Positions 1 through 64,000 of a stretch of 64,000 nt of DNA are shown here, in pieces. The position numbers were made by a program, and so were the translations under genes. The notes under the pieces are model-generated. The model was not told where the DNA came from. It searched no databases and saw only the letters and a list, made by a program, of their open reading frames with translations. This DNA comes from Hamiltosporidium tvaerminnensis FI-OER-3-3. Taxonomy: Eukaryota > Fungi > Microsporidia. The stretch spans positions 868,001 through 932,000 of the forward strand of contig CM061251.1 of assembly GCA_022605425.2 (NCBI GenBank), written 5' to 3'. Position 1 is the first letter of the stretch. Each line of letters begins with the position of its first letter.

Positions 1-660
1 AAGTAGGAAAATAAGGAAGTAGGAAAATAAGGAAGTAAAGAAATAAGGAAGTAGAAAAATAAGGAAGTAGAAAAATAAGGAAGTAGGAATATAAGGAAGT
101 AGAAAAATAAGGAAGTAGGAATATAAGGAAGTAGAAAAATAAGGAAGTAGGAAAATAAGGAAGTAGGAAAATAAGGAAGTAAAGAAATAAGGAAGTATAG
201 AAATAAGGAAGTAGGAAAATAAGGAAGTAAAGAAATAAGGAAGTAGGAAAATAAGGAAGTAGGAAAATAAGGAAGTATAGAAATAAGGAAGTAGAAAAAT
301 AAGGAAGTAGAAAAATAAGGAAGTAGGAATATAAGGAAGTAGAAAAATAAGGAAGTAGGAATATAAGGAAGTAGAAAAATAAGGAAGTAGGAAAATAAGG
401 AAGTAGGAAAATAAGGAAGTAAAGAAATAAGGAAGTATAGAAATAAGGAAGTAGGAAAATAAGGAAGTAAAGAAATAAGGAAGTAGGAAAATAAGGAAGT
501 AGGAAAATAAGGAAGTATAGAAATAAGGAAGTAGGAAAATAAGGAAGTAAAGAAATAAGGAAGTAGGAAAATAAGGAAGTAAAGAAATAAGGAAGTATAG
601 AAATAAGGAAGTAAGAATATAAGGAAGTAAGAATATAAGGAAGTAAAGGAATGTAAAGAA
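1..660 (+). repeat. 16-bp tandem satellite (consensus AAGTAGGAAAATAAGG), about 40 units, with 240-bp (15-mer) higher-order repeat
   Basis: The unit is read directly from 1-16 and 17-32. The 60-nt lines at 61, 121 and 181 are identical to those at 301, 361 and 421. The array degrades at about 610-670 and runs off the window start. Confidence 0.97.
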
Positions 661-734
661 TTAAGAAATAAATATAATTCGAATCTATAAATAATAGAAT
701 TTATAGAGTAAAGGTTGTCACAGTAAATTTATAA

Positions 735-885
735 TAAAAAAAATTTATTATTTTTTAAGATTTAATTTCTGTTTTAAATAAAAAATTAAATTTTCTATAA
801 ATTGAGAAAAAAAATTTATCAGTTTTTAAGATTTAATTTCTAAAAAAATTTTTAAATAAAAAATTAAATTTTCTATTAATTAAAC
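735..885. repeat. Imperfect AT-rich direct duplication of about 70 bp
   Basis: AAAAAAAATTTAT..TTTTTAAGATTTAATTTCT...TTTTAAATAAAAAATTAAATTTTCTAT occurs twice (about 737-800 and 807-877). Confidence 0.75.
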
Positions 886-1067
886 AAAAAAAAATATATT
901 TTTACGGTTCTATCCACGAACGCAATTTTTTTTTAAAAATTAAATAAGAAGAGTAAAATTTAGTAAAATAAGAAATAATATTGAAATACAAACCTGATGA
1001 TATATTTAAACCAAAGAAAATTTATGTACCCGCATGAAGTTATAAATTAGACTATAAAATATAAAAT

Positions 1068-1172
1068 TTTTATTTTTATTAGAAATTTTATTTTTATTAG
1101 AATTTTTTTTTATTAGAAAGTTTTTTTTATTAGAATTTCTATTTTTTTTTTTAGAATTTTTTTTATTGAATT
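1068..1172. repeat. Degenerate 13-18-bp tandem repeat (TTTTTATTAGAAA-like)
   Basis: About six consecutive TTTT(T)ATTAGAA variants. Confidence 0.7.
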
Positions 1173-1402
1173 TCTTTTTTTCTCAAAACTTCTATTTTTA
1201 CTACAATGTTTATAAAATTGTATTTTTATATAAACCGACACTCCTTTTAAAATTATCAAAATAATCTAATTAGAATTCTTTTTTCAGAAAAATAAAATTT
1301 GACACAAATTATTTTACTTTTGATATCTTAAAAATATAAAAAGAAATTGATTCGTTAGTTAAAAAGGATATAAGAATTTAAGAAGTGAAAAAGTAGAAGA
1401 AA

Positions 1403-1558
1403 ATGTCTGAAAATAATAATGCGACGATCGTAATTCTAATTATATGTTTGATATTACTGTTTATTGTAATAACACCTACTTCAGTGTATTATGTGTATCA
1501 CTCGAATCAAGAAGGTGGATCAGGTGGCGATAGTGGGGGTGGAGACAAAAAAGATTAG
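1403..1558 (+). CDS. Putative 51-aa single-pass membrane microprotein with Gly/Ser/Asp-rich tail
   Basis: Manual translation gives MSENNNATIVILIICLILLFIVITPTSVYYVYHSNQEGGSGGDSGGGDKKD*. It has one strongly hydrophobic segment and GC-rich Gly codons that are unusual for this background. AAAATG start context; AATAAA at 1588-1593. It is below the 60-aa ORF-track cutoff. Confidence 0.7.
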   Translation: MSENNNATIVILIICLILLFIVITPTSVYYVYHSNQEGGSGGDSGGGDKKD

Positions 1559-1659
1559 AAAACGAGATTGAAAGAGTTGTTTGAGTTAATAAATTGATAG
1601 TTTATATTTCGTTTACTATTTTACAATCAAGATTATATATTTATAAATTTATATAAAAA

Positions 1660-2163
1660 TCAAACATCTTCTATATTTGCTCCTAAAAAGTTTTCTATTT
1701 CCGATATTTCTTTAAATATAATACCCATATCTTCAAGACTAAACTCTTCGTTGTATGAATTTATAAAAACAATAAATCCATCTTTTTTTAATGAATTTAA
1801 ACATGTAACAATAATTCTTGAAATATCATTTTCGTAAAGAGAAATAAATTCAGATGCAGATTCTAAAATATTTATATCGATTTCAATCGGTATTTTATAT
1901 AATTTATAAATATAATAAAGAATATAAAGGTTTAAAGAAAATATAATAAAATCTTTTTTTATAATCGAATTAGATATTTCTTTTAGAAGTTCTTGATATA
2001 GAAAATAGAAAAATTTATCTTCGTTAGAACAATATCTATTTAATTCTGTAAAGTTGTAGTAAGATGGGATATCAAGTAAAAATTCAGCAACTGGATTTCT
2101 ATAAAAGTCATAAGCAATCGTTTGAAGATCGTAGTGAAAATCTTGGATAAAATCAAAATTCAT
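1660..2163 (-). CDS. Hypothetical protein, 167 aa, acidic and aromatic-rich, no recognised domain
   Basis: Longest intact non-transposon ORF in the window. It is preceded on the minus strand by AAAATTTCTAAGCCCCCCACCAAAAA-ATG. Confidence 0.8.
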   Translation of the reverse strand: MNFDFIQDFHYDLQTIAYDFYRNPVAEFLLDIPSYYNFTELNRYCSNEDKFFYFLYQELLKEISNSIIKKDFIIFSLNLYILYYIYKLYKIPIEIDINILESASEFISLYENDISRIIVTCLNSLKKDGFIVFINSYNEEFSLEDMGIIFKEISEIENFLGANIEDV

Positions 2164-2215
2164 TTTTTGGTGGGGGGCTTAGAAATTTTAATATTTGAGA
2201 GGGAAATTTACCCTC
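2164..2215 (-). promoter_or_regulatory. Microsporidia-type core promoter (AAATTT-like plus CCC motif just upstream of ATG)
   Basis: Minus strand reads GAGGGTAAATTTCCCTCTCAAATATTAAAATTTCTAAGCCCCCCACCAAAAA|ATG. CCC and AAATTT signals near start codons are established for microsporidian genes. Confidence 0.55.
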
Positions 2216-5200
2216 GTAAAAATATTTAAAATAAAATTTAATAAGCGGGAGGAGTTTTTCGTTTCGCAAAATATTTTTTTTAAATTAATTTAAAAATGAA
2301 AAGAAATTCTGTAAAAAGTTTTCAAACAAAATTTTAATGTTTTAAAAACAGAATTTAGAGTTGAGCTGACAATAAATAAATTCTGAGTAGTAATAAGAGA
2401 CTTTTTTATGTCGATTTTGAAGACAAAATAATAGAATTTGTAAGAATTTGGAATTCATGTAGCTTTTAGATTAAAAACATGTAATTAATGATAATAAATA
2501 AGAATATTTGAATAGAACTAACTTTCTAATTTTTCTAAAATAATAGATTTTCAATGTATTTCAGATTCAAGTGTGGGTTTTTTATACTTCTATTATGATG
2601 AGCTACTCAATATACAAGACGTGAGAAACATCACTCTTTCTAGCTACAAATGAATAGTAAGTGTAAGAACCAATAAAAGTAAAATTTTGATTTAATTATT
2701 TGCCAAATATAATTCAAAAACTTTTAGAAATTTGCTATTTGTTATTTTGAAAGTTGTAAAATAGTTTTGAAGACAATCCAATGATACCCCAGAGATTATT
2801 ATATACATCCGAATGTTTTAAAAATACAATTATTTCACATGAATGCTTAATAAACCAAGCTTTCAAGGCATAAGGAACCATGTGAATACAATCAAATTTG
2901 TTTAAGTTTTAAATATTTTTGTAAAATTTATATTATTCGTGACAAATTGCTAAAATATTAAATCAAATACTCTAATTTTGGTAAAAATTGTTTATAAATA
3001 TATTGCATTGGAACGAGAAAAATTTTAATATGAATTTTTAAAAAATCAGTAATTAAGTCTTTGTAAAATTACAATTTAATAGTTTTGGAGCATACAATAT
3101 TGTTCTAAACGTCGAATTTTTCATAGTTTTACTCTGTTAGAACCCCAGTTTTAAAATATAGTTTTGATTCGTTAAAAAATTAAACAAAAATTTACTGTTT
3201 TGAACAAACTGTTGGTGAATCCATATTAAATTAAACTTTTGAATTCATAAATTATAAAACAATATTTTTTTAAATATTTTTTATAAGTCATGGAAAACAT
3301 GTATAAAACTTAAAACTTCTCAAAGTATTTGATCAATTTACATGTATTTAATTACAAATTTAAAATCCTTGACTAAATTACATACATGAAATTATTTCAA
3401 TCAATTTTATTTTACAAAATAAAGATTTAATCAGTAAGATTTAAAAAACTGCCAAAAAGGGAAATATTAAAATAAGTTTCAAATGAAAATCTTAGGAACA
3501 AATTTACCTTATAAATTAGTAAAAAAAAATTTTTGCAAATTTAAAAAGAAATCATATCATTAAAAAAGTTTTTTTTATTACAATCATTCATTCCTTAATA
3601 AGAATAAATAATAAAGATGATTAAAACATGAAATTAAACAAAGATAAATTCCAATACATAAAGAAGCATATATGCTAAAAAAATGTAAGTTTGAAAATAA
3701 TATGTTACAAATTTGAAGTTAAATATTGAAATACTTCTAAATATTTTATAGTTAATTTGAAATTTGATTCGCTCTAATTCGGGATAAATTTATAAAGAGA
3801 TTTATTTTTAACATTATTTGAATATGTATTGTATAATGTAAAACTTAATTTACTGTAGGATATATAAAAATAAAAAAAAAATAATATTTTAATGAAACTG
3901 AAATGGAAGAAAGCATGGACGTTATTTATTGTTGCAATAATCATATCATCTACATACATTATTCCAATAATAAAACAAATTCGTAGAAGAAATCAAGAGA
4001 GGGAATTTTATATGTAAGGACACAGAATAAAAATATTTTATTCTAAAATTTAGAGGTGGAAACAACTAAAGGCATCATAGCGTACGTTCCTTTTTTTTTA
4101 TTAATTTTATCAATATTTTTAGCGTAAAAAAAAACTCCGACTCTTTTTTTTTCGGTTCTAAAGTAAAATTACCAAGAGAAATTATTTTTAAAAATAAAGC
4201 TTTATAAGCTTAAAAAGCCAATATCAGTATTAAAAGGAATCATCTTTTGATTAAATATATTATCTACATAAAGAAAACACTTATATGAATAAAATGCAGT
4301 TTTAAAAATTGCTGTAAGAATAAGAAGTATATGTCTTAGTGAAAAATTAAATTTTTTTCGCAAATATTGAGCAGTAAAACATCAAATATACAAACACAAT
4401 TTAGACATAAAATCGCACTAATAAATAACATTGTTAACAAATTTTATTTTTATATTTTTTTTTTCGTAAAATATATCTGCTTTGGTTGGGATACGTAACC
4501 CATACCATATATATCAATAGTTGACCAAAAAACAAAAGTAGAAAACATGCGAATTGATTTTAAAGTAACAATATTTTAATGGTAGAATTAAAAATACTTT
4601 TTTAAAAACATCTAAAGATTATAACAAAAAATATTCATAAAATAAATCATAAACATAAAACTTGTAGGTTTTCTTTTGTGTGAGAAAGAATTGTTTATTT
4701 ATATAACGAATTCAAACTTAATAAAATCATGGTGTTAACTGATATACTGGAACCTTCCAAATTTTTTATCATTATTTTCTGTACATTTATACAATTAAAA
4801 ATTTTATTCAAATCTTCAATAAAGGTTTTCATGATTCGTTTAGGCCTAAATTCCATTTGCTTAATGATATGAATAGCTGATAAATTTGACCGAAGTAAGT
4901 CAGTATTCTATAATACACCTATTGGCTTGGACATATACATTTCAACCATAGAAACATAAGCGCCAATAATAAACCGCACTAAATTACAAATAAGCCATAT
5001 AACATCGTGATTCGTACTCATCGCAAAGAATAGATCATAAACAATTTTAATAAAATCTCTTATTTCGCACTATATGTATGCTATTTGTTTTAGGACAAAA
5101 TTAGTAGATTAAAATACCCCAATATTTTTATATAAGAATATTCGAGGTTTATATTTTTTTTCCCAATATTGTGTATTTTTTTTCTTTTATAAGTATCATG

Positions 5201-6719
5201 TTCAAAATTTAGGCCTAAACATTTTAAAGTGCACCATTGAATGATTTGAATAACATTCGTAGAAATCATACGAGATTTCTGTTTTTGCAAATATATTTTG
5301 TTTTCATTTAAAATACAATCAAAAATTAATTGAAAGAACCATTAATTTATAGTAATATGACCAAACAAAGTGTAATATTACAAATCATGGTTTCTGAAAA
5401 GTAACATTTTCGCTAAAATCTCACAATTTAGCCTCAAAAAATATTTTAACGTGAGAATCAGAGTTTTAAAAAATTTACATAGAATTGGCGTCATTTATTA
5501 AAAAATACAAAAAAAAATGTAAAGCAAAAAATGTTATAAAAATACCCTAACCTATCTTTTTACTCCACAATAAAATTTTAAATAGCACAAACTTTTTATT
5601 TAATTTAAAAATTTCAATAAATTTAACTTAAGAATAGTAAAACGCACTACTTCTGGATCTTAAACTTTTTACTTGAAAAAGCCAGCCGTAAACTTATCTT
5701 CTCACAAGTAATGTAACAAGACTGCTACTAGATTTAAGTCTAATAGTCCTTTATATATATTTAGTTTATTAGTTATATATTTCTACACGTCAGAGTCCAA
5801 TAGGAAAATATTTTTTTAAATATTAAATCAATAAAACCCCTCGTCTCATAGTAACCCCCAATATTGCCATACTTTGCAACAATTATTAACTGATCAAACA
5901 CAAGTCGATCATAATCGCTTTTACTTTAAATGCGGCGGTATTTTTCGTTTATGCTCCCCACCCAAGTTTAAGTTATTTCATTAAATGCTTGCGCTTCTAA
6001 AAAACACAGCTAAACGTTATCGTTTGTTTGAAAACTGTATATAAAACTCAATAAAAATGGTAATATAAAGAGGAAATATTCCTTTCTATTACAAGAACTT
6101 ATAAGTTCTAGTTTTGGAACCAAAATTCCTCTTGATTGGGTCTCAAATATAAATTTTAACTTGTTCATCAGTTATAAATATTAAAATTTAATATCTGATT
6201 CTGCGTTTCTATTCTATTACAAAAGATTTTAACGAATTCATTTATATACTAAAAGCAAAATCAATATATTGCCTGAGTAGCAACATAAATAATCAGGTCA
6301 AGATTATGTAGAACAAATTTTATTTGGATAAACAACACATTCCGTTTCAATATCTTTCCAGATACTTTATCTCCAATTAAACTCTTTCTTTCTTTAAAAT
6401 ATGTTTTTCATCATACATTTTTCACCGATTAAATATAAAATAATGACTTTTGAATCTAATTAGCCATTTTTTTCGAAACACGTAATTTGATTGGCTTTAA
6501 AATCTAAGGATTCTGATTAACTGAGCAAATTTTTTTTGTAGATGAGATAAAAATTAGATTTATCATATGTGACAAACATCGTTAATTATGATAATTCTTA
6601 AAGAATATTAATTAAAGAAAATATATGAAAACTGTAAAATTACTTATTTTGTTGTGTCAAGACTATTCTTTTTATATTTGGTTAAGTATTTAACATTTCA
6701 GTGCTTCATGTGTTTATTT

Positions 6720-8190
6720 AAATTGCGATATGCGTCCCCTATTAAGGCTCCCTGCTGTTACAGTAATAGTTATCTTACTGAAGTCAATGAGGCAATAGAT
6801 TGACACTTTATATGGGGTTATCGGTGGTCTTATTCTAAAAAATGTACTATCACATTTATATCCCCTCTTTTTTTCGCTTTAGCTAATTATATCTAGCAGC
6901 GTTGTTAATTTATTGTGTTCTATATTTCTGAAATCATGATTTTTTAATAAAGTCTTAGCCTCAAAAATTTCAGAATTTATTTTTAATATTTTTATGTATT
7001 TCTTTCATGAATTTAAAAACTTTTGTAATTCGTAGTAAGAATTTTTTTTTCAACAATGAAACTTCTGAAATATTATTCTTTGGGTCAATCTGAAAATTAA
7101 TCTTTGAGTTCTTTGATGTATGCGTTCGATAGGAAATAGTGCATAAATGATTTTGGTTGGTGTCTTGAAGTACAATTGGTACAGATATTTGATAATGGAT
7201 TTCTGAATGATATCAGCTGCTTGTACGAATGTTCTGTTTACGCCGAGAAGATATAGTGGGTAGTCGAGGTGTGGTCGAACGTATGTACAATACGCTCTTA
7301 AGATGAATCTGTAGATGTTTGTATTTTGTTTGAATCTTTCTCTTCTCATTATATTTCTTAAGACTGCTGCTGCTTGAGTCGCCTTTCTTCTTGCATTCTT
7401 AAGGCTCTGGTTTGTGTCAGCACATCTCAAGTTAAAGTAATATCCCAGATATTTTAATGGTGCTTGTTTTTGAATGATTTCACCATTTACCCTTACTTTG
7501 TATTAGTGCTTGCATTGTAGAAGCATTTTCTTTGATTCAAGTGTAGTTGTTGTCTTTTGCGTGGTTTTCAATAGAGTTTATCATGTCAGTGAGTTGAGAT
7601 ACGGTGGAAGCAAAGATGATGATATCATCTGCGTACAACAAAATGCCTTTTCTTAAGTTTCTCAGAATGTATGAGAAGATATCGTCTATGAAAACGTTGA
7701 AGGGGCTTGGTGATATGATACTTCCCTGAGGAAGACCTACTACAGCAGCCTTAAAAAGTTCCGTTGTAGCTTTTTTAATTGTGTATTGATTGTTTTCAAC
7801 CAAAGATGCTATAAGTTGAGTGTCTAGTAAGGAGAGTTTTTGAAATTTTAGAAGTTTTTCATATAGTTTGTTCCTATCCACAGTGTCATAGGCCTTTTTT
7901 ATATCTAGAGTGACACAGATCATCCCTCCATTGCTTGTTCTTAACAAGTTAACTAGAAACAGTGCATGGTTTAATGTACTGTGCTTTTCTTGGAAACCTG
8001 CTAGTTGTTTTCTGATTTTAAAAGAAATTTTTGAAAGAATAATTTTCTCCAATAATTTGCGTGTCTTCTCAATTAAGGAGATTGGTCTATAATCACCCTC
8101 TCCTTTTGGTATTGGAGTTATGCAGTGTCGTTTCCAGGATGTAGGGATTTCGTGTGTCATGATGATTTGGTTGAAGAGAGTCAGGGTTAG
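6720..8190 (-). mobile_element. LINE copy A: 5'-truncated non-LTR retrotransposon (RT and C-terminal region), least decayed copy
   Basis: ORFs 7537-8160 and 7050-7430 contain WK..ITPIPK, YRPISL, LDIKKAYD, GLPQGSIISP, YADD, YVRPHLDY and LFPIE. Frameshifted. 3' stem-loop at 6725-6756. Confidence 0.95.
7537..8160 (-). pseudogene. Non-LTR reverse transcriptase fragment
   Basis: YRPISL, QLAGF, LDIKKAYD, GLPQGS and YADD motifs. No APE domain upstream and a frameshift downstream. Confidence 0.93.
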
Positions 8191-11100
8191 AAAGGGATTT
8201 TTTTAAATAATCTGGAATTTTTTAAATTAATGAAAAAAAATTAAATTTAAAAAATAAAACAATTCACAATGAGTGGATAACACACCACCTGAAATGTAAA
8301 ATATTATACTACTACTCCTAATGGCTGTTAAATTATTTTTATCTAAGATATGTAGATTATTCATTTTTGAAAAAATGATCTAAATTTCAAATTAAATTAA
8401 AATAAAATAAAACATACCTCTTTGATTGTAATGAAATCCCCCCTCATAATATATATACAAAACAACTCCTAAAGAAATGTTATCACCTCACAACCCACAT
8501 TTATCAAGATTATTCAAATTTGTCAATAAAGTCCCGGTAGCGCTCTCTACCCTAAAGTTACTTTAAACGTTATAGCTAATAGTGCCACAAATTGCTTTAT
8601 GTGTAAATAGGACTAGGATCAGCGGCTTGAATCAAATTTAAGATTTCTGAAATATCATCACGTTCCTGTATAGGATTTATGATTTCTTGAATAACTAAAA
8701 AATCATGTTTTGTTAAATTTTTAAAGTTGAAATTTTCGAGTTGTTGAATTTTCAAAAAATATTAAGAAATTAATCCTCAGGTTTTCTTATTTAAATTTTT
8801 AACTACTTTCTTAAAATCTTCATTTATAATCATCTTTTGGTTTTTCTAACTATATTTTTAATTTTCTTTAAGTTTGTATTGTCATTTTTATAGAGATGTT
8901 GTAGAATTGTTTTTTTTACCTTATTTAAATTTAGTACCGTTCGAATATCTAAGTCTGATCGCTTTTTTTTCTCATAGATTTGATTGAGTAAATAGCACAG
9001 ATAATTTTTGTTGGAGTTCTATAATGTATTTTGAATAAGAATTTTAAAACGCCTTTCTGATTTCTGTCAGAAGACTGTATGACATTTTATTTCATCCCTA
9101 TAATGCCAAAGGATAGTCAATATGTAAGCGTATGTATGATATGTATGCTCTAAGTTTGCATTGAAAGATGTTTTCTGAATTTAAGGTTTTGCTAGTTTGA
9201 ATAGCTTTATTTGTAGTGTAGAAAGCTCTAATACAATTTTCTTTTACTCTTGTGAGGGATTTATTAGTATCTGCGACCGGTTATTGTACAGAACCCTAAT
9301 ATTTCAAAAGATTTTTTTTTTAATTTCGTATTATAGCTTTGCTATCAATATCTTTGCTTGCAATATAAAAGAATTTTAATGGGTTAAATCCATAGTTGTC
9401 GTTTCTGCATTTTTTTCCAAAAATTTTATTATGGTATGTTTTGATCAATTCTTTCTGAAAAAATCATAATATCGTCGCCATATAGAATTATCTGGTTTCT
9501 TAAAGTTTTTGGGATGTAATTAATAAAATAATTAATGAATACGTTAAAGAGTAAAGGAGAAATTATGCTGCCATGTGGAGATCCAAGGGCAGCTTTTTTG
9601 TATAACGTATATCATTAGATCCATAAATCGTTTATTCATTGTTCTCAATTAAGTTAGCTATTAATGTTATATCACTTAATGAAATTCTTTGATGATCTAG
9701 CAGTTTTTTTATACATTTTTTTGCAGTAAACACTATCATAAGTTTCGTTTATGTCAATTTAACACATATCATGCATTCACTATTGTGTTTCAGTTATATA
9801 TCAATCGTCAGAACATGGTTTAGAGTAGAGTGGCTGGGTTTGAATCCGGTTTTTCGCCTATGAATTGTAAATTTGAGTTGAGTAAAAAAAAGTTTTTTAA
9901 AAAGTTTACGCGTTTTTTGTATGTACGATATTGGTCTGAAGTCATTGTTATCGTTATAATTGTTGAGAATTATGTTTTTTTCAACATTCAGGTATCTGTT
10001 GTTCTGTTATAATTTTTTTAAAAAAGTTGTGTGTGTTTATATATGAAATTCTCTGGGCAGTTTTTCAAGAATTCATTGCGAATCCCTGATCTTCCACCTG
10101 ATTTACCTGATTTTAGAGTTGATATCATATATTTGACTTCATTAAGCTCAAAAAGGTTAATTGTATTAGATTCATTAAAGTTCTTTGAATGTTTGTATTT
10201 TTCGTAATATATTTTGATTTTGTCAATTACATTATCAGTAAGTATTACTTCTTTATCTAAAATATATTTATCAATCAATTCTTTAAAGTTTTAATTAGTT
10301 TTTGGAATATTATTTCAATAAACTTAATTTTTTTTGTGTCTCGGAAATGCTTAACCCGACGTATTTTGTGCGAGAGGCTGGTACATCAGATATGCTAAAT
10401 CGTTTACGAAAGAATTTTATTTCTTTTTGCAGTGTTTCGTAAAGTTCTGTATTGGTATTTCTAGCTTCTTCACGCATTAATCGGACTCTTTGTATTATTG
10501 GGCTTATTCTTTGTGCCTTTCTAGTACGTGTTTTAATGTATAAGAATGATTGATCTATAATATAGTGTAGCATGTTGCAGCTGTCATTTACGTTTAATTT
10601 ATCTAATAGAGGTTTTGCTTTAAAAGTTTTTCTTTCAATTCTCTTTGAGATATTATCTGCTATGATTGTATCCTTTAGTAAGTTAATTTTATATTTTGGT
10701 CGTTTTATATCTTCTATTATTGGTAATGTTAAAAGAAGTATTTTATGGTTAATGTTAGCGATATATTCGGTATCTATTTGTATCTGACAATTTGAGAAAA
10801 TTTTTTCTGGAGTTGATGTTTTCTCATTATGTAATATGTGATTGTTTCTATTTCATTTTCATAAAGACCATACTCAATATGGCTATTTAAGATGTCTTGC
10901 TCTAGTGCAGGCTTTTGCTCTAGGTTATAGTCTCCTAATACTATTATCTTATTATTAGTATGAGTACCAAGACCTGGTAGTAAAACGTTAGGTATTTTAG
11001 AAAAGTGATTTCTATTAATAAAAATAAAAACATACTTATCAATCTTTATTGTAAGTTCCATCTCCGTAACTCCATTTATTAATTTTACTTTAAAACCGTT

Positions 11101-12500
11101 TTTACCTATTATCATCATACCTTCTTTGTTAGAGGGTCTATTTGTTACAGGGATAGAGGGTTTCATGTGTATAACGTGGTAATCTTTGTGAAGGTAGGTA
11201 ACACTATCCTTCCAAGTTTCAGCAATACCAATTATATCTAGGTTTTCTTTCTGAAGTATTTCATTAATTCTATTTATCTTTAAGCCGGACAATCCTCCTA
11301 CATTTAGGAATCCTATTTTTTTAATCATGGTGAGTATGTGTACTCTTGGGTCCTGAGTGTAAGTCGTTACTAATTTCGGTGGCCGCGATATTAGCACTTC
11401 TTAAACACTCAAGCAGTTTGGACCTCTTAGTTGTTGTAAGTTCAACTGCAAATTTTAAAAGTTTTTTATTAGTATTACTTTTTCTTTCAATTATTTTCTT
11501 TAGTCTTTCAAATAATTTTTCCGTATCAATTTTTCCATTATCCTGTATTTCCGGCGATTTTTCAACGTAAGTTGCCGGCAGTTTAGAGATTGTTTCAATT
11601 AGAATATCCTTTCTGTCTTCCCGACAAATGATTTCCATAGTATCATCATTAAGTAAATCCATGTTATTATATATCTACTCATTGATTCTGAAATAGAATC
11701 TATTGCCATCTTATAAAATTTGATTTTAAAATTTTCTTTATTGAAGTAAATGAAAATGTATTTCGATTCTGAGAAAGTTGTATTGCTAGATAAGATTAAA
11801 CTGATATGTTGATTTGAAAGTTTTTGGGATGTATCATACGTTATAATTTTATATCGCTTTTATGTTAAATTTCTTTCTTTTAGAAATAGAGTTATAGTAT
11901 TCAAAGAATCTGTCGTTTACGTTCATACATTACCATTAATTTTGTTTGTATTTCTTTTTTGCAATGTTTTTTTCTTTTCAGCTTTAATTTTTTTATAATC
12001 AAGGAGGTTCTTATCGTAAATAATATCTTTATGGATTAAAGATTTCTTTTTATCAAGATAATTATTCCGATTAAATTGTCGTAAAAGTTTATTGATATCA
12101 ACTTGTAATTGCTTTGCTGTATTTTGCTGGAAATAATTATAAGATTAGGTTTGTTGTAGAAGAAGGTATAAGCAAATCTTGTTCATTTCGATTTTATATA
12201 TCCGTTTTTGAATTATCTTGTTTAGCATTAGTAGTATTACAGTTTGGACATCTTATTGGTCTTTCGATTTTTATTCTTGGGTGTATACTTAAGTTGTTAT
12301 TGGTTTGTGAGTGTTTTTGTACTCTTGTTTCGGTTCATGTTCTGAAGAATATTGGTCAAGGTCTGAAAAAGAAAAGATAGTATCCATGGTTAGTTTTCTT
12401 AGGTTTATTATGCGTTATTATTGAGTTATTGTATTTTCGCTTTTTTTTGTTCTTATCAAAAGTATCCTTGGGGACAAAACTAAAATTCTATGTAAGATTT
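8191..12500 (-). mobile_element. LINE copy B: near full-length, decayed (ORF1 remnant, APE endonuclease, RT, 3' UTR)
   Basis: APE motifs KIGFLNVGG, IGIAETW and VLGDYN (10774-11397). Linker KSGKSGGRSGIRNEFLK (10018-10278). Decayed GSPHGSIISP (about 9555-9585) and YGDD (about 9472-9483). ORF1 C-terminus at 11321-11662. 3' stem-loop at 8522-8551. Confidence 0.92.
10774..11397 (-). pseudogene. APE (apurinic-like) endonuclease domain of LINE ORF2
   Basis: GFLNVGG, GIAETW and LGDYN are canonical exonuclease-endonuclease-phosphatase motifs of APE-type LINEs. Confidence 0.9.
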
Positions 12501-12519
12501 CCGAACTTTTCATTTATTG

Positions 12520-13900
12520 GCAAAATATGTATCAACAAATTATATTACCGTGTCAAGTGTTCTATTCGCAAGTAACTGCTTTTGCCAGCTTCTAAATCCT
12601 TTAATAAGTTAATATCGTATTTCGATTGGATTCGTCTCTATATGTTTCTAAATCAGCCAAAATCAATTTATGTTTTAGGTCTTTAATTTCAACACTCAGG
12701 ATAAATTTGAAAATTTGAAAATTTGAAAAGACTTTATCCGGTGATGAAATTCGATTAATGGGCCTAAAACTAAAGGTGTTTAGCTTTTTTTCGTAGACTC
12801 CGAATTGGCATGTTTTTCTAATTCCCGCTGTTCAATTACAGAACAATTTTCAAGATTATAGTCTCTTATAATTAATATATCCAGATTTATGAATTTATGA
12901 AGAGATGAGTGTATAAGTCGTGTATAGTTATTTGAAGGAGATTTGTAGATAAAAACTGAAATATATTTTCAACTTTTATATAAACTCCAAATCTTGTTAT
13001 TGAATCTATTATACTGAAACGTAGTGACTTTTTTGCTAGTACAAAAATTCCTATGATTTAGAGTATCTGTTTTTAACCGCGACATACGGCCTAAAAGCTA
13101 TAATTTTATATTTTTGATGAAAGATGTCAAATCGTCCCACCAAGGTTCTGGCAATGCCAATATAGTAAAATTATTTTTTTCTAATAAGTTTTTTATGATT
13201 TCCATTTTTAGCAAGAAATTCCACCTAATTTTAAAAAACCCTATTTTATAAATCATCGGTACGATATTTGTTTGGGGCGTGAGCAACTTTTCCAGGCTAA
13301 AACTTTTAGCCAATATATTAGCATTTACAAGAAACTCTAGAAGTTCCGTCCCATCTAGTTTAGATAATTTAACTACACATTTTTTAGTTTATTATTCGTA
13401 TTTTCTTTCCTACGAATAATTTTTTTCATTCTATCTTCAAGTTTCGACACGTTTAAATCTTTTTGTTCGCTAAGTTACGAGCTGTCAATTAGCTGAGTTG
13501 CGGTAAAGCTGCAAAAAGCTCAATAATTTCATCTTTATAGTTGTCATTGCATATAAAGTCTAATGTGTGTTCATCAAAGAAATTTAAATTTATAAATTAC
13601 GTAGCAATATTCGTGTTGGCGATTTTAAGGCAAGGTTGAAACATTTTATTTTATTTCTTTTAATCTGTGAAGTATAAAAAGATATATTCTTTGATCAAAA
13701 ATGATTATTCTACTTTAATTTGGTAATACCTTATCGTAGGTAACTTTTAGTTGACTTGTTTTCAAAAGATACTCTATTTTTTGTGTGCTTAGTCTTACTC
13801 TGTCTTCAATATTCGTCTTAAATGTTGAATCAACCACTGTTTCAGTTACGTTTTATCATATACAATAAATTCCCTAATTAAATAAAATCAATTTATAAAT
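12520..13900 (-). mobile_element. LINE copy B': decayed 5' part only (ORF1 end and APE)
   Basis: ELLEFLVNANI...MIYKIGFF...LALPEPWWDD aligns with KLLECLRSANI...MIKKIGFL...IGIAETWKD of copy B. GDYN-like remnant near 12860. Confidence 0.8.
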
Positions 13901-15328
13901 ATCTTTCAGATTTCTAATTCATTTTAATAAAAGAAATTTTTTATATCGAACAGCATTGTTTAAAAATTTCCTGTCATTATGATACACAGAAACGTTGTTA
14001 TTTACCGAAATTTCAGAAAGAAGATTTAAAAATGATATAATTTGTAAGTATATAAAAACAATTTTTTATGTACTATATTGTACGATGTCTTTTAAAATAA
14101 TATATCATATTACAAAGTTATATTTTTTCTAATTATTTTAGAGTAAACAATATATCAAATATATAAATTTCCGTACAACATCTAAAATAATTATAAAAAG
14201 TCATATTTCGGCTTTCGATCCAATCAAATTCGCATAAATACATACTTTTTGTTATAATAAAGCTAAAAATCTACTTACATATTTCCTATTGATAGATTTT
14301 ATTTGCTAATTAAAATTAGGTTGAAGTTTCCTCCGAAACAACTGAAATATAAAATACAGTACTAGATAGTATATTATAGATTTTTATAGTAACATAAAAA
14401 AATTCTGTTCTATTTTCACTAATTATTTAAGTTTAATTGACTTTTTTTTTTAAAATATAAGAATTGTTCATACTATGATGTGAATTCGTACTAAATTTAA
14501 AAATTTATAAATCAAAAATATATTGTTTCGTTAAAAAGATATAGTAAAAGCTTTTAAATATTCCATATAATCTGTATAAAACAAAATTACCCAAAAAACT
14601 ACCAAAATTAACTTAAATCTAGCCGTATGAATAAATAACACAATTAAAAACATATGGAAAGATATAAAAATATTCATTATATACCGAATCTTATATGCGA
14701 ACTTCATTTACAAAAAGAGTTATTAATTTTTTAGTTAAACATACAAATTAATCTGCAAAACAAAGTTTATGGATATATAAACAACAAATCTATTAGACTA
14801 CCAACCCAAATCGAAATATTTATAACTATGGTGACATTCTTCTATTTATCTAGAGTATTAGTATGTTTATAGATTTTATTAAAGAATAATTTGAATTTAG
14901 AATTTTTTTATTATCATATGAAATGTTACAAAGAGAATTTTTAAACAAATATACCAATATCCTTTTCTCATTAAATCGAAAGCAATTGAAATTTAGAAAA
15001 AAAAAATTGTTACAAGGTTACCGTAATATCTAAGCTATGAAAGAAAATAATGATATATCAAAAAATAATTGTAAGATCAAATACTATGTAATGCAGACCG
15101 ATAAGAAATGATATAGAGGAAATGTATAGGAAACCTAATACGGCTGAATAAGAAATATATTTTTAACCTATTTCTACTCACACATCTGAAAAATATACTT
15201 CTTGAAAGAGAAAAATTAAACATATCATTCCTTTATTTATATTTCTATTATCTCTATATTATACCTCTCTTTTATTTTTTTTATTATTAGATCTAAAAGA
15301 TTTTAATTTCATTCAAATGAAATTTAAA

Positions 15329-16951
15329 AGGGTTTGGAAAAGAGAATTCTATTTAAATAGTAAACTAATTAATTTAAAAATTAAATTAATTTTACACTGG
15401 CATCACTAAAATTAACACCCCTTTACTGGTATCTAAAACCAGTCACATGTTAAAGGGTCTTACACGTCCACATCATCACCATTTCTTGTAAAATTAGTAA
15501 ATACGGCAGTATTGTCCCGTTAGGGCTCCCTGCCTCTAGTAAGCATAAATTTTTAATTTGTAAAAAATTCTTGTGTTGAAAGAATCTGGCAAAAATTCTT
15601 TATTGTAAATTTGGGTTTATTTCAACCGCAGAAAAAAAATTAATTATTTCGTCCATTTCATCGCGTTTGTGGACTGGTCTGATAATTTCTAAAAATATTC
15701 CGAAGCTCATTCGGGTTTGTATTTTAAAATTGTGCTTTTTAATTGGTAAACTCTATCAAATATAAGTAGATTTAATTTGAGATTTTCCTTTTTGAGCTTT
15801 TCATATCTGATTTTGAAATTATCATTTGTATATCTTGATTCGACTGCTATTACTATAATTTTGTAGTTGCGCATATTTTTTGATTCGAATCTAGCATAAA
15901 AGTTTCCAATTATTGTATCATTATTTGTTCTAAATCTAATTGCTGCTGCGATCGCAGTCTTTCCGCGCGTTGTGTTATAATCTCAACTGGGAACAATGCG
16001 TATAAAATCTTACTCAGGGCCTTAAAGTATATTTTGAATAGGTATTTTCATATATCTTTTTGTATTCTATCTGCCGCTTGGTTAAATGTCTTGTTACATC
16101 CGAGTAATACTGCATGATAATCAATGTGCGGTCTTACGTATGCTATATAAGCTCTCAATTTTGATTGATACAGCTTATCATTTGACGTATATATGTTTCG
16201 CAGCATAGATTTATTGGTTATTGCTGCAGCTTTGGTCATTTTCTGACGAAAAATTTTGATCGTCACATTCACATCTGCACACCGGTTATTAAAGTAATAT
16301 CCGGGGTAATTAAGAGGGTTTTTTTCGTTATAATTGTATCATGTATAATTATTTCGTGTGCTTTTGCCGCGTTATAGAAGCACTTTTTAGGGTTTAAATT
16401 GTAATTATTTTCATCGGCATGTTTTAACACACCTTTAAGAATTTCTTGTATATTTTGTAAATTGTTATTGCAGATAATTATGTCATCTGAATACATGAAA
16501 ACGCTATCGCGTAGTGTTTCAGGGACCTAATCTATAATGCCATCTATGAAGATATTAAAGAGAGCAGGGGAGATTATACTCCCTTGGGGCAATCCTAGTG
16601 ATGCCTTTTTATATGTATTAAAGTCTTTTTCTGAGCTTATTGTGTATTCGTTATTTTCAATTAACGATGCTATCAAAATGTATCATTTAACCTAAAATTT
16701 TGATTTATTATTAATTTTTAATATAGGAATTTTCTGTCTACACAGTCGTAGGCTTTCTTCGTGTCAAGCGTTACACAGGTTAGTTCACCGTTACTATGTC
16801 TTAGTAGTGTATCAATCGTTAACGCGTGGTTTAAAATTGAATATTGTGGCCCAAATTTGGCTTGTTGTTTATGAAGTTTAGGAATAAAATTCAGAAAAAT
16901 TAATTTTTCAAATAGTTTTCTTGTCTTTTCTACAAGTGATATAGGGAGAAA
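15329..16951 (-). mobile_element. LINE copy C: 5'-truncated, RT to 3' UTR
   Basis: PISLVEKTRKLFEK at the 5' break, LDTKKAYD, GLPQGSIISP, YSDD, YVRPHIDY and LFPVE. Stem-loop at 15505-15534. Confidence 0.92.
15505..15534 (-). other. Conserved 3' RNA stem-loop of the LINE/U family (best copy)
   Basis: GGCAG-GGAG-CCC-TAAC-GGG-ACAATA-CTGCC. Homologs at 6725, 8522, 17133, 18875, 30809, 33736, 39910 and 55321. Confidence 0.75.
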
Positions 16952-18625
16952 TTTAGGGGAAAATAAATTTTATTTAAATAATTTGACAAATTGAAAATTA
17001 AAACCACAAAAATATTTTTATATTCCAGAAAAACTCAATGGAGCAACACCCCCTCCTCACCTCTATTATAAGTTGACCGGGGTAGTCAACATATTACATA
17101 AAACTCCGATAATTTTAAAATTATAGAAATATGGCAGTAATGTCCCTTTCGGGATCCCTGTCGTAACTTTTCTTAATTTTTTTGAAGGTTTCTTGCAAGT
17201 TTATATTCTGGCAAATAAAAGGATATAGAAATATATAAATTTATTGAAAATGTTTCCGATTCCGTTGATTGCTTAAAAAATTTTCACATGGTTTTCAAAT
17301 AAAGTAAATTGTTATATTTTTCTTTTGTTATAAAAAATATTTAATTTTTCTCAAAGTTTCTAAAAAGGGGTTATTACGTATAGATATACTCATTTTGGTT
17401 TAAGTAATTAAACCAACTTTGGTTTTTCTTTTCTTTTCTCTCTTATTATTTTTGTTTTTAAGTTATAGAATATTTTCATATGAGTATATCTATTATTTTA
17501 TTTTATTTTTTTTTTAATTTTTTTTTTAATTTTCTTTCAAAGTTTGCTTAAACGTTTCTCACAACTCGGCCAAAAACTGTGGGTTAGTACCATCAGCGGG
17601 CAATATTTTCCACTTGAAATAAGTTTAAAATTTCTGAGATTTCTTGTTTCTTCCTAAATGGACTCAAGATTCTTGTTATTTTTTCAAAATTGGCTTTGTT
17701 GCTATTTTGAAAATTATACTTTTTTAAAAGTTCAATTTCTTGGAAAATATCAAAATTAACCCTAAGATTTTCTTTATTCAGTTTCTTGAATCTTTCTTTG
17801 GCGTCCATATTAGGTAATTTTTTTCTAAATGTTTTAATACAGTTCTTGATATTTCTGATGTTCTTAGTGAATAGTCTAAGAAAGGCAAATCTTATTATTG
17901 TCTTTTTCATTTGTAGTATTCTCTCGCCAAGACTATATCTTAGTCTTTCAACTCTCTGATGAATGATTCTATCGGAAATAGCGCATAGATAATCTTGGAA
18001 GGGGTTCGGTAGTATATATTGTACATAAATTTAATAACACCTTTTTGTATCCGGTCTGCCGCAGTGTTAAAAGTTGTATTGTATCCTAAGAGTACCGCGT
18101 GATAATATATATGTGGACAAACGTACATGTTAATGCACGTAGCTTTAGTTGTGGTAAGTTATGAAAGGAATCAAATTCGGATCTTTTAAATGCTCTGTTT
18201 ATAATAACCGCAGCCTTTATAGATTTTTTTCGTATGGTTTTTAAAGTCTCGTTTGTATCGGCACAGCGATTATTGAAATAAAACCCAAGATATTTAAGCG
18301 AGTTCTGTTTTTCAATTTTCTTTCCATATATAAATATGTTCAAATCTTTCGTTGCATTATAGAAGCATTTTTCGGGATTAAAAGTATATCTATTGAGTGC
18401 TGCATGTTTGCAAAGTCCGTCAATTATGGTATTTAGAGCCACCATGCATGTCGAGTAGATGACTATATCATCCGCGTATAGGAAAATATGATATCTGTAT
18501 TTTTTCGGAATATAAGAAATAATGTCGTTTATGAAGATATTAAACAGTATAGGAGAGATAATACTTCCCTGAGGTAAACCCAGGGCAGCCGTTTTGAATT
18601 TTATATTACCAGTACTTTTCTGACT
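16952..18625 (-). mobile_element. LINE copy D: 5'-truncated inside RT
   Basis: ORF 18086-18637 has GLPQGSIISPILFNIF, YADD and KYLGF; LFPIE lies in 17940-18128. Stem-loop at 17133-17162. Confidence 0.93.
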
Positions 18626-21600
18626 TAGGGCGAACACATTTATTTAAACAGAAATCAGCTTTTCCATAGACATATACAATATCTGATTTTGATTTGAAGT
18701 TTAAAAGGATAGAGTCAGATACACAAGAGCAAGTTAGGTTGGTAAGATAGGGATAAATAGAGAATTCGAAATATATTTAGTTCATATAGAAGAGGCCCTG
18801 TTGTGTTATAAGTTTTTAAATTCTAAAAATGCTTGCTTTATATACATTCTTATAAAAAATATTCCATCTAAATAGGCAATATTGTCCCGTTATCGAGCTC
18901 ATTACCTTAGAGATACTGTAAAACAGGTATTGACGTTGATAAGATTATATATCAACATTTTCATAAGCGAAAAATTCACTTATTAAGTAAAGTCGACTGT
19001 TTTACCAGATCGAACGAGTTAGTTGTTTACTACCATATGTATTTATGTCCCGACTTATGCACATAATCTTACATGAGCCCTTTAACAAACCATATCAGCG
19101 TAGATAGTAAGAGTAAAAGTACATTCAGCTGCGAATATCAAAGTAAGAACGAAATCGTTCCGTATTTGTGGCATGTGTTTCATTGCTTCTACATAAGTAT
19201 GGTGAAAAAGAAATATGTCAGGAAATCGGAGGATTACTACTAAGAGATAGATAATCCCATACCCATAGACAAAGTAAGAGTACCACAGTAGAAGATGCCA
19301 CAATATTAAAAATTTAACTATATTTATAGTTTTATATTTTTAATATTCAATCATCTTTCTTTATTTATTTTAAGTAGACAAATCGAAATTTTGATGTATA
19401 ATCTCTAACCAACAGACACAATCATCGAAAGTTAATTTTTTGAATTATAACTACTTGTTTCCATTAATTATAAGACTAAGTTTAAATCCTTTTGCTTTGA
19501 TATCCATCTAAAAATATATTTAGATCTCAAAGTGATATTAATATCTTGTAATTCCCACTAGTATAGGTATTTGTTCATTATGTAAAGACTTGTTCTTAGC
19601 TTTATATCTAATTGGCAAAGTAAATATTAGAAATGATTTAAATTAATTTAGCTTAAGTGAAATATATTTATTAAAGATTCATTAAATCTTTATACCAAAT
19701 TAAAATATTATGGATCGAAATTGTTTTTCGTGTGAATCCGTAATGATTCATAAGAAAGTCAAGATCAAAAAAACCAAAAAACATTAATCCAAACATTTAT
19801 AAAATGTTGTAAAATTGTATTTGAACAAGGTAGATAAATTAAAAATATTGAAATTAACAAATAATTAAATAAAAACAGATAATGAAATGTAGTTTGCATT
19901 TTGAAGTAGTATAATAAGAACAATATTATCAGTTCGAGACATATTAATGTACTATACAATTTATTTAAATTTAATTCTTTAGATAATTAGAGTAAAATAT
20001 TAAATAAGTCTAATAACAAATATAAAATAATGGAAAGCTAAGTAATATCGTTACAAATATAAAAATTATGTTTTAAATTGGTCGAATATGAGTTAATAGT
20101 AGAAAAGGAAATTTTTATATGAATATATTGAAATGAATCAAATATAAAGATTCTCTAATATAGATTTTAGGATTTAGCGAGAATAACTTACTTCTGTATA
20201 AATCTAAATAAAAGTATTTTATTTCAACAAAGTCAATAGTATCACACTTCTAAAAATTCTCTTAAAAGTATTATACATGATATTTAAATACTCTTTCAGA
20301 TTTATATCATTCTTTAAATTAGAATTGTATTCTTTATAAGCAACAAAAACAATATATTTATAATAGAAGCTATAACTGTAAATAAATTGAAGAAAGGTAA
20401 ATAGTATAAGGTTATATAGGAATCCAAAGTTATGTATGAATACCCTATATGATCAAATTTTCATTCAGTATATTGAAGGCTTTTGAAAACATGTTCTCAA
20501 AATTTAATACGGCCATATTTAGGTCAAACACAACGTATTATGGCCAAGATTAAAAAATATTATTTTAAGATACTCAGTTAAGGTTTGAATAGTTAAAATG
20601 TTCTAAATGACCATAAAAAAGCAAGCAATACCTTACACTCAAAAACTTCTAATTATAGTAAATTTTATAAGTTTATTAGACTTAACACTCAAAAATCATA
20701 GAAGAAGAGAAAATACTATATTATATATTCAATAACAACACATTTATACGAATCAATGAATTTAACTGTAAATGAATATTAAATTAGCATAAAATTAATA
20801 AATTACATCAAAGTATAGTAAAATCATAATTTATTTAGAACTAAGTATTACTTTACTAAAACAAGACAAGATTAAAGTAGCCAGAGTTGTTTTATAATTA
20901 GAAAAACTGCGCATGAGCAACAAGTATAACTTGGTAAAGGAATAACAAAAGAAATGTATAAAAATAATAGGAACAATTTAAAACAGAAAATTGGACTAAA
21001 AAAACATGAAATATGAAAAAAAGCAATTAAAAATAGAATTAAAATAAATTTTATCTTAACCGACTCTATACAAGTGAAAATTCTAAACTAAGAAAACATA
21101 AATAAAATAAATGCTTAACTAAAATTTTCCACGTAAAAGAATTAAAAGTTCGATAATTGTAAATGAAATTTGAAATGGTACAATTTTTTATGCAAAAAAG
21201 AAATATTTTATCTTAGCCGCTATAAAAAATACTAATTTCATATAGAACATAAAATATGAAATATATACTAGTTTATATTACAGAAAAGACTCTACAGATT
21301 TTATACAATATAAACTTAAGTTACAAAAAAGCAACTGAAATCTACCACTAGTGATGTAAAATAACGAGTTAACCAATATAAATAAATTTTCCTATAATAT
21401 AAAGCCAACATCATACAGTTAAACTTAAAAAATATATGATAACAACAAGTAAATTATTTTAAGTAAGTAATAAACATACAAATCAAGCGTTTAATATGTT
21501 ATAAAATTCAAACTATAAAAATTTATAGCATAATACAGAAGAAGTGACAAACGTATTAAAAAAATGTATAAAAAACCTACTAAAGTTTATATCCCAAAAA

Positions 21601-22900
21601 TATGTACTTAGTGAAAATACATAGTATTCCAAATAATATTTTTTAATGAAACATCTAAATTTTATCTTTTTTAGTAAAATTATTGTGTAATGAATTGAAT
21701 CGAACAACCAAGCACTGTTTATTTTCGTTATTAATATCACATTTTACAGCCTTAAAATTGTATACTCCTGAAACTCCGTAGAAAAATAAAATGTAATACA
21801 AATCTAAGTGAGAAAAGTATTTGGTCTAAATAAAAACCGTATAGTTTTATAAGAAATGATATGTTATTCTAGGTGAATTATAAATTGCATTGTAAACTAA
21901 AAGAAACTATGGATATTTAAATTAAAAACAATAGTTCAGTTCGATAAGATTTATTTCATTAAAAAATTAATACCACGATGAATCGTACAATACAAACCTT
22001 TCAACATCAGAATCAGTTTTTTATGATGAACTAATATAATATAAAACAAATACTACCCTAAACAAAAATAAGCGGTAAATTAAAATATCAAAACAATATT
22101 ACAAATTTATAATAACAGACTATCTCGGTTATGAAAAAACTATATTTCCGATATACCACGCCATAAGATTGATTAAAACACTTACATTCTTTTTACACAG
22201 AGGCTAGTATGGATTTTTTTAACGACATTCAGACAGTGTTAGGTTTAAAATATGTGACGGACCTCCTCCACACTATCTGTACCACTTACGATACCCATTC
22301 TAAGGCTTTCATTTATAAGGTATATAGCAACTATTATATAGAAAAGTGGTTTAATTAGCGTTTGCCCATATCTGTTACTAAATTTTGATTGTAGGTAGAA
22401 CACAGCTCGAACTTAACTTTTCGAAATTATGCAGAATTTTCACTTACTCTATTTACTCCGAAGCCAATAAATGCTAGCTTAAATATATTTTGATGACTAA
22501 CACAGACCTACTTAGACAATGCAATATCATAACAAGAGTATAACATGTTAAATCGCTTCACAGTTTTAAAATTATTTAATTTCTATCTCTTTACGGTAAG
22601 TCTTAAACCTCAGATATAGATGAATAAGTCTCTATCTTTTTACATAGCGATTAACCACAAGTTTAATTGATGTCTTCAATCTAGCCACGTAAAAAACCAC
22701 AAAATATTTTATAGAAAACTTTTCGAGTTTAGAGATCTTTTTTTTTAATAAGAACAGCCATGGAACCCTAAAAATATAGTGTAGTGTTTTACGAACTAAA
22801 AGATCAAACAATGAATTCACTCATACCCTTCATCTTTCATTTTCCAGTAAAACAAACTTAATGTGGTTACCGCTCTCCACTATGGCCTTAGCAATTAGAA
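18625..22900 (-). mobile_element. U element copy U1 (about 4.3 kb, no RT motifs found, LINE-type 3' stem-loop)
   Basis: Colinear homology with 55170-59280, 30610-33550, 33550-34210 and 39730 onward (e.g. ATTCACTTATTAAGT, TTAATACGGCCATATTTAG, ACCTTACACTCAAAAACTTC, TAGAAAAACTGC). Stem-loop at 18875-18906. The right boundary is approximate. Confidence 0.75.
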
Positions 22901-23295
22901 AAAAAATCAATTTTAACATAAACCAGTTACTTTTAAATTCAATCAAACTAATCCACCTCTCTTTTTAAATAAATTTGCACTTAATATTTTTTAAAAAGTA
23001 TGCCTCTTTATGAAATATGTTCAAATCATTTCTTCTGAATAAAATTATTTTTATATCTGAATAAATAAAAGAATACAAACTAGTATGTGATTCAGAATGA
23101 TAGCAAGATCAAACAGAGTAATATATTCTCTTTTTTTAGAGGCTGATATTTTTTGTATTCACAAATTTTCTTACATCATAAAACACTTTTTTAAATGATA
23201 AAATAGGAAAGACATACAAAAATCGAATGCTTTATTGCGATTTCAATTAGCAAAATAATTTAGAATATTTTTTTAACCTTCATCATTTTTCTGTA

Positions 23296-23449
23296 TGTAG
23301 AATTTAGCAAGATCTTAGGTATAGGGACAAATTTTCTGATGTTTTTTTTTAATCAAATTTAAAATAAAAAAAATCATAGAACTTCGGCGAAACTTAAATT
23401 CATTCTCATGAAATTTGTTCATAAACTTAAGGTCTTGCTAAATCCTACA
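23296..23449. mobile_element. MITE-like element, about 154 bp, with about 44-bp imperfect terminal inverted repeats, TG...CA ends, flanked by TA
   Basis: Left arm TGTAGAATTTAGCAAGATCTTAGGTATAGGGACAAATTTTCTGA matches the reverse complement of the right arm, TGTAGGATTTAGCAAGACCTTAAGTTTATGAACAAATTTCATGA. TA at 23294-23295 and 23450-23451. Confidence 0.75.
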
Positions 23450-26400
23450 TAATTTGAAAAGTAGGATTTATAAATTAATTTTATAATTAATGATCTAATT
23501 TAAGAAAAGGAAACTTAGAAGGACAAGAGTATTATATTACTAAGTTTTTCTGATTTTATTACAACATTGAGGTTATAAAAGCGGAAAAACAGATGTGGGT
23601 CTTTGAAGCTGTAATATAAAAGAAACAAAAATATTTTTTAACTTTAAGAAAATTATAGTCAAAAGAGTTATGATCCTTATAATGAAAATTATTAATTATT
23701 TTTGTTAATAGCAGTGTATTGATAAGAATTATGAAGGAAAGCTTCGGTATCATTTTCTTTTTTTTATCTATAGCTAAGATTTCTATTCCAAATACACTAA
23801 CTTATAAGGTTTTCAAATCACAGTTTAAAATCGGATAAGGGTCTACTACCAAGAGAATATAATTTTTTTAAAATTTATTTCATTTCAAAAGAAAAAAAAG
23901 TGATATTCCGAATCTTTGTAATAAAATAATTTTAAAATATTATCAGATAATGATATTTAAAGTGTCTTTAACCTTCATAATTATATATTCATCTATAAAC
24001 AGTAAAACATGGTTGCAAAAAAAAAATATTTTAAGATTTTTAGGATTATTCTTAAATTTTTCTAGCGTATATTAGATTTTTTACGTTTTAAAGTACTACC
24101 AAAACCAAAACATATTTTTAAAAAATACTAATATTCTGTAAGAATTCAACATATATGCTGAATAATATTTGTAGGTTTTCAAAATGCAAAATTCGAATGG
24201 CATCTATTCTATTTACATATTAGATGTGAAAATTTTTTTATTTCTATGCAAAAAAAACAAACCCTAATATTGCAGTATAATAATTCGGATTTCCAGAATA
24301 ATAGGCCTTCTATATTTGAAAATATTCTTAAGTTTGAAATAATTGATACACAGATACTATTACCAGGCGTTTATAATTAACAATTTTTTTTTGAATAAAG
24401 ATAATTCTAATTCAAAGTACGTTTAGATTATCAAAATATTGGTAAAAAATTTTTGTGCGTTGAGATGCATTTCCTATCTTCGAAAAAATACATAAGATTT
24501 TCATTCATGTACCTTGAACTTAAAGATATACATTCTTTTCATAAAAAATTTGTTTTAAAATAGTTTAAGAAAATATTTCAAAATTAATAGCTAGAAATGC
24601 AACATAATAAAAGTTATATTTGAAGCTAAATATGCGAAATATATTTAATTGTCATTCGGATTATAACCACATTAAAATGCTTCAAATTGACTAGTTATTA
24701 TTTGGTCATTTATTTTGGCGAGAAAAAGCTGTTGGAAACTATATATTTCTACAATACGCAGAATAAAGCCGTTTGAAGTTTACAAAACACCTTATTTGAT
24801 TAAAACAGGTGATTTATTATGTTTCGAAAAAAACTAAAAAATAACGATTATTTCTCGTTCGATGTATGTCTAATAGAATTTTAGTTCCAATACTGAAGAT
24901 ATATACTGTTAAAGACATAGAAAATAAATATATAGGCTAAAAAAAATTTAAATTATCGAAAAAGTTATTTTTCCATTCGGTATAAATATTCAAATAAAAT
25001 TTTTTTAGAAATTTCCTTTACACCTTTTTACAGAGTTTTAACCCTGTGATTTCGATTAAAAATTTCCCTTCTCTAAATATTGGAATAAAAAAATGGTGAC
25101 AATTGTTTAGATAAGCTGGAATCTTGAAATAAAAAGAATGAGCTTTGTCCGTCAGTTAGTTTTCGACCCGGGATATTTTTAAATTAATTCCAACGATGTT
25201 AAATATTTTTAGATTTGATTATGATATAAAAATAGAAAAGCAAAGTTGCGATTTTTACAAAGATTGCAAAACTTTCTAATTCATGAGCCTTGCAAAAATT
25301 TTGTTTATTGCTATTTTGATTTATTTTGTGGCAAAAAGAAATTTTAGGAAAACAAATAAATGAATCTACAAGAGCTTAACATATGTAAAAAAATCCGAAC
25401 CTTTTACTAATTTTCAAGAAAACTAGGACACATTAACATAAATTTATAAGCAAAACTTTTTTGATTCTTAGCATTCTTGCTATTTCTTCTTTTCTCATCA
25501 GTGTTTTGGTTTTTAATGTCAAAAAGCATCACTAGGTGAATCATTTTTTTTGATCCGTATTAGAGTTTCAGAAAAGACTACATGTCTAAATTAGTTGTTT
25601 CCGTATAATTTAAAGGTACAGATTAATATAATAAGGTACTGCCGTTTACGTGCTAAACAAATGCAAAATTAAAATTCTTATATATTGTAAAGTCTAATGA
25701 TATAATATTTGATATCTTGATTGTATTAAAAAAAATTATTTTAAGTTTAAAATCGCACGATTTACAAATTTCCTTTTAAATTTGAAATACTATTTAAGAG
25801 TTTATTAAAACACTGAAAACATCAGAATGTACCTTTTCGAGAAAAAGTATTAAATAGTATCACCAAAAATGATTTCCAACGCCGGTAATTTTGGTTGACA
25901 GTATCTATACACATAAGAGATACAAATTTCTTAACCAAGCCAATAATTGACTGTAAAGAAACATATTAGAACATTTTTGATTACTTTCTTGTACTTGCAT
26001 TCTTTAATAATCTCATCTAAATAAATATTAAATCATTTAAAGTAGGTTTCTTCGTTGCCTTTTTAGTTTGTTTAAGTTTTTCGTAAGAAAAAAACAAGGT
26101 AAGCATATAATGCAAATATTAGCAGAATTCTAGTATAGCACTACATTTTAAAGACTATATAAACTTAAGCTTAAATCTAAAATCTTGGTACATAATTTTC
26201 GAAATGTTTCATAGAAGTTTAAGGGGAATTTGATATGCATCTCCAAGAAGTAATTCTTACTCACTAGTCTTTTATTTTTAAATGCAGTCATACTTCTTCA
26301 AAAAAAAACATATAAAGTATTTTTAATTGTAATTTTCTGAATGGTGAGTCTATTTATGTACAAGCTAGAAATATACAAGGCATATCTTGCGCTGATCAAT

Positions 26401-29062
26401 ATAAACTATGTCTAAAATGAAAATTTTTTGGCACAATCACGAAAACAGAGAAAAAAATGAATTGTTAACTCAAAGTACTAAAAAACTCAATTAATTTCCC
26501 GGAATATCATAATCTATGAATAAGTGCTAATATAAATTTATGGTTTAATGTTGAGAAGCAAATACCAAAAATTTAAAAATACTGTAGTTTGTTAAAAATC
26601 ATAAATAAAACATAAAAGTAAATAAAAATCGAGAAAAAATGCTAAGTTATACAAAAAAGTAAATAAACCAAGATTTACGAATAATATGCATCTAAAAAAT
26701 CACAAGATATAACTTTTTATGCAAATCAAATTGATACTTATATTTTGTCACAAAATTTGATAGATGTATTCTGATTAAACTAAACATAAAATAGTCAATA
26801 AAAATGCTAAATTTTTTAAAAAAAAACGTGAAACAAGGCATTATTTTCTATGCGATTTCTTCTGTATTTATTTTTGACTATGTACACATGCTACTGTCTC
26901 AATAATTTTTCTGTTTTACTTTTTCAAGATTATATTTATTCTCAAATTTCTTTTTACATAAAAGATCTTTCCAAAGAAAAATTATCTTCACTAGATCTTT
27001 TTAGAATATTTTTAGTTAAATGTATTGATTAATAGAATAGATAGTAATCAAGGAATTCATTTTTATCAGGAAATGGCCTGTTTGTTGTAATGAACATAAA
27101 ATAACTAAGTCTAAAGGCATATGCTTTTTTATTAAATACTCATAACATTCTTAGAAAGATGAAATAAATCATAAGTCGTTTTAAAGTTTAGCTTGAAGAA
27201 AGGGGGTTAGAGAATGTCGCGCAAGTAAGATCCAGTGTTTGTAAAAATTTTTGTTATTAAAACATGATTAATTTTCTCATTTAGCTATATTTATTTCGCT
27301 TTTAATAGTAAAATATTTACTTTAAAGTTTATTTTTAATTTATGACTTCACCGAAACTTGTCGATTTTTGGAGACTGTTTGGTAATACAACATATCATTA
27401 AAATATCTTAGAAATTATGATATTAAAAATTTTTATCCTATGATATCTAATGTATAAAAATTAAATACTTAATTTCACAATATATAAATTTCCAACTTTT
27501 TTTTAAAAAAAGACGCTGAATTTTAAAAATATTGTTTTATCCAATCCCAAATTTAAAAAAAATCAAAATAGCTTAAGATTTTTAATATAATAATGCGCAA
27601 TAAGCTAATCTAGAAATTTACAAAGCAAAATATTACACTTATATATAATTATAAAAAAAATTGCAATATTTCTTAAAATGTAAAAAAAAAATAAAAGTGA
27701 AATTTTCCGTAGAAATAAATTTTGAATATTAAGGAAAACAACTAAAGCTAAGATATCCACGTTAGAAACAACCCGCTCACGATAAAAAGTGAAAGACATA
27801 TTTGAAATCATTATTTAGATTTTGACAGAATCTACGATAAAAAATTGCCAGCAGTTCCATCAAATTCATATACATTGTAATGGTCTAACATTAGCGCTTT
27901 GTTTTCTTTAATTTAAGAAATGTAGTAATTTTGATACTAATTTTAGATTATAATCTAACATGTTGGTAGTCGCTAAGCCAACTTCCGGAAACCACCTTGC
28001 ACATTTGAATATGAAGATCGCTGCAAATTTGACCAATGTAAATATTTGAACATGAGAACCGATATAACAGATTATACCTATAAACTTTACATTAGTTGTC
28101 TATATGGACCCCTGTAAGTCTCCGAGATACATTCTAGCTGAATGATTTTCGAATTGAAGATTAGATCAAGTAGAAATGCTGCACCTTTTTAAAATTTTAG
28201 AAAGCGAAATTGGGCCTGCGAATCGTACCTTGTTTGCAATAGACAAGAAAAATTCTGGAGTTACTGACTCGCCTATTATATAAACTCTAGAGATTTTTTT
28301 ATAAAATTTCCCGGTATTTAAGTATCGTAAGATATACCAATAAATTGATACGGGGTAGTTCTATGTAAAACCAGCTAGAGTTAATTCCTGCAAAAAATAT
28401 AACATCTTTCTTTGTTTTATAAGAAGTGATATTTTAAATAACTAAAAATTTGCAAATAAACTCCGTTAATTTTGTTTCTTGCTGTATGTAGAAATTATAT
28501 TATTCACTACATAAATTAAGGTTTAAATTATTAAAATCCTTTAAAACGAATTAGTTAATAACAAAGAAAACAAGTAGAAATTTATTCTTCGAACTATAAA
28601 TGTAAAAAGTTTTTACTGTGGAAACTTAAATGGTTTTAAAGATCGGAAATCGAAATCAAATTATTTTTGAATAAAAAATGTTTTTATTTCTTATGTCAAT
28701 TAAATTTCAAAAAAGTTTTAATAAATAATTTATCTAAACGTGTACTAATTCCATGAATGAATTTTTCATATTCTGCAATTTTAATAAGACTGTTATTGAT
28801 TTGAAAATTTAAAAAATTTGAAATGTATTATTTTGTGTCATATAAATTGCTTTAAATAATTTTATATATTGAATTGCAAGTTTTTCATGTGTTTTAAAAA
28901 TAATTTGATTTATTAGATAAATCTTTAGTAATAAACATATTTTTACAATTTAAAATATAATTTATTTTTGTGCATGTTTGATCGAACGCAAACCTATTAA
29001 TATAAAGTTTTAATGAAACTGTGATTTATTTTAAAAACAAAGAAAATGAAATAGAATTTGAT

Positions 29063-29101
29063 ACCCCTACAAAACAAAAATATTTTAAATTTTGTAGGGG
29101 T
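29063..29101. repeat. Perfect 12-bp inverted repeat (ACCCCTACAAAA - 15 nt - TTTTGTAGGGGT)
   Basis: Read directly from the sequence. Confidence 0.85.
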
Positions 29102-30609
29102 GGTAAATCTAATTATATTTTCTTCTCTTTTCTTTTCAAATTCAGTTTCTTTATATTTATTTTTAAATTCTACCCTTATGTTCTGAAATGAAAATGTATT
29201 TTTTACTGAAGAAATTTTGATGAGGATGCAATACAAGAAATATAAAAAAAATGAAATCGAATGGAATTTTGGCAAATATGTGGAGGATATAGATTGTATA
29301 TTATAGTTCGCTACATCCTTAAGATTTACCTAACAGATGACTTTGTTTGTACAAAATTGTTTTCGGTTTTAGATAAGCCATAAAATATAGGTGAGTAACA
29401 AAATCACACTGTTGGGTATCAAGCACAAAGCTTGAATGTTATAAAGATCATACGAAGGAATATCTTATTTTTATTTCTGATTATATTATCCTAGAAACCA
29501 TTTTTTAAAAGGTGTAATTTCAGTAAAGAGTTCCTATCCTTCGAGATTAAGCAAAATATGTGGTATTGTGACGGGGAGTAGTAAAAAGAAAACATAAGGT
29601 GTGGTAAGTAAGTCAGTGCTCATTGGTTGGTCATTTGTCTTACATTTGATGTTTAGAATTTGTGAAAAAAATCTGAAAGCTATAAAGAGGTTTGGTGAGT
29701 ATAAGAACAGTAATCTTCTACATTTGTATTTTCTGCTGAAAGTGGCATGAATTAGAAATTTATGCCTTTGGTTAGATTAGAACACATGGGAACTTTTGAA
29801 TCGAAATTTAAGAAGTTATGTGTCTTAATAAAATTTATTGCGGAAAATATTTGTTATATTTTTAAGAAATGAAAATAACCGGTATATTTTGATACATTCT
29901 ATTTGGTATTTCTGAAAATAAATACAAAAATCAAATACATATCAAAAGTTGGATAAAAAATGCATTTGTGATATCTTGAGAATAAATTTTGATGCAATCA
30001 AAGAAAATTGCTTTAGAATTGAGAAATTTACTACAGAAAAAGGTTGTAATATTAGTCCTCTTTTTAAGAAAGATGAAGTTAAACAAATTTAAAGATTTAC
30101 AAGAAAACTCAATAAAACATTCTAAATGGGTTTAATATTTATTTAATTCCGTTGTCATTTACCAGGAAAACATATTTTTTTTTCAAATAAATTTTTAAAT
30201 CCTAATTCAATTATTTCTCTTTTTGTTATTGCTCAATTGTTTTTTACAATCCCATTCTTTAAATTTACGTGATCCTATATTTCTTTGTTCAGAATCCAGG
30301 ATTTTATTTTGTGAAAGGTACTTTTCGAATTATAATACAATTTAATAGAAGTTTATATTTACTCAAATTCTTAAATTAATTCAGCATTTCTTATTCGAAT
30401 AATATTTTATTAATGGGAAACATAGTATTCTATTCTAATTGAAGAAATACAATCGATCTCTATAGTATGAGTGGGTAATTGTTAAATCATGAATATTCAA
30501 TTAGCTTTAGTAATGTTTATCTTAAGATAGATAAATTGTGCTTCACTTTAGAATAAGTAGCTTAGAAATAACACATTTATTCAATAAGAGCAAAACTTTC
30601 AAAGACCCT

Positions 30610-33550
30610 ACACCCTTTAGGAGTCAAAACGATTAAGTGTATAGTTATAGAGAAAAAACAGTTGGTGATAGTTAAAATAAAATAGTATTATGTTTAAGGC
30701 TTAAATATAATTATTAGTATATGTTTAAAAGATTTAAATTTTAATACAAACGAATAATTTAAGAATTCAATAATGGTATAGAGTTATTCATTTGAAACCT
30801 TGCAAATAGGAAATCTGTCTAAGTATGCCAACTTTTGCCTTCGAGTTTATGTAATGGGCGTTTGTGATATTGGTAGAGTTATTTTTAAAATTATAATAAG
30901 TGCCCGAAGTTTACTTTTTTCGTTATATCCGACCTGCAAAGATCGAATGGATTCTTGCCACAACCTCTTGAATCATATGAGAGCTATACGGGTATATGAC
31001 CTTACATACTCTTTTCATGGTGCAAACCAGCTTATGTAGTTTAAAACCTATAGATATGTTGAAAGTTTATGTGAAATATATGGTAGCGGATTGTGGAAGT
31101 AGTTTCTTTCGTTCTACATTAGGTTAAATCATTATGCAGTTTATTATGTAATAGAAGCCCAAAGATATGATGGTGCTAGGTTCCAAGTGGAAAGACCGAA
31201 ACATAAAAAATCTAAGCTAATGCGATGTTTTTTTTAAACATTTTGTACAAACAATTGTTTTTCTTTCTATATTTTAAGTGTACTAATCATAATTAAATAA
31301 TATGATATTTGAACCAACAAACTTAATCATAGAAATTTTATTTATTTAATTAGAATATAAGCCTATTTTCAAAAACATATTTAAATTTTATACTTTTAAG
31401 ATAAAATATTCATCTATAAAAATTTTTAGATTTCAAAGTATCTTCCATTCACTTATATTACTTCATTTAAATTGATTTCTTACTGGTTTGAAAAAAAATT
31501 CTTAGCGTTACGTCAAGCAAGAAAAATAATATTAAATTATTTAAAAAATGAGTATAGGTTATTTAGGTTATAATGAAATAATGTTTTTAGGGTTTACCTT
31601 TAGCTAAACTAAAATTAAAATATCATGTAAAATATTCCACAATTAAAAATTTTTGTTTCATCCAATACGACTTAATAGACAAGTTTAACGTCTAAAAAAA
31701 ATATAAAATTAAACTATTTTAATAATTTGTTTTGGGATTTTGCCTAAAAAAGAGAAATAGGTTAAGAAAATTAAAATTGACAAAACTTAACGTAAAAATG
31801 CTTATTTATTTAAATTTAGTTTTAATATATAAGTAGTATAAAAGAATCAAAGTCAGTACTCAAGATATTTTATTGTAGTATCGATTTAATATAAAATTAG
31901 ATTCTGTAAATCCTTACCATACAATATATATTTCTAAAAAAAGACTATGCATTATTAAGAAGATTCAATATAGTTATAATATTTACAATTTGAGTCAGTT
32001 AAAATAGGCAGATAGTTAAAAAACGATTTTTATATGTATATATTACGCAGATTAAAATTTTTTATAAAAAACATGGATATAGGTATATGAAAAATAAATA
32101 AAGTCTATATATAGAGAATATCAAAGATATTTCAATAATGGCAATATTAAAAATTCTCATCAATTCTCTTTAAAATAGTATACAAGAAATTTTAAATGCT
32201 ATTCAGATGTATAACTTTCCTTTACTTATCTCTATATTCTTTTTTAGCTAAAGAAGCAATACATATATAATATTTGGCAGCTTGCTCAATTTTTGAAAAG
32301 TCTAATATGAAATTATATAGAAATCATTAGTTACGTATGAATACTCTATATGATTAATGTTTCAATCAATTCATTCTAAGTTTTAAACAACCATTGCACG
32401 AATTTTTTATGTGTCTTTTTGGCTGAACACGACGTTTTATGACCAAGATTAAAAAATATTATTTTTAGATAATGGGTTAAGGCTTTAATTGAGCAAATGC
32501 TCTACATGACCATAAAAAAAAACCAATATCTTATAAACAAAAACTTCCAATTATAGTAAATTTTATAAGTTTATTTTGTTAGACCCTTAAAATCATATGA
32601 GAAAAGATAATACTTGATTAATTTCGAAATATTGCATATTGATATGAATTAAGGAATTCTAAGAAAAATGACTAAAGAATAAATAGAATTCCCTTAAAAC
32701 GAGGTAAAATTCGACATTTTTTGAAAATAAGTGTTAGTATATTCTATAAAATTTAAGATTAAGCTAACTAGAATTGTTTTATAACTAGAAAAACTGCTTG
32801 AATAAGTTACCACTTAACCCAGCAAATAAATAACAAATGAATGATTTGAAAAAAACCTTAAAAAAAAATGTAGATTTGAATAAAAAAAACAGAAAATGAA
32901 AAAGAATAGATAAAGATATAATACGAAAAATTTAAGTTAAACAATCTAGATATATGTAAAAAGTTTTAAATTAGTAAAAATAACAAAAATAATATATAAA
33001 CCAAAATATTCAACGCAAAAAAACTTAATGAAAGAAAATAAGGTAAATAGAATTCAACTTGTACTCAAATTTTTAGATAAAAGTTCGATTTACCATATTA
33101 ACAACTATAAAAAAAATGATTTCATATTCAAATAAATAACGCCCCATATTCTAGTTTGTATTACAGTAAAGACTATACAGATTTAATAAAATATCAAATT
33201 ACTAACAAAAAAAGTAACTGGTGTTACCACTAGAAGTTAAAATAACGATTTAATTACTATAAATATAATTGCATTGGATTTAAAGAAAAAACAAAAAAAT
33301 TAACCTAAAAACTATATAATATAAATAAGTAGATTATTTCTAAAATACGAAACATATAAACATAGTTTTAATATGCTATAAATTTTTTTTTTACTAGAAT
33401 ATATGATTTAGGACAAAAGAATAGACAGAGTAATGAAAAAAGTAATAAAAAACCTAGAAAAGTATTATATCCCTAAAATATAGGTAGTGAACATATTTAT
33501 TATAAGACTAATTCACTTTTCAGAAGACATATACACCATTTTAGAAGCAT
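30610..33550 (-). mobile_element. U element copy U2 (5'-truncated, about 2.9 kb)
   Basis: Homologous to about 18700-21650 (e.g. CCAAGATTAAAAAATATTATTTT at about 32443 vs about 20544; CAAAAACTTCCAATTATAGTAAATTTTATAAGTTTATT at about 32538 vs about 20640). Decayed stem-loop at 30809-30839. Confidence 0.75.
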
Positions 33551-34210
33551 GTATAGTCGAAGAAGAGAGAAAATAGGAATTGTTAAAATCCCAATAAAGC
33601 TAAATATAACTCAATATAATTACCATTCTTTAAAATTTTTAAAAGTTTCTTTAAGAGATGCTATACTGGTTTTAAGTCTCTATATTTTATAGTTCCTTAT
33701 TGTATACCTTCTTATAAAAGTACTTCATCAAAAGAGGCAATTTAGTCCCGTAATCAGGGCATATTACATTATAGTCACTGTAAATCGCGTATTTATGCTA
33801 ATAGGATTATATATAACATTTTAATAGCTGAAAAAATTCACATTTTTAAAAAATTCGACTTTTTACGATATCGAACGAGTTATTTGCTACTACCATTTGA
33901 ATTTATGTCTAACCTATGCAAATAATCTTACATAACCCTCCAACAAACCATATCAGAATGGTTAATAGTAAAAGTAAATTAAGCTGAGAATTTCAGAGGA
34001 ATATCAATATCAGTCAGCATTAGTGGCATTTTTCTAATGACTTCTACATTAGTAAGGTGGAAAATAGTTTTATTAGGGCATCGGTGAATTAATATCCTAA
34101 GGATAACAAATCCCATATCCATAGACATAGTAAGAATACCGCTGTAGATACAAAAGGATAAAAATGTAACCATATTTATAGTTTTAAATTTTTTAATAAC
34201 CAATTACTAA
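33550..34210 (-). mobile_element. U element copy U3 (short 3'-end copy, head-to-tail with U2)
   Basis: Clear match to 18780-19350 (AACAAACCATATCAG, AATCCCATA.CCATAGACA.AGTAAGA). ORF 33979-34203 is homologous to ORF 19082-19303. Stem-loop at 33736-33768. Confidence 0.8.
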
Positions 34211-36399
34211 ACTTATAGAATAGAAAATAATATAAATTCGGGTTTATAAGATAATAAAGTAACCATCTCAATGCTTTTATTGCATCTAAAATTGGCTCTA
34301 ATGCAAAAGATTTACCAAAATTAAACGACTGGTTTTTAAGCAAACCCTTAATATAAAACTACTTGAACATGATTATTTTATTGAATTCCGTCAGTCTATA
34401 GTAACTTCGACCCTTCTATAAATCTTAAAGTCTCATTATAATATTCATATACACAATAAAAAAATAATATTACAAATACAGTTTAAATATCAAATAATAG
34501 ATTCAAAGAATTTTATATATTCTCTCCAAAATATCCACCCTAAGACTTTAAATATAATACTCTTCGGATATTCTCTTCAAGAATATCCATTCCACATACA
34601 CTTTAATATGAAGACATCTTTGATATTCTTAAAGAAAATATGCTCCTATATAAAAGAACTAAAATACACTTTTGATATTCTTTTCATAAATATCCATTTT
34701 TTATATATTAAAAACTTAAAATAATTAAAGAAAGATGTCTTATATGTTTTGCAAAAGTATCAAGTCAAGACATTCATATTTTCTTAACAATGAAACTCTC
34801 ATAAATCTAAAGAAATGTATTAAATTAGCCGATATCCCATCAAAATTAGTATCTAAAAAGTAAAAAAAATACTTTATTAAATTTTGTACGTTTGACCTAT
34901 TTACTTTCGAATAAAAGATAACTATTAATACTAACTCCCAGAATTTAAAAAATATATTGACTTTGTGAATGTATTAGTTAGTAATGAATTTCTTTATATT
35001 TTCTCGAAAACAAACCAAGATAACTCTATTTTCTAGTGTTTTTTATTCAAAAATAATATAGTGAATTCTTTTAATGAGATCTTATAAAACATAATTATCA
35101 TATAAAAATTGTAAATTTTAAACTCAAACTATGCAAAACCAAATTAAATTTTTATCTAAACGAAAAAATATAATTTATTCAATCTGAGATGAAATTGTAA
35201 ACATAAATTTTCAATAAAAAAAATTAATGTAATTACTATCATTTATTGAGTGAAGCGGAAATCTAGATCTTAGTAAAGTTTATACGGGTTTTAAGAGCTT
35301 TAAAATGTGATTTCCTTTTTATATAAACTAATCTCAATATAAAATATATTTCACAATTTACTATATTCAAACCAAACTCAATTTAATGTTCTTTTGAACT
35401 AGTTATGGTTCCTATCTTACCTAAATTTTTCTATCCAAATGTTTTCTTATATTTTAATACATACTTGAAAAGACGAATAATCAAAAAATAATATTATGTA
35501 AAACAAAAAATAAAATTTAAACCGGTTGCAAAAAGTACCTTCCCTTTTCGTCAAGAGTTACAATTATAAGTATCGTAAATTTGTAGCAAGTTCTAGTTTA
35601 GTCAAAAATGTCTGGATTCCCTCCTTTATCTTTAGCTTTATGGATATTAATTTAAGGTTAAAAAATAGAGATTATTCGGTCTTAATGAAACAGTCAAGGT
35701 AAGGATTGTTTTAAAATAGAGGTTATCCAAAGTAGAATAATTATTCATTATAAAACCAATGTTATTTATTTAACACCTGTATTTTAAAAATTTAACAAAT
35801 TTTTAATACTAGAAATAAAATTTAATAGTTCAGATTTTCACAATAAATTTTTTTCTCAAGAAATTTTTCGAATTTCGTTGCTAGAATATAATTCTATCTT
35901 AATGAAAACCAACAACAGTATACAATATACTACAATAATACAAACCATTAGTAATTTCATAGAAAATTGAAAATTGAAAAGTTTAAAAATAATTTGAACA
36001 AAATTCAAGCTCACAAATATTAGTTGGGAATTTTTTTTGAAAAAACCGAGCTAGAATTCAAAACGTTTACTGATTTTTTAAAAAATCTTAAGTTTTGCAA
36101 AAAAACTAAAAATTGTCCATTATGTAACAATATGACAAAGAATTTTCGATAAATTGATTTAGAGGAGACTTAAATCATATAAAATCGATAAAAAAAGTTG
36201 TTCAAATTCCAATCAAATCTAAAATTTCTAAAAATTGCACAAATAAGATATTTGAAAAAAAATTAAAATTTAAAAAAAATAAAAAATTTGAAAAGGTGTA
36301 AAAAAACGTGAAAAAACAGCTAAATTTAAGAGAGAATTTAAAAAAATTGAAAAGAACAGGTAAAAATAAATAAAAAACATAAAAAATTTGTAAGTAAAT

Positions 36400-37250
36400 G
36401 TAAAAAGATATATAATTCCTTACAGATTAAAATTTCTTTTAAATTAGTACAAATCTTATTAAAAAATTTAAAAAAATCAAAAAAATGTTTTAAAAAAATT
36501 TAAACCGACAAACATTTAATTTAAAAAGTAAAAACGGCGAACGACATTAAAAGTATAATCATTTTAAAAACCTCTAAAAAGACTATATTTATAATTCACA
36601 AAATATTTTCTGTATAATATTTAAAATTGATATCGAAAAACGAAAAAACAGACTACATTATAGGAAAATATAATAAAAAAGAATTAAAACTGTATTAGAT
36701 AAAGAAATAACTACAAAAAATAATTCGAAATTCTGAAAATGTAACGAAACGCTTTAAAACTAGAGAAATGACTGTAAAATAGTAAGTCGATGCACAAAAC
36801 CTCTAACTTAATTAGAAGGAAACTATTTTTTCCGTACTAACTTAGCAGAATGTTTCTAAACCTTAGGTTTTGAATATAATTCATGAAGGAAGTTAAACGA
36901 ATGAATATCTTAAATAGAAAATCCTTGAAGAAAAAAAAATACAAGTACCATTCTAAAATGTAATAACGAACAAAGGAAACAGATGATTAACAAATTAGCT
37001 TAAATAGATCATTATTTACTTAAATGTTGGAAAGTATATATAAAAAGATATATAGTAGTATGAAGAGTTAGGATGAACCATTAATCTAAACTAAAAAGAA
37101 AAAACAGATTTATATGCCAAAAAAAGTAAGATTAGCTAGCCTAATACCCATAAGAGAATACAATTTAATAAATATGATTCTTTAGTCACTTTAAAAGTAT
37201 TAAACATAAGAACAAATAAAAAAGGAAAAAATCTAATGAAAAAAAATAAA
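36400..37250 (+). mobile_element. Possible highly decayed LINE 5' fragment (ORF1 end and APE start), copy G
   Basis: IIIYLNVGK at about 37008-37034 resembles KIGFLNVGG. NLAECF at about 36840 resembles KLLECL. The + strand is A-rich. Confidence 0.35.
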
Positions 37251-37899
37251 TCTAAGTTAATATATAGCTACAAATCCTAACTCGCCCCCTGCTATTTACA
37301 TTTTTTTCATGGTCTAGACATTTTATTATTGACCCAAACTCTTTCCTAAAACTACATATTTAAAACAAAAACCTTATAAATAAAATATAATGTAGAATTG
37401 CTGGTTATTAACCCAGACTCTTTTTCAAAATATCATCTAAGAATATTCATCTTAACCTGTAACCTTAATCCAGAAACCAGATTCAAATAAAGAGAAATAA
37501 ATTAACCCGAAAATTTTAGGGTTATGATTGGTTTCTGTGTTGGACCAATTAGGAGTAATTATATATTTACCCTATAGTCAATCTTATTCCTTTTTCTTAC
37601 TTTTTTTACTTTATTTTGTTTATTTCAAATAAAAATTTATTCCTTGAGATAAGTAAAAATACCAACTTTGAATTTTTTCCCCTATTTGTTTTTAGCTGTT
37701 GCATTTTTCTTTTTAAAAATTTGTTAGCGTATGTAATTCCATACTTTCATCCGAAAGAATATTTTTTAAAATAAAAGTTGAGGTAAAATATTTTTCTAGC
37801 TTCGGTAGGAGAGACCTCTATTCTTTAAAACGACTATTTTAACTTTTTTATTTGAATAAATCTAAAAAAATGTTCGGGAAAAGTAAATAAATTTTTATT

Positions 37900-39700
37900 T
37901 ATAAAAATTTTACTAGGTTCTCGTAAATAAGTTAGGGAAGAAAGTAACAACTCTTGGCTAGGTAGCTGAGGTTAAGGAAAGTACTTCTTTTTTTATAAAT
38001 AGGTGCATGAAACAAATTTTCTTTTTTTTGAGTAGAGAAAATATTTTTTATTAAATTTTCTACATCTTTACTTCAAACATTTTTGCAAGATAGGCCAGGG
38101 AAATGAGAAGTATAGAAAGAAAAAGAAATGTTAGGGAAAAGAACAAATAGTAAATAAGGAAAAGCAAATTAGGGAACAGAAAATTGCGTTATGGAAAGAA
38201 GAATCAAAGGAAGAAATTAATCACCCACTTAAAAAGAGTTAGTAAGGAGTAAAATTAGTAGTTAGGGAATAAAAAGAAGTACATATAGGAAGAAAGAAAA
38301 TGTGGGAAAAAGAAATTTAAGGAAGAAAAGAACTATCTATGGAAGAAATTATATTGAACAAAAAAAATAATTGGATAGGGAAAATGAAAACTGTTTGAGA
38401 AAATATTTTTTTATAAAAAAGAAAATTGGTGAGTGTAATTCGTGTAGGTGAAGAAAGATTAGCATAGGACAAAACATCTAATAAAGAAAGAAAAAAATAG
38501 TTCAGTTTAGCAGAAATTTCCAGAGAAAAAATAATTGGGTAAAAAAAGAAGGTAGGGAAAAGAAAATTGGGATAGGGAAAATAAAGGATTATGGTAGGGT
38601 GGAAAAAGGGTATGTGAGAAAATAATATGTTAGGAAAAAAGATTATAAAGTAACAAAAAAAAGGCAGGGAAGAATAAATTAGTAAAGGCTGTGAAGAATT
38701 GGTTAGGAAATTTAAATAAAAAATAGATAAAAATATTAGTTAAGGAAAAGTAATATTCTGAAAAAATAAAAGTTAGGGAAAAAAGATTAAGTAAGTAATA
38801 AAGATTGTACTGGGAAGTAAGAAAGTTAGGGAAAATAATTTAATTTACACAATTACAATAATCTTTTAAAATAAGTATTCTAGTAAGAAGATATAGGGTA
38901 AGGGAAACTGAATTAATTTTTTAGGGAAAAAATATAAGATAGATCGGGAAACAAGTTTTAACATTTACACAATAACAATTTTAAGCAATAAATCTGTATA
39001 ATCAAAAACTAAAAAACATTGTTTAGAAATTAGTTAAGCTTTCTTTTCTCTCATATTTTGTTTAGGGAAATTCTTAGGTATAATTAAAAATTGCTTTCTT
39101 TTATAATTACTATTCAGTTGCTATATTTTTTTTTTCAAATTTTGTTTAAGGAAATAATCTTTTTTATGAATTATGTTTTTATGATTTAAATGCTTTGGTA
39201 CTAATATTATATGATAAAGGTTTTGGCAAAAGGTAAATTCACTATCGTGATTTAAAATTTATTTTAGAAATGTAGTAAGGAGTAAATCTTATTTTCCTAA
39301 CATGATTTGGCGAAGAGAATATCACCATAGAAATAAAGATATAGCGAAAAAAATTCTATAGAGGAATTAGAGTAGTGCTGAAATAGGAAAAAGAGTTAGA
39401 CAAAGATTTATAGCAAATTAGAGAGTATTTTAAGAGATAAAAACTTAAGTATAAATATAGTAGTAGAAAAATATAAGAAAAAAATTCGGGCTTTAATTAA
39501 AGGAATCTATAGAACTATAGAGAAGTAATGCTAATAAAGATATAAAACAATGATCGAAGAAAAGTAAGAAAGAAAGATGAGGAACTAGTAAATAAAGACT
39601 AGAGAAGAATTAAGATAAAAGAATAGGAAAGAAAAGAGAACAATAATTGTATAAAAATACATAGAACGAACACATTTATTTAAGAATAAATTCAAATACA
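37900..39700 (+). repeat. Purine-rich degenerate tract with many TTAGGGAAAA-like units
   Basis: Eight TTAGGG and at least 12 TAGGG between about 37930 and 39070, all on the + strand and usually followed by AAAA. Confidence 0.8.
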
Positions 39701-39729
39701 TATCAACATATCTAAAAAAATAATAAAAA

Positions 39730-41600
39730 AACAGGGTTTTGGATTATGACCAAATTAAAGCATTTAAAATAGTTGAATTACAATCGTAAGATACAGTAGA
39801 TGATAAATCAGTTTAATTGGTAATGTGACTTTAAAATTTATAAGAACGATTTTCGGAGTTTTTCTAATTGTGTAAGTATATGGCTTTAAAAACCTATTCT
39901 AGTTATATAGGTAAATTTGTCCAAGTTTCGGCACATTGACTTAAACTTCTTGTAAATATAATTGATTGTGCTGGTTGGTTATCACCGAGCATTACGGGGT
40001 TATTAAAATCACTTATTTAAAATTCTTCGACTGTTTTCTAATATCGAATGTGATTTAGAATGGCTATCCATTGAATCATATTTAGACCCATAACATAAAA
40101 CCCAAGTAAGTCTTTTCATAATCCAGCTAACTAGGATAGATACAAGGGCAGCAAATATAGCTCAAAATTTAAGAGAATTGCTATCAGTAAACGTGGGGCA
40201 GTTGTTTTATTTGGCTCATACCTCAGTACAGTCAAAGCTCAGGTAGTTCAAAAGATGAAAGTTTTTTCTATAGAGCATCAAATATTCTAAAGGTATTCTT
40301 TAAGGTAAGCCTTAGAAGATGCCACAAAAGGAAAAACCTTTGGATATTTATACTTGTAAACTTCGCTAAAACTAATCTCATTTAAACACGTATTTAAATT
40401 AAATTAGTTCAATATTAGAAAAGCTATTCTTTAAACGATTCCTATCTAATCATAATTTGATTTATCCCTAACCCAATTGATACTTACATCATTTACAACT
40501 TACCCTTCGAAACTATTTTAATCTTTAAGAAAACATATTTAAATAATGTTCTTTACTTCTCTTAAATCATCCTAGATGTTTTAAAAGTATATCCCTGTAT
40601 TTATAATTATTTTCATATTTTTTTTTTGCATTAACCGAATCTGAATATTGCATAAATTTAAATTTAAATTTAAATAAAAAATAAATTACAAAATAAATTA
40701 TAAAAATAGCTGTAAAATAAATTAATTTCAAACCATGTATTATCTAAAATAAATTTATTGTTTAAAACGTATAGATATGGATTTAAAATAATTCCTACAT
40801 GTAATCTTATATATTATTATTTACTAATTTAAAAAAAAAATTCTAATTTTTATTTGTCACATTCAAGATGCATATCCTTAGACTACAATTTTATTTTCAA
40901 CAAAAGTGGTAAAAACAGGAATGCTTCTATAAGCAAATATGTATCACTTAAATTTTTTATTCTTTATTATAACTTTGTGTATATGAGAAAATTTTCAGAC
41001 AATTCTCTATTTTCTTTTAATTAAATCAAAATAACATAGTATTGTAACAAAAAGAAGCATACGAAGTTACGAGTGTGGAATTTCTTAAATTTAACTTATA
41101 TTAAGAATAAAATATATATGTAAACGCGTATTTGCCAAAGCAGCTAGTATTTTTTTTTACAAAATATATATAATATGTATAATATTCTAAGAAAACCAGT
41201 GAATAGTACATAAGATAATTATTGTAGAGAATTTTATTGAGTACAACCCAAATTACTTAATCTTTTGAATAATTCAAAACAGGGATTAAGATTTCTATAA
41301 TACATTTTTAGTACAGATTTTTTATTAGTTATACAAAATTATATATTTTAAACTAATACAATATTTTAGTAAATTTAATGTATGTATAGTTTGATCTTCT
41401 TGTTTCTTTAGGTCGTAAAACTGATGACAACTTTCTTCAAATAAACCAATTACAAATATCTTTGTAGAAACTATATGTAAATAATATAATTGTAAAATAA
41501 CTGTTAAAAACCCAACAAATATGTATAATTTGAAATAAAAATCACATTACTTTTAATTGTGATTTTAATCTCTAGATTTTTGAATATTATAACGGTTTAA
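39730..41600 (-). mobile_element. U element copy U5 (more diverged; right boundary uncertain)
   Basis: TCACTTATTT...TCGACTGTTTT...ATCGAA (about 40008-40048) matches U1 at about 18976-19014. TAGAAGATGCCACAA (about 40313) matches about 19289. Stem-loop homolog at 39910-39940. Confidence 0.6.
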
Positions 41601-44600
41601 CTTTGATATTGAATGTTATATTTGTAATTTAACCTTTTCCCCCAAAATAAATTGTATTTGTGATTAATAAATAAAAACTAAACATAATAATTCATTAACC
41701 AACATATAAGATAGAACAAATATCTTTAATCTCAAATAAGATAAATATTTTTTTTTCTTTTAATACTTTTTATTTAAAACACTATGATAAAAATATATAT
41801 CAAAGTTATACATTCAAAGTGACCAAAAGACATTAAATTTATATATTTTAGAATCTAAAAACATTTTATAAAAGAATATATGCTTTAATTTTATGTATTA
41901 TAAAATTTTGATCTTAATCTGAATATAAAACATCAGTAAGAAATATAATAAGTGTAAAGAAATCCAAAAATCGTCAAACAAAATAATTATATTTTAAAGT
42001 AAAAAACCAGAATTGTTATAAAATCTTTATAAAGTAATCTATATTTCTGCAAAATTAGTTATGATGTACCAAATACCTTTCAAATATTCTATAAATCTTA
42101 GAAATTTTAATAAAACCTAAATGAATTATATAAATCTTGTAAAAATTAAAAAATTCAACAAAAATTAAAAATATCATGTGAGAATGAAAAGTCTTATAAA
42201 AATTATTATAAATCCAATAAAATTAATTATATAAGTTAAGACTCAATCAAATCTTATAAAACTTTAATATATCTAAGAAATGTAAATATTATTTAAAGTA
42301 TTTAAGCGTAATAGCAAATCTGATATTAAGAACAGTAACGCCTTTCAAAAAAGCCACTAAATGTAAAGCAAGATTAAAACTTTCCAAATCTATAAAATTT
42401 CACTCAAAAAATAATAAAAATGCAAGGTATAAAATTATGCTAAAAATAAAAATTAATTTAATCTATTCATAATCTTCTAAATACTATAGAAAAACTTAAC
42501 CATAAAAAACATTTTTTTTAAACCTTTTTACCACTTTCTAAAAATCTATAGGTTTGTAAAAAATATAAAATAATAAAAATGCTAAAAGAATATTTAAAGA
42601 CTTTTAAAATTTAGGATATTATAATTATATAGAAAACTCTAAAATTTAATCTATAAACGTTGTACACGGTAAAATTTATGTTAATTCATACATAAAAAGT
42701 TTTTACCGGTTTTAGTATAATGTGGTGCATCAAATTTTTGAAAAGTCCTTATAGAAAAGAACATAAAATATAGTAAAATATATTAAAGCGTTTAAACCAA
42801 ATTTAACAAGAACTTTATACAGTTTTCTTATTGTTATATAGGGTTAAATATATATACATTTGGTAGCAAAATAGAGTCAAAAAATACAGAATAGAACAAC
42901 CGTAACCATTTTGCATATTTTATACCGTTTTACGAAAACGTGTATTTCTAATTTGATAATATCTGTGAATAATTACAACTTTATATTTTCCACATATTAA
43001 TACATATTTTTTTATTTAAATGACCCTATCAGCTTTACTTTTACCTCAATTCAATTATTATCTTGTTATTTAATTTCAAAATTTATATATTGATTGATTT
43101 ATATGGCAATATTATCCTACAAATGACTACATAATATTATTTATCTTTTAAAATTTTTTTAGACCAAATTATTTTTTATAATAGGTCTTTACATGATTCT
43201 TTTAAATTATAAAATAAAAATAAAGTGGATTGTACCTAATATCTGTTCGACCGTTTTTACGATATATTCTTGATTTCTTAAATGTTTCCTATGTAAATGT
43301 GTTAACTAAAAAATTTAAGTAAAATAAATTATAGAAATTAGATGATTATAAAATAAAAAAGTAGTCCTTATTGAATTGTATGAATTTTTAAAAAAACACA
43401 CTTGTATCTATTGTAGTAGTTAAAAAATAAAATAAATATAACAAATTCTTTAATTCGGGTATTCACATACAATGCTTATATTAACTTTATTACACTACTT
43501 ATTTAAAATTGTTTTGATTGTACAACCACATGTACAAGTACATTATTTGTTTTTTTTTATTAGACAGAATCAGTATAATCTATTTTCTTTTAATTAAAAC
43601 GTTTTGTATTTCTTTAATAAAATACACGCTCAACTTTGCAATATTTAACAATATCATAAAAATTAATTATAAACATACGAAAGGCATTGATTATGTGTAA
43701 TGTGTATAAAAAACCACATTTTTAAAACTCTCAAGTTGGTTTCCTATTGAAACCTTACTAAAGTTCTACCTATGAAATTTGCTTCTATCAAACATACAAC
43801 TGGTTTTAAGTTATCATTCAAGCTATAAATTTTCTAAACGTACTTTAAAATGCGTATAGTTAAAAATAACCTAGAGATTAAATTTATACAGCCTTACATT
43901 ATTGAAACGAGCGCAGCGTCATAATATACTTTTCCTTTTTCATTTACATAAAAATACCACATCGAGGCCAAATTTGGTTTCTTTCTCATATCATTATCTG
44001 AATATTGTACATTACTTTTTTTTTCTAATAAAAATCTTACAAACACAACCATTAGCTAAAATATGCCCGGCTTTTAATATAAATAATGATTGAATCTCAA
44101 TATATGTACTTTTTTCGTTCATATCGCGTATTAATATGAATTAATCTATTGTAAAAATTATAATTTGTTTAAAAGTACTGTTTTTTTTTATGATTTATAC
44201 ACTTTATTACTTTCTGTATAATACAATTAATTTCGTTAAAACCATTTTTTTAAAATTATAGACTTTAAATATTCTTTATTAGTATCATAAACATATTTTT
44301 CAATTGAAAAGATCCAATATTCTTTTCTATATAAATTAAATGTGGTTTGAAGCATATTTACTAAACTACAAACTTTAATTGATTTATAAACAAACAGAAA
44401 TTAGTTAAGTTTGCTTTGTAACTAAAGCAATCTATTGTCATACATCACTTTCTCTAAACCTAGAGCTTATTAAAATACTGTTATCTAACTATTTTTAAAA
44501 TAGACACCATGTAAATTAATATTCAACAAGGAATACAGATCTTGCTTTATTTAATTTCCTAAAAATTACATTTATTAAAGTATTGCTCGAAAATAATAAT

Positions 44601-45849
44601 GATTAACAAATATATTTTAGTTATATAAGAATAAGTTTTTGTTTCAAATTACATTTTCGGCAATATAAATATAATAAGAATTATAAAAGTTCATAAGAAA
44701 TTTTTTTGAGTGGTTTATAAGCCAAAATACTATGAAGCATGGAGTTAATTATGATAAACCTGGTTCGATTGTATATCTGTTCTATTTTATATAACCGTCC
44801 TTAAAACAAAAGCATATTTTTATCATTTCCTGTAAGAATATGCAAAAACATTTCAAATTAAGTATATTAGTCAAGATTTTTTATAAACAAAGTTAGCTTT
44901 ACATCTCAATCACTTCAAAAGAAAACTGCTAAAAAAATATTTAAAAGAATATTTAAAAGAATATTTAATAATTAGATTGTAAAATTGTGCAATAAATTTC
45001 GATGGAATTAAAATTTTGACTCAAAAAGTTAAAAATATAAAGAAATCTTTAAAAAGATATGCAATATTATTTAAAAAATGTTAAAAGTCCTCACAACTTT
45101 TTATTTATTTATTTTACGTTTAAACAAACGAATGTAATTAGTTATAAACCGGTAAAATTGAATAGATTTATAAAAGGTAAATTTAGCTCTACTCCTAGAA
45201 ATATGAAAAGAATTTCCAAAAGTACTATATATTTGTAAAAAGATGTAACTAAATTAATAAAATTGATATAAATAGTTAAAAAGACATTAAACTTAATAAA
45301 TACAGACTATACTTCTAACTCTGGAATAAAAAGTCTATTATATAAAAAAAAATGCCACTTTTTTTATAATAATGCAAAGAAACATTAGAAGATATTAACC
45401 TATACAAATTACAAAGAAAATAATTTAGTGACCATTGTTAAAAGGAGCAAATAAAATTTAATCCACATAAATATCTAAATACTAAAAAAAACCATTGATT
45501 TAATACAATGGTATGCCTTCTAAATATTTTTGGTAGAAATCCAACGAATAACATTTCTAAATTTTAAACAAAAATTAAATTGAGAGTTGCTTCATAACCT
45601 TACGTAAAAATAAAATAGATATAAAATATATATTATAGGCAGAAAAATATCTAAAAAAAATCCAATTAAACAAAACGTGCAATTTAAAACTAAAAATTTT
45701 ATAAGTTTGCAAGAATGTGTTTAAAATTATAATTTAGATAAAACTGGAATTAAAATAAAAAAAATAGGAATAGAAAAGAACAAAAAAATCAGTTTATTTC
45801 AAACTTAATATAATTGCTTAATAAAAAAATACAATTACATTGAAAATGT

Positions 45850-48800
45850 ACGTATGTCCAAGACCTAATACTACATAAGAGGCTTATTTCTTTTTTTTTC
45901 GAAAAAATCTTTTATTGCTTGTACGATATTAAATTTTTCTTGCTTTAAAAAAATTAAAATTCTTTGGAAGTCTTTAAAACCAATCAAATCAAAATCATAA
46001 TATTTTAACAGTGTAAGATCCTTCCAAAATTTTTCTATTCTTATTAAGGCATTCATTTTTAATTATTTTAAAATTTTAATTGAACTAACGCTATCTTCAA
46101 ATACATATTAGACACATATATCTTTTATAAACTTAAAAATCTTTGTATTGTTTCTTATAACTTCATACTACAAACGTGTTTCTTTGTTTTCAGGAATTCT
46201 GAAAACGAGAGCAAATGTAAGTCAGATTAACCTTTGTTGTATTGTTTCAATCGGAAACAGGCATATATTTAGGTACTAGATGTTTTCCTAATTACCGAGA
46301 AAAAATACACCAAAGCCCCTTTAAATTCTTCTGTTATTAAGACGAAAGCACTATTTGCTGCTAGTAAATGAACATAAAATCAAATTTCGGTAGATCAGCA
46401 TAAGATAACCCTTAAAGAGCATTGCAAAAAACAGAGGGTTATCTTTTTCAAATTTTTGCTAAAGGCTGATCCTCAGAAATAGCTGACCTCAGAGCGTGTT
46501 TTATAAGTTCCTTAAACGAACACCTTGTATAAACACATTTTAAATTTAAGAAAAAGCCACGATATTGATAAAACCTTGTTTTACTAGTCCTATATCAATT
46601 ATTCTGATGCTAATCTTTGATTTTTGCCTTATAAACAGTCCCTTTGTTTCTTTTAGCCGATATTTGTTATCATGTGAATGTTTTTGGATGTATTATATTA
46701 GTTTAGAAATCTGTTTTGATATTAAAACATATATAAATATTTCTTCAGCATATATAAAAATGCTTTTTTTCTTTAATGAAGGGATATATAAAATAATGTG
46801 ATCGAAAAACCTTAAAAAGATCAGATAATATGACAATCCTTCGTAGCGATCCCCTAGAACCTAGCGTGAATTCTATTAACAAGTCCCCTCTACTGTAATA
46901 TACATAGAGTTTTGAACGAGTTCTGCAATAAGAAAAACATGATCTTTTTAAAATTTTATGAGTTCAATAATTTCTTGTATACTTCTTCTCATAACTCGGT
47001 ATCACTCGCTGATTTTATATTATTCGAAAACAGATTGAGCTTCCCTCACCCTTAACGCAAAAAATAATCTACACATATTGCATTATTCAGTGTCAACGCT
47101 TTTTCTTGAAAACCTGTTTGAAGATTGCGATAAACAATTAAAATTTTCTTTTTATGATCCTTCAGAATACTTTAATTTTTTTACATCAACGCGAACGGCC
47201 CATAGGCCTCATTTCCTTTCTTATCAATTCATTTTTATGTATTTTCCACGCCGTAGGCACGTTAGGTCAAAACAATCGTACTAATTACGTTGTTCGGATG
47301 TTTAAGAAAATTTCTAGGCATGGTTTTAGGCTTTCATTATTTATTCCACTCTATTCGCTTAAGTTTCTACATTGTAAAAGAGTTATATCATGTACCATAT
47401 CTGCGAAAGTAATTACATCTATTTTATCAGCTCTTTGTTGCAGTTATCACCATGAACGTTTCTAGACATTTCACATATTATATCTTATATTCTTACTAAT
47501 GAGATGTCTCTGCGTTTTCGAAGTTGGATCGTAGCAAATCTATTGCTCTTTATAACCTAGACTTTTAGAAATGGTATAACTTACAATTTTTAAAATTTCA
47601 CCTAGATTTAAGTTAACATAAGTTTTTTTCTGATTGCCTCAACTAATTTTCTGTATATTTCTGCTTTGGGCTTGTACTTATCATAATATATTTTTAAATA
47701 ATACGTCATTTTTTTTTCTTGCGAGCTGTTTTTCTTCTTCGCTATAAATGTGACAAATCCAGCTCATGACACACCTTTGCGTTCTTTCCCGTATTTACCG
47801 TATTCTTGATGTTCTGAATAATATTTTAAGTAAAACATTAAGCTTTCTCATAAGCAGATTATTCAAATAAACTTTCATTCCTTTCTTTTAAAAACAGAAT
47901 CCTAGGTATTATCTTTAAACGAATGGCAGTAATTTTTAAGATATAATTATTACACAAATTTAGTATTTATTTTCTGCCTGTTAAATAATAATTTAAATCA
48001 TTTTGTGATTTATGTTTTTAATCCCTAAGACTTCTGCTTATAGGCGAATTCGACAAAACCTTATCTATCTTGAAAATTAGTTTCCATGTTATATGCAAAA
48101 GAATATATTTTTTGTTTTAAATCTACCCAGTGCAATGTTTCTGTTCAATATTTGTTGTTCCTACCACGTAGCTGGTTCCGAATTATAGCCACTGACACCA
48201 AAATATTAACTTTTATAAATTTAAGCGAAAAAGAGATGATTATTTTTGACGAATTACTAGATGGAGACTTGCAAATAAAATATATAAAAGTATAACACAG
48301 CTTTATACGACTCGAAAATCAATAATCGATGGTATTATGGGTAGTAAAATAAATTACGAGCCAATGCTAGCATTTCTTTTATTTGAGTATATTTTTGGAT
48401 ATTTTTAAAATTAGGATAGCAGATATTTTATATTTTGAATCTAATTTTTCAATATCATCTCGCCACGTTTCAGCCAAAGCAAAAATACTTAATTAATTCT
48501 TCTCTAAAAGTTGATTTTTTGCACCTATTTTGTTCTCGGAAAAACCTTCTAGGTTATGAAAGCCAATATTATATAACTTCAATGTTTTTATTTTCATCGG
48601 GGAAAAGTTTCTTGTCTGAGCCAATACCTTTTACCCCCTTTATTTGCTCCAAAAAGAAACTCGGATAATTCTTTCCTATTTACATTATTCAATTGACCTG
48701 CAAATCTTTTAATTCTCGCCTTTGTGTTATGCTTTCTTTAATAAGTGCGTTTCATTCTCTCTTTAAGTTAGATATGAATAAAATGCTTTTGTTCATCTAT

Positions 48801-49400
48801 TTCACGACAGTCTTTAAGACCTTTTGCAGTCAATATTTCAAATGAATGTATAACATCATCTTTACATTTGTCTATACATATGAATTCTAACGTATCTTAA
48901 CTTGAAAAGTAAAAGTTTATGATAAATCTCGCCTATTCTCATTTATAGCCGTCAGAGCGAGTTTGTATGAACGTGTTCTTTTTCTTTTAATTCCTTTAAA
49001 ATATGAAAAAAAGTATTTTTTTATAGGGAACGGGGATTCTCCGGCTATAACTTTATCCATATGATCCTTGGATACCTTTAAAACCGTCTTGCTATTTGCA
49101 TTATTTGCATCAGCCTCATTAATTGTTCTAAATGAATTTCCGTGTTTTGTTTTCAATCCCAACCATATTTTCCGTTGCAATCCGTTCCTTCGGCCGTTCT
49201 TTTATATTAATCAAGGTGGTAGAAAAGTTTCAACTATTTTTAGGCATAAAACGCTAAAAGTTGTTGCGAAAGGACATGAACGTTAGTGGTTGTCTTTGTA
49301 CATTTATTACGATTATTTAACAAAGAACAATTTGGAAAATTTAATTTTAATTAATTAGAATCTTTTTTTCCCAATTCGCAATTGAAATATTTGGTGTTCG
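45850..49400 (-). mobile_element. LINE copy E: near full-length, heavily decayed
   Basis: Minus-strand remnants NIGFHNLEG and FALAETWRDD (about 48455-48570), YAEE at the YADD position (about 46741-46752) and LFPIETIQQRL (about 46228-46260). ORF1-like 48917-49180. Confidence 0.8.
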
Positions 49401-52400
49401 ATCCCCCCAATTACATATTTATCTTAGAGATCTTTGATTTCTTAGTATATTATGAACTCTTTGTGTATTTCCTATTTAGTTTAAGTCGCACTTTATTTAA
49501 GGGTTTTTTTAGCTACTTTTTGATTGGCTGATTGAAATGCATGTTTTCAAAATTTTTACATTGAATATTCATGTCAATAAAACAATCTGGATTCACAAAA
49601 CACAATTTAATTTCCTATCTAAAATATTTATTGAATATAATCAGACAAACAGTATTTAAAATCTTATTGAATTAATATTACCATCAAGAAATTTAGATAA
49701 TAAATTATTCAATAGTCATTTTTTTATAAATAAATTTATTATTCAATGAAAAATAATGTATATCCTAATATAGACTAATCAACTTATTGTTTTGATTTAA
49801 TTATACTAAAAAAACTATTCCATAAAAAAAGAATATAAAGCATTACACATCAATTAGATCTATTATAACGCGAATCTATTTGATTTGTATTCGATTAAAT
49901 TCATTTCATGGCATAATATTTCTAATAATGTATAAGGTCTGTCTTTTAAAAGAAAAACCATTATAATATAAAGAATAGACATATAAGCTACAGGAATACC
50001 CAAAATAAATCTTGAGAGTCATGCAAGTAAGAAATTTAATATTTTTTATTTAATTATACATGAATAATTGGTTATAGCATTCATTATGCATGAATTTTTT
50101 TCAAAATACATTTATTTTATAGCAATAAGTTAACTTTAAAATTTACAACTTTACAAAAAAATTTAATATGCTTGATTTAAACAATCCACACATCTAAAAA
50201 TTATACCAGTTCTCTATTATAAGGTTATAATAGTTTTTTTGTCTCTGAAAGTCTTCTATTATAAAACGTTTCATATTGTATTCTCATAACCTGCGTTTTT
50301 AATCACATGAACCTTTCATTGTATAAAGAATAGCTTGATAAGGAAATACAATAAATTATGATAAACCAAAAATATGTAAAACTAAATGCTAACTCAAAAA
50401 TGTTGTAAAATCACATAACTAAAATACAAATTTGTTCCTAGTCATCTAAATAGCCCTACTTATAACTATTTTAGCTGCGATTTTATATGTAAAGGTTTAC
50501 AGGGGTTTAATATCTATACGAACAATCCATGTCTATACAAAAAAAATTTAGTTAGAATTTTAAGTTCTGCGAAAAGGTCTAGATTTGCTTTTATCATGTA
50601 TTTATGTTCATTCATAGGTTCCTACGCGTAACAATTTTGATATAAACTTAAAATTATAAATGAAAGGTTTGAAAAATTTGAAATAAAACTAGCATATTTC
50701 TATCAATAGAAAATTAAAGACAAAATAAAATAAAATAAAAAAAATTGATAGAACGATAATGTATTTATAATATCATAGTATTTCTGCCTAAAATTGATTA
50801 AATTAAATCCGAACATTGGCAACGATCTAAATTGCATATAAGAGATACTAAAATCACTATTAAGATTATTTAATTTGTTCCTTTTTTAAGTAGAATAATT
50901 ACAACAAAACACGAATTGACTTTACGCTTGTAAAAAATTTCAACAGTATGCTTTATGACTTTGAATATATTATAAAAAGAAACTTCGCACTAATTGATTG
51001 AGTTATAATCTAAAAGCTTTTCATTAAAGTTGCAAAGTCGATTTAATTCATACTTTTCTTAGCGAATCAGATATTACGCGCATGTTTAACCTTTTACACA
51101 CAGTAGAATGGGCTGGTGAAAAATTTTAACCTATTATAAAGAAACATAACAACTCATCTGTGCAATTTAAAGATTTTAAAGTTAGACTTTGTAAAATCAC
51201 TTTGCTAAATCATCTTCTCTGGACTCATTTTTGAAAACCACGGATATATCCTATATAAGAAGAAAAACTCATTTATAATTTATAAAATAAAACGACCTGC
51301 GTTACTAACCACGGTACGAAAATTGCAAAAATTAACAAATGAACTTAATTGCCAAGCTTTAGATCAATTTAAAGCGAATTGTAATAATCAATAAAAAGCC
51401 TTATGTAAGTTATACAAATAAAAACAAATAGAGAAAACAAGAAAATAAAGAAAAAATATAACATCACATAAAAATTTATTTTAATGATTCAATGCATCAT
51501 TCCTTCTGTTTATTTAACAAATTTCTCATATTATAAACAGTTTATCACACCTTACTGTTCGCTCATTAGCGATTGTTTCTTGAAAATACAAATTAGCAGC
51601 AACATCAAAGAAATTTAGAAAAATATCTATCTATGTTTAAAGAAATTCGTTTAGCTCTTATTCAAGCAGCATAGCAATATTTCTGTATACATACTTCAGC
51701 CTTTCCATAGAATGCAAAAGAAATTAGAGAATCTTCAACTTCATAGACACAACAAATTATATTCGTATTTGCTCGAATTTAAAGCCAACCTATTTCTAAT
51801 GATACAAATGCCTTTTCAATAAAAAATTTCATATTCATCTAGCATATTTTCTCATTCAGATTTCAAATGTTTTCTAAAATTTGTGTAGGAATAGGAATTT
51901 TACATCTTCTAGTATAACAAGTAAGCAACAATATTCTTAAGCTGTTATGTTGCCGATTCCCTTTCTTCTATTTTTCAAATCTTTTAAATTCTAGGATACG
52001 AATATTATTTTTAAAAAATTTGTTTTTATAAGGAACTCTTTAGGTGGAAATATATTTCTATTATATTGGTTATTGGTTTTAGAAATTTTGAAATTACATT
52101 TTATTAAATTAAAAAAAAATAAAAAAAAAATCTTTAAAAGAAATGTAAAATAATTTCAACAGATAAAAAATAATTTAAAATGAACGCTTTAATACTAAAA
52201 ATTTTATATATTTAATAAATTAATTTATTCAAAACACAAATATTTTAATCTTTTTGTAGTTGACATATTTGAAAAAAATAAATTATTTTTGCTTTATAGA
52301 AGAATCTTCAGTTTAATAATTAAAAAACAAAAATTCATTGTTTTACTACAATATTCCTAATAAAATAAAAAAAATAAAAGATTAAAAGAATATTTAAAGA

Positions 52401-52949
52401 GGACTATGATGATTTCCTACTTTGGTTTCCAGTTATTTCTTATAACAATCACATGGAAGTAGTTTACGCATGATAATTTATGCAAAATATACTGAATATT
52501 TTACGCCATTACAAATCCGAATCAAATAATAATTATTCTAAAATTTGTACTAAGATTCAGTTAAAATAGTAAATTTTGTCACAAAATCCATCTAGAAAAT
52601 TTCTAAATCTCACAGTATTCTTATATATTTTTTCAGTATCATTAATTTAAATCAATTTATATTTTTTTAGAAACTAATCGTTATAAAAAATTCATTAATT
52701 TTTAAACAATTAAACGTATTATGAATCTGTTTATTAACACCGTATATTGATATTTCTGTTTTCGTATTAGTCTACACAGTACTACATTTTATCGTAAAGC
52801 TTTGCATAGAATTACTAGGGTATAAATATCAATGGTAAAAAAATTTATTAATTTGTAATAGGAGAAGTAATAAATATATTCACCTGCTATACTCTAACAT
52901 TGTTTTTATATGTAAAAATTAATTTAGTTAATTTATATTATTCCTTAAT

Positions 52950-54300
52950 TACGAGAAAAAGTAAAGTATGTATTCCACGAATTTTAATGTTTTTTGTTCA
53001 AATTTAGTGAAATCAAATTCTATACAGATAAATAGAAAAAGTAATGATCGGAACAAGCAAAGCCTGTTTTTTAAAAAATAGAAGACTTTGTAATGTAATA
53101 TGAAAAAAAGGAAACGGTGCTTTAAGAAGAAAAAACAGGGCAGAAATTTCACTGAAATATTAGTGATGTCCAAAAAAATTTAAAGTTTCTAATATATAAA
53201 CCAAAAAATAATAATAAAAATCTAAATCTTTACAAAAAATAGTGTAACGGATATAAATATGACTAAAAAGAAGAATTGGTAGCAAAATTAGAAAACATAT
53301 GTACAGACTTAAGAAATGTAAGCAAAATATAAGTTTGCGAAAAATACCAAATATTTAAAAATACTTCAGATTATAAGCATGAAAAAAATATGTACATTAT
53401 ATACTGCTTAGCAAGTAGGAAAATAGTAAGAAAATCAAAGGGACTATTTTTTTTTGATATATGTAAAAATTTGGAAAGAAAAAAAGATATAACGGAATAT
53501 AAAAATGACAGTAAGAAAAGGCGGTTTTAATATATTTGAAAATTTAGTTATAGATAATAAGAATTATAGCCATTTTTAGAGACTATGAGAGATAAAATAG
53601 TATGAAAAATACCGCATTTGATAAGATTGAATTGGGGTTTAAAATATTTCAGAAAAATGCGAAAAAGCAGCTTCATTTGTAGGAGTATCTTCAGAAAAGT
53701 AATTAGTAAGATACTGCAATGTTTGACATAGAAAAAGGAATCAGCTAATTATATAGGAAAATATGATGATTTATACAAAAATAAGAGATGTAGCCAGTAT
53801 TTCTTTTAAATTTATCTTCAAGGAATGCAAGAAATTTTATCGACAACCCATAAAAAGAATTTATATCAAGGAACGTATATCAATTTATATTTAAGGAAAA
53901 CAATATATATAGGGGTAAGAAATAAAAAATAAACGATATTAGGATGTAATAAAAAATAGAGCAAAATCTTAAGCAATTTTACTGAGGGGGAAATATTAAA
54001 ACTTTACTTTAGTGAAAGTAGAATAAAGAAAAGAACGTAAAAAATAAGGAGAAAGTAAAAAAAATATTGAACTTAATTTTAAACAAATACAAGACTAGTA
54101 AGAAGAAGGATAAAGCCACCAAAAGCGTAAAAATCAAATAGCAGAATTTTACTTACTGCGTTTAAAATTTATTTGACAATAAGTTTCCAGAATCAGAAGT
54201 AAGAGTAAAAATAAAATTAAAGACAGCAAAGGCATCGGAATTGATAATAGTTAGCGGATGAAAATAGAGTTAGTGTAAAGATTGAAGAAAAATATGGAGA
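52950..54300 (+). mobile_element. LINE copy F: very decayed, opposite orientation
   Basis: Plus-strand remnants in the expected order: ISDV (about 53160), NY(R)P..LETMR (about 53563-53592), LGF (about 53632), FDIEKG (about 53722), YIGV (about 53906) and KFPE (about 54181). Confidence 0.5.
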
Positions 54301-55050
54301 AAGGTAGATAGAATACTTAGGGAATAAAGTAAGTTTCAATATGTAACGAATAAAATTAGAATTTTATAAATATATAGATATGTGAAATTTAGAAAGAAAA
54401 AAATTATAGGAAAAATTAGAAAAATGTAGAGTGGAAAGATAGAGAAAGGAAAGGTAAAGTATGATAACGAATTAAAAAATAAAAGTAAAAAAGTATGGGT
54501 AAGGAAATGATAGGGAATAAGGTTTGTTGAATTCTAGGCAAATACAGGATATATTTGAAAAGGCACTCAGTATGAATTAAGATAAAGAGATGAGTATTAA
54601 AACGTCTTGTAAAATATAGCATTGCTATTAAACCGTAAAAGAGTATGATTTGTTAAGAAAAAAGTTATTAGGAATAAATGTTAATTTTATGGTAGGAATA
54701 ATAGTAGAGAAAAAAGGACAAGGAGTTAAGAACTATATAGGGAAGAGGTGTGGGAGAGGTAAGGCTAGGATTGTCTTGGATGGCTAATCAAGTATATAAA
54801 AACGGGGTTATAAGCAGATAATAAGAATTATCATGGTAATGTAAGGTAAGAATGTGGATAGGAGGTAAGGAAAATACTTTTAGTGAAGGGTATATAAATG
54901 TTTGTTCTATGAGAGGAGGAATAATTTTATGTGGAAGAGAAAAATTTAATATAAGACGGAAGGTAGGAATAAAACTAGACTTATATCTAAGAAAGGTATA
55001 TATAGATGATTAGGGTTACAAATTATATAAAAGAACATAGATAATTGTAG
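54300..55050 (+). repeat. Purine-rich tract with recurrent TAGG(G)AATAA-like units
   Basis: TTAGGGAATAA at about 54317, TAGGGAATAA at about 54511, TAGGAATAA at about 54669, 54693 and 54964, TTAGGGTTA at about 55010. C is strongly depleted on the + strand. Confidence 0.55.
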
Positions 55051-55169
55051 AGGGAATCTGAAAATACGATATGGAATCACATTATATAAAAAGAATACAT
55101 ATCTATGTTAGAGCCTAAATCTCGCTCATGTATCAAAATTGACAAAAAGTTTTTGTATACGTTTATACG

Positions 55170-58100
55170 AAACAGGTAAGGATAATTAACAAGAATAAGG
55201 TTTTTTTATTAAAGTAAATAAAAGTTATTAGTTTTTAAAAGTTTAACCTATAAATCATAAAATAATATTTTATCGTTTTTTCTTTATGATATACATCTTC
55301 AAGCCGAGTTCTTTCAAATAGTCAATTGTATCCCATAATTGGGCTCTTTTCCTTGGAGTTATCGTAATCTAAGTTAATGATATTGGTATAGGTATTTACC
55401 AATATATTCTAAGTCAAATCATTCACTTATTAAGTTAAATCAGACTTTAACAAAGACCGGATGAGTTTATTGGCATTACCGTGTGAATCATAATAGAAAC
55501 ACATGTAAATAACCTTACATATGTACTTTTATAATACAAATTAGCATAGGTTGTGAAAGATATATATATTCTCAGTTGCGATTTTTTCAGTAAATGTATA
55601 TGTTGATCGTGACTTTTGTTTATATTGCTTTACTATAGATTTAATCTTTATTTATACAAAGAAGAATCAGAAGTTTCATACTAAGATGGTCTTAACTCAC
55701 TCGTAGCTGATGCCTTAACCTATAACCCTATTCACACTTTATTTAATTTTTTATAACCATTTGTCTTTCTATTTATATTTTTATTAGACAGATTTAAGTT
55801 CCATATGATAATCTATAAATCAAAAGATACTAGCATAGAAATTTTATTTGATGAGTTACAAATACTTGTTTCATTAAATTATAAAACTTTGTTTTATTTG
55901 TTTGCCTTAATATCTACCTATAAATATATTTAGATATCGAAATGTAATCATTATCTTTTAATTCACACCAATATAGGCATTTCTTTATTTTTTGAAGATT
56001 TGCTCGAGCTTTATATTAATTGTCAAAATATATATTATAAAATGAGTTATATTATGATGGTTTTTACTGAACTATATATATTAAAGATTCATTCTGTCTT
56101 TATACCAGAATTAAAATATTATTCAAATTATTTTAATCCGTATTGCTTCAAAGAAAGTGAAAAATCTAAGAAAACCAAAATAATATAGATATACATACCT
56201 TTTAAAAAATAGTTATAGCAATCGTCATTAACCTAGGTAGATAAATCAAGCGCATTGAAATTAACAAATAATTAATGCATAAACAGTTATTGAAATGTAG
56301 TTTTTATAGAAAGTAATATAAATAAAATAAGGTTATCACTTCAAGAGGTTTTTCTAAATATACTATTTAGTTTTATTCAATACTTTCGAACTTAGCACTA
56401 AGATAGTATATAGATTTAATAAAAAGACCTTACAAAATTTAAACATTTAATACATTTATTCTATAAAAATTCAATTTGGTTCACTCTGGCTATATATTAT
56501 GAAATGAAATATTTATTTATATGGATATAATGAGACAAATTAAATATTAAAATCTACTGCCTATGGATTTTATTACATATGAATAATAAATTAATGTCTT
56601 ATAAATCTATAAAAATATAATCCATTTCAAGAAAGGAATAAGTATACTTTTCTCATTAATTCATTGAAAAGTTCAATACATGATAAAAATACCTTTTCAA
56701 ATATACATCTTTCTTTCGCATATATTTATGTTTTTTTAAGTAACATAAACAATACATTTATAATAGATGACTGGTATTTTGCTCAATTTAAGGAAAGGAT
56801 AATGATATCAAGTTATATAGAAATCGAAAGTTATCTATAAATCCCATATATGATTAATGTTGGTAACAATATACTGAGAGCTTTTCTGAACAATTTCACA
56901 AAAATTAATACGGCCATATTTAGACTGAACACAACTTATTATGACCAAGATTAGAAAACCTTATTTTAAAATGGTTAAATATGGTTTTAATAGTCTGAAT
57001 ATAATAAATGAACATAAAAAAACCTACAATACCTTACACTCAAAAACTTCCAATTATGGTAAATTTTAAAAGCCTATTAAGGTTATCCACTAAAAATCGT
57101 ATAAAAAGAGGAAATGCTTAAGTATATATTCCAATGCAACATATTGATATGATTAAATAAATTATAAGATAAATGACTATAAAATTAAAGCGTTTAAGGA
57201 AAACAAGATAAAATTATAGATTATTAGAAAATAAAATGGTTTTTTATTCTATAACTTTAAGATTAAAAGAACTAGATTTGTTTTATGAGTAGAAAAACTG
57301 CTTGCATAAGTAACCAATTTAACTTAGTAAATGAGTAACAAAAGAATAATCCGAAAAGAATTTAAGCAATCAAAAGAAATGTGGATTCGAATAAAAAACT
57401 TTGAATTATAAGAAGTAAAAAGATATAAACAAATGAAATTTAAAACAACAAACTAAATTTAAGAACCATTCTGTAGTTAGAAAATATAACTAAAAAAATA
57501 ATAAACTAAAAAATTCAACTAAAAAGCTTAAAGATGAAAAAAAAAGTAAATAAAAGTCAAAATATGATGCAAATTTTTATATTAGAGACAGATTAAAAAT
57601 TTAACACATATAAATTATATCAAATTCAAATTAAACATAAAAACGAACCAGAAATGGTTTATATCGATGAAGGGGCTATATTATTTATACAGTATAAGGG
57701 TTAGTATAAAAAACTAACTAATAAATTTGAACTATGTATCTGAAATAAAGACTTAGTTAAGATATATATTTTTATAACAAGGAAAGCAAACACAAAGATA
57801 GTTAAATTTAAAATTACATATAAAAAATAAATATTTATTTTGAAGTATGTCATTATAATTCTACTGCTAATATGCAATACAATTGAACTTACCATAATAT
57901 ATCAGAATTAATACTGAAGAATAGACACAGTATTTGAGAAAATAGATAAAAAAAACTTAAGTAAGATGTATATTTAAAAAGATGTATTTGGCCAAAGTAA
58001 AAAGTATTCTAGACAATTAAATTAATTGAAATTTAAATTTCTAATTTTAGATAGAATTTTTGTGCAAATACAAACGAAAAGTAACATTTTGTTTGAATAT

Positions 58101-59280
58101 ATATCAAATACCAACTCCTTTAAAAAGTAAAAGCCAAATAAGATAAAAAAAATAAACTTTAATATGAATATTAAGTTTGAAAAGTTTTTTTGTAAATTTA
58201 GACCGTTTAATTTTGTAAATATTATATAGAAAGCTATAAGATTATAATTCAGTTCAAGGAAGTAAAAGAGAGTATAAGATGTTCAAATTACAAAAGAGCC
58301 TAGTGTTCTAAAGTAGTGTTTCTAAAAAATATCACTACTAATTTTAACGTAAAAGATTATGAATTTTATTAATCAGAATCAGGTTTTCAAAAACAATTTT
58401 AATTACATAAAAAATAAAAAAAATATAAATTAAGTCGAATAAAGACTTAAGAAAACCAAAAGGTATTTAAAGTACAGAAAATCGCAATAAAAGAAACATA
58501 TGTAATAATTGTATCTGCTAAGCATAAAACAGATTTTGAACTATCTCATATTTTTGTACCTGAAGCATGCATTATTGGCCAAATTAGATGTAACAGGTTC
58601 AAAATTTAACATAAGTGACTGCTTCTCGTACACTTTATCGGTACTTTAATTGTTCTTAGATCAAAAGAATTACCACGTAAAACGCGTAGAACAACCTATT
58701 TCTTTCCAAATGCAGTCTGGAATATTTGTTGCAGTCCCTTGACTAAGATTTGATCGTAAGTCAAATGCTATTCTATGTATCTCTAAGACCATGCCGATTT
58801 TAGACTTACTTTAGCATTACCACTCTATTTGACTACATCTAAGATATAGCCCAGCGAATTACATGGGTTCAACCGAAAGTAGCATTTTCATACGGTAGGT
58901 ATAACCTGCATCTTAGGTTCCTCAACTTTAAAAATTTTAATTTGTGTTTTTCCAAGTGTTAAGTCTCAAATTCGAGTGATAAAAGTGAAGATTTCTTCGC
59001 GAATGACTAAAAACTAAGCTGCAGTTATAAATCTAGTTACATTAAAAAAAAATATAAATAGATTCGAAAAAGTTTTGCAATTTCGAAATCCTTTACATCT
59101 TAAAACAACCAACTATCAAATAACAGAATATTTTATGCAGATCTATCTCAACCTAAAAACTAAAAAAATATTGTACAACTAAACCTTCAATATTTAGTTT
59201 TAAGGCAAAAGTATTTTTTTTGGTTATTTCCCTCACCAGTTTTTTGTAAAATACTTTTTTTAATCTCGCAAGCATCGCAT
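55170..59280 (-). mobile_element. U element copy U4 (about 4.1 kb)
   Basis: Colinear with U1 over about 4 kb: ATTGAAATTAACAAATAATTAA (56254 vs 19846), TTAATACGGCCATATTTAG (56905 vs 20504), TCAGAATCAG (58373 vs 22007). Stem-loop with perfect CCCA-ATTA-TGGG at 55321-55352. Confidence 0.75.
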
Positions 59281-62200
59281 TGTTATAATATTTATTCAAA
59301 TTTTTTTTATCTGGACATATGTCAATCTATCATCATATGCTGGTGTCATAATCGTGATATTTACATTGATTTTGCCTTTTTTTTTAAAAATTAAGTCTAA
59401 CTTTACTAAAATCATCTACTTGATTCAAATTTCCATACATTATTGCTTAAAGTAGAATTTTTGATATTTAATTAATATATCTGATTATACTACTAAAAAA
59501 CAATCTATTAACGTTTAATGATAAAAAAGTCTTAGATATTTAAATTCATGCCAGAAATTAAAAACAAAGATTAATATTTTGCCAAGTATTTTATATAGTT
59601 TCTAAATGTTCTAAACCGAATATAAAAATATAAAGGTTTTTAATAACTTGAAATTAATTTAAATATTTTTTAGCTAAAATATTTTCTCGAACTTTGAATA
59701 TCTGTTTGTCTACTTTAGAAATAAATTATCTTCCCATATGTTTCTGTTAAACTTTTAACATATAACTTTTTAATGTATATTCTGTTAGAGGAATAACAAA
59801 GTAAAGTTTTTCGAAAATTATTAATTAAAATACAGATCAAAATTAGACCAAAATCTCTTACATACAGCAAAATATAAAAGAAATATTTTTTTAGAGTATT
59901 TTACAATATAAGCACATTAAAATAATTTTCCATTCTTTTTAATTGTGATTTACAGCTAAAAAAGAAAATTTACGTCTAAGATATAAATTAAAAACATTAA
60001 GAATAAAATTTTCTTCTATTTTAAAGATCTCTTACAATACAAATGGATTTTTAGAAGTTAATTTTTAGTGAATTTTTAAATTTGCCAATGTTAAAAAAAA
60101 ACTGGGATCATTTATGGAAAGCTGATATATTGAAATTACATTTCTGTAAAATTTTCCTTATTGTAGAAACAATAAAAAAATATAAATATTATAAGCTTTA
60201 GAACTATATTTAGAATATTAGGAGTTTTATTGTTGTATAAATCTGCTTAAGAATAATTTTTTTTTAAAGATTGCTTTCATCTATTTTTGCAAACCTTTTA
60301 CCCTTACTGTTTTGAATCTTAACGGATCTTCCTTTAAAGAAAAATTAAATTAAAAGCAAAAGAAGAAAAGTGGACTGAAAAATGGAAAAAATGAAAAATT
60401 AAAATACATACAAAGAATGTATCTAAACAATAATTAAATATCAATTTTTTCTTTATGAGATTAAGTATATACTTATTTGGATGAGATGTAAAAAAATAGA
60501 TAATTGGCATTATTACTTAATTATTCTAATGAAAGTTTGATTGAAAAATCCAATATCATCTTACATACAAATAGAAAAGTTTCAATATGGGATCCGAACC
60601 AGATATTCTAATTAATTCTTTAAATTTGTTCAAATCGACCCTGTTTCTACATTAGTGTCAAATCTGTGATATTTAATACAAAATAGCCAAATTATTAATA
60701 CAAAGGGGCGGGTCGTGAAGAAAGCTCTGGTTGAGGTAACCGAATATATTGATAATTGGTTGAAAAACATCTAGATAAACTGATACAGATTTTATATGAT
60801 CAAATTTGATGCGGAAATATGTAATATAAAGATATAAATGACAAAGCAAACCACAATCCTTACTCGGTGTTAAATTGTAAATACAATCCATGCCTCTTGG
60901 TTAAAAAACAGAAAATATATTATGTAGCGGTGAGCACAGAACTTAAATGCGTAAAAAATTTATTTTTGAACAATATAATTTTATGTGTTCTTAAAAATAC
61001 GGAAATATGAAAAAGTACCTTTACATGATAGAATTTAGAAAGAAAATATTTTAAATTTTTCTTTAAAAATTTATAAGTTAAATGATGGTGGCCCTTTTAA
61101 TAAAACGTTGATAGAAAATATAAAGAGCTTGGGAAGATGGCTATTGAAATTGAACGTTGAAGCCTTGCATAAAAACATTCACCGGTTAATTCTGGTTTTA
61201 AATTTATTAAACAATTGATATTTTTTTGCTTATACATTTTTATAGGAGTTACGCGTCGATATACATTTGTATTTCTTTTAATCCCAGCTTTTTTATAATA
61301 AACAGTTACTCTTAATGAGAAATGAATAAATCTCTGTGGCATGGTTGGTATATATTGTCAACTTGTTTTGATATATAATAAATTCCTAAAGAAAATCATG
61401 ACATAACGAATATTTTTATATTCTTTTGTAGATTTCAATTTTTCTTTGGTATGATAAAGTTTTATTGTAAATTTTTTATAAATTATTTATTTATAAGGTT
61501 TTACGATTCGCTTTATCCATTGTGACTGTTGTAGGAAATCTAAAGAGAATAGCTAAGTACTTAAAATTATTAGTAAAAGAATAGTGTCTAAGGTTCGTAA
61601 TTTTATAATTTATTATTAATAAAATAATTTTCATATAAATTTAAAAATTGTAAGTCGTTAGTTTGATAACAAACTATCCTATTCTTTAATAAATGAGACT
61701 TTTTATAAAAAAATTCAAATTTTATGTACCATGAATTTATTTCATTATTTTAGCAAGATATGGAACAATTTAAATTATGTTGTATCCTTATAAGAACAGG
61801 AAATTTATCTTTTGCATGATTTATAGCTATATATAGATATATTTGATGTAAACAAATCCAACAAAAACCTTGAGCCAAAACTAATAATACTTGAAAATTT
61901 TGAAATAAATCTACATAAAACCTTTTACACAAACTTTTATAACAGAAATCTACACAGCCTTAAATTAATTAAACGATTCTCATTCATAAATTACTATTCA
62001 CAGTGTCTACCCTTCAACATTTGACCGACATTTGAAGTTTCTAAATAATTAAAAAAATCTATCGTGACTTATGAAAATCTTAATAGAAGTAAAAAATTTA
62101 TAAACTTAAAGTGAAAATACCCATAAAGGATGCGAGATATATTAGAACTTGTCTAATATGCATCACTATATGTAATTTGAAAACCGATATTTAAGATATA

Positions 62201-64000
62201 TGCAAAGATATGCTTTGTTATAGAATATAACGAATTTACTTGCATTCACCTTAATATATCTTCTTAGATAATACAATACGAAAATGGCTATATTTCAGTT
62301 TAAATGAAGCATTGGATGATTTCCAATATGATGCATGTACTTTTTCATACAGATATATAGTAAATATATAATGCGCAGTACATAATAAAAACAAATTAAA
62401 TCCTTTAATTGCTTTTTAAAGATTATTTCGACGTATATGAATATAATTTTAAAAAATAAAGTTCGTTTAAAAAAGCTAAGGCAATACATTTTACTTTAAT
62501 TGTATATAGAGCTCATATTGAAAGATAAATTTAATTTTTTCTAAATCCATTCAATAAAAACCAGAAAACTATTGAAACTAAAAATATTTTTGAAAAAATT
62601 AGATTTAAAAGTTTCTTCGTATTAAGCTTTGATATTTGAAATGCATAGATGCAATCTTATGCAAGGTATAGTTTTTTTATGTTAATTCTGGTTTGCATAG
62701 CCTTATGGCTCAAATAATTATGTTTTTTTATTGGAACGAATATACTTTTAAAAATAAAATACTACATATGCTTAAATTTATTTCTTTTCTTTATTTTTCA
62801 ATTAAATATTCAAAGGAATGAATAAAATAGTCAAGTATTGTGTATTTTAACCTTAGAAATCTTGATTCTATTTTATAGTAAGTTTTACGTGTATTAATTA
62901 TAGTATTACTAATATACAATTTTAAACCTACATTTAAGTAATGAATTTTTATAAAACTAAGAATTATGATACGTTGAAAAATTACCTTAATAGTTTTTTA
63001 CTTTATTAAAATTTAGAAAATCTAAAAATAAATTAAAAATATTCTTAAAAACGTAATGAAAACATTAATTTCCACAGAAAATTCTAAAAAACTTATTAAA
63101 ATAAAAAATGGTTTCAATTATCAATTGCTCATACTTATACTAGTTAAACAATAGGTTTTTTAAAATTCTTGGAAATATATATTTAAAGTTGATAAAGCAA
63201 ATTTTTAAAACAGAAGAATGTGTCACAAATTATTTTAATACACACAATTGTTTTTAAAAGAAGAACTTCAATAAAAAAGTTTTCTTTTTTATTTCTTGCA
63301 AATTACTTTAATTTTTCATAAGTTTACGATGATGCTGAATTACAATCTTTAAGAAATATCTAGAATAGACTTCAAAAAGAAAAAAGATAAAAAATTTACT
63401 AAGATTAGATTCGAAACAGCTTAAAACGAATATAATGTATCTCAACCCTTATTTTTTTAGATCAGTTTTTTTTTATGCTGAGTAAATAAAATTCTGAATT
63501 TACAAATATACAAATTCAAATTTGATTTTTATTTTGTTTTTTAGAAAAATACAATTTTAAAAAATATTTTAATCAATTAGAACATCGATTTTCAATGAGA
63601 GATTGATAACATAAAAGTATGCTTTGTAATAAAACTTTAAAGTTTTTCAATGCTTTTAAAACTACTTTTGCCTTGGATTTAAATTACAAAAAAATAAAAT
63701 TTGATTCTTTGCTACGAAGTATTTTAAATTCCTATTTTATTAGAAAAAAATATCTTGTACGGATTAGTATAAAAATACTAACAAATTTAAATTACAATTA
63801 GATAATTCGAATGTTAAAATGACTAATTAGTAATTAATTAAAGTTATATTTAGTAACTGTTAAAAATTTATATATTTTATAAAAGAAAAGAGAATATTTA
63901 AACATTTCTTAAAATATACATTTTCTTTTATTTTTATAAGAAAAATCTGAAACAGAAAAATTTTAGGATACAAAAAGAAATTTTCATTTCAAATTGTTTA

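Follow-up and report, generated by a model that had tools for sequence, protein, structure and literature searches.

How a LINE reverse transcriptase (RT) chooses its template has been worked out for just a few elements of animals. The closest described systems include the stringent L2-clade LINEs, UnaL2 of eel and ZfL2 of zebrafish, with their partner SINEs. In these a hairpin of about 30-36 nt in the LINE 3' region has its stem split by an internal loop or bulge and is accompanied by a separate terminal priming sequence, an arrangement that is shared with non-autonomous elements without ORFs (PMC1636434, PMC4176376). In UnaL2 neither the 3' stem-loop, with its internal loop, nor the terminal repeat is dispensable, and its SINEs have the two as well (PMC1636434). 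SART1Bm of Bombyx mori, like TRAS1, is a LINE associated with telomere repeats that encodes an apurinic/apyrimidinic-type endonuclease and an RT. Its stem-loop-containing 3' UTR is recognised in trans by the element proteins, which mobilise only those reporters that have this UTR, and it has been proposed that telomere-like bases in the UTR anneal to the target (PMC7265360). The R2 protein binds the structured RNA of the R2 3' UTR, by which the template for target-primed reverse transcription is selected (PMC11194090).

We describe here a hairpin of 29-33 nt in a superfamily of LINEs (non-LTR retrotransposons) of Hamiltosporidium, with a 64-kb stretch of DNA from H. tvaerminnensis (the window) as the starting point. 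It is most likely a 3' recognition hairpin of LINEs, a known kind of signal that is new in microsporidia, and it is not mentioned in the papers that we consulted on this genome and on microsporidian transposons. As in UnaL2 and ZfL2 the stem is split by an internal loop, a separate terminal sequence lies downstream, and both are shared with elements that have no ORFs, here called U elements. However the hairpin resembles UnaL2 neither in sequence nor by Rfam model, and several details differ: the Hamiltosporidium loop is GNRA or A-rich and that of UnaL2 GGAUA, the element ends in AAUAAA...CCCUAA where UnaL2 has a short tandem repeat, the partners are elements of 3-4.6 kb rather than tRNA-derived SINEs, and the host is a microsporidium. 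The hairpin is also 170-550 nt from the terminus, whereas in UnaL2 it directly adjoins the priming site, and a gap of this size counts against a recognition role.

The layout is nearer to that of SART1, in which the structured region is also hundreds of nt from the 3' end. The Hamiltosporidium LINEs likewise are associated with telomere repeats and encode an endonuclease of the apurinic/apyrimidinic type and an RT, and their 3' UTR may be recognised in a similar way. SART1 has a poly(A) end and an A tail remains in its genomic copies, whereas Hamiltosporidium copies end in CCCTAA without a run of A. With R2 the likeness is in having structured 3' UTR RNA, for which a template-selection role would be by analogy. 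R2 differs in its restriction-like endonuclease, single ORF and rDNA target, the Rfam R2 element has no match here, and the likeness of our ORF2 to the R2 RT is confined to the RT core (E 1e-11).

Table 1. Hairpins, LINE remnants, 3' termini and non-coding elements in the window
Feature	Positions	Strand	Remarks
Hairpin A	6725-6756	-	38.2 bits; z +0.39; decayed; in 3' UTR of decayed LINE A; intact version of the family is H. magnivora locus L073
Hairpin B	8522-8551	-	45.2 bits; in 3' UTR of decayed LINE B
Hairpin C	15505-15534	-	45.8 bits; z -2.2
Hairpin D	17133-17162	-	42 bits; GAAA loop
Hairpin U1	18875-18906	-	55.9 bits; z -3.0; inside non-coding element U1
Hairpin U3	33736-33768	-	44 bits; bulged U in upper stem
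Hairpin U5	39910-39940	-	43.6 bits; outer stem decayed
Hairpin U4	55321-55352	-	48.4 bits
LINE A	6882-8202	-	ORF2 (RT) remnant upstream of hairpin A
LINE B	8600-11823	-	remnants of ORF1 and of ORF2 (endonuclease plus RT); hairpin B lies downstream
LINE C	15603-16969	-	ORF2 remnant upstream of hairpin C
LINE D	17596-18643	-	ORF2 C-terminal remnant; 93% aa identity to intact L033 ORF2
Further decayed LINE	45874-49129	-	ORF1 and ORF2 remnants; terminal-like motif at 45764-45798; hairpin unrecognisable
LINE D 3' terminus	16953-16974	-	AATAAA-N-CCCCTAA, 179 nt past hairpin D
U1 3' terminus	18625-18644	-	AATAAA-N-CCCTAA, 249 nt past hairpin; directly abuts 5' end of D
U1	18625-21862	-	non-coding, about 3.2 kb; any ORFs shorter than 90 aa; without homology to ORF1 or ORF2
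U2 body	31762-33503	-	68% identity to U1 body; head-to-tail behind U3
U4 body	55742-58067	-	69% identity to U1 body

A preliminary description of the window had reported the hairpin in nine divergent elements. The eight sequences that it quoted are each present letter for letter on the minus strand at the positions in Table 1, but in the ninth element, the decayed U2, no significant hairpin was detected. A covariance model built from the eight copies and searched over the whole window with filters off gave 38.2-55.9 bits for them, all on the minus strand, and at most 17.8 bits for anything else. The G:C to A:U swaps, the GAAA loop of D, the variable length of loop and inner stem and the G.U pairs are all as reported, and the hairpin is indeed kept in otherwise divergent elements, being common to LINEs and U elements. 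The nine are not independent however, as the flanks of U1 and U3 cluster and two other contigs carry duplicates of the block. Hairpin C has an identical counterpart in H. magnivora locus L076, hairpin B is nearest in sequence to the U-type hairpins, and element D is a 5'-truncated copy with 92% identity to an intact LINE in L033 and L032. Folding is good for intact or young copies (z -2.2 to -3.0) and poor for the decayed window copies A, B, U3 and U5 (z +0.4 to -1.3).

The lower stem is of 5 bp, GGCAG/CUGCC or covarying versions of this, and the upper stem is of 3-4 bp with a bulged A. The internal loop is asymmetric and conserved in sequence, with GGA on the 5' side and A/G-N-U-A on the 3' side. 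Its conservation was part of the original claim and holds, but not the size of 4x6 given for it: folding predicts an extra G19-C34 pair with A33 bulged, and the internal loop is thus more likely to be 3x4 (GGA / NUUA). The terminal loop in most intact LINE families is a GNRA tetraloop, with GAAA, GCAA and GUAA all seen. The U-type variant has A-U at pair 15-40 and a U/A-G-A-G loop. The internal loop was also inspected by eye for a kink-turn, in which a three-nt bulge is followed by tandem sheared G.A / A.G pairs, and for loop-E. The 5' strand GGGAGCC resembles the non-bulged strand of Kt-7, and a conserved GA in register is absent from the 3' strand.

The position of the hairpin is best seen in intact LINEs, in which ORF2 is of 913-931 aa with RVT_1 and Exo_endo_phos-like domains. 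In every intact element examined that carries the hairpin it is downstream of the stop codon, the distance from the ORF2 stop being 390 nt in L033, 394 and 51 nt in L032 and 56 nt in L002, and in H. magnivora the hairpin is 52-59 nt past the annotated gene end. The proposal that the segment is conserved as a peptide within ORF2 is ruled out by this position past the stop in all intact copies and by the length, which varies between 29 and 33 nt. On the 3' side the AATAAA...CCCTAA terminus follows after 171-391 nt, or about 550 nt in one family, with the canonical AATAAA 9-11 nt ahead of the CCCTAA end.

The covariation that had been claimed for the hairpin is significant, but only in a larger alignment than that on which the claim was made. 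In the eight window copies 81.3% of cells are paired against 79.7% in shuffles (reached in 182 of 500), and their covariation score was matched by 46 of 500 shuffles, so that these copies are insufficient and all of the significance comes from an alignment of 34 distinct copies from about 12 lineages, H. magnivora included, in which 10 pairs were scored. In this alignment 91.3% of cells are paired, as against 29-46% after sliding of the 3' partner. Column shuffles gave 83.4 +/- 0.9%, with none of 500 reaching the observed value, and a tree-aware null, for which the tree was derived from the same 54 columns as the alignment being tested, gave 66.6 +/- 5.4%, with none of 2000 reaching it. Cells changed on both sides number 32, as against 5.9 expected under the tree-aware null (2 of 2000). 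The compensatory changes are at four pairs: 14-41 (AU/GU/GC), 15-40 (GC in LINEs, AU in U elements), 22-30 (CG/UA/AU/GU/UG) and 24-29 (GC/AU/CG/UG). Four pairs with change on both sides is not above column shuffles (246 of 500), and the covariation signal is in the number of sequences that keep the pairing and not in the number of double-changed pairs.

The same alignment indicates which strand is involved, as the 26 G.U cells against 10 A.C cells make it 91.3% paired in the sense direction and 86.3% in antisense, tying the G.U pairs to the sense strand, which in the window is the minus strand. RNAalifold recovered both helices at -9.3 kcal/mol from an independent MAFFT alignment of 12 family representatives, and only 2 pairs from the full 36-row alignment that included flanks and decayed copies. 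Among the 12 lineages, which were defined by their flanks, the 150-nt flanks have 53-55% identity, which is background, and the hairpin 66% as against 47.5 +/- 6.3% for random 31-mers. We conclude that this is very probably a real conserved RNA structure of the LINE 3' UTR. It had been proposed as an RNA-level structure of the sense strand, and the compensatory changes, the variation of the loop within GNRA and the excess of G.U over A.C are all in agreement with that.

The U elements, of 3.2-4.6 kb, carry the same hairpin and terminus as the LINEs. The U unit has one 5' boundary, which was found behind two different LINEs, and the U1 type has at least 5 different 3' junction contexts. Profile searches, even with filters off, found no remnant of ORF2 in U elements, and the absence of ORF1 and ORF2 similarity by tblastn and by these searches rules out U as a decayed LINE. 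We also considered U as a long 3' UTR of LINE family G, as there is a U-type hairpin 4.4 kb behind five G copies. However the five are segmental duplicates, and the finding of the same U 5' boundary behind a different LINE in L032 rules this out. The U-type hairpin variant was absent from the intact LINEs sampled, with only the decayed LINE B resembling it. The sample thus offers no current autonomous partner for U, which counts against the recognition role.

We found at least 70 copies of the hairpin in the genome, none more than about 190 kb from a contig end and without exception on the plus strand at left ends and the minus strand at right ends. They are in polar head-to-tail arrays of LINEs with the element 3' ends facing the centromere, and the canonical TTAGGG telomerase repeats lie distal to the arrays. 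The hairpin is common to about nine LINE families, four non-coding families and two species. Between families ORF2 has about 46-54% aa identity, and the best non-microsporidian matches are weak (24-34% identity) and to insect elements, some of them named jockey. In Drosophila the HeT-A, TART and TAHRE elements form polar head-to-tail arrays at telomeres, and HeT-A has no RT. The Hamiltosporidium arrays resemble these in polarity, with 3' ends toward the centromere, and in the coexistence of RT-encoding and RT-less elements (U in this case), and differ in that TTAGGG telomerase repeats are kept and U elements have no gag-like ORF.

With regard to function, we favour with moderate confidence that the hairpin is recognised by the RT or RNP which the element encodes, in the way of the stringent LINEs UnaL2 and SART1. 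We infer that ORF2p, with its endonuclease and RT, would bind the hairpin on its own transcript, perhaps jointly with ORF1p, and so select it as template for target-primed reverse transcription. Synthesis of cDNA would then begin 170-550 nt downstream, at the AAUAAA-then-CCCUAA terminus, and the CCCUAA could anneal to the telomeric G strand. U elements share the hairpin and terminus and would therefore be copied in trans as non-autonomous partners. Of the two functions originally suggested, RT recognition fits these features, but 3' processing is less likely, as the terminus is 170-550 nt downstream and has its own AATAAA 9-11 nt before the CCCTAA. Self-cleavage was another suggestion and finds no support, there being no match to an Rfam ribozyme at any threshold. 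We put forward more tentatively, as possible rather than probable, that the hairpin serves for template selection in a telomere-directed retrotransposition system, in which an RT bound to it would let the CCCUAA at the RNA end anneal to the TTAGGG strand, whole elements would be added at chromosome ends, and the ORF-less U elements would be mobilised in trans in the manner of HeT-A. If so, it would be an independently evolved system beside telomerase in a highly reduced eukaryotic lineage. The combination of hairpin, CCCTAA terminus and strict array polarity makes a role for retroelements in the maintenance of microsporidian chromosome ends testable.

A structured RNA could alternatively serve the transcript rather than the RT, in stability, export, localisation, translation control of the bicistronic RNA, or termination and polyadenylation. 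A site in the 3' UTR upstream of a canonical AATAAA is as for regulatory hairpins of ordinary mRNAs, and so variable a distance to the 3' end would be unusual for a priming-site element. We nonetheless think it unlikely, as the hairpin is common to LINE families in which the remaining 3' UTR cannot be aligned and to U units with nothing to translate, and the end-defining AATAAA-CCCTAA motif is separate from it and distant. The sequence conservation of the internal loop also points to one specific partner that would bind in all of these elements.

Still less likely is conservation at the DNA level with the pairing incidental, the segment being bound by a chromatin protein of subtelomeres or by a telomere protein, acting as an internal or read-out promoter for the next element of the array, or being homogenised by gene conversion. 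The occurrence of every copy in polar subtelomeric arrays would fit with this, as would the 3' ends of Drosophila HeT-A, which carry the promoter for the downstream neighbour, and conversion is possible since blocks are duplicated between chromosome ends. However it would not account for the double-sided compensatory changes, with 91% of cells paired against 67% under the tree-aware null, for loop variation confined to GNRA, or for the G.U excess on the sense strand, and the family-specific variants in flanks of background identity argue against recent conversion. A coding remnant or chance palindrome without function would be in keeping with the window copies, whose covariation is not above shuffles and several of which fold no better than shuffled sequence, and yet is hardly credible. 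It is refuted in practice by the position downstream of the stop in the intact elements examined with a length that is not fixed, by scores far above background for the genome copies, by retention in the second species, H. magnivora, and by the covariation of the larger alignment.

Other identities were considered. Rfam 15 gave no match to the window at gathering score, and at E up to 10 there was no relevant match for window positions 15200-19100 and L033 9190-9830; the models searched include the UnaL2 3' element, the R2 element and self-cleaving ribozymes. The low GC and few ORFs had suggested an organellar sequence with a group II intron domain V, which we reject as there is no tRNA and no Rfam match, and the ORFs are LINE ORF1 and ORF2. 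A metagenome scan with a degenerate hairpin pattern (120 loci, 121 matches) was at the level of chance, and both stems were present in only one match, on an unrelated contig of 53% GC. Two Logan contigs with an ORF2 of 30-33% identity end 48-50 nt past the stop, before the expected position of the hairpin. Four sequencing runs contain the stretch and look like DNA runs of high depth, and two RNA runs gave no reads of this organism.

We suggest that the hairpin be used in annotation, as it gives a means to label the 25% 'other' repeats of the genome as LINE-dependent elements, and the covariance model can be used to trace such elements in other microsporidia. For binding studies the hairpin is a natural mutational series, being kept across families that share about half of their ORF2 residues. 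The hairpin is missing from one intact LINE family, G (in L034), in which another hairpin directly follows the stop.

The hairpin is a non-coding RNA element shared by many LINE families and by the U elements. The window, positions 868001-932000 of contig C6, carries decayed non-LTR retrotransposons on its minus strand, with RVT_1 and an Exo_endo_phos-like domain, which lie head to tail with the long non-coding repeats U1-U5. The eight hairpin sequences quoted in the preliminary description are present exactly, on the minus strand, and a covariance model built from them (R1), run unfiltered on both strands of the window, returned the same eight at 38-56 bits, with all other matches at or below 17.8 bits. 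The hairpin is thus not a chance pattern of AT-rich sequence (window GC is 24%). There is no tRNA in the window and no Rfam match there at gathering score, and comparison with Rfam found no family that matches the hairpin. Neither the hairpin nor the arrays are described in the published accounts consulted on this genome and on microsporidian transposons, among them PMC10542269, PMC12449221 and PMC4202319; the last of these counts 12 LINE families in this species.

The genome assembly (21.64 Mb, 17 contigs) has at least 70 copies at E <=0.01 with R1, a lower bound as 150 of about 4,000 candidates were scored. No copy lies more than about 190 kb from a contig end, and all are on the plus strand at left ends and the minus strand at right ends. 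We read 34 distinct copies, covering about half of the genome copies; five of the 34 are from the sister species H. magnivora, reached via ORF2 homologues. Clustering of 150-nt flanks gave 12 lineages among the first 29 distinct copies, those of H. tvaerminnensis. Flanks of different lineages share 53-55% identity, the level of alignment background; their hairpins share 66%, where random 31-mers drawn from those flanks give 47.5 +/- 6.3%.

Single-sequence folds of intact or young copies (z -2.2 to -3.0) give a lower stem of 5 bp and, above an internal loop, an upper stem that ends in a tetraloop. The upper stem is C-C-C/G-G-G, with G19-C34 as its closing pair and A33 bulged. Folding is poor in the decayed copies A, B, U3 and U5 of the window. 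Covariation was originally proposed from the eight window copies, but in these alone both pairing and covariation are indistinguishable from column shuffles, so that the claim needed more sequences, and it is the 34-copy alignment that bears it out. With a 10-pair structure and 500 column shuffles, 91.3% of cells are paired (shuffles 83.4 +/- 0.9%), 32 cells are changed on both sides (9.2 +/- 4.1) and the covariation score is 0.323 (0.190), each value being reached by 0/500 shuffles; the count of doubly changed pairs (4) does not exceed that in shuffles (3.5, reached by 246/500). Column shuffles ignore relatedness, and each stem column was therefore also simulated along a tree relating the copies, its changes being placed at random in the number observed. 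Under this null, for which the tree was built from the same 54 columns, 66.6 +/- 5.4% of cells pair and the observed level was reached by 0/2000, while the 15 further pair types observed compare with 8.7 (1/2000) and the double-change cells with 5.9 (2/2000). Sliding the 3' partners 1-3 columns out of register lowers pairing to 29-46% of cells.

Pair by pair, the compensatory changes form classical series: A-U, G-U, G-C for pair 14-41, and C-G, U-A, A-U, G-U, U-G for pair 22-30. LINEs have G-C at pair 15-40 where U elements have A-U, and the extra upper pair 24-29 is G-C, A-U, C-G or U-G. There are 26 G.U cells and 10 A.C cells in the 34 copies, and the sense strand thus pairs better than the antisense (86.3%). 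RNAalifold recovered both helices (-9.3 kcal/mol) from an independent MAFFT alignment with one representative per family, and predicted just two pairs when given all copies, decayed ones included, together with their flanks. Loops in the intact LINE families are GAAA, GCAA or GUAA (all GNRA), or UAAC or GAAU. The internal-loop bases and a G-A-G-C ... G-G-A-C core are conserved in sequence, which points to a specific ligand or else to a non-canonical fold.

Intact elements have an ORF1 of 351 aa and an ORF2 of 913-931 aa with an endonuclease-like domain and RVT_1, and one intact ORF2, on a contig other than that of the window, has 98% identity to a reverse transcriptase deposited in GenBank for H. 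tvaerminnensis. In every intact element with the hairpin it lies 3' of the ORF2 stop (Table), which removes the possibility raised earlier that the segment is conserved as a peptide. The intact LINE of family G (ORF1 307 aa, ORF2 915 aa) is without the common hairpin. In its place, 5 nt past the ORF2 stop, is a 7-bp hairpin whose loop is CUUGGCCA. This hairpin, followed by TAAATAAAG, may be a second type of recognition hairpin in the same genome.

Table. Locations of the hairpin and associated features. L002, L032, L033 and L034 are H. tvaerminnensis loci outside the window, L073 and L076 H. magnivora loci, and C1, C5 and C16 other contigs of the genome.
Feature	Location	Strand	Detail
Hairpin	L033		390 nt after ORF2 stop
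Hairpin	L032, first element		394 nt after ORF2 stop
Hairpin	L032, second element		51 nt after ORF2 stop
Hairpin	L002		56 nt after ORF2 stop
Hairpin	L073		52 nt after annotated gene end
Hairpin	L076		59 nt after annotated gene end
Hairpin of decayed LINE B	window 8522-8551	minus	
Different hairpin of family G LINE	L034:6070-6115	minus	
Terminus	window 16953-16974	minus	
Terminus	window 18625-18644	minus	
Terminus	L032:8046-8069		
Telomere junction and polarity	L032:1-800		
Telomere junction and polarity	L033:1-500		
G-rich box	L033:9695-9720		
G-rich box	window 15400-15430	minus	
16-nt satellite	window 1-645		unit AAGTAGGAAAATAAGG
AT-rich tandem repeats	window, after satellite to ~1213		78-nt and 17-18-nt
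Array U1+D, U3, U5, U4	window 18600-58100		
Duplicate of array	C5:86-130 kb		
Duplicate of array	C16:108-115 kb		
Chromosome-internal LINE family	C1:589-622 kb		loci L026, L027, L029

Downstream of the hairpin the sequence is unalignable between families. All families with a readable end have AATAAA, 9-11 nt and then (C/T)CCTA(A), and these termini are common to LINE and U elements, at 171-391 nt beyond the hairpin, or about 550 nt in the case of one family. The copies examined have no A run behind the terminus, and there is often a partial telomere repeat before the start of the next element. Several LINE families have a G-rich box like GGGGGTGTTA between hairpin and terminus, absent from U elements, and second hairpins also occur there, such as GTTGAC...GTCAAC in L033. 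H. tvaerminnensis is a microsporidian parasite of Daphnia with the telomere repeat TTAGGG (PMC10542269, PMC12449221). The last bases of the elements are the complement of the telomeric G strand, and each of the 70 or more hairpin-bearing elements lies close to a contig end, its 3' end facing the centromere. On contig C9 the (CCCTAA)n telomere of the left end directly adjoins a 5'-truncated LINE; this junction and the polarity of the elements look like telomere-directed addition or insertion.

Around the hairpin, the U elements have no ORF that reaches 60 aa. All of their frames contain AT-rich noise only, tblastn finds no similarity to ORF1 or ORF2, and an unfiltered profile of eight ORF2s found nothing in them, yet readily found every decayed LINE in the window. 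The subfamilies are 68-75% mutually identical over 1.8-2.6 kb, and at least five different contexts are found at the 3' junctions of U1-type copies. The presence in five places of a U-type hairpin 4.4 kb behind family G raised the possibility that U is a long 3' UTR of that family, but this was rejected, as the five places are segmental duplicates (85-99% identical over 6-7 kb) and the same U 5' boundary is found behind a different LINE terminus in L032. Lacking ORFs and ORF2 similarity, and with its own 5' boundary and varied 3' junctions, U is thus a distinct element, 3.2-4.6 kb long and free of ORFs, that carries both the hairpin and the terminus found in the LINEs, as is characteristic of a non-autonomous partner. 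It is decayed LINE B whose hairpin comes closest to the U types, with an AGAG internal loop and a UUGAC 3' stem, and no intact LINE among those sampled has the U-type variant. To judge by its hairpin sequence, a B-like LINE may be the former autonomous partner of the U elements.

With regard to function, the preliminary description proposed an RT-recognition or 3'-processing signal. The structure, position and sharing of the hairpin are shown, and the best-supported reading, with binding and function inferred, has two parts: the hairpin would be what the element-encoded RT or RNP recognises, and the terminal CCCUAA would be the site of priming and annealing. The same two-part logic, a recognition element plus a priming or annealing terminus, is found in UnaL2, where a stem-loop with an internal loop and a terminal repeat are both required and are both also carried by its SINEs (PMC1636434), and in SART1Bm, whose 3' UTR can be recognised in trans and has bases resembling the telomere repeat that anneal to the target (PMC7265360). 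The 3'-processing alternative is less likely, because AATAAA is distant and separate from the hairpin, and the terminus indicates that the signal defining the 3' end is a normal poly(A) signal. Self-cleavage, which had also been raised, has no support and no relevant Rfam match. Elements of the kind favoured here, with RT recognition of a hairpin, are well known in animals and this is a new host group; the breadth is unusual, with many LINE families and long non-coding partners, plus the link to telomeres.

A different LINE family, chromosome-internal on C1, has ORFs as long as 1195 aa and is 35% identical to the RT of the window; its 3' UTR is not within the three loci. The window begins with about 40 copies of a purine-rich satellite, followed by tandem repeats. 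The array of U1+D, U3, U5 and U4 is duplicated on C5 and C16, with an identity of about 93% for the U1+D block on C5, the part for which it was measured, and subtelomeric blocks are exchanged between chromosomes.

Follow-up and report, generated by a model that had tools for sequence, protein, structure and literature searches.

Long RT-less units sharing a 3' hairpin with telomere-associated LINEs in the subtelomeres of Hamiltosporidium tvaerminnensis

How does a repeat of several kilobases that carries no reverse transcriptase (RT) come to lie, again and again, beside LINEs near the end of a chromosome? The question is raised by a stretch of 64,000 nucleotides (the window) on contig C6 of Hamiltosporidium tvaerminnensis, a microsporidian parasite of Daphnia; the window lies 73-137 kb from the contig's right TTAGGG telomere. 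According to the original prediction, five repeats in this window, called U, form a non-autonomous, cargo-carrying element that is mobilised in trans by a LINE RT whose 3' stem-loop it shares. Our analysis indicated that U copies are discrete, non-coding, RT-less retroelement-like units of ~4.6-6 kb, which are found only in the subtelomeres of H. tvaerminnensis. The arguments for and against their being copied by the LINE enzyme are given below.

U copies and their common 3' module

The minus-strand LINE copies with which U has to be compared are real, as judged from RVT_1, a sub-cut-off match to Exo_endo_phos, and tblastn and phmmer maps. In the LINE ORFs Exo_endo_phos scores 22.6 bits, against a Pfam cut-off of 24.5, and occurs together with RVT_1. 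Residues E37, G-D-x-N (132-135) and D175 of the LINE protein, which we read as matching APE catalytic motifs, are conserved across homologues. A head-to-tail LINE array occupies 6879-16954 on the minus strand and consists of copy A (6879-8181), copy B (8600-12387), which spans the whole ORF, a fragment (12404-13596) and copy C (15585-16954); LINE hairpins of the H3 type described below lie at 8521-8552 and 15504-15535 (minus strand). LINE D (16942-18613, minus strand) is 5'-truncated within the RT, has its hairpin at 17132-17163 (minus strand) in its 3' end, and terminates in ..TTTTCCCCTAA.. at ~16942-16960. A decayed APE-RT LINE of another type, L044, is found at 45730-49100 (minus strand), directly 5' of the copy U5.

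Blastn recovered co-oriented U repeats at roughly the positions proposed, and the left end that all five have in common is a homologous 3' end on the minus strand, with termini at 18625 (U1), 30556 (U2), 33481 (U3), 39661 (U5) and 55075 (U4). The right-hand limits required revision. U1 (18625-23770, minus strand), whose 3' terminus ..GTTCGCCCTAA is at 18625, was thought to end at 22.9k but was traced to ~23.77k, its 5' limit being approximate (23.77-24.16k). It is a chimera in which a body of the U-B type (19341 to ~23770) is joined to an A-type 3' module (18625-19341); the last 720 bp are of the A-long type, and the swap point lies at 19288-19341. U2 (30556-33480, minus strand) is also of the U-B type and is 5'-truncated at U1-equivalent ~21604. 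U3 was taken for a 0.65-kb stump of a U1-like copy, but it belongs instead to the A-long family and extends to ~38.4k (33481-38433, minus strand; 5' limit approximate, 38.4-38.65k). Its body has homologues in the A-long copies L017-L021 and in the terminal elements at the right end of C6 (C6-right) and the left end of C5 (C5-left). U5 (39661-45730, minus strand) has a third type of body on the common 3' module, with the terminus ..AAATAAATGTGTTCGTTCTA, and its 5' end at ~45.73k abuts the tail of the L044-type LINE. U4 (55075-58194, minus strand), of the U-B type, had been drawn to 59.3k; homology could be followed only to ~58.19k (U1-equivalent ~21828), and beyond that point the copy is truncated or too diverged. 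A single U family that varies just by 5' truncation is not supported: at least three body types, U-B (U1, U2, U4), A-long (U3) and the third type (U5), are found on one 3' module, and the module has been exchanged between U families, as in U1. The 5' end of U-B is approximate only; the A-long type has a defined 5' end. The U copies of the window are old, with 68-75% identity.

The 3' module, ~0.75 kb on the minus strand, contains three hairpins in all five copies and ends in AATAAA..GTTCGCCCTAA. The third hairpin (H3) is a structured stem-loop that is also present in the 3' UTRs of telomere-associated APE-RT LINEs. On the minus strand, H3 lies at 18875-18906 in U1, where it is LINE-like and 250 nt from the terminus, at 30809-30839 in U2, where it is diverged, at 33736-33768 in U3, at 39910-39940 in U5 and at 55321-55352 in U4; the distance to the terminus is 246-255 nt in 5/5 copies. 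The claim that this stem-loop of roughly 30 nt is common to U and the LINEs held up when a covariance model was trained on 7 LINE hairpins and no U sequence. The model matched the U hairpins with E values from 1.6e-5, obtained for U1, to 5e-6, and all non-training matches with E<1 in ~330 kb (the window and other loci) fell in a U 3' module, a LINE 3' end or a truncated remnant. The H3 fold is supported by compensatory pairs and also withstood shuffled controls, in which the observed covariation score was reached by none of 500 shuffles. The three-hairpin module is 78.9% paired, compared with 33-44% when the partners are slid, and the second hairpin (H2) shows compensatory changes in 5 of its 7 pairs. 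LINEs and U also share a terminal motif, TAAATAAA..CCCTAA. The predicted end of the U RNA, AAUAAA..GUUCGCCCUAA-3', is complementary to the TTAGGG G-strand, and so are the LINE ends. Blastn detected no U-LINE similarity other than the hairpin and the terminal motif, and the window contains no Rfam family and no tRNA.

Coding capacity of U

In line with the original statement, no sign of an RT was found in U1-U4: six-frame phmmer with 12 LINE proteins gave no RT or APE match there. An RT ORF is absent from U1-U4 and the A-long copies; U5 and A-long copies lie directly 3' of L044-type RT ORFs. No ORF of at least 120 aa was found inside any U copy (30 loci, about 30 copies), and there is no Gag-like ORF, the N-terminal 345 aa of the LINE protein P0002 matching nothing there. 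The description 'cargo-carrying' is not supported, as neither an ORF nor a foreign gene was found in U. Divergence between U copies showed no 3-base periodicity in any 600-bp bin of nine pairwise comparisons; in the positive control, pairs of LINE ORFs were strongly codon-periodic (p = 1e-13 to 1e-30). U evolves as non-coding sequence.

We considered whether U could be the decayed form of an autonomous element of another kind, with a protein now too eroded to be recognised and surviving, for example, as the hydrophobic ORF fragments of the minus strand. Open stretches of 55-95 codons do occur on the minus strand at matching places in U1 and L033, but stretches of this length are expected from translating a T-rich strand, and they are shared because the DNA is ~80% identical. 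A decayed coding element is also difficult to reconcile with the lack of codon periodicity in every bin compared, with the lack of a long ORF in about 30 copies, and with the negative phmmer, Rfam and tRNA searches. We regard this origin as highly improbable.

U copies at chromosome ends

All 40 U copies scored in the genome lie in contig-end regions. The 20 low-coordinate copies are all on '-', within ~170 kb of the contig start, and the 20 high-coordinate copies are all on '+', near the far contig end where the position of that end is known. The orientation of U is thus telomere-polarised, and its sense strand, which is the minus strand in the window, reads from telomere to centromere. U and LINEs are stacked head-to-tail in arrays that are directed away from the telomere, and the chromosome-end arrays reach at least 100 kb. 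TTAGGG repeats are present on every contig end of this genome that was examined, and U copies are the direct neighbours of two real telomeres: the terminus of C6-right is an A-long copy under a TTAGGG cap, and that of C5-left is a truncated U5-like copy under a repeat cap. In the window, a G-strand tract of degenerate telomere-like units at 37900-39660 (plus strand; 13 TAGGG versus 0 CCCTA, G 18.7% versus C 6.4%) overlaps the 5' region of U3 and fills the gap to the 3' terminus of U5. A second such telomere-like tract, at 53900-55074 (plus strand; 5 TAGGG versus 0 CCCTA, G 21.5% versus C 5.7%), is immediately proximal to the 3' terminus of U4.

The 3' ends of U join older, 5'-truncated elements, with no more than about two telomere repeats between them. 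The two fusions described originally are both present: U1 is fused to LINE D, which is cut within the RT at ~18613, and U3 to U2, which is cut at ~33480. Neither LINE D nor U2 resumes on the far side of the newcomer, and that interrupted elements never resume suggests terminal addition rather than nested insertion. The A-type terminus was found in at least seven unrelated flanks, at joints with 0.5-2.5 telomere repeats, and B-type termini in several further contexts. The 3' end of U is precise in all these varied settings, and U behaves as a discrete unit.

From the shared 3' features we infer that U is reverse transcribed in trans by the LINE RT. The shared hairpin, the telomere-complementary tail and the head-to-tail stacking with LINEs suggest that U copies are probably passengers of the LINE enzyme. 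The LINE-encoded RT would recognise H3 on the U RNA, and the CCCUAA tail would anneal to a TTAGGG 3' end, exposed either at the chromosome terminus or where an endonuclease has nicked a short telomere tract. The cDNA would be placed so that each new unit is distal to an older, 5'-eroded one, and the outcome would be polarised head-to-tail arrays beneath the telomerase cap. Whole multi-element blocks were later copied between chromosome ends, giving rise to much of the copy number. That RT-less U units were copied by the LINE RT onto chromosome ends, in blocks that were later duplicated, is the best explanation we can offer, and we hold it to be slightly more likely than not.

Duplication of blocks between ends was evident: 8.9 kb at 91% in three other ends, an 8.7-kb block common to C5-left, and a 5.5-kb block at 100% between C6 and C5. 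Such duplication lies behind much of the U copy number and was absent from the first reading of this locus. It also means that many U copies, and their polarity, are not independent events. U might then be a subtelomeric repeat spread by recombination, like yeast Y' or the Plasmodium TAREs, that arose long ago from a LINE 3' UTR and has itself never been reverse transcribed since; its copies, their polarity and their 'precise ends' would be products of break-induced replication and telomere healing. Multi-element blocks are common to chromosome ends at 75-100% identity, end-to-end copying preserves polarity, and telomere-repeat remnants at the joints could seed the process. Break-induced replication that starts at interstitial telomere repeats could also yield what look like precise ends beside varying proximal flanks. 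No U copies that were both very young and identical turned up in unrelated contexts. Many U copies do share flanks within larger blocks, but at least seven A-type and several B-type termini lie in unrelated flanks with joints of at most one repeat. Most joints contain at most one TTAGGG unit, which is the element's own terminus and too short for homologous invasion. Moreover, the broken element ends joined by U 3' termini are of at least six kinds, and the distance from H3 to the terminus is constant at ~250 nt. The hairpins of the 3' module have been kept by compensatory changes across U families, and the module has been swapped between bodies, which together point to selection on an RNA. Spread by recombination only is, in our judgement, improbable.

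U, its LINE neighbours and known telomeric elements

Copying by a LINE RT leaves the question of whether U is a unit separate from the L044-type LINE. U could be a multi-kb 3' trailer of that LINE, or obligatorily co-transcribed with it, in which case RT-less U copies would be no more than normal 5' truncations of a 9-kb LINE whose 3' UTR is enormous, comparable to the long 3' UTRs of Drosophila TART and HeT-A. In the window the L044-type ORF (45877-49090) is followed, after its end at 45877, by a tail of ~150-190 nt that leads straight into U5 and has neither an H3-type hairpin nor a CCCTAA terminus. The same adjacency of ORF and U was found in C13, C14, C2, C16, C3 and older copies, where the tail (190 nt) likewise has no H3 hairpin and no CCCTAA terminus of its own; all detectable L044-type 3' ends adjoin a U, and no other neighbour was found, as would equally be expected of a composite element. 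The comparison of L044 with L045, however, showed an identity of 93-100% through the LINE and of 71-83% in U, and the drop occurs exactly at the LINE|U joint. The few ORF differences between the two are not codon-periodic, so that selection does not explain the gap, and this abrupt break argues for two units. In addition, this U 5' end is also joined to an L047-type LINE, which brings a hairpin and a terminus of its own; in C6-left the L044-type tail is followed by a U-B copy that is broken elsewhere inside its body; and U-B copies of at least 5 kb occur without an RT upstream. We consider it unlikely that U is such a trailer or co-transcript.

Another possibility, to which we would give about the same low weight, is a split telomeric retroelement, in which the L044-type LINE no longer has a 3' recognition module and propagates only via that of U. 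The L044-type RT, primed on U RNA at the telomere, would copy as far as the exact U 5' end and switch from there to the mRNA of the LINE; alternatively, it would read through into a resident U. This would account for the repeated fusion of young LINE copies to diverged U copies at their exact 5' boundary. If this were true, U would serve the LINE as an indispensable 3' 'adaptor' instead of parasitising it, and the two RNAs would form a mutualism that maintains chromosome ends.

Among known systems, the partners of stringent-type LINEs, as in eel UnaL2/UnaSINE1, carry the LINE 3' stem-loop recognised by the RT, and such non-autonomous families exchange 3' modules. U resembles them in having no RT and no long ORF, in carrying the 3' stem-loop and terminal sequence of a partner LINE, and in module exchange. 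A SINE is shorter than 0.7 kb and begins with a Pol III head; U is ten times longer and lacks any head derived from tRNA, 7SL or 5S. U is also confined to chromosome ends, and in place of poly(A) or short tandem repeats its tail is complementary to the telomere. Drosophila HeT-A, TART and TAHRE form polarised terminal head-to-tail arrays with variable 5' truncation. Their non-coding 3' regions are very long, and the 5' end of a unit is found just downstream of its neighbour's 3' end. HeT-A is RT-less and depends on an RT-encoding member. U is like HeT-A in its polarised terminal arrays, its 5' truncation and the failure of the interrupted element to resume beyond the newcomer, but HeT-A encodes Gag, whereas U encodes nothing detectable. 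Drosophila is without telomerase and its elements end in oligo(A), in contrast to the TTAGGG repeats on all ends examined here. TRAS and SART of Bombyx are telomere-repeat-specific LINEs that coexist with telomerase repeats in a fixed orientation to the repeat strand; unlike U they have poly(A) tails, and no long RT-less partner is known for them. Athena and Coprina are endonuclease-deficient Penelope-like elements, whereas the LINEs here are APE-type; reverse-complement telomere repeats at the Athena 3' end can anneal to the G-overhang.

The closest analogue of U is MoTeR2 of Magnaporthe. At the telomeres of Magnaporthe (Pyricularia) oryzae, this RT-less element shares terminal sequence with MoTeR1, an RT-encoding, telomere-targeted LINE (PMC7367193). 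Both MoTeR and U occur in head-to-tail arrays at TTAGGG telomeres with joints of half a repeat to a few repeats, and both show 5' truncations with telomere-repeat caps, telomere-like sequence at element 5' ends, internalised 'relics', and arrays rearranged by break-induced replication (PMC7367193). MoTeR1, however, has a restriction-like (REL) endonuclease, as a CRE-like LINE, and MoTeR2 is 1.7 kb long, with 860 bp at the 5' and 77 bp at the 3' side in common with MoTeR1 (PMC7367193). The LINEs beside U are of the APE type. U is 4.6-6 kb long, has no detectable 5' similarity to LINEs, shares only the hairpin and the terminal motif, and differs further in its microsporidian host and its arrays of at least 100 kb.

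The window thus belongs to a microsporidian with ordinary TTAGGG telomeres in which end domains of at least 100 kb consist largely of polarised stacks of LINEs and a long RT-less partner. Microsporidia are known for their stripped-down genomes. The arrays explain part of the 'other' repeat fraction and of the assembly gaps at contig ends in the H. tvaerminnensis genome; in the text covered by a term search, the assembly papers make no mention of stacks of LINEs and an RT-less partner (PMC10542269, PMC12449221). The arrays also provide a compact, testable RNA signal for template choice by an RT, in which a hairpin of ~32 nt and a CCCUAA tail are kept a fixed 250 nt apart. Retroelements combined with telomerase are known from Bombyx (TRAS/SART), Magnaporthe (MoTeR), and rotifers and fungi (Athena/Coprina), and U with its LINEs would add a microsporidian case to these few systems in which the two share the work at chromosome ends.

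RT-less repeats with a common 3′ terminus

Comparison by blastn bore out that the five repeats on the minus strand of the window, U1 to U5, are co-oriented copies, with 68-75% identity. They had been claimed to keep the same left end, and a related minus-strand terminus was indeed present in 5/5 copies, at 18625 in U1 (..AAATAAATGTGTTCGCCCTAA), 30556 in U2, 33481 in U3, 39661 in U5 and 55075 in U4. This conserved 3′ terminus resembles the microsporidian AAATTT/CCC start-site motif. A 3′ module of ~0.75 kb is common to all five copies, and the bodies differ beyond it. U1, U2 and U4 have one body type, U-B, whose 5′ end is approximate and was placed from coordinates: U1 is traceable to ~23.77k, farther than the 22.9k given originally, U4 to ~58.19k and not 59.3k, and U2 is cut at 33480. 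U3, taken originally for a short copy at 33.55-34.2k, is instead a member of a family that we call A-long and continues to ~38.4k; A-long copies also occur at contigs C13 (52.4-57.0k), C14, C2, C9 and C12, with 89-94% mutual identity, and these, together with the terminal copy of C6-right, are the youngest. The body of U5 is of a third type, and its membership in the U1 family was ruled out, as the homology is confined to the 3′ module. The last 720 bp of U1 are of the A-long type (92-94% identical) and are joined to the U-B body at 19288-19341, which makes this a 3′-module swap.

Two further features were observed within U bodies. The A-long body at locus L017 (oriented positions 2519-2993; C13 ~55.5-56.0k) contains an internal tandem array with self-matches at offsets of ~105, 160, 265 and 320 bp. 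A segment of ~400 bp within U1 (22428-22824) has copies that are 68-70% identical, on both strands, in C11, C8, C12, C2 and C3, far from contig starts, and an inverted copy lies in locus L008. The segment has the appearance of a small, dispersed transposon that is either nested within U1 or was captured by it.

The claim that U lacks an RT held for U1-U4, where six-frame phmmer gave no RT or APE signal. Around the U copies of 30 loci such a signal occurred only in separate, adjoining LINEs. No ORF of at least 120 aa was found inside the U copies of these 30 loci, and in none of the 600-bp bins did divergence among U copies and subfamilies follow a 3-base period, whereas diverged LINE ORF pairs, the positive contrast, did (p = 7.6e-13 to 2.1e-30). 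Hydrophobic ORF fragments on the minus strand were ruled out as a composition effect, being translations of the T-rich strand. That U is an inverted or internally deleted LINE was also ruled out: six-frame searches of both strands detected no protein signal, and at the DNA level U does not resemble the 5′ regions of the LINEs. Neither Rfam families nor tRNAs were found in the window. Four public RNA runs, presumably from uninfected host, each gave 0-5 partial reads over 16900-22800 at 85% likeness, all less than 90% alike, and so are no measure of expression.

The neighbouring LINEs and a shared stem-loop

LINE copies were mapped by tblastn and six-frame phmmer (X at stops) with 12 LINE proteins as queries. 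All lie on the minus strand: LINE A (6879-8181), LINE B (8600-12387, spanning the entire 1262-aa protein), a LINE fragment (12404-13596), LINE C (15585-16954), LINE D (17602-18613) and a decayed copy of a distinct lineage, the L044-type (45877-49090). The ORF pieces match RVT_1, and the Exo_endo_phos match is slightly under the Pfam cut-off. Near other contig ends there are intact relatives of 843-939 aa, the sense strand pointing inward in all. At a related locus, a 931-aa RT ORF has 100% identity to a Hamiltosporidium tvaerminnensis protein in NCBI. E37, G-D-x-N (132-135) and D175, which we take to be the APE catalytic motifs, are kept across homologues, and their conservation suggests that the endonuclease would be active. 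A PDB sequence search with the LINE ORF returned generic RT matches only (R2, group II intron). A genome-wide search with the RVT_1 profile yielded 466 first-look candidates. Among them are many copies with ORFs of ~1250 aa and identical profile scores scattered along contigs; these look like a second, dispersed LINE family, apparently recently active and distinct from the subtelomeric ones. One copy of it adjoins a truncated U-B in locus L015.

The LINE 3′ UTRs contain a stem-loop of ~32 nt (e.g. 15504-15535 and 17132-17163), and a related stem-loop, H3, lies 246-255 nt from the terminus in 5/5 U copies of the window (18875-18906 in U1, 30809-30839 in U2, 33736-33768 in U3, 39910-39940 in U5 and 55321-55352 in U4). 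A covariance model trained on seven LINE hairpins only found the U1 hairpin on the same strand with 26.3 bits (E 1.6e-5), its best non-training match in the window. All further matches with E<1, over ~330 kb of window and loci, belonged to U 3′ modules, to the 3′ ends of LINEs or to truncated remnants. Pairing is kept in 95.8% of cells, with compensatory changes in 3/8 pairs, and the covariation score was reached by 0/500 shuffles. The sharing of a stem-loop between U and the LINEs, as noted originally, was thereby confirmed. LINE ends also have the same terminal pattern as U, TAAATAAA..CCCTAA.

Upstream of H3, the U module has another two hairpins that are kept across families; defined by eye and tested by pair counts, they pair in 78.9% of cells versus 33-44% with slid partners, a control that is biased, the structure having been drawn from the same sequences. 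One of them, H2, has compensatory changes in 5/7 pairs. For the whole 3′ module, RNAalifold gave essentially no consensus structure, owing to the noisy alignment that such decayed copies yield.

Two other hairpins were observed. Proximal to LINE A, the LINE model matched the minus strand at 5930-5965 (18 bits, E 0.005); the match is probably what remains of the 3′ end of an older LINE that is not otherwise recognisable, in which case the array reaches ~5.9k. A different hairpin, of 7 bp (GTTAGTA..TACTAAC), directly follows the stop codon of the L044-type LINE (L044:2820-2850; window ~45860-45830, minus strand); it is kept in locus L045 but only in part in L036 and in the copy of the window.

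Arrays at chromosome ends

The assembly (21.6 Mb in 17 contigs) agrees in its statistics with the published near-chromosome assembly (PMC10542269). Contig C6, which holds the window (868001-932000), is 1,005,214 bp long with TTAGGG repeats at both ends; the window spans 73-137 kb from its right telomere, and the plus strand of the window runs telomere-ward. At the centromere-side edge, positions 1-645 are a 16-bp satellite (consensus AAGTAGGAAAATAAGG, 40 copies, 88% matches), whose TAGG/A-rich unit resembles degenerate telomere-like tracts farther out. It is adjoined by small ORFs at 1404-1557 (plus) and 1660-2163 (minus), the latter of 167 aa and with no Pfam match.

All 40 scored U matches genome-wide were located towards contig ends (20/20 at low coordinates on the minus strand, 20/20 at high coordinates on the plus strand), although block duplication is pervasive across chromosome ends, so that U copy counts and polarity are not independent events. 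Window 21700-30600 (8.9 kb) recurs at 90-91% in C5:111320-120216, C16:117723-126630 and C4:1169999-1177074, and window 34688-43419 matches C5:888-9523. A stretch of 5,531 bp is 100% identical between L004 (C6:971329-976859, right arm) and L005 (C5:33052-38582, left arm); the cause is an exchange between subtelomeres of very recent date or else a collapse in the assembly. The 21700-30600 block includes the 5′ part of U1 and an unexplained stretch at 24.2-26.8k that is unique to these four copies. The otherwise unexplained U1-U2 interval also holds an inverted repeat, CCCCTA..(25 nt)..TAGGGG, at 29065-29100.

The original inference was open to the objection that copies might have random ends and flanks within shared duplications; the shared blocks are extensive and hold many copies, but a number of 3′ termini are precise in unrelated flanks. 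The A-type terminus occurs in at least seven flanks that are unrelated to one another, its joints holding 0.5-2.5 telomere units, and B-type termini occur in several further contexts. Both fusions noted originally were confirmed: U1 adjoins LINE D at a break within the RT of that LINE, and U3 adjoins U2 at a break at U1-equivalent position 21604. Neither LINE D nor U2 resumes beyond the joined U, a hallmark of serial addition at the terminus and not of nested insertion. The real chromosome ends fit this pattern: the outermost unit is an A-long copy with a TTAGGG cap at C6-right, a 5′-truncated U5-like copy with a repeat cap at C5-left, and a 5′-truncated LINE ORF at C1-left. Immediately proximal to U5 and U4, at their 3′ ends, lie degenerate telomere-like tracts of the G-strand, with 13 and 5 TAGGG, respectively, and 0 CCCTA in each.

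That U and a LINE form one composite element is a live alternative. The L044-type LINE has a tail of ~190 nt with neither H3 nor a CCCTAA end, and every detectable L044-type 3′ end adjoins a U element: A-long in C13 (where the gap between L044 and L017 was read from coordinates), C14, C2, C16, C3 and older copies, U5 in the window, directly 3′ of the decayed LINE, and truncated U-B at C6-left. This adjacency favours the composite reading. However, L044 and L045 share 93-100% identity across the LINE but 71-83% from the joint onwards, and their few ORF differences are without periodicity, so that the LINE and U parts are of different age or source. An L047-type LINE, ending in a hairpin and terminus of its own, is fused to the same A-long 5′ end, and U-B copies of at least 5 kb have no upstream RT. 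Because of the identity break, the L047-type joint and these U-B copies, we treat U as a separate unit; a "split element" reading is a further live alternative.

Relation to known telomeric elements

Our literature searches found no paper describing these arrays, and term searches of papers on the H. tvaerminnensis genome (PMC10542269, PMC12449221) returned no mention of them. Among described systems, the closest to U and the LINEs is the Magnaporthe oryzae pair MoTeR1/MoTeR2, whose RT-less member has the termini of a telomere-targeted LINE and lies in head-to-tail arrays with short TTAGGG joints (PMC7367193). The elements described here differ from it in endonuclease type, element size and host, and have no common 5′ sequence. 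The U/LINE structure is real, and it is plausible that U may be mobilised in trans by the LINE RT, as originally proposed.
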